Assembly (NCBI GenBank): GCA_963737265.1
Contig: CAVTRY010000015.1
Location: forward strand, 32,001-96,000
Length of the DNA stretch: 64,000 bases
Source of the DNA: an uncultured delta proteobacterium
Lineage (GTDB): Bacteria; Myxococcota_A; Polyangia; Fen-1088
Reading direction: 5' to 3'
The stretch's first letter is position 1. The number at the start of each line of letters is the position of its first letter. A model generated the notes under the pieces. It ran no database searches and was not told where the DNA came from. It worked only from the letters and a program-made list of their open reading frames with translations. The position numbers and the translations under genes were made by a program. Shown here one piece after another: positions 1 through 64,000 of the stretch.

Positions 1-1
1 G

Positions 2-859
2 GTGACCATCGTCAAGGCGGCGCAGGAATTCGTTCGAGCGCGTGGCATTTCGCTCTACCACCCTCGCTCGCAGCAGGGGCTGCTGCGGGAGCTTTGCATT
101 AGGCAGAGTCGCGCAACCGGTGCGACCCTGCTTGGCATCGTGACCAGCCCGGGCGGCTTTCCAGAAGGCAAAGAGATGGCCGCGCACCTAGCCCAGATCG
201 ACCAGGGGATCACCGGCGTCGTTCGCAGCATCCGCGCTACGCCCGACTCCGCCGCGCCTCTCGGGGAGACCACCGAGCTTTTTGGCAGCGACACCATCAC
301 CGAGATTACGGCGTGCCTGCGTTTTTGCATCCGCCTCGACACCTTTTATCAGACCAACTCGGCACAAGCCGAGCGGCTCGTGGCCGTGGTCAAGGACTTG
401 GCCGGCGACGTAACCGGTGCCCAGGTCGTGGATGTCTATTGTGGCGTGGGAGTCTTCAGCCTGGCACTGGCCGCGGTCGGCGCACGCGTCGTCGGCGTCG
501 AGGTCGTCGAATCCGCAATCGAAGCCGCGCGCGCCAACGCCATCGCGAACGGCCTCGACGGCGTCACCTTTCATGCTGGCGACGCGCGCAAGGTGCTGGC
601 CGACGTGCTGCCAGCAGGGCTCGCGCCCAAGGTGGTCGTGCTCAATCCACCGCGCGCCGGCGCTGGCGGCAAAGTCATGCGCCGGATCGCCCGCGCCTGT
701 CCCGAGCGCATCGTCTACGTTTCCTGCAATCCGACGACGCTCGCGCGCGACCTCGTGGAGCTGCGCCCCTTCGGCTACCGCGTAACCGCCGTTCAGCCCA
801 TCGACCTCTTTCCGCAGACCTACCACGTCGAAACCGTGCTGACCTTGGAGCGCGAGTGA
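2..859 (+). CDS. rlmD: 23S rRNA (uracil-5)-methyltransferase RlmD/TrmA family, 5'-truncated by the window edge
   Basis: FYQTN, DVYCGVG SAM motif, NPPRAG, YVSCNPTTLARD and DLFPQTYHVE motifs. Confidence 0.9.
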   Translation: MTIVKAAQEFVRARGISLYHPRSQQGLLRELCIRQSRATGATLLGIVTSPGGFPEGKEMAAHLAQIDQGITGVVRSIRATPDSAAPLGETTELFGSDTITEITACLRFCIRLDTFYQTNSAQAERLVAVVKDLAGDVTGAQVVDVYCGVGVFSLALAAVGARVVGVEVVESAIEAARANAIANGLDGVTFHAGDARKVLADVLPAGLAPKVVVLNPPRAGAGGKVMRRIARACPERIVYVSCNPTTLARDLVELRPFGYRVTAVQPIDLFPQTYHVETVLTLERE

Positions 860-3381
860 ATAGCAGACAAGCGACGCCCGGTCCCAAGACCCGAGCCTTC
901 ATCGCATGGTCCCTGCGCCACGGCCGCCTGCTTTGGTGCGTGGCACTGCTGCTCGTGCTTCCCGCCGGCTGGCGCACCGCCAACCTCTATGTTCATCTGC
1001 GCAGCGACATTGAAGAGCTGCTTCCTCGCAGCGCCCCTAGCGTCAAAGCCATCGACGAGTTGCGGACGCGCTTGCCCGGACTGCAGTTCCTCGGCGTGCT
1101 GATTGACGTGGGCAGTGCCGACAACATGGCCGCGGGCGAACGCTTTCTCGACGATCTCGCGGCGCGCGTGCGCACTTACCCGCGCGAGCTCGTGCGGTCG
1201 GTGCGCGTGGGCTACGCCGCCGAACGCGATTTCCTGGAAAAACACGCTCCCCTGTATTTGGCGACCGCCGATCTGGAAAGCATCCGCGACCGCATCGATG
1301 ATCGGGCGCGTTTCGAGTACTCCAAGAAGACCGGCATGCTGCTCGACGAAGAGGAGCCGCCACCCAGCCTCGATTTCTCCGACATCGAAAAAAAGTACAA
1401 CGGAAACTTCGACGACAGCTCGCTGGCCAACGGCCGCTTTTCCAATCCCAAGCTGAACCTGACCCTCATGTTGGTCGAGGTCGGCGCCTTTCATACCGGC
1501 AACTCCCAAGCCCGCGCGCTGTGGAACCGAGTCCGCCACGACATCGACGATCTGGGCGGGCTCGCCCACTACGCGCCGGGCATGCGCCTCGGCTTCACCG
1601 GCGACGTGGCGATTTCCGTCGAGGAGATGTCGGCTCTGGTGGTCGATCTCACGACCTCCAGCCTGTTCGTGGTCTTGCTCGTCGTGCTCGTCCTGGTGAT
1701 CTACTATCGCTGGCTGCGCAGCGTGCTGGCTTTGTTTGCGCCCCTCATCGTGGGCGCCCTAATCGCCTTCGCCGCGGCGAGCTTGCCGCCCTTCGGAATC
1801 ACCGAGCTCAATTCGAACACGGCCTTTTTGGGTTCCATCATCATCGGCAACGGCATCAACTTCGGCATCATCTTGCTGGCGCGCTACGTGGAAGCTCGTC
1901 GCGAGGGAACGTCCATCGAGGAATCCCTCGCCATCAGCCTCACCGGCACGCGCGTAGGAACCCTGTCGGCGGCACTCGCCGCGGCGGCCGCTTATGCGTC
2001 GCTCGTCGCCATGCGCTTTCGTGGCTTCCACCAATTCGGCATCATCGGCGGCCTCGGCATGATCGCGTGTTGGTCCACCACGCTTCTGCTGATGCCGTCG
2101 CTCGTCGCGTGGCTCGACAACGGCAAGCTCAGCACGCGCACAGAGCCCTCCGGGTTTTATCGACCGATGACGGCCTTGGCCAACAGCGTGGCCGCCCATC
2201 CGGGTCGATTTCTGGTGGCGGCGGTGGCCATCACCGTGCTGGCCGCGGTCGAGGTTCGCCGCTTCGGGCACGCCCAACTAGAATACGACTTTTCCCGCCT
2301 ACGGCGCGTCGACACCTGGATCTCGGGCGAAGGGTATTGGGGCAAGCGCATGGATAAGCTCCTGGGTCGCCAGGTGACCCCGACGGTGATCATGGCCGAC
2401 GATCAGGCGCAGGCGCGCGCCATCACCGTGAAATTGCGCGAGGCCTTGCAGCGGCCGCCGCTGTCCCAGATGGTTTCGCAGATCCGGACCAGCGACGACA
2501 TGCTGCCGCTCGATCAGGACAGAAAGGTCGACATCGTCACGGAAATCCGGCGCAAGCTGACGCCGCGAATTCGCGCCGACCTGGGCGAGGAGTGGCAGAA
2601 ACGGCTCGACCGCTATCTCGGGACCGAGCCGCCAACGCGGATAGGTGCAAACGACCTGCCCGAAGGGTTGTGGGCTGGGCTGAAGGAGAACGACGGCAGC
2701 ACTGGGCGTGTCATCCTGGTGTTTCCTCGCCCTTCAGAAACATGGTGGCAGGGACCGGCCATAGCCAACTACGTGGGAACCCTGCGCGATGTGGCGGGAT
2801 CGGCGATGGGTCCAAGCGGAAGGGCGGCGCGCGTGGCCGGCGGTCCACCGCTGACCGCCGACATCCTGCAATTCATGGGGACTGATGGGCCGCTTGCATC
2901 GCTGCTTGCCCTGGTGGGCGTCGTCGCCACGGTGTTGCTGCTTTTCCGCTTCAGTATCGCCAGTCCCTTCGTCATCGGCTCGCTCGTCGTCGGCGTGCTG
3001 TGGATGCTCGCCGCCACCATCGTCCTCGGCGTGAAAATCAACTTCATCAACCTCATCGCCTTTCCCATTACCTTCGGCATCGGCGTCGACTACGCCGTCA
3101 ACGTGATGGGGCGCTACTTGCAGGATGGGCGCAGCGACGTCACGGCGGCCATCCGCGCTACCGGCGGCGCCGTCGGCCTTTGTTCGCTGACCACCATCAT
3201 CGGGTATTCTTCGCTGCTGCTGGCGCAAAACCGCGGCCTGTTTCTCTTTGGTCTGGTGGCGGTTCTCGGCGAGGTAACCTGCCTCACGACCGCAGTCGTC
3301 ATGCTGCCCGCGGCCCTGCTGGCCTATCAGAAATACCGAGAAAAGCGCGCCACTAGTCTCGATGCGAAAGGCGCGGCCTAA
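856..3381 (+). CDS. MMPL/RND family membrane transporter
   Basis: Two hydrophobic TM blocks with GNGINFGI and GIGVDYAV motifs; GTG start overlaps the rlmD stop (GTGA). Confidence 0.85.
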   Translation: MNSRQATPGPKTRAFIAWSLRHGRLLWCVALLLVLPAGWRTANLYVHLRSDIEELLPRSAPSVKAIDELRTRLPGLQFLGVLIDVGSADNMAAGERFLDDLAARVRTYPRELVRSVRVGYAAERDFLEKHAPLYLATADLESIRDRIDDRARFEYSKKTGMLLDEEEPPPSLDFSDIEKKYNGNFDDSSLANGRFSNPKLNLTLMLVEVGAFHTGNSQARALWNRVRHDIDDLGGLAHYAPGMRLGFTGDVAISVEEMSALVVDLTTSSLFVVLLVVLVLVIYYRWLRSVLALFAPLIVGALIAFAAASLPPFGITELNSNTAFLGSIIIGNGINFGIILLARYVEARREGTSIEESLAISLTGTRVGTLSAALAAAAAYASLVAMRFRGFHQFGIIGGLGMIACWSTTLLLMPSLVAWLDNGKLSTRTEPSGFYRPMTALANSVAAHPGRFLVAAVAITVLAAVEVRRFGHAQLEYDFSRLRRVDTWISGEGYWGKRMDKLLGRQVTPTVIMADDQAQARAITVKLREALQRPPLSQMVSQIRTSDDMLPLDQDRKVDIVTEIRRKLTPRIRADLGEEWQKRLDRYLGTEPPTRIGANDLPEGLWAGLKENDGSTGRVILVFPRPSETWWQGPAIANYVGTLRDVAGSAMGPSGRAARVAGGPPLTADILQFMGTDGPLASLLALVGVVATVLLLFRFSIASPFVIGSLVVGVLWMLAATIVLGVKINFINLIAFPITFGIGVDYAVNVMGRYLQDGRSDVTAAIRATGGAVGLCSLTTIIGYSSLLLAQNRGLFLFGLVAVLGEVTCLTTAVVMLPAALLAYQKYREKRATSLDAKGAA

Positions 3382-3433
3382 TCGCCCTTCACTCGGCGCT
3401 GGGTTCGTGTAACCTGCGGCGGAAGGAGAGACT

Positions 3434-5086
3434 ATGCCAAATCCACTTGCTGGAAAGCCTGCCCCTGTCGAGATCCTCGTGGACGTCGACCGTCTCGTTG
3501 ACGCCTACTTCACGAAGCAGCCGGACATCGACGACACCGAACAATTGGTAAGCTTCGGAACCAGCGGCCATCGCGGTTCGTCCCTGCAGGGGTCGTTCAA
3601 CGAGCCGCATATCCTGGCGGTGACGCAAGCAATCTGCGACTACCGCCGGCAGGAGGGCATCTCCGGGCCGCTCTTCCTCGGCAAGGACACCCATGCCCTG
3701 TCGCGTCCCGCGGAACGGACTGCCTTGGAGGTTCTCGCCGCCAACAACACACAGACCGTGCTGCAGCACCGCGATGGCTACACCCCGACGCCCTCGATCT
3801 CGCGCATGATTTTGGCCGCCAACCGCGGCAAGCGAACCGGCTTGGCCGACGGCATCGTGGTCACGCCGTCGCACAATCCACCCGCGGACGGCGGTTTCAA
3901 GTACAACCCGCCGAGCGGCGGCCCGGCCGACACCAACGTCACGGCGTGGATCCAGGACCGCGCGAACCAGTTGCTCCGCGCCGGCAATCGTGGCGTGCGC
4001 CGCATGCCTTTCGAAGCCGCGCTCAAGGCGCCGAATACATGCCAAGACGACTTCGTCGCACCCTACGTCGAGGACTTGGTCAACGTCGTCGACGTGAATC
4101 TCATCCAGTCGTCAAAGATCAAATGCGGCGTGGATCCGCTGGGCGGCGCCTCGGTCGACTACTGGCAACCCATCGCCGACCGCTGGAAGCTCGATCTGCA
4201 GGTCGTCAACCCAGCCGTCGATCCGCGCTTTGCCTTCATGACCGTGGACCACGACGGAAAAATCCGCATGGACTGTTCCAGCCCCTACGCCATGGCGAAC
4301 TTGGTCCATTTGAGCAGCGCCTATCAGGTTGCCTTCGGCAACGATCCCGATGCCGATCGACACGGCATCGTCGTTCCGGGCACCGGGCTGCTCAATCCCA
4401 ACCACTACCTCGCCGTCGCCATCCGCTACCTCTTCACCCACCGGCCGAACTGGTCTGCGCGGGCATCGATCGGCAAAACGCTGGTTTCCAGCGCCATCAT
4501 CGACCGCGTGGCGGCGGCGCTCGGCCGCGACCTGCGCGAGGTCCCGGTGGGATTCAAGTGGTTTGTCGAGGGCCTGCTCGACGGCAGCATGGGCTTTGGC
4601 GGCGAGGAAAGCGCGGGGGCCAGTTTCCTGCGCTTCGACGGATCGGTGTGGACTACCGACAAGGACGGCATCATCCTGGCGCTGCTCGCATCTGAAATCA
4701 CCGCGCGCACGGGCAAGGATCCCGGCCAGCACTACGCCGAAATCACGGCCGAGCACGGCAACCCGGTTTACACGCGCATCGACCAACCTGCCACGCCGAC
4801 CGAGAAGGCAAAGCTCAAGCAGCTCTCGCCGACGCAGGTGAAGAGCGCGTCGTTGGCGGGCGAGCCGATCCGCGCCATCCTGACCCGAGCACCGAGCAAC
4901 GGGGCCGCTATCGGCGGGCTCAAGGTCGTGGCGGAAAATGGTTGGTTCGCCGCGCGTCCGTCGGGCACCGAAAACGTGTACAAGGTTTACGCCGAGAGCT
5001 TCAAAGGCGAGGCCCACCTGGCGCAAATCCTGGGCGAGGCGCGCGGCATCGTGCAAGCCGCGCTGGCCGAACCGCGACTATCGTAG
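3434..5086 (+). CDS. pgm: Phosphoglucomutase (alpha-D-glucose-1,6-bisphosphate dependent)
   Basis: [28 protein letters not shown] and RPSGTE motifs. Confidence 0.95.
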
Positions 5087-5174
5087 CTCCATTTTCGGCA
5101 CCGCCCCGATGCGATCATCGCGGCGCCTTTTTGCGCGGCCCCAATTTGGGGCATAAGGTTTCGTAAGTGCATTG

Positions 5175-7271
5175 ATGAAAACCGTCTCTCTCGCCTTCAC
5201 TGCTTCGGCCGCCCTCGCCGGTATCCTGGGCTGCCATGCCGGAACGCAGGCGCCCCCGTCGACCACGCCGCCGCAAACTCTACCGCCGCCCACGCCGACG
5301 AATGCGCCGGGCTCACCGGCCGTCGCGCCAAACACCCACCCTGCGCCGGCGGCGCCAAGCTCGGTCGCCCCGGAATCCGCGCCCGCGGAAAACCAAGCCC
5401 TGGTGATTCACGACGGCAAGGACAGCTCGGTCGACGCCAGCGCCGCCGCGCGCTCGGGTTACACCATCGTGGACCTCAGCGACGACTGGACGCCCTTCAT
5501 CTTCGCCGAGCAGCGTGCGCCGGATGGGACCGTGCTACACAACCGCTATCGCCGCGTTTTCCTCGGCCTGGCCAACGACACCCTGGACGAAGACGGCGAA
5601 CCGCTCCCGGCGGGCGAGAAGAACTATCTCGAGCTCTATGGCGTTCCGCCTTCCTTGGGCGTGCTACGCGCCCGCTTCCTCGCCAACGAACAGCAGACCT
5701 GTCACGCCACCATCAGCCAGGAAAAGCTGGAAGAGGTCGAGACCATCACCTACGTCGCCCCCGAAAAGATGAAGGCCGACGAACAACGGACAGAGCGCAT
5801 GCATCGCGAGCTGGAGGACGCGCGCCACAAGAACAAGGCCGCGACCCTCGCCGAGCTTGCCGAAAAAGATCCGGCGCAGGCGCCCAAGATCAAGGTCTAT
5901 GAAAAGCGCGTGGCCGAAAAGGCCGCCATGGTCGAAGTCGAGAAGCGGCTCGCCTGCGAAGGCATGCTCAAGCACGGCAGCCACCACGGCGCGGGCATCT
6001 ACGACGATGCCATGCGACTGGCGGTACGACGCTTTCAACAAAAGAACATGATCTACGAAAGCAACTACCTGCGTTCCAAGACCATGGACGCCCTGGCCCG
6101 GCCGCCGCTCGCCAACGATCACATGGCCTTCATGCGCGCCTTGCGCGAGCGCGTGGTTGCCGCCGCTGGTGTCGTCGAGGACGGCAGCACGGACACCAAG
6201 ACGGGCCCAGCGACCTACACCAACAAAGCGGGCAAAGTTGTGCCTCTGCGCAATCTGGCCGACGAGCTCACGCAGGCGGCGGCCGAGCAACTTGGATTCA
6301 CGACCGCCGAAGGCGTGCTGGCGTTCTTCAAGCGGCATACGGCCGCCGATTTTCGCCACCTGCGCGTGGCGGTGAAGCTGCCGACGCTGCCCGAGTACTA
6401 CGGGCCGGACATGGATCTGTCGATCGTGATCGACCGCGGCGATGTCTGGTACGACTTGCCCTGGGACGCGAGCGGCGTTCGCCACGCGCAGCCCCGCAAG
6501 CGCTATCCCAGCTTTCACCTTTATTTGAAGTACAACAACCAACGCATTCTGCTGGCCCGTTGGCGCACCACCGTGGGCGGTTGGCGCGCGGAACAAGCGT
6601 CCGACGGCTATGAATACTTCCGCTACAAGGGATCGGACATCGGCCCGCGCGTAATTCGCAACGTCGTTGCCGGCCCGGTGTGGATCGCACCCGAGTCGAC
6701 GCCGATTCGCTCGCTGCTCAAGAGCAAGGGCGTGAATAGCAGCTGGCAGCGCGTGGTGAACTACGACGAGCTCGGGCCGGGCTACCTGTCGGCCTACGGC
6801 CTCGTCGCCGGCTACTTCGTCGTGCCTGGCAAGAACGGCAAGCCCGACTGGGACAACGGCATCCGCGCCCACGGCTCGTCGGACTACTTGTCCATCTACA
6901 GCTCCGAGGGCTACTCGCACGGCTGCCACCGCCTACCCAACCACCTCGCCATTCGCCTCTATTCGTTCATCCTGCGCCACCGGCCCATGCGCATCCTCGG
7001 CGATCAAGGCATGGGCTTCGCGCGCCAGTTTCTCGCCAGCGACGACGTGTTCGAGATCCGGCTGCCTTCGCGCGGCTTCTCGTACCAGCTCGAACCGCCC
7101 CTGCCGGTCGAGGTTCTCGAGGGCGACATCAAAGGCACGCTCAAGACGCCGGTCCTGACCTACGTGCCCAAACCCGGAATCAAGTATCCGGGCCCGCCGC
7201 CGCCGGTTCGCAATACCGAGGAAGGCCGCGCAGGCGCGGGAGCAACGCAAAAATTGGAGGGCGTAGAATGA
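5175..7271 (+). CDS. Lipoprotein with peptidoglycan-binding-like segment and C-terminal L,D-transpeptidase (YkuD-like) domain
   Basis: Lipobox-like ILGC; Pro-rich linker; AVRRFQ PG-binding-like motif; AHGS...SHGCHRL catalytic His/Cys motif. Confidence 0.7.
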   Translation: MKTVSLAFTASAALAGILGCHAGTQAPPSTTPPQTLPPPTPTNAPGSPAVAPNTHPAPAAPSSVAPESAPAENQALVIHDGKDSSVDASAAARSGYTIVDLSDDWTPFIFAEQRAPDGTVLHNRYRRVFLGLANDTLDEDGEPLPAGEKNYLELYGVPPSLGVLRARFLANEQQTCHATISQEKLEEVETITYVAPEKMKADEQRTERMHRELEDARHKNKAATLAELAEKDPAQAPKIKVYEKRVAEKAAMVEVEKRLACEGMLKHGSHHGAGIYDDAMRLAVRRFQQKNMIYESNYLRSKTMDALARPPLANDHMAFMRALRERVVAAAGVVEDGSTDTKTGPATYTNKAGKVVPLRNLADELTQAAAEQLGFTTAEGVLAFFKRHTAADFRHLRVAVKLPTLPEYYGPDMDLSIVIDRGDVWYDLPWDASGVRHAQPRKRYPSFHLYLKYNNQRILLARWRTTVGGWRAEQASDGYEYFRYKGSDIGPRVIRNVVAGPVWIAPESTPIRSLLKSKGVNSSWQRVVNYDELGPGYLSAYGLVAGYFVVPGKNGKPDWDNGIRAHGSSDYLSIYSSEGYSHGCHRLPNHLAIRLYSFILRHRPMRILGDQGMGFARQFLASDDVFEIRLPSRGFSYQLEPPLPVEVLEGDIKGTLKTPVLTYVPKPGIKYPGPPPPVRNTEEGRAGAGATQKLEGVE

Positions 7272-7756
7272 GCTCCTCGCCGACATCGACAAGACCGCGC
7301 GGCTGGCGCGTGCGCACGGTATCGACCGCCGCGGCTGGCGTGGCGCTGGTGATTTCCGTTGCGGTCCTGGGCGCCGGGAAATCCCAGAATGAAAATCCGT
7401 CGTCCGACAGCTCGGCCACTTCGGCCAAGCCGGACACCGTCCACATCTATATCCAAACCGTCCCGCCGCGCAAAGCCTCGGTCAAATGGGGTCAGAAGAA
7501 CCTGGGCGTGATCCCAGCGCCCCGCCCGCTCGTGGTCGAGCGGCCGCGCGACAGCGGCCCGCTCGATGTGGTGATTCGCGCCAGTGGCTTTCTGCCCGTG
7601 CACACGCGCGCCTATACCTTTTCCGACTCGCGTATCTCGGTGAAGCTGACGCCTCCGACGGAAAAGAACACCTTGTTCGGCTACCGCCAAGAAACCCCGC
7701 CGAACGCCCCGCCGAACCCCGACGGCGGCGTGGCCGAGCCGCCGAAAGCGCAATGA
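7268..7756 (+). CDS. Hypothetical exported protein (PEGA-like beta domain)
   Basis: N-terminal hydrophobic segment; QTVPPRKASVKWG and VVIRASGF resemble PEGA; ATGA overlap with the upstream gene. Confidence 0.6.
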   Translation: MSSSPTSTRPRGWRVRTVSTAAAGVALVISVAVLGAGKSQNENPSSDSSATSAKPDTVHIYIQTVPPRKASVKWGQKNLGVIPAPRPLVVERPRDSGPLDVVIRASGFLPVHTRAYTFSDSRISVKLTPPTEKNTLFGYRQETPPNAPPNPDGGVAEPPKAQ

Positions 7757-7788
7757 GAAGGCGCCTGCTGCTGCCCCATCCAATTGAC
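7661..7788 (+). repeat. Left copy of junction duplication 1 (3' end of 7268-7756 plus decayed 3' end of the convergent GH5 gene)
   Basis: AACACCTTGTTCGGCTACCGCCAAGAAACCCCGCCG...GCCTGCTGCTGCCCCATCCAATTGAC recurs with few changes at 10685-10818. Confidence 0.9.
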
Positions 7789-7965
7789 CAGCCCTTTACA
7801 AGGTGATGCAGGAACATTTGCTCACCTTCGAGCAAGAGGGACCGACGTCGCCATACACACTTTTCCGAGCGCCTTCGATTCGCCTACCCGTCGTAGCCAG
7901 AGATTGGCGCTAGGGTGTGCTCAGCAGAGAATGGTGTCGTCGGTCTTCGAGCTGGTCTCGCCATG

Positions 7966-8784
7966 CTACAGGCAGCACCCCGGCGGAGGCGGTGGGAGTG
8001 GAGCCGTTCCCCAGCAGACGAAGTTGCCGTCGGTCTTCAATCCGCACTCTGAAGCGCCCGCATGGATAGACGTGAATGTGTCTTCCGGTGGAATATCGTA
8101 GCCGCGGCCCCCGCAGGCTACGGTACCATCCGTCTTCAGTCCGCATACAGAATCACCAGCACTAACGGAAGTGAAAGTACCGGCGGGCGGAATCACGTAG
8201 TTGTCGCCCCAACAGGCTATGGTGCCGTCCGTCCTCAACCCGCAAGCGCAAAAAGCACTTCCGAGGGAACGTGGCACTACTTTCTTCTCCAAGATCGTCG
8301 TTCTGGTGAGCCAAAGTGCAATCATCACCGGTAAGTTGACGACGAGAGCCCAGCCTCGGATACGCTCGAATGCGAAAGTCACCAACGTAAAGCTGTCAGC
8401 GTAAAAGCCCGATGTCCAGAGTCGGTCTGCGCCAGACACAGCGAGACCGCATAGACCCAGCATCGTATGTCGATACTGGAACCCTGGTACACGTACGCTG
8501 ACCAGTTGTGGCGCAAACACAAGATAGCAAACTGGCCAGCTCAGCCTCTTGCGCCGCGCGAGTCGAAATCCGGCGTATCCAGTCAGAACAGCAAGCGTCG
8601 CAAACAGACTCATCAATCCAAGCGTGGCTCCTGCAGCCGCAACTGTTCCCTCTATCCTCGCTTTCGGAAGGGCGCGCACCGCTTCAACCAGTGGCGGAAG
8701 AACGAAGCTGGTCGTGACAACGCTTCCCAATATGAGTGTTGGTCCTATGGACACAGCAAGAAAGAGAGCCTTGTCTAGCTTCAC
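7966..8784 (-). pseudogene. Chimeric ORF: membrane-protein fragment joined to RCC1/BLIP-II-like repeats
   Basis: Three CGLxTDGxxxCxG / FTSxxAG repeats at the C-terminus after a hydrophobic N-terminal part. Confidence 0.55.
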
Positions 8785-9214
8785 GATTCTCCGTAGCGAT
8801 GGCTCGGATCATTGTCCACGCTATGAACACGCGCGGCGGTATCCCGCCGAGCAGCCAGACCATGGCTCGATTTTTAGGCTGCTGGTTTGCATAGGTCATC
8901 ATGGCGGCAACCACGACAATCCCCAGAAGACCCATGATCAATCTCGCGACAATCGGCTTCGTAAGACCAGCCCCCGTCCCTCTTGCTAGGAACATGCCGG
9001 GCGTCATCGTCATCGCGACGCCCCTGGTCACGGCTTGTTTCCGGGTTCCCCGCAGCGCATCCGCAACTACGTCCATTCTACCGCTTTCGACGCCGATCGC
9101 CTCTTCGATTTCCCAGAGCTCAGTTCCCCCTGGATTCTTCTCGTCCCCCTCAACGCCCTTGATCATTTCGATGATTCTCACCGCATCATCTAGCAGGTAC
9201 TGCGTCTCATTCAT
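8684..9214 (-). CDS. Hypothetical membrane protein, possibly continuing by frameshift into 7966-8784
   Basis: GGTGAG RBS before the ATG; hydrophobic segments; 100-bp overlap with the next ORF. Confidence 0.4.
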   Translation of the reverse strand: MNETQYLLDDAVRIIEMIKGVEGDEKNPGGTELWEIEEAIGVESGRMDVVADALRGTRKQAVTRGVAMTMTPGMFLARGTGAGLTKPIVARLIMGLLGIVVVAAMMTYANQQPKNRAMVWLLGGIPPRVFIAWTMIRAIATENREARQGSLSCCVHRTNTHIGKRCHDQLRSSATG

Positions 9215-9221
9215 GGCTCAC

Positions 9222-10235
9222 CTATTGGATCGGCACACCCTGAGAGGCTAGATCTGCCAACCCATCTCCGTTCACATCGAGGACTTGACTCGTGGCATAT
9301 CCACCCCCGCATGTGGTTCCGGAGTTATCCACCTCAGCAGTCTGTGTTCCGATGGAAACCGTTCCTTGTCCATTGCTCTGACTTAGAGCGACTCCAGTCG
9401 CAAATGTTCCGTCGGGATTGGCAGTCTGGACGGTCACCAAGGTCCTTTGAACGGGGTCGGGGGTAGTGCCGATACCAACGCCCCGGCAGCTGTTCCCCAT
9501 CTGGAGCAAGTCCGCTCTACCATCTCCGTCGAAGTCGACAATCCGAAGACCGGGGTCTCGCGGTTTGCCGTTGCCATTGAGCACATCCAGCGACTGGCCC
9601 ATCTTATCCGTCGACTGCTGGAAGATTGGGATGGGCGGCAAAAAGCCTCGGCCGCTATTTTTCCACACACGGATACTGGGCGGAGGGTTGAGCGGATTTG
9701 TGGTGCTAGCACTCCCATTGATAGGAATCTCGATGGCATCTGGCAGGCCGTCGCCGTTCACGTCCGCAAACTGATATCTCACCGAGCCCGGTGTCTTGTT
9801 GCTGGAGAGAAGGCTCGTTAGGGCCGTTGAGACTGCACCACCATTCGGGCCACTGAAAAGCGCCCGCATGTGGTTCGACGGCGGGCTCGGGGTTATAGTT
9901 CCGGAATCCCAGGAAACGATTGCGACTTTGCCATCCCCGTTGATATCGGCGAGATAGGAATTCCACGGCTGGGTCAGGTCATATGCTCCAATAAATTTCC
10001 AGGAGCTGGCGGATGAGCCGAAGCCGTTTGAGGAGTTTGGCAAATAGTACCAAAGTGGCGAATGGTTGAGTGAGAACTGAATTGGCTTTATGAGGTCGGG
10101 CAGTCCATCGCCGTCAAAATCGCCAACCATCGGTAACACCGCTTTTCCCTGAAGAACCAAGTTGTCGGTCGGCGCTGGCCCAATGGAGTTTCCTGAGGTG
10201 CCGTCCGCACACCAGTTTGCCGCACAGAGCTCCAA
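9222..10235 (-). pseudogene. Internal fragment of an FG-GAP/VCBS-repeat protein (SpvB/TcdB-Rhs toxin-like)
   Basis: Five GDFDGDG/DVNGDGLxD-type motifs; no signal peptide and no Rhs core, so truncated at both ends. Confidence 0.65.
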
Positions 10236-10684
10236 AGACGGCGGTCAACGAGCGCGACCAGCAGGTGTCGCGCGGTTGGGCGTGGGTCGACCGCGTGGCT
10301 GGCAGCCTCGGCGTGCTGGCAAGCACGGATCAGGTGCTGGACACGGCGCTGATTGCGGCCAAACCCACCGACGATGCCGAGCTGGAGGCGGGCATTCGCG
10401 CGCTTGCAACCATCTAATATGGAAACCCTGAGAGGGTTTCCATGCCTTCCCGCGAATGGTGCGCCGCCAGCAAAGCTGGCGGGCTCCCCACGCGACCTGA
10501 ACGAAAGCAAGTCGCGGCTGCCGCCGGATGCCGAGGCGGACAAGCGCCTGGCCGAGGTCGATGCCCTGCGTACGTCCCTGCAAACATCGCCCGGTACGGT
10601 GCACACGTCCAAGGGCCAGACCCTGGCGGACACGGTGCAGATCGATCTCTACGACGGCACGCTCTACGCAAGCAGGCGCGACCT
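10236..10684 (+). pseudogene. Broken fragment(s) of an unknown helical protein
   Basis: Coding-like ORFs 10217-10417 and 10353-10778 are interrupted and run into the repeat. Confidence 0.3.
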
Positions 10685-10818
10685 GAAAAACACCTTGTTC
10701 GGCTACCGCCAAGAAACCCCGCCGAGCGCCCCGCCGAACCGCGACGGCGGCGTGGCCGAACCGCCGAAAGCGCATTGAGAAAGGCGATCTGAGCCTGCTA
10801 CTGTCCCATCCAGTTGAC
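10685..10818 (+). repeat. Right copy of junction duplication 1
   Basis: Matches 7661-7788; re-encodes KNTLFGYRQETPP...AEPPKA and contains the live GH5 stop. Confidence 0.9.
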
Positions 10819-12060
10819 GACGAACTGTCCGTGCCCGCCCTGGATTGCAGTCCCTGATACAGGCAGAGTGCCCGGGTAAGACGCCCCCGCCACGTCGCTG
10901 CTGAGCGTGTTGCTCGGCCAGGGCCCGTCGAGCGAGGCGTTCCCGCCAAGGATGCAGCTCGCGTCCGCGCACTGGTCGAGCTTCCAGGCCACGCCGCTGA
11001 TGTTGTTCTGCGACATCCACGCGAACCAGAGGTTGGCCTCGTCCGCGCAGACGTAGTTGTGATTTTGGGCGAGTCCCCCGTCGGAGAAGGTGGCGCCGAA
11101 TTCGGTCACGAACAGGGCGATGCCACCCGCGATGGCCTTGTCGCCCAGGCTGCGGAACGATTGTCCGTGTGTGCACGAATACCAGTGCAGGGTGTAGAGC
11201 AAGTTGGTGCCAACCACCGGATCCGCGGCCGCCTGATCGACCCGCTGAGACCATTGCGGCGTACCTAGGACCATCAGATTGTCCGAACCCGCGGCGCGAA
11301 CCGCGTCGACCACTGCCTGGTGATAGGCCTTGATCTGCGGCCAGGTGGGGCCGGCCGGTTCGTTGTACGGCTCCCAGATTACATTCGGGTAGGCACCGTA
11401 CTTGGTCGCCATTTCGGTGAAGAAAGCGACGGCGGCCGTCTGCTGATTCACCTGCGGATCCGCCGCCGCCGCCACCTCGGTGTGCCAGTCGACCAGCACG
11501 TAGACGCCGAGCTCGATGGCGTTTTGGATCACGGCCTCGACCTTACTGTTCATGCCGACGGGATCGGTCAGATATCCCCCCGATTGCTCGGTGCCCATGG
11601 ACGCGCGAATCACCGAGAGATTCCAGTGGTCGCGCATGTACTTGAGTGCATTCTTGCTTTCGGCGAAGGGCAGGCTCTCCCACGCGAGCCACATGCTGCT
11701 GGCGCCCTTGAGCTGGAAGGGCGTTCCATTCTGGTCCACGAGCTGGCTGCGCACGATCGGACTTGCCGCATCGGCGGCCGGACTTCCGCCGTCTACCGCC
11801 GGAGTTCCGCCGTCCGCCGCCGGACCTTCCCCGCCAGCGAGAGGATTTTCGCCTGCATCGACCGTCGGAGTGGTCACCACCGTCGCGACCACGCTCAGCC
11901 GACCATGGATAGCCACCGGAGATCCTACCGGAGCGCTTCCCGCATCGGGGCCCTGCCAGTTATCCGAGGGATTATCCGAGGAAGGAGTGCTGGCGCACCC
12001 GATGGACAAGCAGAGCGCTGCGGAAACGACTAAAGACATCGAACTACTACGACTTCGCAT
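10798..12060 (-). CDS. Glycoside hydrolase family 5 (cellulase-like) lipoprotein
   Basis: Lipobox SIGC; VLVDWH, WEPYNEP acid/base, YTLHWY, FVTEFG nucleophile. Confidence 0.9.
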   Translation of the reverse strand: MRSRSSSMSLVVSAALCLSIGCASTPSSDNPSDNWQGPDAGSAPVGSPVAIHGRLSVVATVVTTPTVDAGENPLAGGEGPAADGGTPAVDGGSPAADAASPIVRSQLVDQNGTPFQLKGASSMWLAWESLPFAESKNALKYMRDHWNLSVIRASMGTEQSGGYLTDPVGMNSKVEAVIQNAIELGVYVLVDWHTEVAAAADPQVNQQTAAVAFFTEMATKYGAYPNVIWEPYNEPAGPTWPQIKAYHQAVVDAVRAAGSDNLMVLGTPQWSQRVDQAAADPVVGTNLLYTLHWYSCTHGQSFRSLGDKAIAGGIALFVTEFGATFSDGGLAQNHNYVCADEANLWFAWMSQNNISGVAWKLDQCADASCILGGNASLDGPWPSNTLSSDVAGASYPGTLPVSGTAIQGGHGQFVVNWMGQ

Positions 12061-12445
12061 CACGATCCTCTCGGGTTGTGTTCGAAAAAATGGACTGCCC
12101 CGGAGTACGCAGGGACTTGGCGGAAGAACCCGGATAGAAGGCAAAATGGGCATGCGCACCGACGCAAAATTCCGATGTAGCCAGCGCCGACAGTCGGTGC
12201 GGCGTAGGTGCGTCGAGCAGGATCCATTCCGGCCCCTGGCCCCGTTTCGCCGCGCACCCGAGCCACACCCATGTGGTGCGCACATACGTATGAATGGTCG
12301 GCAGTAGTGCGGCCGATCTTGAGGCCCGCTTCCACGGACGCACCGAATCGGCCATGATGGTCTCGTCCTTGGAATCTCGCGTCCAATTCCAGAATCGCCG
12401 GATTGCCTTCGCCGAATATGGCGATCCGGTCGGCCTCCGCTTTCT

Positions 12446-13253
12446 CTAGCCCGCGCGTTCTTCGAGAAAGCCGAGCACTCTCTCGACAAACATTCCCGGC
12501 CCCGTGGACATAGCGGCGTGGCCCTGCCCGTGCAGTTCTTCGATGCGGCTGCCTGCCACGGCGGCGCTGGCCATCTTGGTTGCAGCGTGCATGTAGTCGG
12601 GGCTGATGCTGCCGACGAGGAAGAGCGTGGGCACACGGACATGGGCGAAGGTCTCGGCGGCAAAGCGGTAGGTGTTGGCGATGCCGACTTCGCGCGGGAT
12701 GGTGGGCGCGGCCTGCACGCGCACGGGCCAGCTCGACGAACGGCGCAGGCGCTCGAACGTCGCTGTCGTCCAGCCGAATCACCTCGCGCAGAAAGCCCTC
12801 GACCACGGCTTCGTGCTTGCCGGCGGCGAGCAGGGCCTGCAGGCGGTGCGCGAGATCGGCGGCGAAGATCAAGCCCCGACCGGGCAACGGCAAGGGCGGC
12901 TCGTAGAGAACCATTTTGGCGATGCGGGTGGTAAGGCGCGAAGCCTCCAGCGAGCAGATGGCGCCGTAGGAGTGGGCCAGGACGCACGCAGGTTCCGGCG
13001 TCGCATCGAGTACGGCGGCCACGTCCTCGAATTCCCTTTCGATGGCATACGCGGGACCATCGCCACTTTTGCCGCGTCCGCGCCTGTCGACCAGGTACAG
13101 CGAAAAGCGCTCGGCCAGCCTAGTCACGATGGTGCCCCAGCGGGTGTGATCGAGGGTGGTACCGTGCACCATCACGAGCGGCTGCCCGTGGCCCCGCCGT
13201 TCGAAGGCGATGCGGGTTCCGTCCTTGGATTTGACCGTTTCGATGAGGCGCAT
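12446..13253 (-). CDS. Alpha/beta hydrolase, +1 frameshift near 12756
   Basis: SKDGTRIA, VHG, DRRGRGKS and AHSYG nucleophile in one frame; GQGH catalytic His in ORF 12446-12724. Confidence 0.8.
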
Positions 13254-13635
13254 GCGAATCTAGCAGCCCGTGGTGAAAGTCGGACCGAGCCGTTCGGAGT
13301 GGATCTGGGCCGGATGCAAGGAGCAGCGAAGCGCTGAATACTAGAGGTATTCAAGCGAACGGCGACGCAGCAGACGGCCCAAATCCGCCCGAACGGCGAC
13401 GTGGAGACTTTTACCACGGGCTGCTAGATGGCGTGCTAAGTACAGCTTCCCGCAATTTCGTGCCCATCTGGTCGCGGATCCATCCCGCCGGGCCGCGTTT
13501 CTCGTCGTCGTAATACGTCGGGTATTCCTCCTCCTCGCGCCTCGCCAGCCGGGCGCCTCGGCCGCCTCGGCACCCGACTCGTGGCATCTACTCTCTGACG
13601 AGCGCTAAGGTAGCGCGCGTTTACGTCCATGATCC
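13233..13635 (+). repeat. Left, interrupted copy of junction duplication 2 (pieces 13233-13257, 13429-13440, 13604-13635)
   Basis: GACCGTTTCGATGAGGCGCATGCGA, TGGCGTGCTAAG and GCTAAGGT..TTACGTCC.ATGATCC recur contiguously at 22617-22687. Confidence 0.75.
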
Positions 13636-13648
13636 GCCACGGAGATAT

Positions 13649-14659
13649 CTATTCCGAAATCCGCACCAACTGCTTGCCCCGATTCTCGCCCGAGAACAGC
13701 CTAGCCAGGGCGGCCGGCGCATTTTCGAAGCCCTGAACCACATCGACGCGATCCTTGATCCGACCCTCGGCAAACCACGCCGCTAGCGCAGCGGTTGCTT
13801 CGTTGGCGCGGGTCATGTAGTCCGTGACCACGAAGCCCTCCATCCGACCTCTGCGAGTGAGGAGACGAAGATAGGCCTTGGGCCCAGGCGCTGGTGCATC
13901 TAGGTTGTAGGTAGAGATGGCGCCACAGATCACGATCCGGCCGCGCATGGCGAGGTTGCCTAAAGCCGCGTCGAGAGCGGCGCCGCCGACGTTGTCGAAA
14001 AACACGTCGACACCCTTTGGACAGGTCAGGCGCAGGCGGGTGAGCAGGTTCTCATTCTTGTAGTCGATGGCGGCGTCGAAGCCTAGCTCGTCGGTGAGGT
14101 AGCGACACTTTTCGGCGGACCCGGCGAGGCCCACGACACGGCAGCCCAGAAGCTTGGCGATCTGGCCAACCACCGAGCCGGTCGCCCCGGCGGCGCCCGA
14201 CACCAGCACGGTCTCTCCCGCCTTGGCCTGGCCGATGTCGAGTAAACCAAAATAGGCGGTCATGCCGGTGAGGCCGAGCACGCTCATGCCGTTTTCCAGG
14301 GGAATTCCATCGGGGATGGCATTCATGAACGTGGTCTGCCCAGGCCGAACGCAGGCGTAGTCCTGCCAGCCGAAAATCCCCTGTACGCGTTGACCCACGG
14401 GAAAACCCGGGTCGAGGGAGCGGACGACCTCGCCTCCGGCAATGCCGCGCATGACCTCGCCAATGGGCACCGCCGGCAGGTATGTGTCATAGGCCATCCA
14501 GCCGCGCTGGGTGGGGTCGCAGGATAGAAGATCAATGCGTACGAGGACTTCCCCGTCGGCGACTTCGGGGATAGGGGACTCGGTAAGTCGGAAATCGGCG
14601 GGGCATACCAATCCATTGGGCCGCCGGGAAAGTCGCCATTGTCGGTTCGTAATTCGCAT
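13649..14659 (-). CDS. NADP-dependent oxidoreductase (MDR; prostaglandin/alkenal reductase, CurA-like)
   Basis: SCDPTQRGWM, GMTAYFGL, SGAAGATGS, FFDNVGG, CGAIS, GENRGK. Confidence 0.9.
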   Translation of the reverse strand: MRITNRQWRLSRRPNGLVCPADFRLTESPIPEVADGEVLVRIDLLSCDPTQRGWMAYDTYLPAVPIGEVMRGIAGGEVVRSLDPGFPVGQRVQGIFGWQDYACVRPGQTTFMNAIPDGIPLENGMSVLGLTGMTAYFGLLDIGQAKAGETVLVSGAAGATGSVVGQIAKLLGCRVVGLAGSAEKCRYLTDELGFDAAIDYKNENLLTRLRLTCPKGVDVFFDNVGGAALDAALGNLAMRGRIVICGAISTYNLDAPAPGPKAYLRLLTRRGRMEGFVVTDYMTRANEATAALAAWFAEGRIKDRVDVVQGFENAPAALARLFSGENRGKQLVRISE

Positions 14660-14716
14660 CGATTTTTCCTGAATCGCTCAAGCGGGCCCGCACATCCAGC
14701 GGGGCGAGAGTCAATC

Positions 14717-14825
14717 TAGCCAGGCGGAGTTTGCTGGCCACACTTGCCTTTCCCGTAGTCGAATGCAATAATCAGTTTAGCCGAGTGGAGTTTGCTTGGC
14801 CACTTTGCCTTTTTTCTAATCGAAT
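14717..14825. repeat. Imperfect ~48-bp tandem repeat (61-bp period) in the divergent promoter region of the cluster
   Basis: TAGCC..GGAGTTTGC(T)TGGCCAC..TTGCCTTT..TA.TCGAAT at 14717-14764 and 14778-14825. Confidence 0.7.
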
Positions 14826-14833
14826 AGACCTTC

Positions 14834-15994
14834 ATGACAGAATCAAACGGTTTCGACCTCAGCCCCGCCCAACGCGAGCGCGTGGATGCGGTCCTTCGCT
14901 TCGCTCGAAGTCGCCTTTCACCGGGTGCTCGCGAACGAGAAGCCAAGAGTGTATTCGAACGAGGTCTGTGGACCGAGGCTGCCGACTTTGGCTTGACCGG
15001 ATTGCCCGTCCCCGAGGAATGGGGTGGGGGCGGCCTGGACGCCGTGGACACGATGTTGGTGATTGAGGCCCTGGGCCGCGGCTGCGAAGACGGTGGCCTG
15101 GTGTTCTCGCTTTGTGCGCACATGTTCGCTTCGGTGGTGCCCATTTGGCGATCTGGTGCGAAGGAGCTGCACGAACGCTATCTGAGCGATCTGGCGGCGG
15201 GGAAAATCATTTGCGCCAACGGTACCAGCGAGCCCGAGGCCGGCTCGGATGTGCACGCCATGAAGGCCACTGCCCGTCGCGACGGCAATGGCTATGTCCT
15301 CGATGGCACCAAGTGTTTCATCACCAACGCGCCGGTTGCCGACCTATTTTTGATCTACGCAAAGACCAACCCAGCAGCCGGATTCATGGGGATTTCCGCC
15401 TTTCTCGTTCCGCGGGCAAGCCAAGGTCTTCGCGTCGTTCCCGAACATGGCAAGAACGGCCTGCGCACATCGCCGTGGGGCACGATCTACCTTGAGGAAT
15501 GCCGCGTGCGCGAGGGCGACCGGATGGGTCCCGAGGGCTGCGGGGCTGCCCTGTTCGGTGAGTCGATGGTGTGGGAGCGTTGCTGCCTGTTCGCCTACTA
15601 CGTCGGCGCCATGGCGCGCAGCCTCGACCAATGCATCGATCATGTGCGCTCGCGCCAGCAATTCGGTCATCGCATCGCCAGCTACCAGTCCGTCGCGAAC
15701 CGCATCGTGGACATGAAGCTGCGGCTCGAAACGAGTCGCCTCCTGCTTTACCGTGCCGGCGAGCTGCACCGCCTGGGCAGGCGCTGCGACGAAGCCGTGG
15801 CCATGTGCAAGTTGTGGATCTCCGAGGCGGCCGTTCAGTCGGGGTTGGACGCCATCCAGATCTTCGGCGGCTCGGGCGTGGTGACCGATACGGGGGTCGA
15901 CGCGCTGCTGCGCGATGCCGTGCCGGCGCAGATCTTCTCGGGCACCTCGGAGATGCAGCGGATGATTATCGCGCGAGCGCTGGGCGTCTTCTGA
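14834..15994 (+). CDS. Acyl-CoA dehydrogenase family; probable L-prolyl-S-PCP dehydrogenase (PltE/RedW/PigA-like)
   Basis: SEPEAGSD, GTKCFITNAP, RQQFG, QIFGGSG, IFSGTSEMQR; translationally coupled to a Pro-type A domain. Confidence 0.8.
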   Translation: MTESNGFDLSPAQRERVDAVLRFARSRLSPGAREREAKSVFERGLWTEAADFGLTGLPVPEEWGGGGLDAVDTMLVIEALGRGCEDGGLVFSLCAHMFASVVPIWRSGAKELHERYLSDLAAGKIICANGTSEPEAGSDVHAMKATARRDGNGYVLDGTKCFITNAPVADLFLIYAKTNPAAGFMGISAFLVPRASQGLRVVPEHGKNGLRTSPWGTIYLEECRVREGDRMGPEGCGAALFGESMVWERCCLFAYYVGAMARSLDQCIDHVRSRQQFGHRIASYQSVANRIVDMKLRLETSRLLLYRAGELHRLGRRCDEAVAMCKLWISEAAVQSGLDAIQIFGGSGVVTDTGVDALLRDAVPAQIFSGTSEMQRMIIARALGVF

Positions 15995-17574
15995 TGCCCA
16001 CAGAGACGCGCATAGATCGGTTGGTCGCGCCGATTGCCAAGCTTGCGCCCGATCGCATCGCCGTCGACGGTGTGGGCGAGGCTCTGAGTTATCGCGACCT
16101 CGATGCCTTGGCCAACCGCTTCGCTCGACTTTTCCGCCGCATGGGCGTGGTCCCTGGCGACCGGGTGGGCGTGCATGTGCCGCGCTCGGGTCGCACGGTG
16201 GCCGCCATGCTCGGCGCTTCGCGCGCCGGCGCGGTGTACGTGCCACTCGATCCGAGTTCGCCGCCAGCGCGCATGAAGGTTATCGCCAACGACTGCGGAC
16301 TGGCCCACGTCGTGATCACGCCGGCGCTGCTGGACAACTGGTTGGCCGCGGGTGTGAGCGCGCCGATCCGCCATTTTTTTCTGGCAGCCGATGGGCCGGT
16401 GCCTGCGTTGCCCGCTGGTATCGCCGTTCATCCGTGGTCGGAAGTCATGGCCGAGGATAACGGTCCCGTGGTGGCACCCTCTGACTCGCCCGACGACCTG
16501 GCCTATCTGCTTTACACCTCGGGTTCGACTGGGACGCCCAAGGGCGTGATGATCTCCCATCGCAACGCGCTCGCCTTTTCCGAATGGGCCGCCGAACAGA
16601 TAGCGCTGTCGGCTGACGACCGGGTGGCCTCCGTCGCGCCCTTTCACTTCGATCTGTCGGTCTTCGATCTGTGGGCCTCGCTGTCGCGCGGATCGACCAT
16701 CGTGATCGTGGACGAAAGCATGGTGCTTTCGGGCGCGCGCATGCTTGACCGGATTCGCGAGAAATCCATCACCGTGTGGTACTCGGTGCCGACGGCGCTG
16801 GTGCTGATGCTCGAAAGCGGCGGGCTGGCAGCACGAGGCGCGCCGTCGCTACGCGTGGTCTTCTTCGCGGGCGAGGTGTTTCCCGCACGCCACTTGCGGC
16901 GGACCATGGCGGCGCTGCCCGAGGCCCGGTTCTTCAATCTCTTTGGTCCCACGGAGACCAACGTCTGTCTAGCCCACGAGGTGACGCGCAGCCCAGTCCA
17001 GCACGGCGATGTTATTCCCATCGGCCGCCCAAGTTGCGGAAACAGCGTATGGATCGTCGACGAGCATGGTCAACCCGCACCCGATGGCACGGTCGGCGAA
17101 CTTCTTGTGGACGGCCCCACCGTCATGCTCGGCTATTGGGCCGCGGGCCAGCGAACGCGGGCGCCGCGGCCTTACCCAACCGGCGATTTCGTGGCTCGGC
17201 GTCCTGATGGTGAAATCATGTATCGCGGCAGGCGCGACCACATGGTCAAGGTGCGTGGCTTTCGCATCGAATTGGCCGAGGTCGAGGCGGCGCTTCTTCG
17301 TCACGAAGGGATTCGCGAAGCCATCGCCATGGCCATCGAAGGTCAGTTGGTCGCGGTGGTGCAACCCTCCGACTCCCAGCTTTCGGTGTTGGCCATCAAA
17401 CGCCATGCCGCCACCCACCTGCCTCCGTACATGATCCCCACCGACATCCGCCTGGTGGCCGAAGTTCCCCGCACATCGAGCGGGAAGGCCGATCGCGTGC
17501 GACTAAGAAACGCCGTGGTAGGGGGCGACATCCTTGTATTGAGGCCGTTCGGTCAATCCGCCAATGGGAGTTGA
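15994..17574 (+). CDS. Stand-alone adenylation enzyme; probable L-proline:PCP ligase (PltF/RedM/PigI-like)
   Basis: YTSGSTGTPKG, FHFDLSVF, WYSVP, FAGE, NLFGPTETNVC, TGD, SGKADR; pocket read by eye as about DLFYFALVCK. Confidence 0.8.
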   Translation: MPTETRIDRLVAPIAKLAPDRIAVDGVGEALSYRDLDALANRFARLFRRMGVVPGDRVGVHVPRSGRTVAAMLGASRAGAVYVPLDPSSPPARMKVIANDCGLAHVVITPALLDNWLAAGVSAPIRHFFLAADGPVPALPAGIAVHPWSEVMAEDNGPVVAPSDSPDDLAYLLYTSGSTGTPKGVMISHRNALAFSEWAAEQIALSADDRVASVAPFHFDLSVFDLWASLSRGSTIVIVDESMVLSGARMLDRIREKSITVWYSVPTALVLMLESGGLAARGAPSLRVVFFAGEVFPARHLRRTMAALPEARFFNLFGPTETNVCLAHEVTRSPVQHGDVIPIGRPSCGNSVWIVDEHGQPAPDGTVGELLVDGPTVMLGYWAAGQRTRAPRPYPTGDFVARRPDGEIMYRGRRDHMVKVRGFRIELAEVEAALLRHEGIREAIAMAIEGQLVAVVQPSDSQLSVLAIKRHAATHLPPYMIPTDIRLVAEVPRTSSGKADRVRLRNAVVGGDILVLRPFGQSANGS

Positions 17575-17587
17575 TAAGGAGTTAGCA

Positions 17588-17839
17588 ATGGAAGAACGCA
17601 TACACAAGACTATCCGCGACTATGTCGTCAGCACCTGGCTGTCCGGCGACGAGCGCGGCTTCGACGACAATACTGACCTATTGCAAGCCGGCATTCTGGA
17701 CTCGTTTAGTACCCTAAACATTGCGGCGTTTCTCGACGAGAGTTTCAAAACGCAGCTCGAACCTTCAGAGATTAATCCACAGAACTTTCGAAGCGTGGCG
17801 AGCCTAGCCGCGATCGTGATGGCCAAGTCGAACAGCTAA
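17588..17839 (+). CDS. Peptidyl/pyrrolyl carrier protein (PltL/PigG-like)
   Basis: GILDS phosphopantetheine site, C-terminal NFRSV; AAGGAG RBS. Confidence 0.8.
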   Translation: MEERIHKTIRDYVVSTWLSGDERGFDDNTDLLQAGILDSFSTLNIAAFLDESFKTQLEPSEINPQNFRSVASLAAIVMAKSNS

Positions 17840-17855
17840 TCAGGAGGAAATTACC

Positions 17856-18080
17856 ATGGAAGACACCCTTAGAACCGTCGTAGCCAAGATTGCCGAGATT
17901 ACCCCAGACTTCGAGGCCGATGCCGGACTGCGTGACGACCTTGGCGTGGACTCGGTTCGCGCGCTCGAGCTTATTTTCGAGATCGAAAGGACCCTGGCCG
18001 TCAAGGTGCCGGACAATCGCTATGGGCGAGTGCGAACGTTCAAAGACTTGGTCGCCCTCGTGAGCGATCTCAAGAACTGA
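17856..18080 (+). CDS. Acyl carrier protein
   Basis: LGVDS phosphopantetheine motif, 74 aa, AGGAGG RBS. Confidence 0.9.
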   Translation: MEDTLRTVVAKIAEITPDFEADAGLRDDLGVDSVRALELIFEIERTLAVKVPDNRYGRVRTFKDLVALVSDLKN

Positions 18081-18090
18081 GATTTTCCAC

Positions 18091-19317
18091 GTGTCCTCGC
18101 GACGGAATGTCGTCATCACGGGCTGCGGCGTGGTGAGCGCGGCCGGCAACGACCTCGAGGGCTTCTGGAACGCCCTCATGGCCGGGGCCACTCTCATCGC
18201 TCCGCTCAAGAACTACTCGGCGCCCGAGCTGGATATTCTCTGGGGCGGTGAGGCGACTCTCGACGGTGAGGACGCGATACCAACCGGTGAGGCGACCATG
18301 GCTCGCCGTGAGCGCTGCGATCTGCTGGCCCTGGCTGCGTGCCGCCGTGCCCTGGACCACGCGGGGCTTTGGGGGAACGCGGAGAAGCTGGCGGATACGG
18401 GCGTGGTCATGGGTACGACCGTCGGCGAGGAGCGCCAGGTGGGCGAACTCAGCGAGCGCTGGCCCGCCGAGGGTACGGATGCTCTGGACGCTGGATTTTT
18501 CGACCGGGTGGACAACCACCGACTGGCGGCGTCGCTTGCCACTCGCTTCGGCATGGGTGGTCCCGTGCTTCTCAATGCAACGGCGTGTAGCTCGGGCAAC
18601 GCGGCCGTGGCTTGGGCCTTCGATCTGGTGGCGGGCGGCCAATGCGACGTGGTGGTCGCGGGCGGAGCCGATACTTTCACGCGGCTGCTCTACAACGGCT
18701 TTTCGCGCATGAGTGCCCTATCCAAGGGCGCGTGCAAACCGTTCGATAAGCATCGCGATGGGGTGTCCTTCGGCGAAGGGGCGGGTGTCGTGGTGGTAGA
18801 GTCGCTCGATCATGCGCGCACTCGCGGCGCCCGGGTGCTGGCCGAAATTGGAGGTTATGGCATCAGCAATGACGCCCATCACGTCACCGCGCCCGAACCC
18901 AATGGGGCGGGCTATGTTCGCGCCATTCGGCAAGCGCTTGCGACCAGCGCCACCAATCCGGCGCGCGTGGGTTACATCAGTGCTCACGGCACAGGTACGC
19001 CGTACAATGACCAGGGCGAAGTGCGGGCCATCAAGGCCGTGTTTGGCGACCGAGCGAACGCCATTCCCATCAGTTCGATCAAATCGATTATCGGGCACAC
19101 CAACGGAGCCGCCGGAGCCATCGCCACCATCGCGTGCGTCCTTGCGCTTGCTCATCAGAGGGTTCCACCCACCGCCGGCCTGGTCGAGCCAGACCCCGAG
19201 TTCGGCCTCGACTTCGTGGTTGGGGCGGGACGTCCGGTGACGCTTGATACATGCCTTAACCTTTCGGCCGGCTTTGGCGGCATGAATGCCTGCCTCTTGC
19301 TGGCGAGGGCGCCATGA
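18091..19317 (+). CDS. Type II beta-ketoacyl synthase (FabF/KS-alpha-like, catalytically intact)
   Basis: TACSSG, HGTGT and GHT give the Cys-His-His triad. Confidence 0.9.
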   Translation: MSSRRNVVITGCGVVSAAGNDLEGFWNALMAGATLIAPLKNYSAPELDILWGGEATLDGEDAIPTGEATMARRERCDLLALAACRRALDHAGLWGNAEKLADTGVVMGTTVGEERQVGELSERWPAEGTDALDAGFFDRVDNHRLAASLATRFGMGGPVLLNATACSSGNAAVAWAFDLVAGGQCDVVVAGGADTFTRLLYNGFSRMSALSKGACKPFDKHRDGVSFGEGAGVVVVESLDHARTRGARVLAEIGGYGISNDAHHVTAPEPNGAGYVRAIRQALATSATNPARVGYISAHGTGTPYNDQGEVRAIKAVFGDRANAIPISSIKSIIGHTNGAAGAIATIACVLALAHQRVPPTAGLVEPDPEFGLDFVVGAGRPVTLDTCLNLSAGFGGMNACLLLARAP

Positions 19318-20501
19318 CCCGGCCGTCGCCAGTTGCCATCACCGGCGCGGCCGTCATCACACCGCTCGGCGACAGTCCGGCGGCTTTGGCCCGAGCGCTG
19401 CTGGAGGGACAATCCAAAATCGCGCCCATGACCAATTTTCCAGGTGTGTGGGCTTCTCGTCTGGAGGACTTCGACGCCACTCGCTACGCCAACGTACGCG
19501 GCATGCGGGTCTACAACCGGGCCTCGCGCATGGGCATTGCGGCCACCCGCCTCGCTCTCGTGGACGCGGGGCTAGAAAATGCGGGTCTTTCCGGCGACGA
19601 ACTGGGCATCGTGACCGCTTCGTCCTTCGGTCATCTCGATACCTTGATTGAATATGACCGGAGTCTCGTCGGGCAAGGGCCTTCGCGCACCAATCCTGCG
19701 CTCATGCCGCTGGCCATTCCCAGCGCGCCTGGCGCAGTCATTGCTCTGTCATTCGCGGCCAAGGCGTTTTCCATTACGCTGGCAGCTGGGGGCGCAAGTT
19801 CGCTCGATGCCCTGGGACTTGGCGCGCGTCTCATCCGCGATGGGCGCGCACGTGTTTGTGTGGTGGTATCGGCGTTTTCGCTTACCGACGAATTCTTGTT
19901 GTCGGCGGCGCGCGCGTCGGTGCTCGCTCCTCTAGATGGATTTCGGCCTCTCGACATCGCCAGCCGAGGTACCGCGTTCGGCGAAGCGGCGGCGGCCGTG
20001 GTTCTCGAATCCGTGCAGACCGCGCAGTCCCGCGGCCGGCGAGCGCGTGGTCTTGTGCGCGGCCAATCTTCCCGCTTTGCTCCCACTAGAAACCTGCTAC
20101 CGGCGGCTCTCGTTCGCGCCGCGACCGGCGCCTTGGCGAACGCGGGAATCACACCCGAGGAACTAGCTCTGGTTAGTACCGGCGCCAACGGCGTGCCCGA
20201 GGATGACCGGGCCTTGGCGGCAGGCCTCGGCGACGTCGTCGGTAAGTCCGCCACGCCGGTCGCCGCGTTCAAATCGATGCTCGGCGAGACCGTCGAGTGC
20301 GCGGGGCTCCTGCACACGATTGTTGCGCTGGAATTCTTGAGCGCAGGCCGTGCCGCGGGCATCGCGCGTTTGGCCACGCCCATCCTTCCAGGGCTTGCCT
20401 ACCTGACTCAGTCGTCCGTGTTGAGCGGCCCCCACGCGCTCGTCACCGCCAGCTCGCGCACCGGCGCCGTGTCGGCCTTGGTGGTATCCGCGCATGACTA
20501 A
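19314..20501 (+). CDS. Non-catalytic ketosynthase partner (chain-length-factor-like)
   Basis: KS fold ([18 protein letters not shown]) with the triad replaced (GGASS, GANG, GET); ATGA-coupled to the KS. Confidence 0.8.
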
Positions 20502-21242
20502 TGCCGATTCCAACGAAAGACGCGTTGCCATTGTGACCGGCGGATCGCGCGGCATCGGACGTGCCATCGTTGAGCATCTGGCGCGGTCTGGCGTCGATGT
20601 CACCTTTACCTATGTCAGCAACGAAGCCGCGGCCAACGCGGTATCCGAAATGTCGGGTTCGCTCGTGCGCGCCGTGCGCGTGGATGCCCGCGACGCCAGC
20701 GCGTGCGCACATCCTTCGTCGAACGGGTCATTGCCGAGCACGGTTGTGTCGACTTACTCGTCAACAACGCCGCGGTGATTCGCGATCGTTTATTGGCCAT
20801 GATGACCCTTCCCGACTGGTCGGTCGTTCTCGAAACCAGTCTCAATGGGCTTTTCGGCACGACCCAACCCGTGGCCAAGCAAATGATGCGCCAGCGTCGG
20901 GGCCGCATCGTCAACCTGACCTCGGTTTCGGGTGTGACAGGGATTGTCGGACAGACGAACTATTGCGCGGCCAAGGCCGCGATTATCGGGTTCACACGAT
21001 CTTTAGCTAAGGAGCTGGCGCCAGTCGGTGTCGTGGTGAATGCAGTGGCGCCGGGCTTCGTGGACACCGATATGCTGGCCGGCTTCTCCGAAGAACAGCG
21101 CGCGAACGCTATGGCTCGCGTGCCCATGCGGCGCTTTGCCACAGCGGACGAGATCGCCGAACTGGTGGGCTACCTTGGCCTTCAAGCCCCGAGCTATCTG
21201 ACCGGCCAAACCCTGATCATCGACGGAGGGCTAACAGCGTAG
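20494..21242 (+). CDS. 3-oxoacyl-ACP reductase (FabG-like SDR), frameshift near 20710
   Basis: TGGSRGIG in ORF 20494-20778; NNAAV, YCAAK and VAPGFVDT in ORF 20703-21242. Confidence 0.85.
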
Positions 21243-21248
21243 CTTCAT

Positions 21249-21896
21249 GTGGAAGAAACAAATGCCAACAGCAAGGACGTCGAAAGGATCGCCGTGATAC
21301 CAGAGTTCGTGCGAAAGGGTCTCAGGGGTGCGTTGTCCCTCGTGGCGCGCGAGCACGCCGCACCAGCGTCCAACATCCCGCCTGAGAAGTTGTCCTTGCG
21401 AGACCTTCTTGCCGAGGATTTCGCAACCCACGACGGTCTATTGATGGAACCTGGATTCTGGGCCGTGGCGGTGCATCGCCTGGGCGAACGCGCGACCGGC
21501 GCAGGGCTCGCGTGTGGCCCTCTGGTCATGGCGCACCGGCTCCTGGCCACGGCCGTGGATTGGACCTGGGGTATTTACCTGCCCACAAGCGTCCGTCTCG
21601 GGCGCCGCGTGCGCATCTGGCATCACGGTTCCATTGTCATCAACGCACGCTCCGTCGGCAACGACGTGCATCTCCGCCAGAACACCACCATCGGCCCGGT
21701 GTATTTGCGCGACGCCAATCGCCCGGAGTGCCTGCCCGTGCTTGGCGACGGTGTCGATATTGGCGCCGGAGCCTGCGTACTCGGCGGCGTCTCGGTAGGC
21801 ATCGGGGCGATCGTCGGGGCTAACAGTGTTGTCGTGGACGATGTCCCTGGCGGCGCCACCGCGTTTGGCGTTCCCGCGCGAATTTTGCTCGCATGA
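21249..21896 (+). CDS. Hexapeptide-repeat (LbH) O-acyltransferase, serine-acetyltransferase/WcaB-like
   Basis: LLAEDF..PGFWAVAVHRLG, IWHHG, IGAGACVLG, VGANSVV, GVPAR. Confidence 0.85.
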   Translation: MEETNANSKDVERIAVIPEFVRKGLRGALSLVAREHAAPASNIPPEKLSLRDLLAEDFATHDGLLMEPGFWAVAVHRLGERATGAGLACGPLVMAHRLLATAVDWTWGIYLPTSVRLGRRVRIWHHGSIVINARSVGNDVHLRQNTTIGPVYLRDANRPECLPVLGDGVDIGAGACVLGGVSVGIGAIVGANSVVVDDVPGGATAFGVPARILLA

Positions 21897-22507
21897 CTCG
21901 ACCGCTCCATTACAACCGTCCTGTCGTCCATTTCGCCAGCAATGGCGAAACCGATGGCAATCCGAAGAGTATCGGCATCCTGGCGCTCTTGGCCGAGGAT
22001 TTTCGTACCCACGGCAGCGATCCGTTTTCGCCGGGGTTTTGGGCGCTGGCCGTCCATCGTTTTGGCAACTGGCGCATGGGAGTGCGGCGAAAGCTGCTGC
22101 GGGCGCCCTTGTCCGCGATGTACCGGACCGCCGACAACGGGATCGTCGCATTGTGGGGCATTTCTTTGCCGTACAAAATCCGTGTTGGCCGGCGCCTGCG
22201 CCTAGGGCACCACGGCTGCATCATCATGGGTGCGAGGGAAATCGGCGACGACGTGACGGTTCAGAACAATGTGACCATTGGGCTGTTCAGACGAAACGCG
22301 CAGGAGCTTCCGACCATCGGAAATCGCGTAGAGCTGGGCGCGGGCGCGTGCATCGTGGGCGGGGTTTCCGTCGGCGACGATTGCCATGTGGGTCCCAAGA
22401 CGGTACTGGCACGTTCACTCAAGCCCGGCACGGCTGTGCTGGGGATTCCGACTCGTCAGGTGGACCTGGAAGGACTACGGAAGAAGCGAGGATCGATGGA
22501 AGGCTAG
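21893..22507 (+). CDS. Second LbH O-acyltransferase paralogue
   Basis: LLAEDF..PGFWALAVHRFGNWRM, LGHHG, LGAGACIVG; ATGA-coupled to the first. Confidence 0.85.
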   Translation: MTRPLHYNRPVVHFASNGETDGNPKSIGILALLAEDFRTHGSDPFSPGFWALAVHRFGNWRMGVRRKLLRAPLSAMYRTADNGIVALWGISLPYKIRVGRRLRLGHHGCIIMGAREIGDDVTVQNNVTIGLFRRNAQELPTIGNRVELGAGACIVGGVSVGDDCHVGPKTVLARSLKPGTAVLGIPTRQVDLEGLRKKRGSMEG

Positions 22508-22616
22508 GCTGGACGGCGCCAACCAGGTGGACGAGAACACTGCGAAGCGCGTGGGCAGGCGGAGGGGTGGGTCCCGAAGTCCCTGAAGGGGGCGAGGGCA
22601 CCCTGGTCACCGATGA

Positions 22617-22687
22617 GACCGTTTCGATGAGGCGCATGCGAGTGCAAGTGGCGTGCTAAGGTGGGGCGAGCTTACGTCCCATGATCC
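22617..22687 (+). repeat. Right copy of junction duplication 2 (dead hydrolase 5' end, intergenic DNA, live rhomboid start)
   Basis: 25-bp exact match to 13233-13257; both copies encode MRLIETV on the minus strand. Confidence 0.8.
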
Positions 22688-23442
22688 CGATCGGCGACGA
22701 CAACCCGACCCTGCGTTTCCCTTTGGTGACGGTAGCGATTCTCGTGACCCTGGGTCTCGTGTGGCTGTTCGTGCAAGGGGCCGGCCTCGATCCCATGCGC
22801 CTGTCCGAAACCGTGTGCAACTTCGGGCTGGTGCCGGGAGAAATCACCCAGCGCGCGGCGGTGGGAACCGCGGTGCCGCTCGGCATGGGCCTCTACTGCG
22901 TCGTGGATCGCGATCCCATCAACATCCTGACGCCGCTTCTGTCCATGTTTCTGCACGGAGGCTGGGCGCATTTGCTCGGCAACGGTCTATTTCTTTGGGT
23001 CTTCGGCAACAACGTCGAGGACAGCATGGGCCGTGGTCGCTTTCTCATCTTCTACCTTCTGTGCGGCCTGGCCGCGGCCGGCGCGCAGATTGCCATCGAC
23101 CCGGCCTCGCCCGCGCCTATGGTGGGCGCTTCGGGCGCCATCTCGGGCGTGCTGGGCGCGTACATCATTCTCTATCCCCGGGTGCGCGTGCACGTGTTCG
23201 TCGGATTCTTTCTGTTGTCGCTGCCGGCCTACTTCGTGTTGTTGATGTGGATTGGGCTCCAACTCGTCTCCGGCCTGCCGCAGGTGACGTCGCTAAGCCA
23301 CGCGGCCTCGAGTGGCGTCGCCGTGTGGGCGCACATCGGCGGCTTCTTCGCCGGCGTGATTCTGGTCAAGTTCTTCGAGAACCCCGAGCTGGTCAGCGCG
23401 CGGAGCTCCATCCGGCGGCACAACCACCCGACCCATTGGTGA
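22681..23442 (+). CDS. Rhomboid family intramembrane serine protease
   Basis: MIPIGDDNP, MFLHGGWAHLLGN, GASG catalytic Ser, AHIGG catalytic His. Confidence 0.95.
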   Translation: MIPIGDDNPTLRFPLVTVAILVTLGLVWLFVQGAGLDPMRLSETVCNFGLVPGEITQRAAVGTAVPLGMGLYCVVDRDPINILTPLLSMFLHGGWAHLLGNGLFLWVFGNNVEDSMGRGRFLIFYLLCGLAAAGAQIAIDPASPAPMVGASGAISGVLGAYIILYPRVRVHVFVGFFLLSLPAYFVLLMWIGLQLVSGLPQVTSLSHAASSGVAVWAHIGGFFAGVILVKFFENPELVSARSSIRRHNHPTHW

Positions 23443-25292
23443 CCCTGCCCTTGCGTCTCGCTGTGGGTATCGTTTGCCTAGCCGCCACGCTCGCCTCCGC
23501 GAAGAGCGCGCGGGCGCGCGACGACGAGCACGTTTGCCGCGAGTCCGCCGACACGCGCATCTGGTGGTCACCGCTGGCGCCCGAGGCGGGGGCGAGGCTT
23601 CGCATCTTGGTGGTAAGCGAGGATGTACGGGATGGCGAAATCCAGGTGACCTTGCCGGGACAGATGCCGCGGCGGATCGCGACCTCGAAGCGCGGCGGAC
23701 CGCCTTTCAGCTTCGCAGCCGACTTACTTCCGTCCAAGCCCGGCAACCTGCGCGTCGATCTGGTTCGCAACAACGAATCCGTCGCGTGCCGTCGCATTTC
23801 CATCGCGGTCCATGGCCACGCGACCGCGCCAGCGCGCGGGGAAAGCCCAGGGGCTTGGCACGCCACCCAGGAATGGAGCCGCGCCACCGAGAATTTCTTT
23901 TCGGCGTGGATCGAGCGCATGTTCGATGCGCCGGCCGACGAGTCGCTGGGCTTTCCCTCGCTGGCGCCGGTGTTGCACGATCCCGCGCGCAACTTTCTGT
24001 GGGGCTACCTCGGCTTGCGCGAGGACGATCCCAAGAATCGCGACATTCCGCGCGCGGTGCCCGACTGCGCGGACTTGCCCTATTACCTGCGGGCCTATTT
24101 CGCCTGGAAGATCGGGCTGCCGTTCGCGCTACGCGACTGCGACCGAGGCAAGACCGACCGGCCGCCGAAATGCGGGTCAATCCTGCACAACGAACAGGCC
24201 GAGGATTCCATTCGCGGCCACGGCGCGCTCGAACGATTTCGCGCCTTCTTGCGCGTGCTCGCCAATCGCGTGCACTCGGGCAGCGCGCGTACCGCCCTCG
24301 ACGACGACGAGACGGATTTCTACCCGGTGGCGCTCACACGCACGGCCCTGCGGCCGGGGACCATTTACGCCGATCCCTTCGGTCACGTGCTCATGGTTGC
24401 CGCCTGGATCGACCAATCGCCCATGAGCGGTGGCTTGCTTTTCGCCGTGGACGGCCAGCCCGACAATTCCGTGGGCCGCAAGCGCTTCTGGGAAGGCACC
24501 TTCATGTTCGCCAGCGACACCGCCAGCGCCGGCCCGGGCTTCAAGGCCTTTCGGCCGATTGTTCGCACGCCCAAGGGTGACGCCGCGTTCGCGCCGCTGC
24601 CCAATCAAGCCTTGCGCGCCGACCGCCGCTTTGCTCCCTTTTCCGACGAGCAGGCACACCTCGATCGCGACACCTTTTACGCGCGCATGGCCAAGCTGAT
24701 CAATCCGGCGGGCCTGGACGCGCGTGCGGCCTACGCCGAGACCATGAATGCCCTGGTGGAACAGCTCACCACGCGCGTCGGCTCGGTCGCCAACGGCGAG
24801 CGCTTCATGCGCGAGAAGAACAACCCGGTGGTGCCCATGCCGGTGGGACCGAAAATCTTCGAAACGGTCGGACCGTGGGAAGATTATGCGACGCCTTCGC
24901 GCGACATGCGCCTGCTCATCGCCCTGCGCGTTCTGACCGGCTTGCCGGCGCGCATTTCAGAGCACCCCGACCTGTTTATGCTGGGCGGACGCGCGCCAGC
25001 GGCGGTGCGGGCGGAAATCGAAGGGCTGCACGAGCGGCAGATTCGCGAACGCGGCGTCGACTACCAACGCAGCGACGGCTCGACCTTTCGCCTCACCGTG
25101 GCCGACATCCTCGCCCGCCGGGCCACGCTGGAGATGGCGTACAACCCGAACGACTGCGTCGAGATTCGCTGGGGGGCGAGCGAGGGAAGCGGCGACTTCG
25201 CCACCTGCAAGCGCCATGCGCCCGAAGAGCAGCGAGCCCAAATGCAGGAATTCCGCGCCTGGTTTCACGAGGCCCGCCGGCCGCCACGCTGA
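23439..25292 (+). CDS. Exported protein with a putative papain/NlpC-P60-like Cys-His dyad
   Basis: Signal peptide; DCADLPYYLRAYFAWK and LRPGT...GHVL; GTG start overlaps the rhomboid stop. Confidence 0.6.
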   Translation: MTLPLRLAVGIVCLAATLASAKSARARDDEHVCRESADTRIWWSPLAPEAGARLRILVVSEDVRDGEIQVTLPGQMPRRIATSKRGGPPFSFAADLLPSKPGNLRVDLVRNNESVACRRISIAVHGHATAPARGESPGAWHATQEWSRATENFFSAWIERMFDAPADESLGFPSLAPVLHDPARNFLWGYLGLREDDPKNRDIPRAVPDCADLPYYLRAYFAWKIGLPFALRDCDRGKTDRPPKCGSILHNEQAEDSIRGHGALERFRAFLRVLANRVHSGSARTALDDDETDFYPVALTRTALRPGTIYADPFGHVLMVAAWIDQSPMSGGLLFAVDGQPDNSVGRKRFWEGTFMFASDTASAGPGFKAFRPIVRTPKGDAAFAPLPNQALRADRRFAPFSDEQAHLDRDTFYARMAKLINPAGLDARAAYAETMNALVEQLTTRVGSVANGERFMREKNNPVVPMPVGPKIFETVGPWEDYATPSRDMRLLIALRVLTGLPARISEHPDLFMLGGRAPAAVRAEIEGLHERQIRERGVDYQRSDGSTFRLTVADILARRATLEMAYNPNDCVEIRWGASEGSGDFATCKRHAPEEQRAQMQEFRAWFHEARRPPR

Positions 25293-25387
25293 CTGTGGTT
25301 AGATTCCTACCTGGTGTGAGGAACCGCCTCGTGCGTGATGAAATGTTTTTCTAGTGCTGTCGATGTATGTCCTATGATCGAGGGACC

Positions 25388-25978
25388 ATGGTGAGCACAC
25401 GCGACGATGAGGCGGGATTCACCCTGACCGAGCTCATGGTGGTCGTTGTGATTCTTTCCCTGCTAGCCGCGCTCTCGACGCCGCTGTTCACGAAGGACAA
25501 CAACGCGCGCCGGGGCCGCGACTGGGCCAAGGCGGTGGCGCAAACCCTCCAGCGCGCACGCTTTCAGTCCCTGGGAGACAGGGCGAACATTCACGTCATG
25601 CTCTACCGCACGCGCATCGACATGTACCGCGAGGAACCGGCGCCTGCGGCGACGGGAACCTTCACCCTGCTCAGCACGACCAATGGCCCCACCGCCGCCG
25701 CGACAGCCACCGTGGCAATCTGGGATGCGAAGACAGACGGCACGAGCCCCACGGGCCAGAACGCCGCGCTGACCGGTGCACCTGTCCCGCCCACGACAAC
25801 TCCCGCGGCGAATGAAATCATCTTCACCCCGCTCGGCGGGACGCTCACCAACTCCAATTGGCAGGTGTTCGTTCGCAACGAAATTCTTCCATCGGCCCAT
25901 CCCGATGCATCGTTCAGCGTCACCGTCGGCGGCTTGACGGGCTTCATTTCGTCGCGAAACAAGGTGACCTTGCCTTGA
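25388..25978 (+). CDS. Type IV minor pilin, FimT/FimU-like
   Basis: Prepilin motif AG|FTLTELMVVVVIL. Confidence 0.8.
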   Translation: MVSTRDDEAGFTLTELMVVVVILSLLAALSTPLFTKDNNARRGRDWAKAVAQTLQRARFQSLGDRANIHVMLYRTRIDMYREEPAPAATGTFTLLSTTNGPTAAATATVAIWDAKTDGTSPTGQNAALTGAPVPPTTTPAANEIIFTPLGGTLTNSNWQVFVRNEILPSAHPDASFSVTVGGLTGFISSRNKVTLP

Positions 25979-26439
25979 GGAGTGAAGGCGGCTTTACGCT
26001 GCTCGAGGTCCTGATGGCGATGCTCATCGGTTCCATCGGACTGATGGGCACGATCGCGGTTCAGCAATCGATCACCAACGCCGCGAAGAACGCCAACGAC
26101 GCTGCGGTCGCGCTTCGCTTGGCCACGCAAAAGGCGGACGAGCTTGGCAGCCGCTCCACCGATACCCAAACCACCGACAGCGCGCGTGGGTTGGCGCCGC
26201 TTGCCGGGGGGGCTTGGTCGGCGGCCGAATTCGTCGACGCCCAGGGCGCAACGCTGGCAAGTGTAACGTCGTCCGGCACCAGCGCGACCGCCTTCAGCTA
26301 TCGATGGATCCGCCAGTGGAAGGTCACCAACGACGGCACCGGCATGCCCTATGTCATCTCGGTCATCGTGACGTTCACCAACGACGCTGGCGATCCCAAG
26401 ACCACGCGCCTCGACATCGAGCGAAGGAAATCATGGTAG
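25975..26439 (+). CDS. Type IV minor pilin, PilV-like
   Basis: GG|FTLLEVLMAMLI; TTG start overlaps the previous stop. Confidence 0.8.
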   Translation: MRSEGGFTLLEVLMAMLIGSIGLMGTIAVQQSITNAAKNANDAAVALRLATQKADELGSRSTDTQTTDSARGLAPLAGGAWSAAEFVDAQGATLASVTSSGTSATAFSYRWIRQWKVTNDGTGMPYVISVIVTFTNDAGDPKTTRLDIERRKSW

Positions 26440-27785
26440 GGCGCGCACCACGCCCACGGTCCAGCAGCGCTGGAATGACTTTGGTCGAGATCATGATCAC
26501 CCTGGTCATTTCCTCGATTATCGCCGCGTCGACCTTCCTGTTCTTCGCCGGTCAACAGCGCATCTACGAAACCCAAACCAAGATTCTGAATATCCAGCAG
26601 AACGCGTGGGCCTCCATCGAGGTTTTGTCCCGCTACGTGCGCGCCGCGGGAAGTGGCATGTACGAGTGCGTGCGCCCGGCGGATTACGCGAACCCGACGA
26701 CCGGCGAACGTCTGTCTAGCTCGATTCCGGACGACGGACCGGTGACGAGCGGTGGCGCCGTCATCACGAGCCTTGCGGCTCGGCCGCAGACCGGGATTCG
26801 CGCCTACGACCAGGTCGGAGGCGTCCAGCGCATTCCGCCGTTGTGGATCGTCAACAACTCGACCAGCGACACCATCGCTGGCATGGCGGTGGTCCAGGGC
26901 ACCGATATCCTCACCGTGGCACTCGGAAATAGGACCTCGGGCACCGACACCGACGCAACCCTCGCGGCGGCCGTCGGCCAGACCGATCCGGGTACGATTT
27001 TCAATCTCGTCGGCGCCGGCACCGGCAGCATGTTTCGCGCGAGCGAGTTTGTCCTCTTGCTGGCCACGCCGCTGTGGAGCTACGGCATCGATCCATCGGC
27101 CGACCGGGGTTGTAGCCTGTTTCAGATCACGAGCGACCCCACCGGGGGCACGACCTTGCTGCACGCGTCGGGTTCGCCCCCCGGTGGCAGCCCATGGAAT
27201 CCCGTGGGCAACGTCACGGCGATGCTGCCCGTGGGCGGCTACGTTGCAGCCCAGGCGGGGGTGCGCAATTTCGGTACGCTCACCTGGGTGCGGTTCTTCA
27301 TCCGTTACGATCCCGGGACCCTCCCGGGCAGCGCGGGTTCGCCCCCGATTCCGCAGCTCATGATGCAACGGCTGGACCTCAGCCCTTCAAACACACCCCA
27401 AGTCCTCGCGGATGGAATCGAAGACCTGCAAATTGCCTTCGCCTGCGATGTCGGCACCGCCCTCGGGCCAGATCTGACCCAATTGGATGGTACCTTCAGC
27501 GAAGGCAGCGACGACATCTCTCGTCGCCGCGACGAATGGTGGAACAATGTCCCGGGCGACAACCCGCCCGCGCTCGGGGCCGCCGGCTTTTGCAACCTAC
27601 CCACGGCTGTTCGCTTGACCCTGGTCGCCCGATCGCTGACCCCGGATGACCTGATCGACCCGACCGCGACCAACAACGGGCCGTCCGACATCGAAGACCA
27701 TCGCTATTCACCTCGCCCGGTCGATCAGTTCCGCCGCCGGGTCCTCTCCACCACGGTCTACCCGCGCAACAACAAGCCCTGGTAG
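26433..27785 (+). CDS. Type IV minor pilin, PilW-like
   Basis: AG|MTLVEIMITL; LADGIEDLQIAF, VRLTLVARS and C-terminal PRN. Confidence 0.85.
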   Translation: MVGRAPRPRSSSAGMTLVEIMITLVISSIIAASTFLFFAGQQRIYETQTKILNIQQNAWASIEVLSRYVRAAGSGMYECVRPADYANPTTGERLSSSIPDDGPVTSGGAVITSLAARPQTGIRAYDQVGGVQRIPPLWIVNNSTSDTIAGMAVVQGTDILTVALGNRTSGTDTDATLAAAVGQTDPGTIFNLVGAGTGSMFRASEFVLLLATPLWSYGIDPSADRGCSLFQITSDPTGGTTLLHASGSPPGGSPWNPVGNVTAMLPVGGYVAAQAGVRNFGTLTWVRFFIRYDPGTLPGSAGSPPIPQLMMQRLDLSPSNTPQVLADGIEDLQIAFACDVGTALGPDLTQLDGTFSEGSDDISRRRDEWWNNVPGDNPPALGAAGFCNLPTAVRLTLVARSLTPDDLIDPTATNNGPSDIEDHRYSPRPVDQFRRRVLSTTVYPRNNKPW

Positions 27786-27815
27786 TTGTCTTCTCTCGCC
27801 CCCTGACGCAACAAA

Positions 27816-27858
27816 CCCACCGCCATCGGGCCTTGCGGCCGAACGGCGGTGGGCTTCT
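27816..27858. terminator. Hairpin terminator between convergent pilW-like and groEL
   Basis: CCCACCGCC...GGCGGTGGG stem flanked by ACAAA and CTTCTT. Confidence 0.65.
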
Positions 27859-27895
27859 TGCGCCGGATCGACGGTCGTCCTTCGATCCGTCTTCT

Positions 27896-29576
<1,681 letters not shown>

Positions 29577-29604
29577 TTACGTTCTCGTTCTAGATTTCCA
29601 GGTT

Positions 29605-29895
29605 TTACTTTTCGATCACGCCCAGCACTTCTTCCTCGCGCAGGATGATGTGCTCGGTGCCGTCGATCTTGATCTCGGATCCGCTGTATTTTCCGAACAG
29701 CACGCGGTCGCCCTTCTTCACTTCCAGGGGGCGAATCTCGCCCTTGTCGTTGGGCTTGCCACCGCCCACGGCGATGACCTCGCCTTCGGCCGGCTTTTCC
29801 TTGGCGGTGTCGGGAATGATGATGCCGCCCTTCGTCTTCTCTTCCTCGGCGACGCGGCGAACTAGAATGCGATCATGTAGCGGGCGAACTTTCAT
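29605..29895 (-). CDS. groS: Co-chaperonin GroES
   Basis: [33 protein letters not shown]. Confidence 0.98.
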
Positions 29896-29922
29896 CGAAT
29901 CTGCCTCCGTTTGGGGTCGTGG

Positions 29923-29949
29923 CTAGCAGTCCCTTATTGTGACTGCCAA
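29923..29949 (-). promoter_or_regulatory. CIRCE operator (HrcA binding)
   Basis: Minus strand TTGGCAGTC-N9-GACTGCTAG versus consensus TTAGCACTC-N9-GAGTGCTAA, just upstream of groES. Confidence 0.85.
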
Positions 29950-29961
29950 TGGTAGGTCGCC

Positions 29962-29989
29962 AATCTATGCACCAAAACCGGCAAGTCAA
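29962..29989 (-). promoter_or_regulatory. Sigma70-type promoter of groES-groEL
   Basis: Minus strand TTGACT-16 nt-TAGATT immediately upstream of CIRCE. Confidence 0.65.
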
Positions 29990-30007
29990 CCCGCCGGCCG
30001 TCGAATT

Positions 30008-30856
30008 TCACCCCAGACGCAAGTTGTCGATGAGTCTTGTTGCGCCAACGAAAGCCGCTACCAGCATGACCGCCGGGCGGTCCAGGCGTTCGACCGGGAG
30101 AAGCGAATCGAGGTCGCAAACCTCGATATAGTCGACGCGATCCACGCCAGTTCTTATCTTGGCAAGCGCCGCCTCGACCAGCGCACCGGCCCGCCGCTCG
30201 CCCGCGGCGAAGCGTTCGCTGGCCGCCGCCAGCCCTTGATGGATAGCGAGCGCACGCGCACGGTCCACTGGTGACAGATAAACATTGCGCGACGACATGG
30301 CCAGGCCGTCCGCCTCGCGTACGATGGGGTGGCCGATGATTTCGACAGGCAAATTCAGGTCCGCGACCATGCGCCGGATGACCGCGAGCTGCTGAAAGTC
30401 CTTCTCGCCGAAGATGGCGATGTGGGGCCGCACGATGTTGAAGAGCTTGCACACCACCGTGGCCACACCGGTGAAATGTCCCGGCCGCCGCTCGCCGCAC
30501 AGCCCTTGCGACACCTCGCGCACGTCGATGAAGGTTTGGGCGCCGGGCAAGTACATGTCATCCGCAGCGGGCACGAAGGCCACGTCGGTACTCGCGGCCG
30601 TCGCCTTCGCCAAATCGCCCTCAAGGTCGCGCGGGTAGCGGGCCAGATCCTCCTTCGGTCCGAATTGCGTGGGATTGACAAAAATGGAAAGCACGACGCG
30701 CTCTCCTCGCTTGCGCGCGTCGGAAAGCAGCGCAACGTGCCCCGCGTGCAAGGCGCCCATGGTGGGGACGAAGGCGATACGCTCGCCGCGCGCTCGCGCC
30801 GCCTCGGACCAGGCGCTCATCGCGGCCGGCGTGGTGATGACTTGAATGTTGGACAT
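30008..30856 (-). CDS. panC: Pantoate--beta-alanine ligase
   Basis: VPTMGALHAGH, SIFVNPTQF, RPGHF, FGEKDFQQ, GLAMSSRN, RLIDN. Confidence 0.97.
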   Translation of the reverse strand: MSNIQVITTPAAMSAWSEAARARGERIAFVPTMGALHAGHVALLSDARKRGERVVLSIFVNPTQFGPKEDLARYPRDLEGDLAKATAASTDVAFVPAADDMYLPGAQTFIDVREVSQGLCGERRPGHFTGVATVVCKLFNIVRPHIAIFGEKDFQQLAVIRRMVADLNLPVEIIGHPIVREADGLAMSSRNVYLSPVDRARALAIHQGLAAASERFAAGERRAGALVEAALAKIRTGVDRVDYIEVCDLDSLLPVERLDRPAVMLVAAFVGATRLIDNLRLG

Positions 30857-31046
30857 CGCGACGGTTTTGCCACGATTTGAGTCCGCTGACGACGGTCGGC
30901 GTCGGGCCGATCGCCTGGGCGAAAGACAGGGCTGGGCCGGTACCGGCGGCATTCACGCCGGCGCCAGTCAGGATGGTCCGCAAAATTCAGCGAAACAGAA
31001 GCTCATGAAGCTGGCATAATTTGTTGTACCCTACGGGGTTGCCGCC

Positions 31047-32156
31047 GTGAGTGAAAAGAGAGATTACTACGAAGTCCTGGGCGTAAGCCGCGATGCCGAC
31101 TCAGCCGAGCTCAAGCGCGCCTATCGCAAGCTCGCCCTTGATCTGCATCCAGATCGCAATCCCGGCGATAGCGAGGCGGAGGCGCGTTTCAAGGAAGCGT
31201 CGGAGGCCTATCAGGTTCTCTCCGATGCCGAAAAGCGCGGCCTTTACGACAGGTTCGGCCACGACGGCCCGCGCGGTGGTTTCGGCGGGGGCGGCTTCTC
31301 GAACGTGGGCGATATCTTCTCGGCGTTCGGCGACATCTTCGGCGACATGTTCGGCGGCTTCGCTGGCGCTTCGGCACGAGCCTCCGCGCGTGGTGCCGAC
31401 ATCGAAACCCACGTCGAGCTGAGCCTAGCCGAGGTCGCCGCCGGCGCGAGCAAAGAGGTTGGCGTCCGTCGGCGCGTGGCGTGCAAGGGTTGCGGGGGCT
31501 CGGGTGCGGCCGCGGGAACCGGGCGCGAAAGGTGCCAGCAGTGCGGAGGGCGCGGGCAAGTCATGCACCAGCAGGGCTTCCTCATGATTCAGACGACCTG
31601 TCCCATCTGCCGCGGTGAAGGCTCCATTGTGCGCAAGCCGTGTCAGACGTGCAAAGGCGGTGGGCTGACGGTGGCCGAGGAGCGGCTGCAGGTCAACATT
31701 CCCGCCGGCGTCGAAGACGGTTCGACCTTGCGGATGACCGGTCGTGGCGAGGCAGCGCCAGGCAACGGCCAGCCTGGCAACCTCTACGTCACTTTGCACG
31801 TGGCGAACGATCCGCGTTTCGAACGCGATGGCGCGGATTTGCACACGCAGGTTTTGCTTTCCTTCCCACAAGCGGCGCTGGGCGCGACACTCAAAGCACC
31901 GTCGCTCGACGGTGAGATCGACCTGGCCGTGCCCGCGGGCACGCAACCCGGCGACGCCCTGAGCCTGCGCGGCAAGGGGCTACCGCGCCTGCAAGGCCGC
32001 GGCTCCGGGGATCTCGTTGTTCATCTCAAGCTGGTGGTTCCCAAATCCCTGTCGGCCGAACAGGAACAGGCGCTGCGTGTCTTTGCCAGCGCGGGCGGCG
32101 ACCAGATCGAGCCGCCCGGCGAGCGCAGCAGCTTCTGGCGCAAGAAGCGCAAGTAA
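31047..32156 (+). CDS. dnaJ: Chaperone DnaJ
   Basis: J domain with HPD, G/F region, four CxxCxGxG repeats. Confidence 0.97.
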
Positions 32157-32240
32157 ATCGTCGCTATTTCTTCTTTGCGTTATTCGTTGGCGTAGCGCTC
32201 GTGGCGGGGCTCGTCGGCTTTTTCCCGTCGGGCTTCGTGA
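31705..32240 (+). repeat. Left copy of junction duplication 3 (dnaJ 3' part plus dead 3' end of the convergent slt gene)
   Basis: 31705-31794 matches 42574-42663 and 32084-32240 matches 42667-42823. Confidence 0.9.
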
Positions 32241-32310
32241 ATCAGCCCGCGCGATCCGCGCACGAGCTGGATATGGACTTTAGGTGCCGCATGGCCTTTA
32301 ACGCCGCCCG

Positions 32311-32625
32311 ATGGCAACCCCCTCGGCTCAAGCGACCCTGCTGTCGCGGGAAACGGTTTCGCGGGTGTCGGGCGAGAAGGTGCGGGCCATTCGCTGGGGC
32401 TTTCCCGATTCGCGCGGAATGCTGTCGCCTCTCTCGGGCCAGCGCGTGCTGTTTGGTCGTGGTGACGATTGCCACGTGAACCTGCCCGGCAAGGAGATTT
32501 CGCGCCACCACGCCGAGATCCGCCGGGCTGCTCGCCGTCAACACGCCGTGGCCGACGTCCACCCGTCGACCTGGACGTCCACCTGGACCATGGAAAATCG
32601 TCGCAGCGGCCCGGCGCTTGGTTGA
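32311..32625 (+). pseudogene. FHA-domain gene fragment
   Basis: LFGRGDDCHVNLPGKEISRHHAEI (GR...SRxH) then loss of coding sense. Confidence 0.65.
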
Positions 32626-32760
32626 CTGGCTCCCTGCTCCGGCTTGAGTAACCGATGAAACCTGCCGATTCTCGCGATCCGCGGCGCCAACCGGTTATTC
32701 GCGCGCCGGTCGGCGCCGCCGTCAGGAAGGGCACGGGACCTGCAAAGGAGAACGGGCGAG

Positions 32761-33646
32761 ATGCGAAACTTAAAGATTAGCTTTTGGGTGGTCCTCCTCG
32801 GAATCTCGGCGGCCGACTTCGCGCGGGCCGATGAATCGCTGTCCGCCCCCGGCCAGGTCACTCAGGATGGTGGCGCAACGCCGGTTGGCCCCGATGCGGG
32901 CGTCGATCGACCGCGTGACCTCGCGCCCGGCGATACCGCCTCGGCGCCCGGCGATACCGCCTCGGCCCCCGCCGATGCCGGGCTCGCAGATCCGGGCGAC
33001 GTGGTTGTCCACCCGGACGCCGGACTGGACACGGAAATTCCGCCCGAGCAGCTGGCCAAGCCCATCGTCGCGGGAGGTCCCGCCGAGCGGGCGCAGGACG
33101 TGCCGGTCATAGCGGCGCGGGCGGCGACGGTTTCGTCGGCCGGCTTGCCCCTGCTTGGCGTGATGGTCGACATCGGCGTGCCGGACGGGCTCATGGCCTC
33201 GCTGGTGGCGCGCCCGTGGCGCTGGATGCGCGTCTCGGCGGGCGGCGGCACCAACAGCATCAGCAATGGCTGGCGCGCCGGCATAAGCCTGCTGCCCTTT
33301 GCCGCCGGTCCCTCGGCCAGCCTCGAATACGGCCGCTATCAGGACGGCGATGCCAACGCCTTGGCCAAGAAATTCGTTGGCGGCAATTTCAACGGCAGCC
33401 CGGCTCTCGACCGGGTCGGCTATGAGTTCATGAACGCGCACCTCGGCCTGGATTTCGGTTCGCGCAACGTCGTCTTCTTCCTTCACGGCGGTGTGACCAT
33501 GCTGCGTGGCCGAGATCCACAACCTCAATGCCGCGATTGCCGGGGCGGGCGGCACGGCCCCGACCGAGGTGGTGGTGCGCCAGGATCCGAATTTCAAGGC
33601 CGTGGGGCCGTCGTTCAAGTTGGGTTTGCTTTGTTACATCTGGTGA
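32761..33646 (+). CDS. Hypothetical exported/outer-membrane protein, +1 frameshift near 33511
   Basis: Signal peptide; beta-strand-rich C-terminal half; restored frame ends PSFKLGLLCYIW. Confidence 0.6.
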
Positions 33647-33655
33647 GGTCAGGCG

Positions 33656-34189
33656 ATGAAACTGCGACTGCTCTGTAATCTTGTGCTGCTGGCCGCGTCC
33701 TTTGGCGCGTGCACGCCGTCGTTCGACGCGGATTTGCCCGGGGTCGAGATCACTCAGCGCGGAGTGAAGGTGCCGGCCGCGCCCGCGTCGCCGTCCGGTG
33801 GCGAGGTCGCGGTGTCGGGGAGGTTCACGCTGTCGTCGTCCGATGCCGCCTGGACCAAGCACATGAATCGCTCGGTTCAGGTCCACAGGCTGATCATCGC
33901 CCCGGGCGGGGCTCTGCCCAGCCTCGACTTCATCGCGTCCGCTCACGTGACCGTCGCCCCCAGCTCGAGCCCGGGAAACGCAACCACGATCTTGGACTAC
34001 GAGCACACCGCCGATGCACCGGTTGCTTCAGTCATCCAGGTCGACATGCCCGCCCCCATCGACATCACTACCGCCTGGACTGCCGACGCGACGGTCGTCG
34101 AGCTCGACGTCGCCGGACAACTGCCCGTCGAGGACTGGACCATCGATGTGACGCTCGAGCTGTCGGGCAAGATTGCGTACAAATACTGA
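33656..34189 (+). CDS. Hypothetical lipoprotein
   Basis: Lipobox FGAC; follows the upstream gene by 9 bp. Confidence 0.7.
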   Translation: MKLRLLCNLVLLAASFGACTPSFDADLPGVEITQRGVKVPAAPASPSGGEVAVSGRFTLSSSDAAWTKHMNRSVQVHRLIIAPGGALPSLDFIASAHVTVAPSSSPGNATTILDYEHTADAPVASVIQVDMPAPIDITTAWTADATVVELDVAGQLPVEDWTIDVTLELSGKIAYKY

Positions 34190-34220
34190 AGAACTGTCCA
34201 AAAATTGGACAGTTCTTCAG
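34186..34220. terminator. Perfect 16-bp inverted repeat (hairpin or operator)
   Basis: CTGAAGAACTGTCCAA-AAA-TTGGACAGTTCTTCAG. Confidence 0.6.
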
Positions 34221-34611
34221 CAGCCGAGCCAAGGGCTCGGCCGCAGGTGGGGTGAAGTCCGCGAATTTACTTCGCGGACGAGGGGAGGGCAGCGGCCCTC
34301 CCTTCAAAAATCTTCAAGACGGGTCCATTTATGGACACGTCTTGACCCCTAACACGTTCGGCCCGACTACCGAACAGGGGGCGCGGCTGTCGGCCGGCGA
34401 CTGTCCAGCCGCACCCTGGAAATGGCGGCCATGGTGGTGGGCCTGGCGGCGACGGCCTCGCCAATCCTCGGTCGGCGGTAAGCGACCGGCACAGGCGCTC
34501 GAAGTCGGCGCCGCGGCACGCGGTCCGCGTTTGCCCATCGTGCGTAGCGGTCGGGATTTGTACAAGCGGGCTTCAACAACGGCCCTGTCCTGGGTTAGTC
34601 TGCTTTGGCCC

Positions 34612-36153
34612 ATGTCTGATGACGAATCTCTAACGCTGTCCCGGTCAAAGTCATCGAGAATTTCTGCCCGGTTTGTTGGTGCGACCACAAAACGCACGCG
34701 CAACGGAGACCTTCGGTGGGTTGCTCAGGCTACCATCAACGGGGCTCACCTCGTATTTGGGACCTGGGCCACCGCCAAAGAGGCGGCCATCGCCTTTGAT
34801 CGGGCAGTGCTCTACTACCGAGGGCCAGAAGCGCCACGCAATTTCCCTGAACGGCGGGACTTGCTTCCCGCCGACGCCAAGCAACTACTGGAAGAAGCCC
34901 ATCGCGCCGCCAAGAAGAGACTGGAGATCCCCTACGACGGCGTCAGTAGAGCCAACGGGGAGCACTGGATCGCCAAACTGCGCGTGGATGGCCTGCCGAG
35001 GTTGCTGGGAACCTGGCCAACCGCGGAAGCCGCGGCCATCGCGTACGATCGAGCAGTCCTGACCTACTACGGCAAGACGGCTCGGCGGAACTTTCCCGAG
35101 CGGCGGCTCAAGCCCGCAGATATCGAGCAATTGCAGGCCGAGGCTCAGCAAGCGAGGGGAGTGCGCGCCAAGAGTGGGTATCTCGGTGTCTCCCCTACGC
35201 GGAGTGGGCCGAACAAGTCCTGGAAGGCTACCATTCGAATCGAGGGTAAGTACGAGCGGCTGGGTATTTGGGCTAGCGCCAAGGAAGCGGCCGAGGCCTA
35301 CGATCGAGCCGTGCTCGCGGTTCGCGGGAAAAAGGCTGCTCGGAACTTTCCCGAACGACGATTGCACCCAACCGACGCCGCGCAACTGCGGGCAGAAGCT
35401 CATCATTTGAACAGGTCTCGTATGAGCAGCCAACACTATGGTGTTGGCCTTACGATGGGTGGCTGGAAGGCGATGATCGGAAGTCACTTCCTCGGAAATT
35501 GGCAGAGCGAGGAAAAGGCAGCCGAGGCATGTGACCGAGCCATGCTGTTCTTAGGTGTCCCCACGGAGAAGCTGAACTTCCCGTCTCGTCCTCCTGTACC
35601 GGCCAGCCCATCGGATCTACGGCTGGAGGCTCGTCAAGACAGAAAGAGATGCAGCAATGCCTACACCAGTCACTATCTTGGCGTGTCCTACAACCCCGCC
35701 AATGGGGAGCGTTCATGGCAGGCGACGCTGTGGCGCGGTGGCAAGCAGCGGAACCTGGGCCATTGGAAAAGTGAAGCTGACGCGGCAAGGGTGCATGACC
35801 GAGCCGTCCGCTACTTCATGCCGGGAAAACTGCCTCTCAACTTTCCCGACGAAGACAATCCGCCAGCGAACGCGGCCACTCTTCGCGCCGAGGCCTTTCG
35901 CGAAGGCAGGGCTAGATACAGCTCCTCTTTTCGCGGGGTGCACTATGAAGAAGCAAATCGATGCTGGATAGCAACGATTACCCATCGCTATTCGCACATC
36001 TGGCTTGGGCGATTTGCCAACGAACACAAAGCTGCCCTTGCCTTCGATAAGAAGGCCATCGAGCTACGCGGTCCGGAAGCGCGTCTCAACTTCGACCCGC
36101 GGACAGGCAAGCGGATCTGGGGACAGCGAGTGCGCGAACTGAGGAGCCGCTGA
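34612..36153 (+). CDS. Protein made of six tandem AP2/ERF-like DNA-binding domains
   Basis: Six YxGV...WxA...LGxW/F...EAAxAYDRA...NFP units, each followed by a PADxxxLRxEA-like linker; no nuclease or integrase domain seen. Confidence 0.85.
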   Translation: MSDDESLTLSRSKSSRISARFVGATTKRTRNGDLRWVAQATINGAHLVFGTWATAKEAAIAFDRAVLYYRGPEAPRNFPERRDLLPADAKQLLEEAHRAAKKRLEIPYDGVSRANGEHWIAKLRVDGLPRLLGTWPTAEAAAIAYDRAVLTYYGKTARRNFPERRLKPADIEQLQAEAQQARGVRAKSGYLGVSPTRSGPNKSWKATIRIEGKYERLGIWASAKEAAEAYDRAVLAVRGKKAARNFPERRLHPTDAAQLRAEAHHLNRSRMSSQHYGVGLTMGGWKAMIGSHFLGNWQSEEKAAEACDRAMLFLGVPTEKLNFPSRPPVPASPSDLRLEARQDRKRCSNAYTSHYLGVSYNPANGERSWQATLWRGGKQRNLGHWKSEADAARVHDRAVRYFMPGKLPLNFPDEDNPPANAATLRAEAFREGRARYSSSFRGVHYEEANRCWIATITHRYSHIWLGRFANEHKAALAFDKKAIELRGPEARLNFDPRTGKRIWGQRVRELRSR

Positions 36154-36254
36154 GCATTCGGCTCATAGTTGCCGGCGGCTAAGCCCGCCGCTCCGGCGAA
36201 GAAAAAGAAGTGAACGCTCGCGGCCCAACAACTTCATCTGAAAGGACTTTACGC

Positions 36255-36548
36255 ATGAGTAATGGAACCGCCGCCTTTGTCATCGTTGCTGCAATCGGGT
36301 TCGCCTGCTCCCACCTGCAACAGAAGCCACCGACCGTCGCGCCACAGCAGGCGCCCGCTCCGAGACGGACTGCCGCGAGCACGTCCCCGACCACTGTGGC
36401 GAACGGCAGCTCTGCATCCGATCTCGATGCGTCGACATCAGGCCCGGTCTCCCCGAGTGCAGTACGGCGCGCATCCATTTCGATTTCAACCAAGCTGACA
36501 TCCACCCGGACGAGACAGCGAAACTCCAGCGCATGGGACGTTGTTTGA
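36255..36548 (+). pseudogene. Short lipoprotein-like ORF or fragment
   Basis: AAGGA RBS, lipobox GFAC, low-complexity tail. Confidence 0.3.
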
Positions 36549-36991
36549 AGGCCGACCATGCGCTTCACGTTACTATTGAGGGCAACGCACACGAGCGGGA
36601 ACCGAGGACTGGAACCTCGCACTCGGCGACGTGCCGAAGAGCCCGAGGATAATGACCAACCCGGTTGCGGCGCGGATAAGGCGCTCAGCAAGCAGCACCG
36701 GCCGAAGATCGGACTGAAAGCGGTCGTTGATAATTGCCTGGGTGTCAACACTGGCCGCTACCCCGAAAAGCAGAAGGGTCGAGGAAACGGTTAGCCAGGA
36801 ATGGGTTCTGCCAGAGTGACTTTCTGATTGCATGCTCGAAACGCGGCAGCAAGCGACGTGCCACGGTCAGAACATGGGTCGGAGTCGAGATCGCCAGCCT
36901 TCACACCGAGGCAATTCGCCACGCGTGGCAAGTTGTCACGTGGCGACCGGCGAGATTCCGAGTTTTCGCGGTCGTTTCCATGCGGAGAGGG

Positions 36992-37007
36992 TGGCATACG
37001 CCTTGCT
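36992..37007 (+). promoter_or_regulatory. Sigma54 (-24/-12) promoter upstream of the two-component operon
   Basis: TGGCAT-ACGCC-TTGCT with exact GG-N10-GC spacing. Confidence 0.75.
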
Positions 37008-37175
37008 GACTGGGGTGCTCATGCGTTCGAGATTCGATTGCCCGCCAGTCATCGGATTGGGGGCGTCTCGAACGCCGGAATCAACTGCCCTCGAACTTCC
37101 CCATCCATCGCGGCCTCTTTTTCGCGTCGGCATCTTTCCACGTCGGGCACATCATCCGGGTAGGATGGCCGGGCC

Positions 37176-38687
37176 ATGAAACTCGCGGCCAAGCTAACCG
37201 CCTTCATCCTGGCCGCCATGCTTTTGGTTTTCGCCGTGCGCGGCTATCAGGCCGCGCGCCGGCAGATGGTGAACGCCGAGACCAGGGCGCGTGAGAACTC
37301 GCTCTTGCTTGGACGCGCGTTGCGCCCGGCCCTGGCCGAAATTTGGAGCCAGGAGGGGCCGGCGTTGGCCTTGGAAATGCTCTCCTATGCGGCGGATCGC
37401 GTGCGCCGAACCCAACAGCTCGATTTGCGTTTCGTGCGCACCTCCTCTGGCAAGGGGACCGGGGTACAGCCGCTTGTGCGCCCAGAGCAGCTGGCAGGTC
37501 TCGATGTGGACGACGAGCGGGTTTTTGTCGAGAAAGTGGCCGGGAATGAGACCCTGCTCACCTACTTGCCCGTGGTCGTTGGCAATCAGCAAGTGGGCGC
37601 GCTGGAGGTTTCTGGCCCGCTCACCGAGCGTGACAACGAGTTTCGGGCCGAGATCATGCAAATCTTGGGGCGCACTGCACTGGCGGCACTGGCTGCCTTC
37701 ATTGCTGTTGGGGTTGCTGGTATCTTCTTCGTGGGGCGCCCCATGCGATTGCTCGTGGCCAAGGCGAGACGGATAGGTGCCGGGGATCTTTCCCAGCCTC
37801 TTGAGCTCAAGCAAAGAGACGAGGTCGGCGAGCTTGCGGCCGAAATCAATCAGATGTGCGAGCGGCTGGCGGCGGCCCAGGCGCGGGTCGAAGAGGAAAC
37901 CAACCAACGAATAGCGACGGCCGAGCAGCTTCGCCACGCCGATCGGTTGACCACGGTTGGTAAGTTGGCTTCGGGTGTGGCGCACGAGCTGGGCACGCCT
38001 CTCAACGTGGTTTCCGGCCGCGCCAAGATGATCACGCGCGGCCAGGTCACGGGCGCCGAGCTGGTCGAAAGCGCACAAGCCATTGTCGACCAAGCCGACC
38101 GCATGACCAACATCATCAAGCAACTGCTGGGATTCGCCCGACGACGCCAACCCCAACGTCGGAAAGAGAGCCTTCGGGGCGTGGTGGATCGTACCCTGGC
38201 GCTGCTCCACCCGATGGCGCAAAAGTCGGATCTATTGCTTTCAAAACCAATCACAGCCGAACCAGAACCCTTCGCAGAGATCGACGTTGGTCTCATCGAG
38301 CAAGCCCTGACCAACCTGGTCGTCAACGCCATTCAGGCCATGCCCAAAGGCGGCGTCCTCACCATTCACTCCTGCGAAGAGGTTGTCTCGCCGCCCGTGG
38401 GCGTGCCCGCCACCGCAGGCGGGTATGCTTGCCTACATGTCGAGGACACTGGCGGCGGCATGACCAGCGAGCAGCTTCGCCATGCCTTCGAGCCCTTCTT
38501 CACTACCAAAGAAGTGGGCAGCGGGACTGGCCTCGGACTTTCGGTCGCCCACGGTATCGTTCGCGATCACGGCGGCTGGATCGCCGCGACCAGCGCGGTA
38601 GACAAGGGAAGCCGCTTCTCGATGTATCTGCCCTCGATTCACAAACCGGAAACACCTAATGAACAAGTCGATTCTGATCGTGGATGA
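37176..38687 (+). CDS. HAMP-domain sensor histidine kinase
   Basis: Two TM segments, HAMP, AHELGTPLN, NLVVNA, DTGGG, FFTTK, GTGLGL. Confidence 0.95.
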   Translation: MKLAAKLTAFILAAMLLVFAVRGYQAARRQMVNAETRARENSLLLGRALRPALAEIWSQEGPALALEMLSYAADRVRRTQQLDLRFVRTSSGKGTGVQPLVRPEQLAGLDVDDERVFVEKVAGNETLLTYLPVVVGNQQVGALEVSGPLTERDNEFRAEIMQILGRTALAALAAFIAVGVAGIFFVGRPMRLLVAKARRIGAGDLSQPLELKQRDEVGELAAEINQMCERLAAAQARVEEETNQRIATAEQLRHADRLTTVGKLASGVAHELGTPLNVVSGRAKMITRGQVTGAELVESAQAIVDQADRMTNIIKQLLGFARRRQPQRRKESLRGVVDRTLALLHPMAQKSDLLLSKPITAEPEPFAEIDVGLIEQALTNLVVNAIQAMPKGGVLTIHSCEEVVSPPVGVPATAGGYACLHVEDTGGGMTSEQLRHAFEPFFTTKEVGSGTGLGLSVAHGIVRDHGGWIAATSAVDKGSRFSMYLPSIHKPETPNEQVDSDRG

Positions 38688-40021
38688 CGACGCGGCCCTG
38701 TGCCGGCTGGTCGTCGATGGCCTCGGTCGCGAGGGATTCGAGGTGCGCAGCGCGACCTCGCCCGAGGAGGCTCTGGCCGCCATGGCGAGCGGCGATTTCG
38801 ATGCGGCGTTGGTCGACATCAACATGCCCCAGATGAACGGATTGGACTTGAGTCGCCGCCTCTTGGATCAGCGGCCGGACTTGCCCATCGTCGTCATCAC
38901 GGCGTTCGGCTGCCTGGAGACGGCTATCGCCGCCATCCGCGCCGGGGCATACGATTTCGTCACCAAGCCATTCGAGATCGAACAGCTCGTGGTGGCAGCC
39001 GACCGCGCCTGCCAGACCCACAAGCTTCGCGAGGAGGTCCGCCGGTTGCGCGAGGTGGTGATGTCTCCGCCGCCGTTCGCCGACATCCTCGGCGAATCGG
39101 CCGAAATTCGCCGGCTGTGCCACGTCATCGACGCCGTCGCGCAAACGGATTCCACGGTGTTGGTGACGGGCGAAAGCGGCACGGGCAAAGAGCTCGTGGC
39201 CCGTGCCCTGCACGAACGCGGTCCGCGCAAGGCGGGGCCATTCGTGGCCATGAACTGCGCGGCCATGACCGACACGTTGCTCGAGAGCGAGCTCTTCGGC
39301 CATGCCCGTGGCGCTTTTACGGATGCCAAGGACACCCGCGTCGGTCTCTTCGTGAAGGCGGGCACGGGAACACTTTTCCTCGACGAGATCGGCGACATGC
39401 CCGCGGGCATGCAAGCCAAAATGCTGCGCGCCCTCGAAACGCGCATGGTGCGCCCGGTGGGCAGCGACAGCGAAGTTCCCTTTCGGGCCCGGATTGTCGC
39501 CGCCACCAACCGGGATCTGGAGAGCGAAGTCGAAGACGGGCATTTCAGGCAAGACCTATACTTTCGGGTCAACGTCATCCGCATCCCGGTCCCGTCTTTG
39601 CGTTCGCGCGGGGGTGACATCTTGATCCTGGCGCAAAACTTCGCGCTCAAGTTGGCCAAGCGTCTAGACAAGAAGGTAACCGGCATTTCTGTGCCTGCGG
39701 CGGAGCGGTTGCTCGCGTACCCATGGCCAGGCAACGTGCGCGAGCTTCAGAACGCCATCGAGCGCTCCGTGGCAATGACACGTTTTGAGGTGATCGTCGT
39801 CGAGGATTTGCCCGAGACCGTGCGCAGCTACCGACGATCGCCCCTGCTACCATCGGGCGAGGACACCTCCGACTTCTTGCCCATGCACGAGGTCGAAAAG
39901 CGCTACATCCTGCGGGTTCTCGATGCCAGTGGCTGGAAACAAGACTTCCGCCGCGCAGATCCTAGGTTTCGATCGCCGCACCATGTATCGCAAGCTAGAG
40001 CGTTTCGACAAAAGCAAGTAG
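38659..40021 (+). CDS. NtrC-family sigma54 response regulator, +1 frameshift near 39934 in the HTH
   Basis: REC (IVDDD, DINMP), [22 protein letters not shown]; restored frame gives GNKTSAAQILGFDRRTMYRKL. Confidence 0.9.
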
Positions 40022-40699
40022 TCGCACTTTGGCAGTCCCTCTCGCAGGCCTCGCGCGATAATCTCGCCAGGGGCCGAATGTTCGCATGCTCCAGTGATGG
40101 CCTCGAACATGGCTCCTGCGATCAGTACAAGCTGCCAGCAGCCGTTTCCGTCCGACGCGCCACGGTGCCCGGCGCGCTGCATTGCGCTGGGTCCATCTCG
40201 TCGCGTGCGTCGGTCGGGCCTGCGTGGGCGATGAACAAGTGGTCGGCTTGGCGTAGACGGCGAGGTGTGCGAAGTCGCCCAGGCCGGCGATCTTGTTGCG
40301 AACAATCGGCGCCAACGGGTGAGGCGTGTCGCGCGTAGATCGCTCGCAGACCGGCCCATGCCTTTTGTTTCCGGTTTGGTCATGCTGCTTTCGCCTCCTG
40401 GCTAGTCGCCTGCGTGACAAAGCAACTGAACGTCCAGCACAACGGCTTTTTGTTACGCATGTTCCAGCGCGCGCCAAATGTCATATGTGTGCCGCAAGCT
40501 CGTGGTCGAGCGGAAACTCTTGCGTCGCAAGCAGCGGCGTCAAAGCACCCGGAAGTGTGACTCTATCTGATTGACCCACGAGGCGTGTAGTGGAGGTGGA
40601 AGCGCCCGCCGTGGCGCTAGTTGAATTGCTACCAGCGCTCACCTTTTTTGGATGTTGAGACTGTCGAGCGTGCTGTGGGTATCACCTAATGGGTTATCG

Positions 40700-40990
40700 C
40701 GCGGCCACCGCGACCATGTGCCGTTCTATGTACCCCCTTCCGCGTAGGGCTGCATGCGGCAACGACCTCGCCGGTCTCCACGTTGACCGTCGACAGCAGC
40801 GACTGCGTGCCGTGACGGATGGATGTACTCGAACTTCTGGAGCGCCAGGCGCCCGGGGTAAGAAGGCCGGTCGGGGTGGGTGCCTGCGCTCAAGACCGCC
40901 TGCATGCCCGGCTTCTCGTCGAAGCTCACCACGATGCTGCCTGGTGGCGGCTGATCGAGGCAGCCGGGCCGCGCCCAAGCATGCGTTCTG
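40700..40990 (-). mobile_element. IS630-family transposase remnant
   Basis: PPPGSIVVSFDEKPGMQA, LERRHP and FEY fragments across shifted frames. Confidence 0.7.
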
Positions 40991-41144
40991 CGCCAGCTCG
41001 GAAGGCGACGAAGGTGCGGTAGCGGATGCAAAAGTGCATAGCGGTCGAATCGTCAGTGGCGTGGGACGATTGGGGCTGGGCGGCAATAGGTGGTTGCGGG
41101 ACAACATAGTGCTCGCCGAACCTCTCGCAGAGATCGGCGAGACA

Positions 41145-41696
41145 TCAGAAGGATCCGTGCAGAACCGTGCCCATGAAACCCGGGCTGGTGGCGGGAAGAA
41201 GCGTCAGCGACGACGCGGCTTTGTGATTTTGCCTATATGCCAAGTAGTAGAGGAACGCGCCGCCTGCCAGGCAGGCCGTGCCGACGCCATAGCCGACCCA
41301 GGCGAAGGTTACGTAGGTCGGTCGCGTAGACGCTTCACCCTGGTGAAATGTTGGTGAAGTCTGCAGATCGCTGGCCAAGCTGTTGGCTTTCAAATTCAGG
41401 AGTATGCCCGTGGTGATGCTGGCCACGCCCACGGCCGTGGCCACGATGGTCCCGGTGCGCATCCCGGAGCGAGACGTAGCAGGCGCTGCGGACATGGTTT
41501 GGCCAGCCTGTGTCGGTTGCGCAGGCGCCGCGGTCGTTGGCTGCGCGGAGGGCATCGCCGGGTTCGAAGTTTCCGCGGTTGCCTTCTGGGTTCCGAGCAC
41601 GAATAGCAGGGCAAGTGCAAGAAATCGCACGATGTAGCGAGGCACAGGTAGCGCCAGTGCGCGCGCTGGTCGGTTCGGCCAGCAGAATGAATGCAT
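41145..41696 (-). CDS. Hypothetical exported/membrane protein resembling the C-terminal module of 60626-61413
   Basis: Signal peptide, Pro/Ala linker, VGYGVG...LY hydrophobic hairpin, C-terminal GSF. Confidence 0.6.
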   Translation of the reverse strand: MHSFCWPNRPARALALPVPRYIVRFLALALLFVLGTQKATAETSNPAMPSAQPTTAAPAQPTQAGQTMSAAPATSRSGMRTGTIVATAVGVASITTGILLNLKANSLASDLQTSPTFHQGEASTRPTYVTFAWVGYGVGTACLAGGAFLYYLAYRQNHKAASSLTLLPATSPGFMGTVLHGSF

Positions 41697-42059
41697 GACA
41701 GCAGTTTCTCCTCAAAAACAGTCGGAAGGCAAGAAGTACCTTTCGTCTTTCGTACACCCAACCCTGCTGTGTGTGCAGACCTTTCGCACAAACACGTACG
41801 CAAGAGCGGCATGCCCAATATCATTGAGGTTTTGGCTGGCCAGGTGAGCTATGAGGGGTGATGCTTTGGCAATGCTTGACACCTCCCCGACCGCCTCACT
41901 GACGCGCTGCGCGTACGACCACCGTCTCTGGAATCAAGTCGTTGAAGATGCGCAGGACTTGGCCGAGTAATTGCCCATCGAAGGCCAACGGAAATCTCAG
42001 CGAGAAGGGCAGCGTAACTAGGGCCTGCCCGCCCTGCCCCTGCCCCACGCGGCTTCGCC

Positions 42060-42436
42060 GCGCCCGTCGCAAATTGTCGGATAGGCACTTCGGGCAGCAG
42101 GTGGTCGACCAGAGTCAGGGCGCCCGCGTTCATGCGTCTGCCGCCGCAGCTCGGACAGAATCCGCGACCTTTACAGGACCAAGCGACCGCATACCGCTCG
42201 TGGCAGGTCTTGCACAAAAGTTGTGCGAAGCCTCGCGCGAGGATTCCACGGCCTTGGAAGTCGTGTAGCTCGTCGGTGACGAAGCTGGGCAGCGTGCGGC
42301 CGTCGGACTTGTCGGTCCACTCTTGCTCGAAGGTCAGAAGGTGCTGCTGGAGCACCTGGAAAAGGGCAGTCTTTTCCGGCTCCCGGCGGGCATAGGTGTA
42401 ACCGGTCGCAGGTTTTGCGCATGCCGCTGCTTCCAC
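42060..42436 (-). mobile_element. IS91-family (rolling-circle) transposase remnant, zinc-binding N-terminus only
   Basis: YARREPEKTALFQV, GILARGFA, CKTC, SCKGRGFCPSCGGRRM, LPEVPIRQ; no HUH/Y2 domain follows. Confidence 0.8.
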
Positions 42437-42573
42437 GAAGGAGGATGTCGGTCAGCAGGTCGTGGAAGTTGCTTGCAGCCGGGGCCGGCTTCCACCCAGC
42501 GCGGGCGTCTCGGTGGATTTCTACTCGGCCGTCGTCAATCCGACCCTCCCCTCAACGGCAGCATCACGTCCGC

Positions 42574-42823
42574 CCGGCGTCGAAGACGGTTCGACCCTGC
42601 GGATGACCGGGCGGGGCGAGGCCGCGCCAGGCAACGGCCAGCCTGGCAACCTCTACGTCACTTAGCTGCCAGCGCGGGCGGCGACCAGATCGAGCCGCCC
42701 GGCGAGCGCAGCAGTTTCTGGCGCAAGAAGCGCAAGTAAATCGCCGCTATTTCTTCTTCGCGTTCTTCGTCGGCGTAGCGCTCTTGGCGGGGCTCGTCGG
42801 CTTCTTCCCGTCGGGCTTCGTGA
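42574..42823 (+). repeat. Right copy of junction duplication 3 (dead dnaJ 3' part with ~290-bp internal deletion plus live slt 3' end)
   Basis: Re-encodes [15 protein letters not shown] and [20 protein letters not shown]. Confidence 0.9.
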
Positions 42824-45194
42824 GCGAGAAGTTGATGGTCGGCACCGGCTTGTCGAGTGCATAGAGCCAGGCATACGTGAGGTAGCTCGACAGCACGCGC
42901 TTGGTGTAGCCGCGGGTCTCGTCGAAGGGGATGGTTTCGATGAACTCGTCGAGCTCGACATCGCCGCGTTCGCGCAGCCAGCGATCCACGCCGCCCTCGC
43001 CGGCATTGTAGCCGCTGATCGCGAGCGGAACCGCACCCGCGTAGTGGTCGAGCAGGAAGGCCAGAAATCGCGAGCCGACCTCCAGGTTCTTTTCCGGGTT
43101 GAGCAGCGCCTCGCGCGTGACCGGCCACTTGGCGAAACGCTGGGCGGTTTTCGTCATCATCTGCGTCAGGCCGAGCGCGTTGGCGAAGGATTCGGCGCGC
43201 GGATAGAACGAGCTTTCTTCGCGCATGATCGCCCATTGCAAGGCCTCCGGGACCTTGTTGGCGTGGCTGTTCTTGGCCACCAGATCGGGGAATGCCTTGG
43301 GGTAGCCCAAGCGCCACTCGGCCTCGCGACGGCCGCCGTTGGGGTAGGAACGTCTGTAGGTCGTCAGCGTGTAACGAGGAATGGCATGGGATGCATTCCA
43401 CTGGCCGCTACGATCGAGCAGAATCGCGGTAATCCAATACACGTCTTCGCGTCCGCTCGAGATTGGGGCGTCGCCTTTGCCGGTCCCGACCCGCAGTCCA
43501 AGTCGGCCAAGCTCCCGGCGCGCCTCGGCGCCAAGCCCCATGCGCGCGAACTCCACGGCGCGCAAGAAGCCGGGCTCGCCGAAGATCGCCTGCTTGCCGA
43601 AGTCCCACGGCAACTTCTTGTCGCCATCGCCCATGTGCTTGCGCAATTCATGCAGCAGCGCCGTCCTCGCTTCGGGAAAGGTCTTGCGCATGCGTTCGAG
43701 CGCAAACAGCGTGTACACCGAGAGCGGATACTCGCGCACGGCGCGTTCGTAGGTTTCGCGCGCCTCCTTGCGCAGCTTCTTCTTCTCCAGCACGCGCGCC
43801 TTCCAATAAAGAGCACGGCCGTCGGCGTACCAGATGTCCTCGCGCGGATAGCGCCTCAAGATCTCGTCGAGCCAATGCAGGGTCTTGCCATCGTCGTGGG
43901 CGCGCCAGCTTGCCAGCGCCAGCCGCCACAGCGCTTCGGGCGCCATGTCGCCCTTGGGATAGACATCCGCCAGATCGCCGAGCAGCTTTTCGGCTTCGCC
44001 ATCCTTGCCGTTGTCGGTGTAGACCTCGGCGGCGCGCAGGCGGGCGTCGTCGGCCAGCCGGTGGTCGGAAAAGTCCTTCTCGATCTGGGCGTAGAGCGCG
44101 AGTGCCTTTTCCTTGTCGCCCGCGGACGCATACGAACGCGCGCTCTGGTAGAGCGAACGCACCACGAGGTCCGGGCTGCCGGCCGCGCGGCAGTCGGCGA
44201 TGGCCTGATCGAAGAGCGGGGCGGCGCGCGGTCGCTGGCGCTGTTTCCACACCGACTGGGCCAGGTGGAAGCGGAGCTTGCACTGGGTGATCTTGTCGAC
44301 GCCGGGCAGGGCGAGCGCGGCGGCGAAGGTGTTCTCGGCCTGCGTGTTTTGATTGCCGTCGAAGAAGATCATGCCGCGAGACAGAAGCTCGTCGACGGTG
44401 CGGCCGGCGATGGAATTGAGCTGGCTTGAGCTCGCGGTCTTGGCCATCTCTTCCAGCCGGTCGGCGGCGCGGGTGGCAAAGTTGTCGAGCGGGATCTCCG
44501 CCCACAGCTTGCGGTACGCCGCCGCTACTTCCTCCACCGGCCGTCCCAGCGCGGCCAGGGCTTCCGCCCTTTGAAACATGGCCTCGGCCCGGCGCGGCCC
44601 CTTGGGAAAGCGGGTGAGAAACGTGCTGACCTCGGTGTCGACTTCGGCCCAGCGTTTGGCGGCGACGAAGGCATCCACCTTGACCATCACCGCGTCCGCC
44701 TCGGGCACGCTTCCGGACGGCACGCGCGAAAGCCAGGTGAATGCGCCCTCGCTGTCACCGCGGCGCAGGCGGCAGCGGGCCGCATAGTAGGCGTGGTAGG
44801 GGGCGAGGAGCGGATAGCTCGACCACAGGTCTTCAAAGATGTCGCCGGCGGCTTGCCACGACGACTGGTTCATGAGAGCGAGCGCGAGCAGGAAGCGCAT
44901 GGGGTTGCGCTCCGTTGCCTGCTTGGATAGACCGGGCAGGATGCGACCCAGTGCCTGACTGGCCGACATGAAATCGCCGCTGCGGAAACGCTCGGCCGCC
45001 GCGTTGGCAGGACCGGAAGCGAAAAAGGGATCGAGCCACTTCTTGTCGAACGCAACCGGCACCGTTTTGGCCGCTGGAGTAGATTCGCCTGCGCTCGCCA
45101 CCTCGTTTTCCTCGGGATCCACGGCGTCGCCCGCGCGCGCCGAGGTTGGAATAAGCAGCGACGCCAACAAGGGAAGAAGCAGGGAAGGACGCAT
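42747..45194 (-). CDS. Soluble lytic transglycosylase with TPR repeats (Slt-like)
   Basis: Signal peptide; helical repeats; IMREESSF, ALGLTQMM, GYNAG, ETRGYTKRV. Confidence 0.9.
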   Translation of the reverse strand: MRPSLLLPLLASLLIPTSARAGDAVDPEENEVASAGESTPAAKTVPVAFDKKWLDPFFASGPANAAAERFRSGDFMSASQALGRILPGLSKQATERNPMRFLLALALMNQSSWQAAGDIFEDLWSSYPLLAPYHAYYAARCRLRRGDSEGAFTWLSRVPSGSVPEADAVMVKVDAFVAAKRWAEVDTEVSTFLTRFPKGPRRAEAMFQRAEALAALGRPVEEVAAAYRKLWAEIPLDNFATRAADRLEEMAKTASSSQLNSIAGRTVDELLSRGMIFFDGNQNTQAENTFAAALALPGVDKITQCKLRFHLAQSVWKQRQRPRAAPLFDQAIADCRAAGSPDLVVRSLYQSARSYASAGDKEKALALYAQIEKDFSDHRLADDARLRAAEVYTDNGKDGEAEKLLGDLADVYPKGDMAPEALWRLALASWRAHDDGKTLHWLDEILRRYPREDIWYADGRALYWKARVLEKKKLRKEARETYERAVREYPLSVYTLFALERMRKTFPEARTALLHELRKHMGDGDKKLPWDFGKQAIFGEPGFLRAVEFARMGLGAEARRELGRLGLRVGTGKGDAPISSGREDVYWITAILLDRSGQWNASHAIPRYTLTTYRRSYPNGGRREAEWRLGYPKAFPDLVAKNSHANKVPEALQWAIMREESSFYPRAESFANALGLTQMMTKTAQRFAKWPVTREALLNPEKNLEVGSRFLAFLLDHYAGAVPLAISGYNAGEGGVDRWLRERGDVELDEFIETIPFDETRGYTKRVLSSYLTYAWLYALDKPVPTINFSLTKPDGKKPTSPAKSATPTKNAKKK

Positions 45195-45439
45195 GGCTTG
45201 GGTCGAGAGTACGGAGCCCGCTCCGCCGCCGCAAGAAAGCGGGACATTCCTATTGGTCGCCGCGGCTGCCGGCAAAATCCGTGGGAAGGGAGCTCCGCCA
45301 GCGGAACCTAGAGACCGTCGTGGACGGTGATGCAGCGACGCGACGACCTATCGCCCTCCAATGCTGCGAAGATCGGATGTTCGCACTGGTCGGCGCGGTC
45401 CTCGACCGCCGGTCTGGACGACCTGGCTAAGCGGCGCGC

Positions 45440-47026
45440 TCAGTTGCAGGGCATGACGCGCGCCACGGTGATCGTGCTGAACGAGAAGGCGACGCCGGCC
45501 CAGGCCACGCTGCCGTCGGGGAAGGCCTTCCACGACTGCCACGGGTGGTCGGGCGCCGCGATCGTGAACTGCGAGCCGACCGTCGCGCCGGTAGTGGAAT
45601 CGTAGATCTGCGCGGCCTGGCCCGACCCCGAGCCCCAGGTCAGGAGCATCTTCCCGGTGCCGTACGAGACCAGGTGCGGGTTTTCGGTGTTCCCGGCCGT
45701 GACGACGGTCTGGTCGGACGGGCTCGTGCCGCTGAAGTGCTCAAGCTTGATCACCTTGCCCTGGCTCCACGCGGTCCAGTAACCGGTGTTGCCGGCCAGC
45801 ACGATGTCGCCGCCAAACAGCGTCCCATCGCACGTCCCGGTCGCCACCGTGTGGTAGCCGTTGGGCTGCGCGATCCGGCAGTTGTTGTCGGTCGCGCAGA
45901 CCATCACGAAGTGGCTGGTGCGCGGATCCCAGACCATCCGCGTCGTCCAGCTGTGGCTGCACCCGATCCCGAAGCTGTCGTGCCCGGTCAGCAGCGTCCC
46001 CGTCGGGCCGACCACCTCCATGCGATCGCCTTCGTGGATGTCGATCTTGCCCGCGCCGCCCGCGCACGAGCTGGTGCTGTTGGTGACGGTGATGGCGTCG
46101 CAGAAGTAGGCGGCGTAGTTGGTGCCGTCGGTGGCGAGGCGACCGTGGTGCTGGTACCACCAGACGAACTCCGTCGAGCCGTTGCTGCCGGAAGGACTGG
46201 CGTAGCCCGGATAGGTCGCGCTCGAGTTGGTCAGCTTCGTCGACCACTGCTCCTGACCCGCGCAGTCATAGCGGACCATATACGTGTCGTAGCAGCCGGG
46301 ACGGTCGGACGGCAGGCTGCAGAGGTTGTTCACGTCGCCGCAGTGTTGCGCGTCGACGGTGCTCTCACCGTCGCGCGTCAACACGACGACGCCGCCGTTG
46401 CCGTCGGCGGCCAGGTCCTGAAAGTCGTGGCCCGCGAACGTCCATGGCGTGCCGGTCAGCTGGTCGCTGCAGTTGAGCTCGCCGATATGCACCTGGCCCG
46501 CGGTGCTGCTGCCATAGTGCGAGTAGCCGCTCACCCACGAGATGCGCGAGCCACCGCCCGGCTCGGCTGCGATCGCCAGCGGCACGGCGTAGGTCTCGTC
46601 CGTCGAGTAGGCGACGGCGGCGCCGACGTTGACCGAGGTGACGAGCACCTGAGGCGACGAGCACGACCCCACCGTCGCGGCCGGGCAATTCCCCGGACAG
46701 TTGCCGACGGCGCCGCCTGCCCCACCCGTGGCCGTCGTCCCGCCCGTGGTCGTCGTCCCGCCCGTGGCCGTCGTCCCGCCGGTCCCGGTGCTGCCGACGG
46801 ATGCCTTGGTGCCGCCCGTCGCGATCGCGCCGCCGGTCCCCGTCGCGCCGCCCGACGCGGTCGCATCGCCGGTCCCTGTCGCGCCGCCCGACGCGGTCGT
46901 GCCGCCGGTTCCGGTCGTGCCAGACCCGCCGGTCCCGCCCGAGCCTTCCGACTTGGTGCAGGCGCCCGCAAGCACCAGGGTTCCTGCCAACAAAACGCCC
47001 CCGAGCCGGGTCCTTGATGAGGTCAT
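45440..47026 (-). CDS. Secreted lipoprotein with Gly/Thr repeat linker and Cys/His-rich domain of unknown function
   Basis: Lipobox LAGAC; (GGATGT)n linker; WWYQHHGR, DIHEGDR, GCSHSW. Confidence 0.75.
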   Translation of the reverse strand: MTSSRTRLGGVLLAGTLVLAGACTKSEGSGGTGGSGTTGTGGTTASGGATGTGDATASGGATGTGGAIATGGTKASVGSTGTGGTTATGGTTTTGGTTATGGAGGAVGNCPGNCPAATVGSCSSPQVLVTSVNVGAAVAYSTDETYAVPLAIAAEPGGGSRISWVSGYSHYGSSTAGQVHIGELNCSDQLTGTPWTFAGHDFQDLAADGNGGVVVLTRDGESTVDAQHCGDVNNLCSLPSDRPGCYDTYMVRYDCAGQEQWSTKLTNSSATYPGYASPSGSNGSTEFVWWYQHHGRLATDGTNYAAYFCDAITVTNSTSSCAGGAGKIDIHEGDRMEVVGPTGTLLTGHDSFGIGCSHSWTTRMVWDPRTSHFVMVCATDNNCRIAQPNGYHTVATGTCDGTLFGGDIVLAGNTGYWTAWSQGKVIKLEHFSGTSPSDQTVVTAGNTENPHLVSYGTGKMLLTWGSGSGQAAQIYDSTTGATVGSQFTIAAPDHPWQSWKAFPDGSVAWAGVAFSFSTITVARVMPCN

Positions 47027-47325
47027 CGGTCGCTCCAGTGACTACGTCCCATCGCCCATGGATAGTCTTTTCAAGCGCCACTTTGCTTTCAATGTCTGAT
47101 AGGCAGCATTACGTCAACTACAGAAACCTACACACCAATCTCCCTTAAGCTATCCCTATACCCTGGTGCGCGCAATAAGCAATAAGTACAGGGTATCGGG
47201 CTGCCGCTCGCGTCCGCCAGTTCCTTTCCTACAGTACACAAGAGCCAGTACACAAGAGCATGCAGGCGCAGTTACGTTCCACTGCTCCCCGTTGGGGCCG
47301 TAGCGATTCACGTGCTCGTGTGGGG

Positions 47326-47543
<218 letters not shown>

Positions 47544-47576
47544 CATTGGGCTTGACACCCAGCCCACGCCGGGAAA

Positions 47577-48325
47577 ATGATGGGAAGGAGAGAGAAGAAC
47601 AGCTTGAGTTGCCTGCGACGTCATTGGGGACAGCTCGGGACTCCGGTCTTGGCAACCCTGGCTCTTGCGGCATCGACGACCACTTGCACGAGCGCCATCA
47701 GCGTACCCAGCGGCCGCGATGCCGGTGTGGTCGATACCTTGCGCTCCGAAACGCAGGATGCGTCGGTCGCGATCGACCTGCCGCCCGCTCCAGCCGACTC
47801 CGGCGAGGCATCGGAAGCAAAGCCAGCCACCCAATGCGCGAACCAGGTGGTGAATTCCGATCTCTTTCCCGTGCGGGGAACAGTCCGTGGGCCAAGGGTC
47901 GATGGTGAGATCTGCGACAATGGGCTGGGAACGTTCTTCCTTGGTCCGGGTGACAACGATCCCACGGGAAATGGCGACCTCGCGCCCTACGAGCAGGACT
48001 ACTTCACGACGACGACCGTTCCGCCGGGCTCCAATGGCTCTGGAATCTATGGCTTTCTGCTTCACACGCCAGCAGACGCGCTTTCCGCCGACCTGTGGGG
48101 TTGGACGGGGGCGAGCGTTCCTAATGTGGGCACCTATGATTCCGCGATCAACTGCGGTCGGCTTGACTTCGACGTGACCTTGCCCGCTCCATCTGGCGTC
48201 GTCTGCAAGACTCTCTATGCACCCTGCGATCCCGGCTGCGGTCCCGGTGGGGGTGAGGATATGCCTATGTGCATGCCCGAGCATCCCATGCTGTGGTACG
48301 AGGCGAGGTCCACGGCAACATGTGG
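47577..48325 (+). pseudogene. Exported Cys-containing protein, apparently 3'-truncated
   Basis: Signal-like N-terminus and DAG/DAS linker; reads into the antisense of the phosphoesterase after ~48325. Confidence 0.45.
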
Positions 48326-48948
48326 GACACCTCGTCGAAGCCAGTGGGGCTCCAGGCGTAGACCAGTTGTGGCAGCGTACCTGCCGCCGCCATGGTCAGG
48401 AAATCCGCGGCCTGATAGAAATGGTTGGCCTCCGCGGTCGGGTGCAGCTCTCTGTAGAACTTGGTTGGATAGCCGTCTTGGGCCGGAAACGCAGCCCAGC
48501 TGATTCCTGCTCGCTCGGCGTGAAGGAAAATACTCGGGAGGTCCCAGGTCGGACCGCCGGTGCCAAACGGAGGATTCTTCAGCGTAGGCATCTGACCGCC
48601 CGCGGCCAACATGTGACCGGAGGTTGAATTAGAGCCCGCGCCGAAGTGATGATCGCAAAACGTGAAGGTCTTGGCCAACCACGAGTAGTATGGAATAACG
48701 GCGTCGCTATCCAGCGACAAGCTCACGGCCGGGTAATCGCCCATCTTGAAGTGAACCCAAGCGTTGCGGTCGTGAGGCTGGTCGAAATCTGGCGGCGCTG
48801 CCAGGAGCGAACCGTGCTTCTGAATCTCCGCCCCCCACGCCGCAAGCGTGGGAAAGTAGAAATCGGGGGTTTTGTTCTCCTGAAGGAACACGATCACGCG
48901 AAGGGCTGTCCCAGGCGCAGGCTTGGGTTTGGTCATGAGTTCGCGCAC
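48326..48948 (-). pseudogene. Phosphoesterase/phospholipase C family, 3'-truncated
   Basis: VIVFLQENKTPDFYF, FTFCDHHF, AAAGTLPQL; stops at GFDE where the family normally continues. Confidence 0.65.
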
Positions 48949-48949
48949 T

Positions 48950-49161
48950 CGCTGATCGTCGCCTCGACGAATGCTATCGAGAGCGACGATGCGAAATACC
49001 TATCGACGGAGCGGCAGATCCAGCAGCTTGCATCTCAGCGCGACGCACTCGTCCAGCGGATGAAGGATGTGCTCGATGGTTCTAACAGCTGGCACCGCGG
49101 GCAGCTTATCGGGGAAGGCCGCGAACTTCTCGCGGCGGCACTGGTTTTGGCCAGTTCATAG
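48950..49161 (+). pseudogene. C-terminal fragment of an unknown coiled-coil protein
   Basis: ASTNAIESDDAKYLSTERQIQQLASQRDAL... with no credible start. Confidence 0.3.
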
Positions 49162-49536
49162 CAACACCACCGACGCAAAGCCTGAGCAAGGGCCAGAGTA
49201 ACACCTGGCCCTTTCGTTTTTGGGTGACTGCAGAACCACTTCCTCAAGCCACTCACTGAATCGGGGCGGCGACGATCCCGACCGCGTCCACAGTCAAGGC
49301 CGCTCAGCACGGAATCGTGCTGGCCCTGTGACCACGAACCCCCTTCATCGCATGATTCACTTCTATCGGACGTCTGTACCGGACGGGAAGCCGTGCCTAC
49401 CTGAGAAGCGCAAATTAGTTGTTGTAGTGATCGGTCCACGACACCTTGCCGCGTTTCTTGTCCTCGACAGGCGGAAATGCATTTGCTACCGCCGCCACGA
49501 AGGTGGAGTTCTTGGTCAACATCACCCTGCGGGTTC

Positions 49537-51283
49537 CTAACGCCGCGCCAGCCGGCGCTGTTCGAGCAATTCCTCGATCTCGCTCGTCGAGCCCTTCGCC
49601 AGTGCCGCCGCTGCCAGCGCTTCGGCGTCGGCCAAGGTCACCGCGCGAATTGCGTTCTTGACCTCGAGCATCTCGCCGGCCGCCACGCTGAACTGGCGTA
49701 GCCCGAGCCCCAGCAGCAGCTCGGTGTACGCCGGATCGCCAGCCATTTCGCCACAAATCGTCAGCGGTCGGTCGGCGTCGCGCGCGGCATCGGCCACGAA
49801 GCGGATGACCCGTAGCACGGCCGGGTGCAGCGGTTGGTAGTAGTCGCCGAGGCTGTCGTTTTCTCTGTCCGCGGCAAGCACGTACTGCACGAGATCGTTC
49901 GTGCCCAGGCTGAAGAAGTCGAGCTCCTTGGCCAGCACCGCGGTCAACACCGCTGCCGATGGGACCTCGATCATGGCACCCAGCGGAACATTGGGATTGA
50001 AAGCCTTACCCTCGGCGCCAAGCTCGGCCATTGCCTGGGCGAGCACAGCGCGTGTCGCCCGCACCTCTTCGATCCCGCCCACGACTGGCAGTAGCACCGA
50101 CACCGGGTGCTCGGCGCTGACGCGCAAGAATGCGCGCAGCTGGCCCTTCAGCACGTCGGGATGCTTCAGCAGCAGGCGAATCCCGCGCCGCGCGAGCGAC
50201 GGGTTGCGCGCTGGCGGCAGTGGGAAATAGGAGAGCTGCTTGTCGCCGCCCACGTCGAGCAGGCGCAGCACGATCTTGCGCGGATGGATGCGCTCGGCGG
50301 CACGCTTCAAAAGCTGGTACTGCTCGTCTTCGCTGGGAAACGCACTGCGGATCGAGAACGCGAACTCCGTGCGATAGAGCCCGATCCCGTCGGCACGATA
50401 CAGGCAGGCCGCCTCGGTGTCAGAGACCTTGCTGGCGTTCGCGAGCAGGGGCACGGCGGTGCCGTCGAGCGTGACCGAAGGCAAATCGATGCCCTTCTGT
50501 AGTCCCGCGCGGTAACCGGACAGCTCGGACTCGAGTCTCTCGTACTCGCCGCGCACCGACTCGTCCGGGTTGACGAAGACGACGCCGGACACGCCGTCGA
50601 CGATCAAATGGTCGCCGGTTCTTATCTGGAGCGGAGCCTCGTGGATGCCGGACACCGCGGGGATGCGCGACGAGCGCGCGAGGATCGACGTGTGGGAAAA
50701 TTTGCCACCCCGATCCGTCACCAGCGCGCGCACACGACTGAGCTCGAAGCGCGCGGTCGCCGACGGCAGCAATTCGTCGGCCACCAGGACGGACCCCTCC
50801 GGGATGTTCGAGCACGCTCGATCCGTCATCCTTGGCCAGCGCCGCGAGAATGCGCCGACCGATGTCGCGAATGTCCGCCGAGCGTTCGCGCAGGTGGGGG
50901 TCCGACACCTGATCGAAGGCGCGGACGAACTTCTCGATCACGTCGGCCACGGCGGCCTCGACGTTGACCCGATTCTGCTGGACCGCGCTCACGACCTGTC
51001 TGTGTAGACTGTGATCGCGCACGACTAGCGCTTGCGCCGCGAAGATATCGCCCTCGCTCGTCCCGATGCGCAGAGCCACGTCCTCCCCCAGCGCGATCAG
51101 CTCGTTCTCCGCCGCCGCGAGCGCCACGTCGAAGCGCGCGAGCTCCGCGTCGATTTCGGCTGCGTCCACGCTCCGCCGCGCAACCAGCGTCTCGTCGACC
51201 GACGACAGCACGTAAGCCGCGCCGTGCGCGATGCCCGAGGAGACGGACATGCCTCGAATCATCGAGCTCTGCGAAGCTGCCAT
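49537..51283 (-). CDS. Phosphoenolpyruvate-protein phosphotransferase (PTS enzyme I, no GAF domain), frameshift near 50810-50825
   Basis: SHTSILAR phospho-His, [34 protein letters not shown]. Confidence 0.9.
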
Positions 51284-51357
51284 CGATGGTAGTTTCACAC
51301 GCGCGCTCGAAGGTCTGCAAGGAGCAACTTTTTCGGCCGCGATCCGAGAACCAGTGC

Positions 51358-52452
<1,095 letters not shown>

Positions 52453-52582
52453 GGCGGCTGGTCCCAAGGCTCGGCTTGCCACGAATCCGCTGTCGCCCGT
52501 CCGCCGATGGGGCTTTGCAAAGCGCGTTTGGTGTGGCATTGCTCTTGGCTCTGGTAAGCAGGAACGAACACGGAAGGGCGCC

Positions 52583-52924
52583 ATGGGCGAATTCACATTT
52601 CAGGGACAGGGAACGCTTTCACGTATCGACACCTTTACGTCGAAGGCCGGAAAAACGATTCTGACCCTCATTTTCGAGACACAAGGGCAGTATCCCCAGC
52701 TTGTGCCCATCAAGGTGTTCGGGAGGCTGGCCGAGCAGGCCGCAAGCTGGAAGCCTGGAACGGTGCTGTCGGTGAGCGGCCGACTGGGCGGTCGCGACTG
52801 GCAGGGCAAGGTCTACGGCGACAACGTGGCCAACACCATCGAGGTCGTCAGCGAAGGCGCCAAGGGCGGCGATGGCCCGCCCGACGACGACTCCGTCCGC
52901 AACACCGACGATATTCCGTTCTAG
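52583..52924 (+). CDS. Single-stranded DNA-binding protein-like (OB fold, DUF3127-like)
   Basis: QYPQLV, VSGRLGGRDWQGK, acidic DDIPF C-terminal tip. Confidence 0.75.
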   Translation: MGEFTFQGQGTLSRIDTFTSKAGKTILTLIFETQGQYPQLVPIKVFGRLAEQAASWKPGTVLSVSGRLGGRDWQGKVYGDNVANTIEVVSEGAKGGDGPPDDDSVRNTDDIPF

Positions 52925-52969
52925 AGCACAGAACAGGTTGACGGACCCTCAACCCGTTCTGTGCTCTAG
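52921..52969. terminator. Bidirectional hairpin joining two convergent stop codons
   Basis: CTAGAGCACAGAAC-AGGTTGA-CGGACCC-TCAACCC-GTTCTGTGCTCTAG (21-bp stem, one mismatch). Confidence 0.75.
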
Positions 52970-53964
52970 CGCGCGACCTGGACGAGAACCTTGCCCATCG
53001 GTCCCTCGTTAAGGCGGGAAAATGCGCCTTTGACGTCGGCGAACGGAAAGATCGAATCCACGACCGGACGCTGGTGGTCCGCATCGAGGCGGGCGACGAT
53101 CTGTTTCCAGGTGGCCTGCGCTTCGTCTGACGAATAGGTTGACACGGCCACGCCACCCACGCGATTTCTGCGGAAGAACAGCGTCGCGGTGTTGAATTCC
53201 GGCACCACGCCGCCGCTGCGGCCCACCACGCTGATGCGCCCGCCGTCACCGAGCATGGCCACGACATGGTTGAAGAGCGCGCCGCCGACGTTGTCGACGA
53301 CGAGATCCACGCGCTTGGGCGCGATGGCTGACAGTACGAGCTTGCGCAAGCCTTCTTCGGCTGGGTCGAAGACAAAATCGGCGCCGAGCTTTCTTAGCCG
53401 TGCGCCCTTCTGCGTGCTGCGTGACAGGCCGACGACGATGAGCCCCATCGACTTCCCGAGCAGCACCGCCGCGCAGCCGACACCGCCGGAGGCTCCAGTG
53501 ATGAGTAGAACGGAGCCCGCGGGTGGCGGGGCAGGGGGCGAGCGCCACTGGGTGAGCGCCTGCCATGCGGTCAGATAGACCAAGGGGGCGCCGGCGGATT
53601 CTTCGAGCGACCAGCCGGCAGGAACGGGAATGATGTGGGAAGCGTCGACGGCTGTCTTTTCCGCCAGCGTCCCCCAGGCATCGACACCGGTGTCGCCGCG
53701 AAGAATCCCGACGCTATCGCCGAGCTTGACGTGCGCTACGCGCGCGCCCAGGGCAACCACCGTTCCCACCCCGTCGCGGCCGAGGACGTGCGGCAATTGG
53801 GGCTTGGCGGGATACTGCGCCTGCGCGAGAAAAGCGTCGGCTGGGTTGAGCGCAGCGTAGATTGTCTCAATCACAACTTGGCCTGGACCTGGCTGCGGAT
53901 CGGGAACATTGCCCAGGCGCAGGTTTTCCACACCACTGTATGAGTCCATCAACCATGCACGCAT
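52966..53964 (-). CDS. MDR-family NADPH:quinone oxidoreductase-like protein
   Basis: ALNPAD, LGRDGVG, LTAW, TGASGGVG, GKVLV. Confidence 0.9.
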   Translation of the reverse strand: MRAWLMDSYSGVENLRLGNVPDPQPGPGQVVIETIYAALNPADAFLAQAQYPAKPQLPHVLGRDGVGTVVALGARVAHVKLGDSVGILRGDTGVDAWGTLAEKTAVDASHIIPVPAGWSLEESAGAPLVYLTAWQALTQWRSPPAPPPAGSVLLITGASGGVGCAAVLLGKSMGLIVVGLSRSTQKGARLRKLGADFVFDPAEEGLRKLVLSAIAPKRVDLVVDNVGGALFNHVVAMLGDGGRISVVGRSGGVVPEFNTATLFFRRNRVGGVAVSTYSSDEAQATWKQIVARLDADHQRPVVDSIFPFADVKGAFSRLNEGPMGKVLVQVAR

Positions 53965-54053
53965 TGGGTCTTTCCTTGGCGGACGACGAGTCAGCGAAGG
54001 CAGTCTAGCTCGGACATGAGCGGCGCGCCGGCAATGCGGCTAGAATCGACCGC

Positions 54054-55514
54054 ATGATCGATTCACTGCCTGAGACTGTCGACGGCGTGCCCAACATTTC
54101 GGGCAGCGAAGAGGTCGTCCGGGCGATCATGCGGCGGCCAGTCGTGCCGCAACACCTTGCCGGTGGCATCGACTTTGGCCGCATTCGCGCCGGGTTCGCT
54201 TGCGCGCTTCACATGCACCAGCCCCTGATTCCCGCGGGTGGCCCCGATTTTCGAACCTCGCGCATCATCGGCAACCTCCAGCACATGATGGACAACCCGC
54301 ACGATGGCGACAACCACAACGCCGCGGTCTTTCACTGGTGCTACAAGCGCATGGGCGAATTCATCCCTGCGCTGGTGCGCGAAGGGAAGCAGCCGCGCAT
54401 CATGCTTGAGTATTCGGGCACGCTCTTGCATGGCCTGCGCGACATGGGGCTTTCCGACGTGTTCGACGCGCTTTTGCCGCTGGCGCAAAACCCCGACTAC
54501 GCCCGCTGCGTGGAATGGCTGGGAGCGCCGTGGGGGCATGCGGTGGCGCCGTCGACGCCGGTACAGGACTTTCGGCTGCACGTCGAGGCCTTCCAGCATC
54601 ACTTCGCTGCCATCTTCGGCTTCGCAGCCCTGGCGCGCCTGCGTGGTTTTTCTCCGTCGGAGATGGCGCTGCCCAACCAGCCTGACGTGGCCTATGGGTT
54701 CGTGAAGACGCTGCGCGATTGCGGCTACCGTTGGGTGCTGGTGCAAGAACACACCGTCGAACGGGTGGAGGACGGCGGCGCGCTTCGGGAAAAGCATGTC
54801 CCACATCGTTTGGTCGTGCGAAACAGCGACGGTGAAAGCGCGTCCATTGTTGCCATCATCAAGACCCAGGGAAGCGACACCAAGCTGGTGGCGCAAATGC
54901 AGCCGTACTACGAAGCCAAGTCGGGCGGGTCGACCGAGCTTGCCGGCAAGCGCATTCCCCGCCTGGTGACTCAAATCGCCGACGGAGAAAACGGCGGCGT
55001 GATGATGAATGAATTTCCGTCCAAATTCATGGAGGTCATGCGCGAGGCTAGCGGCTCCGAGGTGCCACCGGTGGGCGTCAGCGAGTACCTGGATTACCTG
55101 GAATCCCTGGGCATCGCCGAGGTGGACTTTCCGGCGATCCAGCCGCTCTTTCACCATCGCCTGTGGCAGCGCTATCAGGCTGGCTCGGGCCCGGAGAAAC
55201 TTGCCGGTGTCATTGCCGAGCTGAAGGGCGAGGACGCGCGCTTTCACGTCGACGGCGGCTCGTGGACCAACAACATTTCCTGGGTCCACGGCTACGACGA
55301 AGTCTTGCAACCCATGGAGCGCGCCAGCGCCCTCTTTTCCCAAAAGCTCCTGAACAAGGTTCCGCCCAGCGATGCCCGCTGCCGCAACGCCCTCTTTCAC
55401 CTACTGGCCGCCGAAACCTCGTGCTATCGCTACTGGGGCAAGGGCATCTGGACCGACTACGGACGCGAGCTCGCCGGGCGGGCCATGGCAGTCATCGGCG
55501 CGACGGAGCGATGA
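54054..55514 (+). CDS. Glycoside hydrolase family 57 protein
   Basis: LHMHQP, SPSEM, ADGENGG, AETSCYRYWG. Confidence 0.85.
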   Translation: MIDSLPETVDGVPNISGSEEVVRAIMRRPVVPQHLAGGIDFGRIRAGFACALHMHQPLIPAGGPDFRTSRIIGNLQHMMDNPHDGDNHNAAVFHWCYKRMGEFIPALVREGKQPRIMLEYSGTLLHGLRDMGLSDVFDALLPLAQNPDYARCVEWLGAPWGHAVAPSTPVQDFRLHVEAFQHHFAAIFGFAALARLRGFSPSEMALPNQPDVAYGFVKTLRDCGYRWVLVQEHTVERVEDGGALREKHVPHRLVVRNSDGESASIVAIIKTQGSDTKLVAQMQPYYEAKSGGSTELAGKRIPRLVTQIADGENGGVMMNEFPSKFMEVMREASGSEVPPVGVSEYLDYLESLGIAEVDFPAIQPLFHHRLWQRYQAGSGPEKLAGVIAELKGEDARFHVDGGSWTNNISWVHGYDEVLQPMERASALFSQKLLNKVPPSDARCRNALFHLLAAETSCYRYWGKGIWTDYGRELAGRAMAVIGATER

Positions 55515-55906
55515 TGGGCGTGTCGATGCGCCGAATCCGTGCGAGCCTAGCAAGACCGGCTGAAGTTCATTCCGCGGATCTCCATCAACTCGACTGGCAT
55601 CCTGCTTCATCTTGATTGAAGTGCCCGCTCCACCGCACCTATTTCACCTCGATTCGACTACGGGGGCGTGTGCCGGACATCATTGCTCGCAAGTTCAGGA
55701 TCTGGGTTGACTTGGTCGAGTACCTCAGGAACTCCTCATCCGCTTGTCAATCGAGGAGGGCCTACGGGCAGCGGGGCTCAAATACAGGGTCCAGATCGAG
55801 CCCGCAGCCTAGATGCGCGGCTGGGCAGGGGATAGCCCGACCCGGGCAATCCAGTACCCTGAAAATTCGATGGATAGAGACGAATTTTCAAGGTAACGTG
55901 TTCGTC

Positions 55907-57064
55907 ATGATTCGCCGCCTAAGGCACGTCCGTGAGGTCGCTGGCTTGCTCGAGCGACAGCCTGTGGTGGCCATCCTGGGCCCACGTCAGGTAGGTAAAA
56001 CCACCTTGGCAAAGCAGGTGTTCTCTGCCCGCAAGGGCTCGAAGGCATGGTTCGATCTCGAGGACCCTCGCACCGCAGCTCGATTCGCCGCGCCGATGCT
56101 CACACTCGAACCCTTGCGTGGCCTCGTCGTCCTCGACGAGATCCAGCACGCCCCCGAAGTTTTTCGCAGCTTGCGTGTTCTTGTGGATCGCCCCGGCATT
56201 CCCTGCCGATTCCTCGTGCTCGGCAGCGCCTCGCCGGCGCTCCTCCGACAAAGTGCCGAGTCGCTGACCGGCCGGATCACTTATCACGACCTGACCGGAT
56301 TCTCGTTGGACGAGACCGGACCCGACCACCTCGATCGGCTTTGGCTGCGCGGCGGCTTCCCTCGCGCATTCTTGGCGACGACCGAAGCTGCCAGCTTTGA
56401 ATGGCGCCGCGACTTCGTGGGGAACTTTCTTGAACGCGACCTGCCGCAGATCGGCATCGGCGTGCCTGCGCCCGTCCTGCGGCGATTCTGGACCATGCTT
56501 GCCCACTATCACGGCCAGACTTGGAACAGCTCCGAGCTCGCGCGTGCGTTCGGCGTAGGCGACACGACCGTCCGCCGCTATCTCGATCACATGACCGCAG
56601 CCTTCATGGTCCGGTCGCTTGCGCCGTGGCACGAAAATCTGGGCAAGCGACAGGTCAAGGCACCCAAAGTCTACATCGCTGACAGCGGTCTTCTGCACCA
56701 GTTGCTCGACATCCGTGACCTAGAGCAACTACAGACACATCCCAAGGTCGGCGCCTCATGGGAAGGGTTTGCCTTGCAGCAGACCATCCGCAAACTTGGC
56801 GCTCATCCCGACGAGTGCTTCTTCTGGGGCACCCACGGCGGCGCCGAGCTCGATCTCCTTGTCGTTCGGGGCAAGCAGCGCTTGGGCTTCGAAATCAAAC
56901 GCACCGACACCCCGCAGCTCACGCCCTCGATGAGGCACGCCTTGCACGACCTGAAGCTTGATCGACTCTGGGTCGTGCATGCTGGCCGCGACGAGTTTTC
57001 CCTGCACGAGCGAACAACGGCGATTGGCCTCGAGAAGCTTGTGGCGCGACGAAGCCTGGGTTAG
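55907..57064 (+). CDS. AAA_14/DUF4143 ATPase
   Basis: GPRQVGKTT, LDEIQ, RGGFP, KAPKVYIADSG, SWEGF, ELDL...FEIK. Confidence 0.9.
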   Translation: MIRRLRHVREVAGLLERQPVVAILGPRQVGKTTLAKQVFSARKGSKAWFDLEDPRTAARFAAPMLTLEPLRGLVVLDEIQHAPEVFRSLRVLVDRPGIPCRFLVLGSASPALLRQSAESLTGRITYHDLTGFSLDETGPDHLDRLWLRGGFPRAFLATTEAASFEWRRDFVGNFLERDLPQIGIGVPAPVLRRFWTMLAHYHGQTWNSSELARAFGVGDTTVRRYLDHMTAAFMVRSLAPWHENLGKRQVKAPKVYIADSGLLHQLLDIRDLEQLQTHPKVGASWEGFALQQTIRKLGAHPDECFFWGTHGGAELDLLVVRGKQRLGFEIKRTDTPQLTPSMRHALHDLKLDRLWVVHAGRDEFSLHERTTAIGLEKLVARRSLG

Positions 57065-57117
57065 GTTTCGAGAGCGGCCCACGGCCCATCCGAAGAGATC
57101 GTCTCGGGCGCAGAAGA

Positions 57118-57744
57118 TTAGTCGGAGCATGCCGAGTCGCTTCTCAATACCAGATCGAGGTTCTTCAAAAGGGCATTGACCTGACGGTGAAGGGGCGTCT
57201 CAGAAAAGACGACGATCATGTCATGGCTGCGCGCCTTGGTTCGAAAGACGGTTAGTACCGGCAGCCTGAAGTTCATCCGTCCAGCTTTCGCTATAGCAGC
57301 GCGCGCCTCGACCAGGTCCTGGCATTCCCGAAAATGAATGACGAGCAGGCCAAGGTGCAACGCTCCTTCGGGCGTTTGCGTTTGCAGAAGTCCTTCGTCG
57401 ACACGGTCCGCTCGAGAGAATGCAGACGTCCTAAAATCTCGCCCTAGCCAGGCAAGTCGCTCCTTGCGTCCGGCGCCGTCGACCATGACGTGCCAACTGC
57501 CGAAAGGAACCGAGGACAGCGATTCATGAATCGCCACCAGTGAACCGCGGAGGCTTTCGGGCGCATTCTCAACGATGCCCGGAAGGTGAGATTGCACTCG
57601 ACCACCGTCGGGTTCTGTTTCGGCCACCTTGCGCGCACGAGCAGTGGGCGCGCTCGCCTCGCCTTTGTCCTTTGTCGGTGCATGGCTTCGCGAACATGCA
57701 CCGACAAGGAGTAGGATCAGGGACGCACTGACCGAGATAGTCAT
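57118..57744 (-). CDS. Hypothetical lipoprotein, candidate immunity protein
   Basis: Lipobox VGAC; start overlaps the upstream stop (ATGA). Confidence 0.6.
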   Translation of the reverse strand: MTISVSASLILLLVGACSRSHAPTKDKGEASAPTARARKVAETEPDGGRVQSHLPGIVENAPESLRGSLVAIHESLSSVPFGSWHVMVDGAGRKERLAWLGRDFRTSAFSRADRVDEGLLQTQTPEGALHLGLLVIHFRECQDLVEARAAIAKAGRMNFRLPVLTVFRTKARSHDMIVVFSETPLHRQVNALLKNLDLVLRSDSACSD

Positions 57745-58364
57745 GGATTCGAGCGAAGCATCACCGGCGGAAGCCTCGCAGGCAGATAGGTAATCGACAT
57801 GCATCCCGATCGACCAACGTCCTCCAGTTGAAGGGCAAAGGACTTCTTCGTGCTGCCTGCCAAGGCGACGACGAACTCATTGAATGCCACGAAGCCAGAT
57901 GGGCCCCCGCAGATTTCGATACAGCCGGCTGTCGCATACAACTGAGTTCTGGGATCGTCCGGGCCATCATGAATTAGGTAGTTCCCGTGAACTTGCCAAG
58001 CCCCATCCTCGCGCGACGGAAAGCTGTGAACCTTGTAGCCAGGGATCCAGCGCCGAATAACGTACCTGTCATACTGGCTGATTCCAACCATGTGTGGCTC
58101 TGGGTTGGCAACAGTCCGGTGAACGCCAAAACGGAGGACCTCGAACGCTCGCCGAACCTCCAGATTCGATTGACCCCAGCCAACGACAGTCAACGCGTAG
58201 GTTGGAATGACGTAGACCTTCCCATCGGAATTTGGGTAGGACCACGTGAAGGCGCTTCCGATCGGATTGGATTCAACACAGTGAGACGAATTGGCCGCAG
58301 ACTCATCTGGCGTTCCCTTTCCTGGGGAATTGTTGCCTAGCAGGAGGCTGATGTCAATCCCCAA
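57741..58364 (-). CDS. Hypothetical protein with L,D-transpeptidase/Tlde1-like His...GC motif; uncertain 5' end
   Basis: YLIHDGP-x8-ATAGCIEI; weak TTG start next to micro-duplications. Confidence 0.5.
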   Translation of the reverse strand: MGIDISLLLGNNSPGKGTPDESAANSSHCVESNPIGSAFTWSYPNSDGKVYVIPTYALTVVGWGQSNLEVRRAFEVLRFGVHRTVANPEPHMVGISQYDRYVIRRWIPGYKVHSFPSREDGAWQVHGNYLIHDGPDDPRTQLYATAGCIEICGGPSGFVAFNEFVVALAGSTKKSFALQLEDVGRSGCMSITYLPARLPPVMLRSNP

Positions 58365-58656
58365 CTACTTCCCAACTACTTCGGCGGATTCTTACTTTTC
58401 GGCGGATTCTTACTTCGTGCAGGGTTTAGGACACGCTGGCAGGCACGTTCGAGGTGTGGAGCCCCTCATGGCGTGCCCGAGCTACTGCTGGGCGCTGCCG
58501 ATGGTTTTCGCGAAGAGCGGCGCCGTCGATGTCTCTCGGCGCGAATGGACAGCACGGAAGTCGCGTCCGAGCTTCGTCATCTCTCATTTTGCGGCAAGAC
58601 TCGGTTTCCACAAAGGCGAATGATTTCCACACCTGAATGTGGCTGAGGCGAGCTCC

Positions 58657-60625
58657 TCAGAACGTTCCATACGGACTGAGAAAGAGTTTGTCGACATAGC
58701 CACCCCAACTATCGGAGTCGCAATAGATGGCAGCGCTTGCGGAACTAGGCCCAGACCCCGCCGAAGTCAGGTAGGATGTCCATCCAAGCGCCGTGTAACC
58801 CGCCATTGGGCCAATATCGTACCAGTAGCCCACATCCTCGTTCCCGGGTACACAGTTGGCGCCCTTATAGTATTTTACCGAGCAATGGCCATAGCCGCTG
58901 TTGGGAAGGGGGTAGAAGGAGGCGCCGAACTGGTAGCCCACGTTCGATCCCACCGGAATGCATTGGTAGGGGGACAAGTAAAAATCCGGGCCCCCGGCAG
59001 ATCCTGAACCGGAGCATCCGTCAGCATCTAAGTTGATATTCCAAGTTGCGTTACCCACGGCGGTGCCCATGTTCCAATCAGATGCGTCGTCGAATCCAGG
59101 ATTGTTGAGGATGTTGCTCGGGCTCTTAACGGGACAACCACAAGTGTGATTGGTGCATGTCGAGGAAGTGGGCGGGCAGTTCGAGTTTTGCAAGCACTGC
59201 ACGCAGGTACCGCTGGAGCACCAATTCCCTGGCGCGCCGATCGATTGGCAGCTCGAGTCCTGAACTGCGTTCTTCGCGCTGCCTGGTTGACAGGTCCCCG
59301 CCGAACACGACCCCGCATTGTGGCAGGGCGTCGCAGTGCAGGTCACAGGCGTGTAGGTGCATTGGCCGGTACTCGTATTGCACGTGCCCGCGCCGGAGTA
59401 GCACGCCGGGGGATTGTTGCAGGACACAGGCGTGTATGCGCATTTGCCGGTGCTCGCGTTGCAGGTTCCCGTGCCTGTGAAGCACATCGGGGGATTGTTG
59501 CAGGACACAGGCGTGTAGGTGCATTGGCCGGTGCCCGTGTTGCACGTGCCAGGGGCGCTATGGCAGGCATCAGGAGGATTGGTGCAGGTCACTGCTGTCC
59601 CCGCGGCACATGTACCCGCTTGGCAAGACTTGGGGCTGCACGCGTCAGTGCTGCAGCTCGTTCCGTCAAGCACGGGCGCACAGACTCCGGTTGCCGACGA
59701 GCATGTGTTGCACCCAGAGCACGGGCTCCCCGTGTTTTGCCACACACCGTTGGCGTCGCAGGTCTGGGGTTGAGTGCCGTTGCATTTCTGGGTCGTCGGC
59801 GTGCAGGCGGAGCAGGTGCCGCCGTTGCAAACCAACGGGCAGACCGCACCCAAGTTCTGCCACTGACCGGTCTTGTCGCAGGTCTGCGGCTGGAGCTGCT
59901 TGCATTGGTTGTATCCTGGAACGCACACGCCACAGGCCCCACCGCTGCAGACCGTCGTACATGGTAGCCCGACGCTTTGCCAGATCCCATTCGCATCGCA
60001 CTTCTTTGGCTGAAGGCCGTCGCATTTTGCGGAATCGGGCGTGCACCCGAGGTCTTGCGGTCCTGCGGTCGGATCGCTCGCAGCATCGGCCAAAGGCAAG
60101 GGTGCATCGGCGGCACCATCCAGGACAGCATCGCGTGCGCCCCCGCTGCCGCCTCCAACCGTGCTGCCGCCAGCGCCAATCCCACCGGACACGGTTCCAC
60201 CAGTGACCGCAATCGTGCCCCCAGCGCTGGCGTTCCCGCTGTCTTCGTTGCCGTTGCCGCCAGCGCCGCCGCTGCTTGCGACATCGATGTCGCCGCCTTT
60301 CGATGACGATCCATCGGTGCCGATCGCGCCGCCGCTAGCCAAGCCTGGGCCATCGATGCTAGCCGAGCCTGGGCCATCGATGGCTCTCCCGCCCGATTCA
60401 CCAGACCGCGGGACTGCAGTTGTTTTTGTCCTTGCAGCAAAATAGCGGCCCAGGGAGGCCGTTTGTGGCCGGGAGACACTGGTACCCGGAAGCGCAATTG
60501 TCGTTGGTTTTGCAAGGCGCGTTTGCGCTGGGTGGCGTGGCGCCACCAGAGAAACAACTGGCCAGGGTGACCAGGGAAAGGCAACAGAAACACCTCGAAA
60601 CCGCCGCCATGGGGTAGGTTTGCAT
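58657..60625 (-). CDS. Cys-rich repeat surface lipoprotein, frameshift near 60410
   Basis: Lipobox LASC in ORF 60398-60625; Gly linker; 3x CxGxQPxxCDxxGxW and 3x CNxxTGxCxYTPV repeats; terminal NILNNPGFD CBM-like domain. Confidence 0.7.
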
Positions 60626-61413
60626 CTAGAATCTCCCTTTCAAAAACACAGATGCCCCGTCCTGGGCCACGGCGGGCAGAAGAGCAACCTTCGACGATTG
60701 CTCGCCTGGCCAGCCGACCATGTAGAGAACTGCGCCGGTTGCGATTGCGGCGGCGCCCACTCCGTAGCTGACCAATCCCCACGTCTTCAGGGACGATCGC
60801 TCGTTTTCGCGGCTTAGGCTGTAGTCCCGCGTCGAAAGGCCGTTTGCCTTCACAGCCAATCCAACGCCGGTACCAATCGCTGCGACGCCAACGGCAGCGA
60901 GAACGATTCCGGTCACGCGCAGGCTCTTGCCTCGGCTGCCATCCGCTGGCGCTGGTGCTGGCGTGCTCGTAATCCCTGGGATCGCTGGTTCAGGGGCCGG
61001 GGACGGTGTGTCGGTCTGGGCGACGGGAACCGGGGGCGCGGGCGCAACCGGGGGCGGCGTTGTCTTGGCCAGCAGATGTTCGCACTCGGCAATCTGCCGC
61101 TCGGTCTCGGTCCGATCGCTTTCCGAAAGGTCCTTGGCCTTGCGGAGAAATTCACGAAATCTGCTGGCCGCTTGCGCCAAACGATTTTTCTGCTGGTAGC
61201 AACGAGCCTGATTGTAGACGTAGTTGATGTCGTCCGTCTGGACGTACAGGTCGGTTAACACATCCGCGCCTTTCTGGAAGTCCCCCATGGCGCAGGCCTT
61301 CTTGGCCGCCTTCTCCTGGGCGCGGCTTTGGGCATAGGCTTCTCCGCGAATGCAGAACCCACCAAGACGACCATGAAGAAGCCAATGAATGGAACCGATG
61401 CAAGGCGTCTCAT
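60626..61413 (-). CDS. TPR-containing exported protein, frameshift near 61345
   Basis: Signal peptide MRRLASVPFIGFFMVVLVGSAFA in another frame; YNQARCYQ...FREFL TPR; C-terminal GRF. Confidence 0.7.
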
Positions 61414-61810
61414 ATTGGCGCTGACAATACCTCGCCATGGTTTTCTACGCACGTAAAAAGGGGTGTCGGCGACGGATCGCGAGCTGGTGAGCCGTCCCCA
61501 TCCCAAGATCGTATCCGTTCAGACTCGTTCAGACACGCCGAGCAGACAGCCAGCGCAACGGCGCGGGAGGGTTGGCCTGGAATTGCGATAGCCCATGCTA
61601 CGACGCGTCCATGCGCACACTTGCCCGATCGCGAAAGGATGAGAGATTGAAGCACTTTCAGACGGCACTGACATTATGTCTAATGCGGTTGAATTTCCCG
61701 ACACCCACGAAGGCCGCTATGGCGAGGTTCTGACGACTTTGCCGCTGACGCACTTGACCGCAAGAAATCCAAACAGATTACGTCCCCAGACGGGGGCTAA
61801 GGAAACGTAC

Positions 61811-63713
61811 ATGAACAACAGGAGTCGTTCCGTCCTTTTCTACAGCTTCGCAGGTCCCGTGCTGTTGACCGCGGTGCTAGCGTCCGGGTGTTACGGGTCG
61901 GGTGCCACCGCCTATTCCGGGGGACCGACCGATACCGGCGGTGCTGGGGCCTCGACCGGTGCAAGCGGCGGAAACGCATCTGCCTCGGGCGGGGCCACGA
62001 CAAGCGCAGGCGGCAACTCGACGAGCTCGGGCGGGATCTCGATGGGCGTGGGCGGGGGCGCGGCCGCCTCGGGCGGGGCCACGACGAGCGCAGGCGGGGC
62101 CACCGGCGCGGGCGGGGGCACCACGACGACGGCCTCGGGTGGGACCACGGGCGCGGGCGGGGCCAGCGTGCGCTCGGGTGGAAGCACGACCGTCTCGGGT
62201 GGGACCACGACCGCCCTCGGCGGGGCCACGGCGAGCTCGGGCGGCTCCACGACAGTTTCGGGCGGGACCACCGGCGGCTCGGGCGGTGCGGCGGCGGGCG
62301 GGGCCACGGGAACGGTGTCGGGATGGGGCACGCCAGTGACCGGCGGGCCTTCGGGTACCGGGACCGCGGCCAACGTGACCGTGAACCCCGGCAGCACCGT
62401 CGGCACCATCGGCAACGACTTTGCCGGGTTCAGCTACGAAAAGTCGCACATCACGAATGGCTCGCTCACCGGCAACAACGCCAGCCTCGTTGCTCTTTAC
62501 AAGCTTCTCGGTTCGCCCGTGATGCGGCTCGCGGCCAATGACGTCAATGTCTGCCATTGGGTTGGCACAGGGACGGCGCCTGCGCAGCCAACCGGGCAGC
62601 CATTTACGCATAATATTAACACGGGGCACGTCGATCAACTGTGCGGCTTCCTGGCCGCGACGGGAACCAAGATTGTCTATGGCGTCAACTACGCTCTGGG
62701 CGACCCGGTTGCCTCTGCGGCCGAGGCGGCCTATGTCATGGGCAAGTGCCCGTTCGAGCATCCACTCGTTCGAGATCGGCAACGAAATGGATTTCCGGGG
62801 GAGCTGGTCCTCCCAAACCACGACGTACGAGACATTCGCGGGCGACCTTCTCGCCGCGCCGGGCTCTTTGTTGGCGGGTGCGGGTGCCAGCGGTGGAGGA
62901 GCAACATTCAACACTCAATTTGCCGCCTCCGAGAAGGCGAAGTGGGGCAGCAAGTACGTCCTTCTGACGCAGCACTACTACGTGGCCGGATACAACTCGA
63001 CCGGCGCGACAGTGGCCAACCTCCAGTCCGTACACTCTGACTTCACCACCATCTGTTCGATGATGAATACCTCGGTCAAGAACAACGGCATTGCGGATGG
63101 CTACCGCCTGGGGGAAATCAACACCTTCTCTGGCCACGGCTTGTCGGGCGTAAGCGATACGCTCATCGCGGGTCTCTGGGCGATCGACATCATGTTCACG
63201 GTTGCCAAGAATGGCGGAGCCGGGGTCAACTTCCACAACGGTGAGACCGGAATGGATGGAACCAGGCCCTTCTACTATTCGGCGATCAAAGAGACCAATG
63301 GCGTCGTGGTGGAGGTCGAGCCGGAATACTACGGTATGCTCCTCTTCACCCAAGCCGGCACGGGCTCGATGGTCGCCACGACGGTCACCACGAGCGCCCA
63401 GTTCTTTACCGCGTATGCCATCAAGGCAAACGGATTCACCAGCGTGGTGCTCGACAACAAGAACGCCTCGAGCGGCGTCACCGCCACGGTCGATCTGGGA
63501 GCCCCGGTGACTAGCGCGAGCGCCATATATCTGCAGGCCACGCCGGCCAACTCGCTAACCGAACCGGCAACGGGCGTTACGCTTTCGGGCGCTCAGATCA
63601 CACCGGCGGGCGCGTGGAATCGGAAGCCACCTTACATTCAGACCACATCGGGCAACACCGTCACAGTATACGTTCCCCCAGCCAGCGCCGCGCTCGTCCG
63701 CGTCCTGCCGTAG
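61811..63713 (+). CDS. Glycoside hydrolase family 79-like lipoprotein with Gly/Ser/Thr linker, +1 frameshift near 62753
   Basis: Lipobox ASGC; GFSYE, FEIGNE, HYY, RLGEIN, SDT..GLWAID, GVNFH, PEYYGM. Confidence 0.8.
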
Positions 63714-63883
63714 GACAGGAGCACGCATCGACTCGATGCGATGTTCGCACGGGACGCAAATCTCGAAGTGCCCACTCGTCCGTTTTTGACGCCGACCGTG
63801 TAAATTCGGTATAGAACCGCCAGACGTTCGAGCGATGGAATGAGTGGCGCCGCGGGAGCTTCCGCCGAAAGGACAGTCTCATC

Positions 63884-64000
63884 ATGTTTCGAACTTCATT
63901 GGCCATCCTGATCGCCGGTTCAGGCTTCCTCTTGGTGTCGCCCGCCTCCGCACAATCCCACGACCAGGTTCCCCCTGTGGCTGCCCTGCAACCAGCCCAG
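63884..64000 (+). CDS. Start of an exported protein, truncated by the window edge
   Basis: MFRTSLAILIAGSGFLLVSPASA signal peptide after AAGGA. Confidence 0.5.
   Translation, partial: MFRTSLAILIAGSGFLLVSPASAQSHDQVPPVAALQPAQ

Follow-up and report, generated by a model that had tools for sequence, protein, structure and literature searches.

A window of 64,000 nucleotides from a soil myxobacterium, the whole stretch of DNA analyzed here, contains three blocks of extra genes, each with a duplicate of part of the invaded gene boundary on either side. The original prediction had claimed three recurrent insertions with duplicated gene–gene junctions, and the bracketing duplications are confirmed around all three islands. 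The repeats of the first and third islands (R1 and R3) are strong, and that of the second (R2), which consists of 25 exact bases and further patches, is weaker. The repeats measure ~71 bp (R2), 125–133 bp (R1), and 541 bp (R3), and a fourth case on the same contig measures 678 bp. We tentatively favor the hypothesis that the islands are old insertions helped by a multicopy IS91-family element, through rolling-circle production of circles combined with homologous recombination, and we stop just short of calling this origin probable.

R1 pairs positions 7664–7788 with 10686–10818 (88% identity over 133 columns, E = 2e-41; a core of 96 nt is 95% identical) and contains the last 93 nt of gene A (7268–7756), a spacer, and the last 21 nt of a GH5 cellulase gene, the stop of which lies at 10798. 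Gene A is intact in the left copy, where the 21-nt cellulase remnant has its stop changed to CAG; in the right copy a 3′ fragment of gene A is fused into an ORF at 10353–10778, and beyond the spacer the cellulase gene (10798–~12030, minus strand) has its genuine 3′ end. Between the copies lies island 1 (7789–10685; 2.9 kb, GC ~57% in 8001–10000), which carries minus-strand gene fragments with FG-GAP, weak RCC1, and weak TcdB-midN matches. Its relic of the IS91-A element (7791–7846, plus strand) begins 2 nt past the left copy of R1 and reads into the island. The relic is 5′-truncated at IS position 112 and covers positions 112–168, or transposase residues ~23–41 (81% identity over 57 nt, E = 7e-8).

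The duplication around island 3 was originally 541 bp long and comprised the last 457 nt of dnaJ, a 7-nt spacer, and the last 77 nt of an SLT transglycosylase gene. All three parts are retained in the left copy (31700–32240), which belongs to an intact dnaJ (31047–32156) and carries the SLT sequence as a fragment; its segments 31700–31797 and 32084–32240 align to an unbroken right copy at 42569–42823 with 93–96% identity (E = 6e-35 and 6e-67). In the right copy the dnaJ piece has decayed, with 286 bp missing and a TAG stop; after the spacer comes the authentic 3′ end of the SLT gene (42747–45275, minus strand). Island 3 itself (32241–42568) is a 10.3-kb patchwork of unknown ORFs, a 160-bp multicopy element (34185–34345), a member of a multicopy gene family (34671–36141), a kinase/regulator block, unknown DNA, and an IS91 fragment. 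This last is a 5′ fragment of IS91-A (41938–42480, minus strand) that matches IS positions 4–550 of a variant lineage with 90.5% identity, and an ORF at 41849–42436 has a Zn_Tnp_IS91 domain (PF14319, E = 1e-10). Its terIS-side end is intact, its gene reads into the island, and 88 bp of unique spacer (42481–42568) separate its 5′ end from the right copy of R3.

The exact part of R2 is 25 bases long (13233–13257 and 22617–22641, E = 4.5e-5), and further collinear patches are GGCGTGCTAAG and TTACGTCC(C)ATGATCC. The similarity is patchy because insertions of two small mobile elements have broken up the left copy, namely a palindromic multicopy element of 172 bp (13258–13429) and a second multicopy element of ~170 bp (~13441–13609). 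The left copy (13233–13635) runs from the first 7 codons of an alpha/beta hydrolase gene (12060–13253, minus strand) through the intergenic region between the divergent genes to the opening codons of gene X; the right copy (22617–22690) combines a fragment of the hydrolase start with the native sequence upstream of core gene X and the beginning of that gene (ATG at 22681). Island 2 (13636–22616; 9 kb) encodes an oxidoreductase, an acyl-CoA dehydrogenase, an AMP-ligase, two carrier proteins, two ketosynthases, an SDR, and two acetyltransferases. It ends in a variant IS91-A relic of ~75 nt (22542–22616, plus strand; 77% identity over 86 nt, E = 1.5e-11, and 87.5% over 48 nt), an internal piece with the ~60-bp insert of the variant lineage that reads toward the right copy of R2 and stops exactly at it.

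A check proposed with the original prediction, the comparison of relatives for empty sites, gave results in its favor. The site of island 3 is empty in all five same-genus relatives, in which dnaJ and the SLT gene are adjacent. That of island 2 is empty in one of the five (G010), where the hydrolase/X junction is present once and uninterrupted, which supports the reading of R2 as a split duplication. In the remaining four, gene A lies immediately next to gene X, and positions 7709–22617 are thus a nested insertion; the cellulase and hydrolase genes, which border islands 1 and 2, were themselves inserted as accessory genes between the core genes A and X.

The element is, on the evidence of its domains, an IS91-family, ISCR-like, HUH Y2 rolling-circle transposon present in multiple copies. 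Full-length copies (3 of the 13 read) encode a 501-aa protein with Zn_Tnp_IS91 (PF14319, E = 5e-15) and Y2_Tnp (PF04986, E = 7e-23) domains, and a DNA-level search of the genome found 78 fragments (32.9 kb in total), among which solo 3′ ends are numerous. Only three significant IS91-family fragments occur in the window, at distances of 2, 0, and 88 bp from a repeat copy; from the 78-fragment figures, the chance of a fragment within 100 bp of a random inner edge is ~0.6%. The islands had been called integrase-free, and this holds insofar as no integrase or recombinase family was detected with Pfam (45 ORFs) or NCBIfam (20 ORFs), but mobile genes are present, with an IS91-family fragment at or near a repeat copy in all three. 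Copying of IS91/ISCR-type elements begins at oriIS, downstream of the transposase gene, and often overruns terIS, so that neighboring chromosomal DNA is picked up and circles are possible. The 5′ and 3′ ends of the element are unlike each other (4–5 copies) and its flanks vary between copies; four copies in G000 have ~200 bp in common upstream of the 5′ end, and a 5.2-kb duplicate in the relative G021 consists of the IS and 3.8 kb of upstream DNA. No consistent tetranucleotide was seen at the junction after the 3′ end of four copies, where we looked for GTTC and CTTG, given as the target tetranucleotide beside oriIS (PMC5737581).

No long flanking duplication was found around intact copies in G000 whose ends were read, and none of 12 intact copies within a 160-kb portion of G021 has a unique flanking repeat of at least 60 bp. 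The duplications are therefore not a routine by-product of transposition. With this and with their variable lengths of ~71 to 678 bp, they are not the short target-site duplications of fixed length that an ordinary IS or transposon leaves, which agrees with the original prediction.

A fourth case supports an association with this family. On contig C15, a 678-bp repeat (138706–139383 and 147232–147908; 97.8% identity) spans the rodA 3′ end and the start of ykuD, and between its copies lies an intact IS91-B, separated from the repeat by a 1156-bp spacer and with its 3′ end facing the cargo. The order repeat, IS read 5′ to 3′, cargo, repeat is common to islands 1 and 3 and the C15 case; island 2 has the opposite polarity. 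Counting against such an association, Y2 transposase homology lies inside only 3 of 37 two-copy direct-repeat pairs across the genome, with 1.06 expected (P = 0.09); island 1 would make a fourth.

Part of the cargo can be traced. The histidine kinase and sigma-54 response regulator of island 3 (36629–40034, plus strand) are a copy of the genome's own locus, of which contig C25 retains only decayed pieces, 95–98% identical to the window copy, within flanks that are syntenic with G010 and G001. Mobile DNA here thus does carry copied chromosomal DNA. The captured pair seems to be whole, or almost whole, and the original may have been replaced by it.

We infer that a circular or terminally redundant rolling-circle product would have borne the IS, the patchwork cargo, and a copied junction fragment, F. 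One Campbell-type crossover with the resident junction would then yield F / IS / cargo / F, and the IS and the redundant gene halves would later decay. In the laboratory, Campbell-type integration of a suicide plasmid duplicates the homology fragment around the insert and spares the genes only where that fragment extends over a gene end; the product is identical to that seen here, with the difference that this was a natural event and the circle presumably transposon-made. This would account for the respect for gene boundaries, since insertion through an internal gene fragment leaves no intact copy and only a fragment spanning both gene ends leaves each gene whole, and so such integrations survive. 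The claim that the process never breaks a core gene is accordingly better read as survivorship, and the cellulase and hydrolase beside islands 1 and 2 are accessory rather than core genes.

Several observations count against this route. No circle, oriIS, or complete IS remains in any of the three window islands, the relics of islands 1 and 2 are only 57 and ~75 nt long, and that of island 2 is internal and of reversed polarity. Every junction fragment would have to have been captured beforehand, and the genome contains no third copy of any junction. Furthermore, a circle with 3.4 kb of the kinase locus should have recombined there more easily than through a 541-bp junction fragment, and no IS relic was found at the native kinase locus.

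The duplications might instead have been made during insertion, by aberrant rolling-circle activity or break repair in which the incoming ends joined the target 70–680 bp apart with no previously captured homology, through long staggered nicks or target-primed synthesis preceding strand transfer. The sharp repeat boundaries would suit such a process, as would the start of the IS 0–2 bp away in islands 1 and 2 and the missing third junction copy. The divergence of the repeats (2–12%) is also similar to that between cargo and native remnant (2–5%), which fits copies that were once identical in one genome. However, ISCR and IS91 elements are described as moving without target duplication (PMC3575428). 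Intact copies of the same IS lack long flanking repeats, and no common motif was apparent by eye at the repeat ends. We know of no enzyme with cuts so widely spaced, and we regard this explanation as improbable.

A crossover could also be the correct mechanism with the IS91 relics as bystanders, the circles being plasmids or other excised DNA in which IS91 debris is common or arrived later. The number of fragments across the genome, the 34 of 37 two-copy repeat pairs without Y2 homology inside, and the tiny size of the relics in islands 1 and 2 are all in keeping with this. Yet all three relics in 64 kb lie within 88 bp of a repeat copy, truncated internal pieces fused to a repeat are unlike the leftovers of a later normal insertion, and in the C15 case an intact member of the family is oriented as expected; bystander relics therefore seem unlikely to us, to about the same degree as a duplication made during insertion.

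Of 21 differences between the copies of the repeats, 14 fall at third codon positions, and 13 are synonymous and 8 non-synonymous; pure neutral decay is rejected (P = 0.002) but decay of one copy in place is not (P = 0.09), and thus the test does not tell the models apart. The excess would be expected if one copy had been a working allele elsewhere, as when an island first broke a gene end and homology-anchored illegitimate recombination with DNA of a related strain later repaired the gene. The bias is also compatible with decay in place, however, and repair of this kind would require a pair of rare events at every one of three or four sites, as well as a viable intermediate with a broken dnaJ; we consider it very unlikely.

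Integration by a site-specific tyrosine or serine recombinase, since lost or acting in trans, with element-borne att sites replacing the gene ends, is less credible still. Replacement gene ends and direct repeats are common among integrative elements, but neither an integrase (Pfam, NCBIfam) nor a tRNA was found, and repeats of 71–678 bp far exceed the usual att identity. The predictions that the repeats are unrelated to one another and are not tRNA att sites both stand, as the three show no match among themselves and no tRNA, tmRNA, or Rfam family was found in the window; an integrase-mediated phage, ICE, or IME with att sites is disfavored on these grounds. It is just as hard to credit that joined strain variants produced false duplications, for although the genome was binned from a metagenome, with contamination estimated at 7.6%, and a single frameshift in groEL in the window suggests that the consensus may contain errors, the copies differ by 2–12% and also by indels, the 286-bp deletion, and two mobile-element insertions, each of the six island boundaries is unique sequence, the pattern recurs elsewhere on the contig, and relatives independently show the single-copy state.

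Single-crossover integration of a junction-carrying circle, as originally predicted, thus stands as the best model, but it is probably not a new general route and resembles the ISCR-type route proposed for complex class 1 integrons, which are explained by a rolling-circle circle inserted through homologous recombination (PMC7707992). ISCR1-linked integrons are described as a truncated 3′-CS, ISCR1, a variable region, and a duplication of the 3′-CS (PMC3575428), and the window islands look like their chromosomal cousins. Both have a host segment, a rolling-circle IS that in islands 1 and 3 reads away from it, non-native cargo, and a second, partial copy of the host segment, with neither an integrase-type site nor a short target duplication, and in island 1 the IS has lost its terIS side and joins the host segment directly. 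In contrast to the fixed 3′-CS anchor of those integrons, at least three unrelated chromosomal gene–gene junctions serve here, in a soil myxobacterium and a chromosomal setting. The cargo comprises metabolic and regulatory genes, including those of the relocated two-component system, rather than resistance genes, and the IS is decayed, with oriIS lost in all three window islands and one of three relics reversed.

The likeness extends to other rolling-circle elements. With IS91, IS801, and IS1294 the family shares the two transposase domains, a conserved 3′ end with many solo 3′ ends, and, as in one-ended transposition, carriage of the upstream flank (the G021 duplicate), whereas classical one-ended transposition leaves no target duplication and GTTC or CTTG is not evident at the four copy ends. 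Helitrons, which are eukaryotic and capture gene fragments, also place a patchwork of copied host segments beside a rolling-circle transposase (PMC4778049, PMC5876387), but the elements here are bacterial Y2 elements without a helicase domain, and their integration seems to proceed via host homology. A circular IS91 intermediate of 11 kb that carried cargo has been seen in Sphingobium (PMC5737581).

Ideas on how complex resistance integrons are put together owe much to the ISCR rolling-circle and recombination model. To our knowledge it has one recurrent anchor, the 3′-CS, and has never been demonstrated. Here a non-clinical chromosome presents an ISCR-like layout at three or more unrelated anchors, along with single-copy sites in relatives and cargo traced to a native locus, which would, if confirmed, supply independent natural replicates of that model. 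In practical terms, decayed IS91/ISCR remnants should be looked for wherever an island lacks an integrase and is flanked by long repeats. Confirmation would further show that ordinary bacterial chromosomes are shaped in this way, with core genes relocated and nested islands built up at a single hot spot, and the respect of such islands for gene boundaries would be explained. We think it possible but doubtful that IS91-family elements act in these myxobacteria as a general capture-and-reinsert system, in which host segments would be gathered, in the manner of Helitrons, into patchwork circles and reinserted through any captured junction fragment. If so, the islands would be the first natural replicate set, with several anchors, of a model assumed for ISCR1, and the system would relocate working core genes, such as the kinase/regulator pair whose original is decaying, and build nested islands with no gene inactivated.

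A self-comparison of the window confirms the proposed series of three bracketed insertions, outright for the direct repeat pairs R1 and R3 and more weakly for R2. R1 (7664-7788 and 10686-10818; 88% over 133 columns, E 2e-41) encloses island 1 (7789-10685) and contains the 3' ends of the convergent gene A (7268-7756) and a GH5 cellulase gene. R3 encloses island 3 (32241-42568) and contains the 3' ends of the convergent dnaJ and SLT transglycosylase genes; its left copy, in two blocks (31705-31797 and 32084-32240), matches a contiguous right copy (42574-42823) at about 95% identity (E 6e-35 and 6e-67). Alignment gives an original R3 duplication of 541 bp; a 286-bp deletion has since shortened the right copy, whose dnaJ piece has also acquired a stop codon. 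R2, around island 2 (13636-22616), consists only of 25 exact bases and two short collinear patches, and comprises the starts and common upstream region of a divergent hydrolase gene and gene X (ATG at 22681). Two multicopy elements, one palindromic and 172 bp long and the other of about 170 bp, interrupt the left copy of R2. As had been claimed, each repeat spans gene ends, and each copy preserves one of the two genes, the left copy the left gene and the right copy the right gene.

Some smaller features lie at these junctions. The palindromic element (13258-13429), which can form a hairpin, sits just upstream of the hydrolase start and gives about 25 BLAST matches across the genome. An open reading frame at 10353-10778 was considered as a gene A paralogue and rejected, as only its last 30 residues are shared and it is a fusion. 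Within it, 10419-10495 is a dispersed repeat of ~75 nt that forms tandem arrays on contigs C13, C14, and C21 with a spacing of about 80-84 bp and occurs in the relative G010 too, after gene X; the spacing suggested a tRNA array, and neither ARAGORN nor Rfam finds an RNA gene there.

Comparison with same-genus relatives, at 75-80% DNA identity, supplies empty sites. The SLT gene directly follows dnaJ in all five (G001, G002, G008, G010, and G012), which identifies island 3 as an insertion. Gene A is directly followed by gene X in four of the five, and in G010 the order is gene A, hydrolase, gene X, with the R2 junction single-copy and uninterrupted; 7709-22617 thus represents nested insertions between two core genes. 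The cellulase and the hydrolase, which flank islands 1 and 2, are accessory genes themselves: the former is found elsewhere in two of the five relatives, the latter in G010 only, and the gene A/cellulase junction in none. On the other side of dnaJ, panC is adjacent in the window (boundary at 30952-31047), and the relatives have the two genes on separate contigs or at a distance of about 40 kb; the block from gene A to gene X is also inverted relative to dnaJ as compared with G010. The separation and the inversion indicate that a rearrangement had its breakpoint beside dnaJ.

The window lacks an integrase, as had been stated, and has neither a recombinase nor a tRNA; the islands are nevertheless not free of mobile-element genes, and overlooked fragments of IS91-family transposases lie at or near a repeat copy in all three. 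An open reading frame at 41849-42436, next to the right-hand copy of R3, encodes the zinc-binding domain of this family. The element concerned, IS91-A, is about 1743 bp long with two unlike ends; its fragment as a tblastn query gave 28 matches in the source genome (many copies and fragments), and 3 of the 13 copies read are full length (501 aa, domains Zn_Tnp_IS91 and Y2_Tnp). A second multicopy member, IS91-B, is 1828 bp long and encodes a protein about 45% identical. When the window was searched by sensitive BLAST with four IS queries, only three places gave significant matches, all other hits having E above 0.03. The island 1 relic (7791-7846, plus strand; IS positions 112-168) begins 2 nt past the left copy of R1. 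That of island 2 (22542-22616, plus strand) is an internal piece of a variant IS91-A lineage, identified by the ~60-bp insert of this lineage, and runs up to the right copy of R2 with no intervening base. The island 3 relic (41938-42480, minus strand; IS positions 4-550, 5' end intact) lies 88 bp from the right copy of R3. A DNA-level search found 78 IS91-A fragments totaling 32.9 kb in the genome, figures from which the chance of such a fragment within 100 bp of a random position is about 0.6%, and it is very unlikely that relics stand near a repeat copy in three of three islands by chance. The same four-query search detected no end resembling oriIS at the far island edges, and none was seen by eye at 32241 onward or before 10686. 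In another relative, G021, 12 intact IS91-A copies lie in one orientation within 125 kb (G021:C9:7572-130900); a 68-bp segment lying 801 bp before the IS 5' end is common to 7 of the 12, and a 5.2-kb duplicate on this contig comprises the IS plus upstream DNA.

The cargo of island 3 is a patchwork that includes a kinase and sigma-54 regulator block (36629-40034) copied from a locus on contig C25 of the same genome. The flanks of this native locus are syntenic with G010:C7 and G001:C9, and C25 keeps only four pieces of the locus itself, 95-98% identical to the island copy. Since C25 is unduplicated elsewhere in the bin, it is not a second strain's contig. Because the block copies a native locus, mobile DNA carried a chromosomal copy, the original of which has since decayed; no IS relic is found at the native locus on C25. 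On the same contig, C25:40673-57616 is 88-94% identical to G010:C7, compared with 75-80% at dnaJ and at genes A and X, and may reflect recent exchange between the two lineages. Island 3 also holds a 160-bp element (34185-34345), of which this genome has no fewer than 20 copies, 99-100% identical; copies in relatives are 85-97% identical and form arrays spaced at about 87 bp in G002 and G008. Homologs of the lipid-type gene cluster of island 2, 69-74% identical and in other genomic places, are present in 5 of 12 genomes of the genus, and no native empty locus is identifiable in the source genome.

A whole-genome self-comparison for two-copy direct repeats (50-1500 bp, 1-60 kb apart; R2 is too short to count) returned 37 pairs; in many of these the copies enclose under 3 kb and probably represent tandem paralogs. 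Three of the 37 enclose Y2 transposase homology, where random intervals would give 1.06 (P 0.09); the island 1 relic is too short for this test. One of the three is a clear fourth case (C15:138706-139383 and 147232-147908; 678 bp, 97.8% identical), whose duplicated sequence runs from the 3' end of a PBP2-RodA gene across the spacer into the start of a ykuD gene. The two copies enclose 1156 bp followed by an intact IS91-B that points away from the left one, together with another IS and 3.5 kb of cargo; rodA is next to ykuD in none of the five relatives, which thus offer no supporting empty site. A possible fifth case (C16:244090-245271 and 259366-259749) has a right copy internally deleted like that of R3 and an IS91-B-like relic 1.8 kb inside. 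An 89-bp two-copy repeat around 18 kb (C18:278824-278912 and 297111-297199) may be a further case; DNA that begins 64 bp inside its left copy matches, at 89-99% identity, the flank lying past the oriIS end of an IS copy on C8.

That an aberrant event made the duplications at the moment of insertion is a possible explanation, although normal IS transposition does not produce them: no long duplication accompanies the copies in the source genome whose ends were read, and no junction duplication surrounds the 12 intact copies in an IS-rich 160 kb of G021. Alternatively, one repeat copy could be a foreign allele and not the product of decay in place. The copies differ by 13 synonymous and 8 non-synonymous changes, 14 of the 21 at third codon positions, a distribution that rejects pure neutral decay (P 0.002) and does not reject one working and one decaying copy (P 0.09); since the latter fits, a foreign allele is indistinguishable from duplication in place. 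Between cargo and native remnant, 5 of 11 differences fall at third positions. Assembly error is unlikely because divergence, indels, and mobile-element insertions distinguish the copies.

The genome itself is a metagenome bin of 6.55 Mb in 25 contigs (GC about 64%; estimated completeness 99.5%, contamination 7.6%), in which the window occupies C15:32001-96000. Public contigs from one soil-metagenome study that align to 30501-45500 are 150-600 bp long, with a depth of about 3x; among those displayed, no piece bridges a repeat/island boundary, and no empty-site or circle joint is listed. An exact 35-nt scan of metagenome contigs found no match to the dnaJ end, and hence no conspecific allele or empty site. 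Elsewhere in the window, groEL (27896-29564, minus strand), 3' to groES (29605-29895), has a single frameshift near residue 320 and is either a pseudogene or an assembly consensus error; a second groEL on C14 is 80% identical. Within 59126-62541 lie tandem coding repeats with periods of 81 and 120 nt (59337-60012) and, in a Gly/Ala/Ser-rich stretch, of 21 nt (61941-62313).

Our preferred reading, which we hold tentatively, is that the islands arose from rolling-circle products that captured a junction fragment and were integrated by a single homologous crossover. ISCR/IS91 elements are described as having terIS upstream and oriIS downstream of the transposase gene, with copying that begins at oriIS and may continue past terIS (PMC13393415, PMC7707992, PMC5737581). 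A product of such copying could capture a junction fragment, and a circle carrying it could then integrate by one homologous crossover. Through a fragment spanning two gene ends, this would leave one intact copy of each gene, whereas through an internal fragment it would break the gene; as only the former would spare genes, respect for gene boundaries would be expected from selection. The original prediction of a general acquisition route is partly supported, in that a single crossover is favored, but it overlooked the IS91 component. ISCR1-linked integrons are reported with the order truncated 3'-CS, ISCR1, variable region, 3'-CS duplication (PMC3575428), explained by homologous recombination of a rolling-circle circle (Toleman et al. 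as summarized in PMC7707992). Islands 1 and 3, like the fourth case, show the identical order and polarity; the island 2 relic has the opposite polarity. A limited literature search found nothing relevant on IS91 gene capture in myxobacteria or on ISCR with Campbell-type or single-crossover integration. We place the islands among the ISCR-type complex structures, of which they form a chromosomal variant that has several different anchors and occurs in a myxobacterium.

Follow-up and report, generated by a model that had tools for sequence, protein, structure and literature searches.

How might a pyrrole starter be handed to stand-alone, fatty-acid-like extension enzymes, and how would the chain be reduced and released? 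The question is raised by an orphan biosynthetic cluster from an uncultured soil Polyangiales-type myxobacterium, located in a 64,000-nucleotide stretch of assembled DNA (GCA_963737265.1 CAVTRY010000015.1:32001-96000; hereafter the window). The first-pass annotation had described a compact gene set at 13649-22507, and every gene that it listed was found there. Ten genes were confirmed, which encode an MDR reductase, a dehydrogenase, an adenylation (A) enzyme, two carrier proteins (PCP and ACP), a ketosynthase (KS), a partner of chain length factor type (CLF), a ketoreductase (KR) and two LbH acyltransferases. Neighbouring genes of the operon either overlap by 1 to 11 bases or stand 6 to 16 bases apart. 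The features of the locus are as follows.

12060..13253, minus strand: alpha/beta-hydrolase (Pfam Abhydrolase_6, Abhydrolase_1 and Hydrolase_4)
13649..14659, minus strand: MDR reductase of the CurA / leukotriene-B4-dehydrogenase (alkenal/enone double-bond reductase) type (Pfam ADH_N_2 and ADH_zinc_N)
14660..14833, no strand assigned: presumed divergent promoter region of 174 bases, placed from the coordinates of the MDR and PigA-like genes
14834..15994, plus strand: predicted L-prolyl-[carrier protein] dehydrogenase of the PigA/RedW/PltE type (acyl-CoA-dehydrogenase fold; NF053553, PDB)
15994..17574, plus strand: stand-alone PltF-like adenylation enzyme, predicted L-proline loader (Pfam AMP-binding and AMP-binding_C)
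17564..17839, plus strand: putative prolyl/pyrrolyl carrier protein, PCP (PDB matches; Asp-Ser motif)
17856..18080, plus strand: discrete acyl carrier protein, ACP, with a putative role in carrying the extender unit and growing chain (Pfam PP-binding, 42.3 bits)
18091..19317, plus strand: ketosynthase, KS, with an intact Cys-His-His triad (Pfam ketoacyl-synt and Ketoacyl-synt_C)
19314..20501, plus strand: KS-like partner of CLF type without the catalytic triad (residues, PDB, AlphaFold)
20494..21242, plus strand: FabG-type ketoreductase, KR, split between two frames in the window (Pfam adh_short matches to each piece)
21249..21896, plus strand: LbH acyltransferase 1, LbH1, EpsC/CysE/WcaB-like (Pfam Hexapep, 24.1 bits)
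21893..22507, plus strand: LbH acyltransferase 2, LbH2, a paralogue of LbH1 (Pfam Hexapep, 43.6 bits)

The dehydrogenase scores 564 bits on the PigA model NF053553, which exceeds the cut-off of 500, and 431 bits on the RedW model NF045652, which is below the cut-off of 650. Its best PDB match is the L-prolyl-PCP dehydrogenase PigA (5zw0, 384.6 bits), with further matches to 6cxt_B (317.8 bits) and AnaB (4irn, 308 bits). The assignment as an ordinary fatty acyl-CoA enzyme was rejected because the protein groups with PigA, as the earlier reading had anticipated. The ATG of the A-enzyme gene, at 15994, lies one base into the stop codon of the PigA-like gene. The encoded protein passes the cut-off of TIGR01733 (367.7 against 317.4 bits), and its best PDB match is PltF (6o6e_B, 375.3 bits over residues 11-511), which fits the PltF type previously proposed. 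The computed pocket code, with positions placed by GrsA numbering, is DLFYFALVCK, identical to that read at first pass. This pocket is kept as DLFY[F/Y/L]ALVCK in all 33 orthologues of the A enzyme, and differs from the pocket of PltF at two Leu-to-Phe positions in an alignment read by eye. The closest PDB chains to the PCP are the Bmp1 carrier (6cxt_A), 5jdx, PigG (7thn_E) and PltL (2n5h). All 36 orthologues retain its Asp-Ser attachment motif, and a Pfam search of the protein gave no match.

The ACP likewise keeps its Asp-Ser motif throughout its orthologues (39/39), and models of FAS-type ACPs match it below their cut-offs. The two condensing proteins differ at the catalytic positions, confirming the description of an intact KS beside a triad-less partner. 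The KS triad is formed by Cys166, His299 and His336, conserved in 43 of 43 orthologues, whereas the corresponding residues of the CLF are Gly160, Gly290 and Glu325. At the Cys position the 38 CLF family members have neither Cys nor Gln (G in 31, D in 3, A in 3, E in 1), and none of them has His at either His position. The absence of the Gln of acetate-priming CLFs from all 38 members fits priming with a preformed starter.

With 358.8 bits on the FabF model TIGR03150, the KS falls below the equivalog cut-off of 493.75, and its identification as a housekeeping FabF (KAS II) was rejected on this basis. Its PDB ranking places 9s5h_B (323 bits) above FabF (about 259), Iga11 (221) and the act KS (207). 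The KS is thus closer to FabF than to Iga11 or the act KS, suggesting that it could be a FAS-like elongase, a point against the pathway preferred below. The nearest solved chain to the CLF is 9s5h_C (144.8 bits), and the act CLF, 1tqy_B, scores 99.5 bits. The AlphaFold model of the CLF (pLDDT 90.9) has the thiolase fold, with Z of 54-56 to FabF, the act CLF and Iga11. The nearest solved relative of the KS and CLF is thus the pair in PDB 9s5h/9s5i ('3-oxoacyl-(Acyl-carrier-protein) synthase'), in which a KS and a KS-like protein occur with an ACP. However, the CLF score against this pair is at the level of a neighbour family rather than of an orthologue, and 9s5h is not among the best 50 fold-library matches listed for the CLF model. 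An ACP chain of this structure, 9s5i_E, matches weakly. An act-type aromatic minimal PKS was rejected because the CLF has Gly instead of Gln and no cyclase or aromatase Pfam family was detected among the operon and flanking genes of the window.

The KR announced by the first-pass annotation is present and of FabG type, but the gene is frame-broken as assembled, which the first reading had missed. Its two pieces span 20494-20778 and 20703-21242, the C-terminal one reaching 217 bits with TIGR01830. Alignment to an orthologous locus (L020) attributes the split to a 2-base insertion at 20705-20706; all orthologues read the KR in one frame. If the frameshift were real, the cluster would be decaying in this genome and the pathway would be dead, as the two frames of the window taken at face value would suggest. 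However, the contigs of three public runs (X1, X2 and X3) all lack the 2 bases, and a relative at 93% identity carries an intact KR, so the insertion is probably an assembly error. The other listed full-length pieces of X1 match the window with zero other differences. The X1 contig has a depth of only 4, and its sample may be the one that gave the assembly. Splits also affect further genes of the assembly, namely a GroEL-like gene in the window and an acyl-CoA dehydrogenase gene on another contig (C7), pointing to consensus errors, and the remaining cluster genes are all intact. Decay of the cluster is therefore extremely unlikely.

Gene order was compared across 65 deduplicated loci. In 62 of them the seven-gene core PigA-A-PCP-ACP-KS-CLF-KR is colinear, an arrangement far beyond chance, and 28 of the deduplicated loci contain the full set of seven. 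All core loci come from metagenomes or Polyangiales-type MAGs. Neighbour frequencies were counted over the 16 loci that are fully flanked, and the MDR gene lies no more than 5 kb from the core in 12 of these; in L047, L066 and L080 it directly follows the KR gene on the same strand. In the window the MDR gene is divergent, on the minus strand, and the best NCBIfam match of its product is CurA (NF058644, 332.7 bits), in agreement with the alkenal-reductase type named earlier. As the best match it places the protein in the same MDR subfamily as CurA, but the score is below the equivalog cut-off of 440, and the protein is not taken as an equivalog. We propose that it is the C=C reductase of the pathway.

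Several activities were sought in and around the core. According to Pfam, the operon genes encode no dehydratase, thioesterase, malonyl transferase or PLP enzyme; no halogenase is encoded in the operon either, and the first-pass statement that dehydratase, thioesterase and halogenase are missing therefore stands. No dehydratase was present among the recurrent flanking ORF families that were annotated, several of which have no Pfam match. A search with TIGR00128 found no stand-alone FabD above the cut-off in the 99.5% complete assembly, its only matches being two AT domains, both inside large reading frames. The FabD result and the lack of a dehydratase, thioesterase and malonyl transferase in the operon count against the pathway preferred below.

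Model scores, structures, residues and synteny support the reading, first made from sequence, in which a predicted PltE/PltF/PltL-type trio is coupled to a minimal type II extension system. In the pathway that we prefer and consider probable, pyrrolyl-S-PCP primes the KS/CLF pair on a dedicated ACP; the chain is then reduced by the KR and the MDR reductase, and its release falls to a variable tail. Homology suggests that the PltF-like A enzyme would load L-proline onto the PCP and that the PigA-type flavoenzyme would oxidise prolyl-S-PCP to pyrrole-2-carbonyl-S-PCP. Cys166 of the KS would then accept the pyrrolyl group, with the inactive CLF as the presumed partner of the KS. Judging from the gene set, condensation with malonyl-ACP would give 3-oxo-3-(pyrrol-2-yl)propanoyl-ACP in a step resembling that of PigJ with PigH in prodigiosin biosynthesis, and the FabG-like KR would probably reduce the ketone. 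More speculatively, the pyrrolyl carbinol may lose water readily, or a borrowed FabZ may remove it, after which the CurA-like MDR reductase may reduce the conjugated C=C bond. Further extension rounds are possible. The variable tail might finally free the chain from the ACP, a speculative role that would fall here to the two EpsC/WcaB-like LbH acyltransferases and in relatives to a C-A-T-TE NRPS or to a GT2 plus LbH module.

The identity of the starter and the role of the second carrier can each be read differently. AnaB in anatoxin biosynthesis stops at a pyrroline, after a two-electron oxidation. Were the window dehydrogenase to stop at the same stage, the starter would be a 1-pyrroline-5-carbonyl thioester, which the KS/CLF pair would extend towards bicyclic alkaloids via cyclisation. 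AnaB (4irn), a prolyl-ACP dehydrogenase, is indeed a strong relative at 308 bits, and the remaining gene set would be unchanged. However, the dehydrogenase exceeds the cut-off of the PigA equivalog model (564 bits), has a closer relative in PigA 5zw0 (385 bits) than in AnaB, and is encoded with a PCP that is nearest to carriers of pyrrole pathways, which makes a pyrroline starter very unlikely. In aminocoumarin biosynthesis, CouN1 and CloN1 are shuttle carriers of the pyrrole-2-carbonyl group. The second carrier of the window cluster might be such a shuttle, from which an acyltransferase would esterify an acceptor, with the KS, CLF and KR building a separate short hydroxyacyl chain or using another substrate. 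The presence of two carrier proteins and two acyltransferases, with no release enzyme encoded, would suit this arrangement. Yet the decarboxylating KS triad and the KR are strictly conserved beside both carriers, 7 of the 16 fully flanked loci have no LbH genes, and a conserved hydrolase of CouN7 type is lacking (an alpha/beta-hydrolase occurs in 1 of 16). We regard a shuttle role as highly improbable.

In the preferred pathway, in which pyrrolyl-S-PCP primes the KS/CLF pair, the LbH proteins may serve the release step. The LbH1 gene starts 6 bases past the KR stop codon and the start of LbH2 overlaps the stop of LbH1; the two proteins are 43% identical. LbH1 scores 90.3 bits on the EpsC model (cut-off 150) and 83.3 bits on the CysE model TIGR01172 (cut-off 210.65), and LbH2 scores 70.1 and 65.3 bits, respectively, both below the cut-offs. 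The best PDB match of LbH1 is an E. coli-type serine acetyltransferase (1t3d, 61 bits), and LbH2 reaches 52 bits against PDB serine acetyltransferases. Alignments of both proteins retain the catalytic His, as a His-His pair. Conversely, the places of Asp143, Asp157, Arg192 and His193, in E. coli numbering, are not kept. The identification of either protein as a CysE or EpsC serine O-acetyltransferase was rejected, since the scores are below the cut-offs and the serine-binding residues are not kept.

The twin LbH ending noted at first pass is present in the window but is a frequent rather than a constant tail. LbH genes are the commonest neighbour of the core, occurring in 9 of the 16 fully flanked loci, and lie beside the KR end in several orientations; the order KR-GT2-LbH1-LbH2 is found on one strand in L055 and L065. 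Other tails among the relatives are a C-A-T-TE NRPS, a GT2 glycosyltransferase, an Sfp-type PPTase and a B12-radical SAM enzyme. The NRPS tails are MxcG/EntF-like C-A-T-TE modules, a type that accepts an aryl-carrier donor. In the window's genome no GT2 gene adjoins the cluster. Two genomes that gave no CLF match, G020 and G013, also have LbH genes of this subfamily, whose products are 47-55% identical to LbH1. One of the two places examined in G020 has several LbH genes beside a GT2 domain, and the other has LbH without a GT2 match. The occurrence of these genes without the PKS core, and their restriction to 9 of 16 fully flanked loci, make the role of LbH in the pathway less certain.

Alternatively, these LbH genes, like the GT2 genes found in relatives, might belong to a separate module for the acetylation of sugars or exopolysaccharide that lies beside the cluster, the chain being released otherwise. 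The EpsC/WcaB/CysE-like character of both LbH proteins is consistent with such a module, as are the LbH genes of G020 and G013 lacking a CLF match, the GT2 neighbourhood in one of the two G020 places, and the WecG, Wza-like and Wzc genes near some loci. However, the tight KR-LbH1-LbH2 spacing is read as co-transcription with the PKS genes, and both the status of LbH as the commonest neighbour, beside the KR end in several orientations, and the one-strand order in L055 and L065 argue against an accidental association. A separate module is possible, but we consider it somewhat unlikely. A bolder extension of the preferred pathway holds that the conserved core makes a pyrrole-capped short acyl chain on its own ACP and that interchangeable tails couple this chain to small polar acceptors, giving pyrrolyl-acyl amino acids and sugars; the tail would be an NRPS module of glycine type in some relatives and GT2 with EpsC/NodL-like LbH proteins in others. 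We think this unlikely; if true, the clusters would follow a Nod-factor-like logic, and their products could be diffusible signals or surface decorations of uncultured peat/soil Polyangiales. In the Nod-factor machinery, the specialised ACP, KS and KR (NodF, NodE and NodG) act with the GT2 enzyme NodC and the LbH O-acetyltransferase NodL. This machinery is echoed here by a KR piece that scores 184 bits on the NodG model and by the GT2 and LbH tails of relatives, a likeness that is an analogy only; unlike the Nod system, the cluster shows no NodA-type transferase and, in the window's genome, no adjoining GT2.

In the literature searched, no characterised cluster with this gene set was found, and the combination of pyrrole priming with stand-alone fatty-acid-like extension has no counterpart, as the earlier reading had supposed. 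A similar logic is that of the prodigiosin MBC front end (PigI, PigG, PigA, PigJ, PigH / RedM, RedO, RedW, RedX, RedN), where a KS and an inactive KS-like partner condense the pyrrolyl group with malonate on a second carrier. An enzyme for proline activation, predicted as such in the window, is common to both systems, as are a dedicated carrier and a dehydrogenase of the PigA family, and the window cluster would share the predicted condensation by a KS with an inactive partner. PigJ is a fused two-KS protein, whereas here the KS and CLF are separate; on the PigJ model NF053555 (cut-off 900) the KS reaches 99.9 bits and the CLF gives no match. In place of PigH, for which no ACP-ACP-PLP protein or PLP domain is found here, the KR and MDR reductase would act on the chain. 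Given these differences in PigJ and PigH, the MBC pathway itself was rejected. Pyoluteorin biosynthesis uses the same trio, PltF/PltL/PltE, and among solved structures the A enzyme is closest to PltF (375 bits). However, PltL is a weak match to the PCP (E-value 0.0046), and the pyoluteorin trio feeds a type I PKS, whereas the extension machinery of the window is discrete (type II) and without a halogenase.

Discrete condensing enzymes with related features occur in three further systems. The anthranilate-primed aurachin type II PKS of Stigmatella aurantiaca performs few extensions with a discrete KS, CLF and ACP. It is likewise myxobacterial and uses an amino-acid-derived aromatic starter, but the starter and the loading enzymes differ. 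The ishigamide highly reducing type II PKS (Iga10-13, Iga16), which gives a non-aromatic product, shares a discrete KS/CLF pair, an ACP and a KR with the window cluster, and the fold of the CLF model is alike (Z about 54 to 6kxf/6kxd). Conversely, the window KS is closer to FabF (259 bits) than to Iga11 (221 bits), and Iga12 is not among the best 60 of 70 CLF matches listed. An ishigamide-type PKS was rejected, the window operon having no Iga16-type dehydratase. In cispentacin biosynthesis a KS/CLF-type heterodimer, AmcF-AmcG, is reported to extend a non-acetate starter once, by a C2 unit, on a dedicated ACP (PMC10698177). The AmcF model is the best non-FAS match of the window KS (261 bits, below the cut-off of 325), although the starter differs and the window cluster is without cyclisation partners.

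Just beyond the MDR gene lies the alpha/beta-hydrolase gene, which went unmentioned at first pass. Its NCBIfam matches are weak (e.g., BioH, 34.7 bits). The only fully flanked locus of the 16 with such a gene near the core is the window itself, and the gene is outside the conserved cluster. It possibly encodes a recruited hydrolase or thioesterase.

The cluster at 13649-22507 contains every gene that the first-pass annotation had placed there, as confirmed by the ORF listing and family scans. The window lies within contig C15 of a 6.55 Mb assembly of 25 contigs (99.5% complete, 7.6% contamination), and the features at the cluster are as follows.

Features of the cluster and its immediate neighbor (basis: ORF listing and family scans, unless stated)
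12060-13253, minus: alpha/beta-hydrolase, directly beyond the MDR and absent from the first-pass gene list
13649-14659, minus: CurA / leukotriene-B4-dehydrogenase-like reductase (MDR)
14834-15994, plus: PigA-type dehydrogenase
15994-17574, plus: stand-alone A enzyme; its ATG at 15994 overlaps the preceding stop codon by one base
17564-17839, plus: PCP (ORF listing; nearest solved chains)
17856-18080, plus: ACP
18091-19317, plus: KS
19314-20501, plus: KS-like partner (CLF)
20494-21242, plus: FabG-like KR, split in the window between two frames (20494-20778 and 20703-21242)
21249-21896, plus: hexapeptide acyltransferase 1 (LbH1)
21893-22507, plus: hexapeptide acyltransferase 2 (LbH2)

At their junctions the cluster genes either stand 6 to 16 bases apart or overlap by 1 to 11 bases, and the plus-strand genes are therefore predicted to form a single operon. 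The flanks encode housekeeping or unrelated functions (MMPL transporter, phosphoglucomutase, GH5 cellulase, rhomboid, type IV pilins, GroEL-like, PanC and DnaJ). The genes for type IV pilin-like proteins, which carry N-terminal methylation motifs and a PilW domain, are downstream of the cluster at 25367-27785 (plus). Two long ORFs, at 5172-7271 (plus, 699 residues) and 23463-25292 (plus, 609 residues), have no Pfam match, and the latter also has no NCBIfam match.

The first three plus-strand genes are predicted to encode a pyrrole-forming module. The dehydrogenase scores 564 bits on the NCBIfam PigA equivalog model (cut-off 500). Its nearest solved structures are the L-prolyl-PCP dehydrogenase 5zw0 (385 bits), 6cxt_B (318) and AnaB 4irn (308), whereas ordinary acyl-CoA dehydrogenases in the PDB score from about 230 bits down. 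The best solved relative of the A enzyme is PltF (6o6e), which matches over the whole length with 375 bits. When the ten pocket positions were set on the motifs of the window protein by what we take to be the GrsA numbering, the previously proposed code DLFYFALVCK was reproduced, and it is kept as DLFY[F/Y/L]ALVCK in 33/33 A-enzyme orthologues. By eye, the aligned PltF pocket differs solely in having Leu at the two Phe positions. The PCP has no Pfam match, but among solved chains it comes closest to the Bmp1 carrier, PigG and PltL. The Asp-Ser attachment motif is present in all 36 PCP orthologues and all 39 ACP orthologues. The passed PigA model, the PltF-like A enzyme and the carrier matches from pyrrole pathways support the earlier proposal of a PltE/PltF/PltL-type trio.

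The pairing of an intact KS with a triad-less one was likewise borne out. The KS triad (Cys166, His299 and His336) is kept in 43/43 orthologues, and the protein scores 358.8 bits on the FabF equivalog, under the cut-off of 493.75. The CLF shares 27% identity with the KS (105/389 aligned positions), with Gly, Gly and Glu replacing the triad residues; Cys or Gln occupies the Cys position in none of 38 family members. From these residues the CLF is predicted to be a catalytically dead partner, and it also lacks the residue used by acetate-priming CLFs, which fits a preformed starter. Its predicted model (pLDDT 90.9) superposes on FabF, the act CLF and Iga11 at Z 54-56.

The closest solved relatives of both subunits are 9s5h_B (KS, 323 bits) and 9s5h_C (CLF, 145 bits), and 9s5i holds an ACP with the same solved pair. 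Neither 9s5h nor 9s5i was among the best 50 fold matches of the CLF model, and literature searches for the two codes returned unrelated papers only. Among the other solved KS chains, FabF follows at about 259 bits, then Iga11 (221), the act KS (207) and AntD (188), a kinship judged from bit scores against PDB chains. The protein atlas search gave generic KS clusters only, from Myxococcota, Verrucomicrobiota and Acidobacteriota, and cluster look-ups of ten neighboring CLFs gave no characterised names. In the whole assembly of the window, TIGR00128 found no stand-alone FabD that clears its cut-off; its matches are confined to AT domains within large reading frames, of 1862 residues on contig C7 and 1662 residues on C16. 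Genes for a PPTase-like protein and an acyl-CoA dehydrogenase lie near the AT-domain frame on C7, and this proximity suggests that C7 probably carries another PKS-type cluster.

Taken as given, the window sequence reads the KR in two frames, which could mean that the enzyme has genuinely been lost in this genome. This reading is highly improbable. The KR halves share one frame in all related loci, and alignment to L020, a metagenome contig with about 93% DNA identity, places two surplus bases in the window at 20705-20706; the L020 KR is intact, with 249 residues and the usual SDR motifs. When contigs of three public runs (X1, X2 and X3) were aligned to the window, a single indel was found, the omission of two letters at 20705 in all three, so that three runs and all orthologues agree on the absence of the extra bases. 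The other listed full-length pieces of X1 equal the window with zero further differences, which identifies X1 as the same strain, a comparison informative only for the parts of the window covered by X1 contigs. X1 is perhaps the source sample of the assembly, and its depth is low (4 at the indel site). X2 and X3, at depths of 20.6 and 4.2, represent related strains. Other genes of the same assembly are also split. The GroEL-like (Cpn60) gene appears as two minus-strand ORFs in different frames (window 27896-28570 and 28602-29564), which looks like another assembly indel. The acyl-CoA dehydrogenase gene on C7 (G000:C7:380191-381319; L006 and L007) gives two overlapping PigA-model pieces with a stop between them, a further sign of assembly frameshift errors. 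On the evidence of the runs, the orthologues and these split genes, the two-base KR insertion is read as a consensus error and not as a biological change.

With the CLF as probe, 6 loci were collected in species-representative genomes, 60 in metagenome contigs, a further 4 close ones in a genome profile scan and 5 in genomes of relatives. The 76 loci, including the window, reduce to 65 once near-identical pieces are merged, and the cluster family is thus not a one-off. All 65 originate from soil, peat or other environmental metagenomes or MAGs, and none of the species representatives searched that has the cluster is a cultured strain. Relatives with named records are MAGs that bear the labels Myxococcales, Polyangiaceae, Polyangiales or Labilithrix. 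Among 41 genomes of relatives, the CLF occurs in six, all of the window's genus (the window's own and 5 of 12 others); none of the 28 genomes of other genera has it. In the genome profile scan, 75 of 80 loci match at ≤33% identity, and none of these 75 (L084-L158) has a PigA-like gene beside the KS or CLF; such a gene is present in 4/4 of L080-L083. In a representative library of 1.84 billion proteins, 74 satisfy an E-value limit of 1e-30 and roughly 22 of these are at orthologue level; none of the 120 homologues listed bears an informative name.

The part of the core present in each locus (dehydrogenase, A enzyme, PCP, ACP, KS, CLF and KR) is colinear in 62/65 loci, the exceptions being L038, L047 and L083, and 28 loci have all seven core genes. 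Neighbors were counted by iterated profile searches of the locus ORFs, which recover divergent genes for LbH, PPTase and radical SAM proteins that tblastn with the window proteins does not. In the 16 fully flanked loci (seven core genes and at least 3 kb on both sides, window included), the MDR is no further than 5 kb from the core in 12 and at least one LbH gene is near the core in 9. Sfp-type PPTase and B12-radical SAM genes are each found near three of these cores, an NRPS A domain near two, and the alpha/beta-hydrolase in the window only.

The confirmed gene set supports the first-pass interpretation of a pyrrolyl starter extended by a discrete type II set. Strong homology suggests that the A enzyme would load proline on the PCP and that the dehydrogenase would oxidise prolyl-S-PCP to pyrrolyl-S-PCP. 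Because the core gene set is strictly conserved, KS/CLF may then condense this starter with malonyl-ACP, followed by ketoreduction by the KR. 2-(Hydroxyalkyl)pyrroles readily lose water via azafulvene-type ions. We propose that ready water loss from the pyrrolyl carbinol could give a pyrrolyl-acrylyl thioester, whose C=C would be the bond type reduced by the CurA-like MDR family.

Type I PKS lines and the fused PigJ/RedX enzymes are known recipients of pyrrole starters, and the starters known for discrete KS/CLF pairs are acetate, aryl groups and a few others. No paper on a pyrrolyl-primed discrete KS/CLF was found in the literature searched. The earlier remark that this architecture was not recognised from a characterised cluster held in the literature and databases searched, a scope outside which MIBiG, antiSMASH and cblaster lie. 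The imidacin paper and the cispentacin paper (PMC10698177) each describe another system. If the proposal is true, a discrete KS/CLF pair that takes its starter from a prolyl-derived pyrrolyl carrier would unite the two toolkits and bring a heteroaromatic starter into type II PKS chemistry. Since all 65 loci are environmental and the species representatives searched yielded none from a cultured strain, the product is very likely undescribed and accessible through heterologous expression only, which is practical because the cluster is under 9 kb and its tail is modular.

Both LbH proteins are closest to EpsC, CysE and WcaB, with scores far under those cut-offs. In alignments with serine acetyltransferases the catalytic His is retained as a His-His pair, and the places of what we take to be Asp143, Asp157, Arg192 and His193 are retained in neither protein. 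The low scores and these lost places rule out serine acetyltransferases proper. The LbH pair is translationally coupled to the KR and is thus predicted to be co-expressed with the PKS genes; the pair may use the pyrrolyl-acyl chain as its substrate, add an acetyl group to the chain's hydroxyl or modify a sugar. In two related genomes (G006 and G008), about 4 kb at most separates the CLF match from LbH1 orthologues (62-66% identical), and LbH genes of the same subfamily occur in G020 and G013, both without a CLF match. G020, in which the PKS core is absent, has six LbH copies at two places. One (L159, G020:C1:174000-192000) is an LbH array with GT2 domain and asparagine-synthase-like genes, and the other (L160, G020:C1:211000-226000) has no GT2 match. 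The GT2 and LbH pairing thus also occurs independently of the PKS core.

Other loci carry different genes after the KR. C-A-T-TE NRPS genes follow it in L008 and L011, and also in L024 and L057, where they are ended by the contig end; the pocket of this A domain, about DILQ-GLVWK, resembles what we take to be the glycine code. A GT2 glycosyltransferase directly follows the KR in L050, L055, L065 and L067, and in L073 and L082 it accompanies the LbH pair. Five relatives (L024, L036, L037, L059 and L082) have a B12-binding radical SAM gene beside the core, which may encode a product methylator; for the copy of L036, TIGR04190 gives 329.5 bits, short of the cut-off of 500. Polysaccharide genes, encoding a WecG/TagA glycosyltransferase, a Wza-like exporter and a Wzc kinase, were observed no more than a few kb from the core in L030, L031, L036, L068, L072, L073 and L082.
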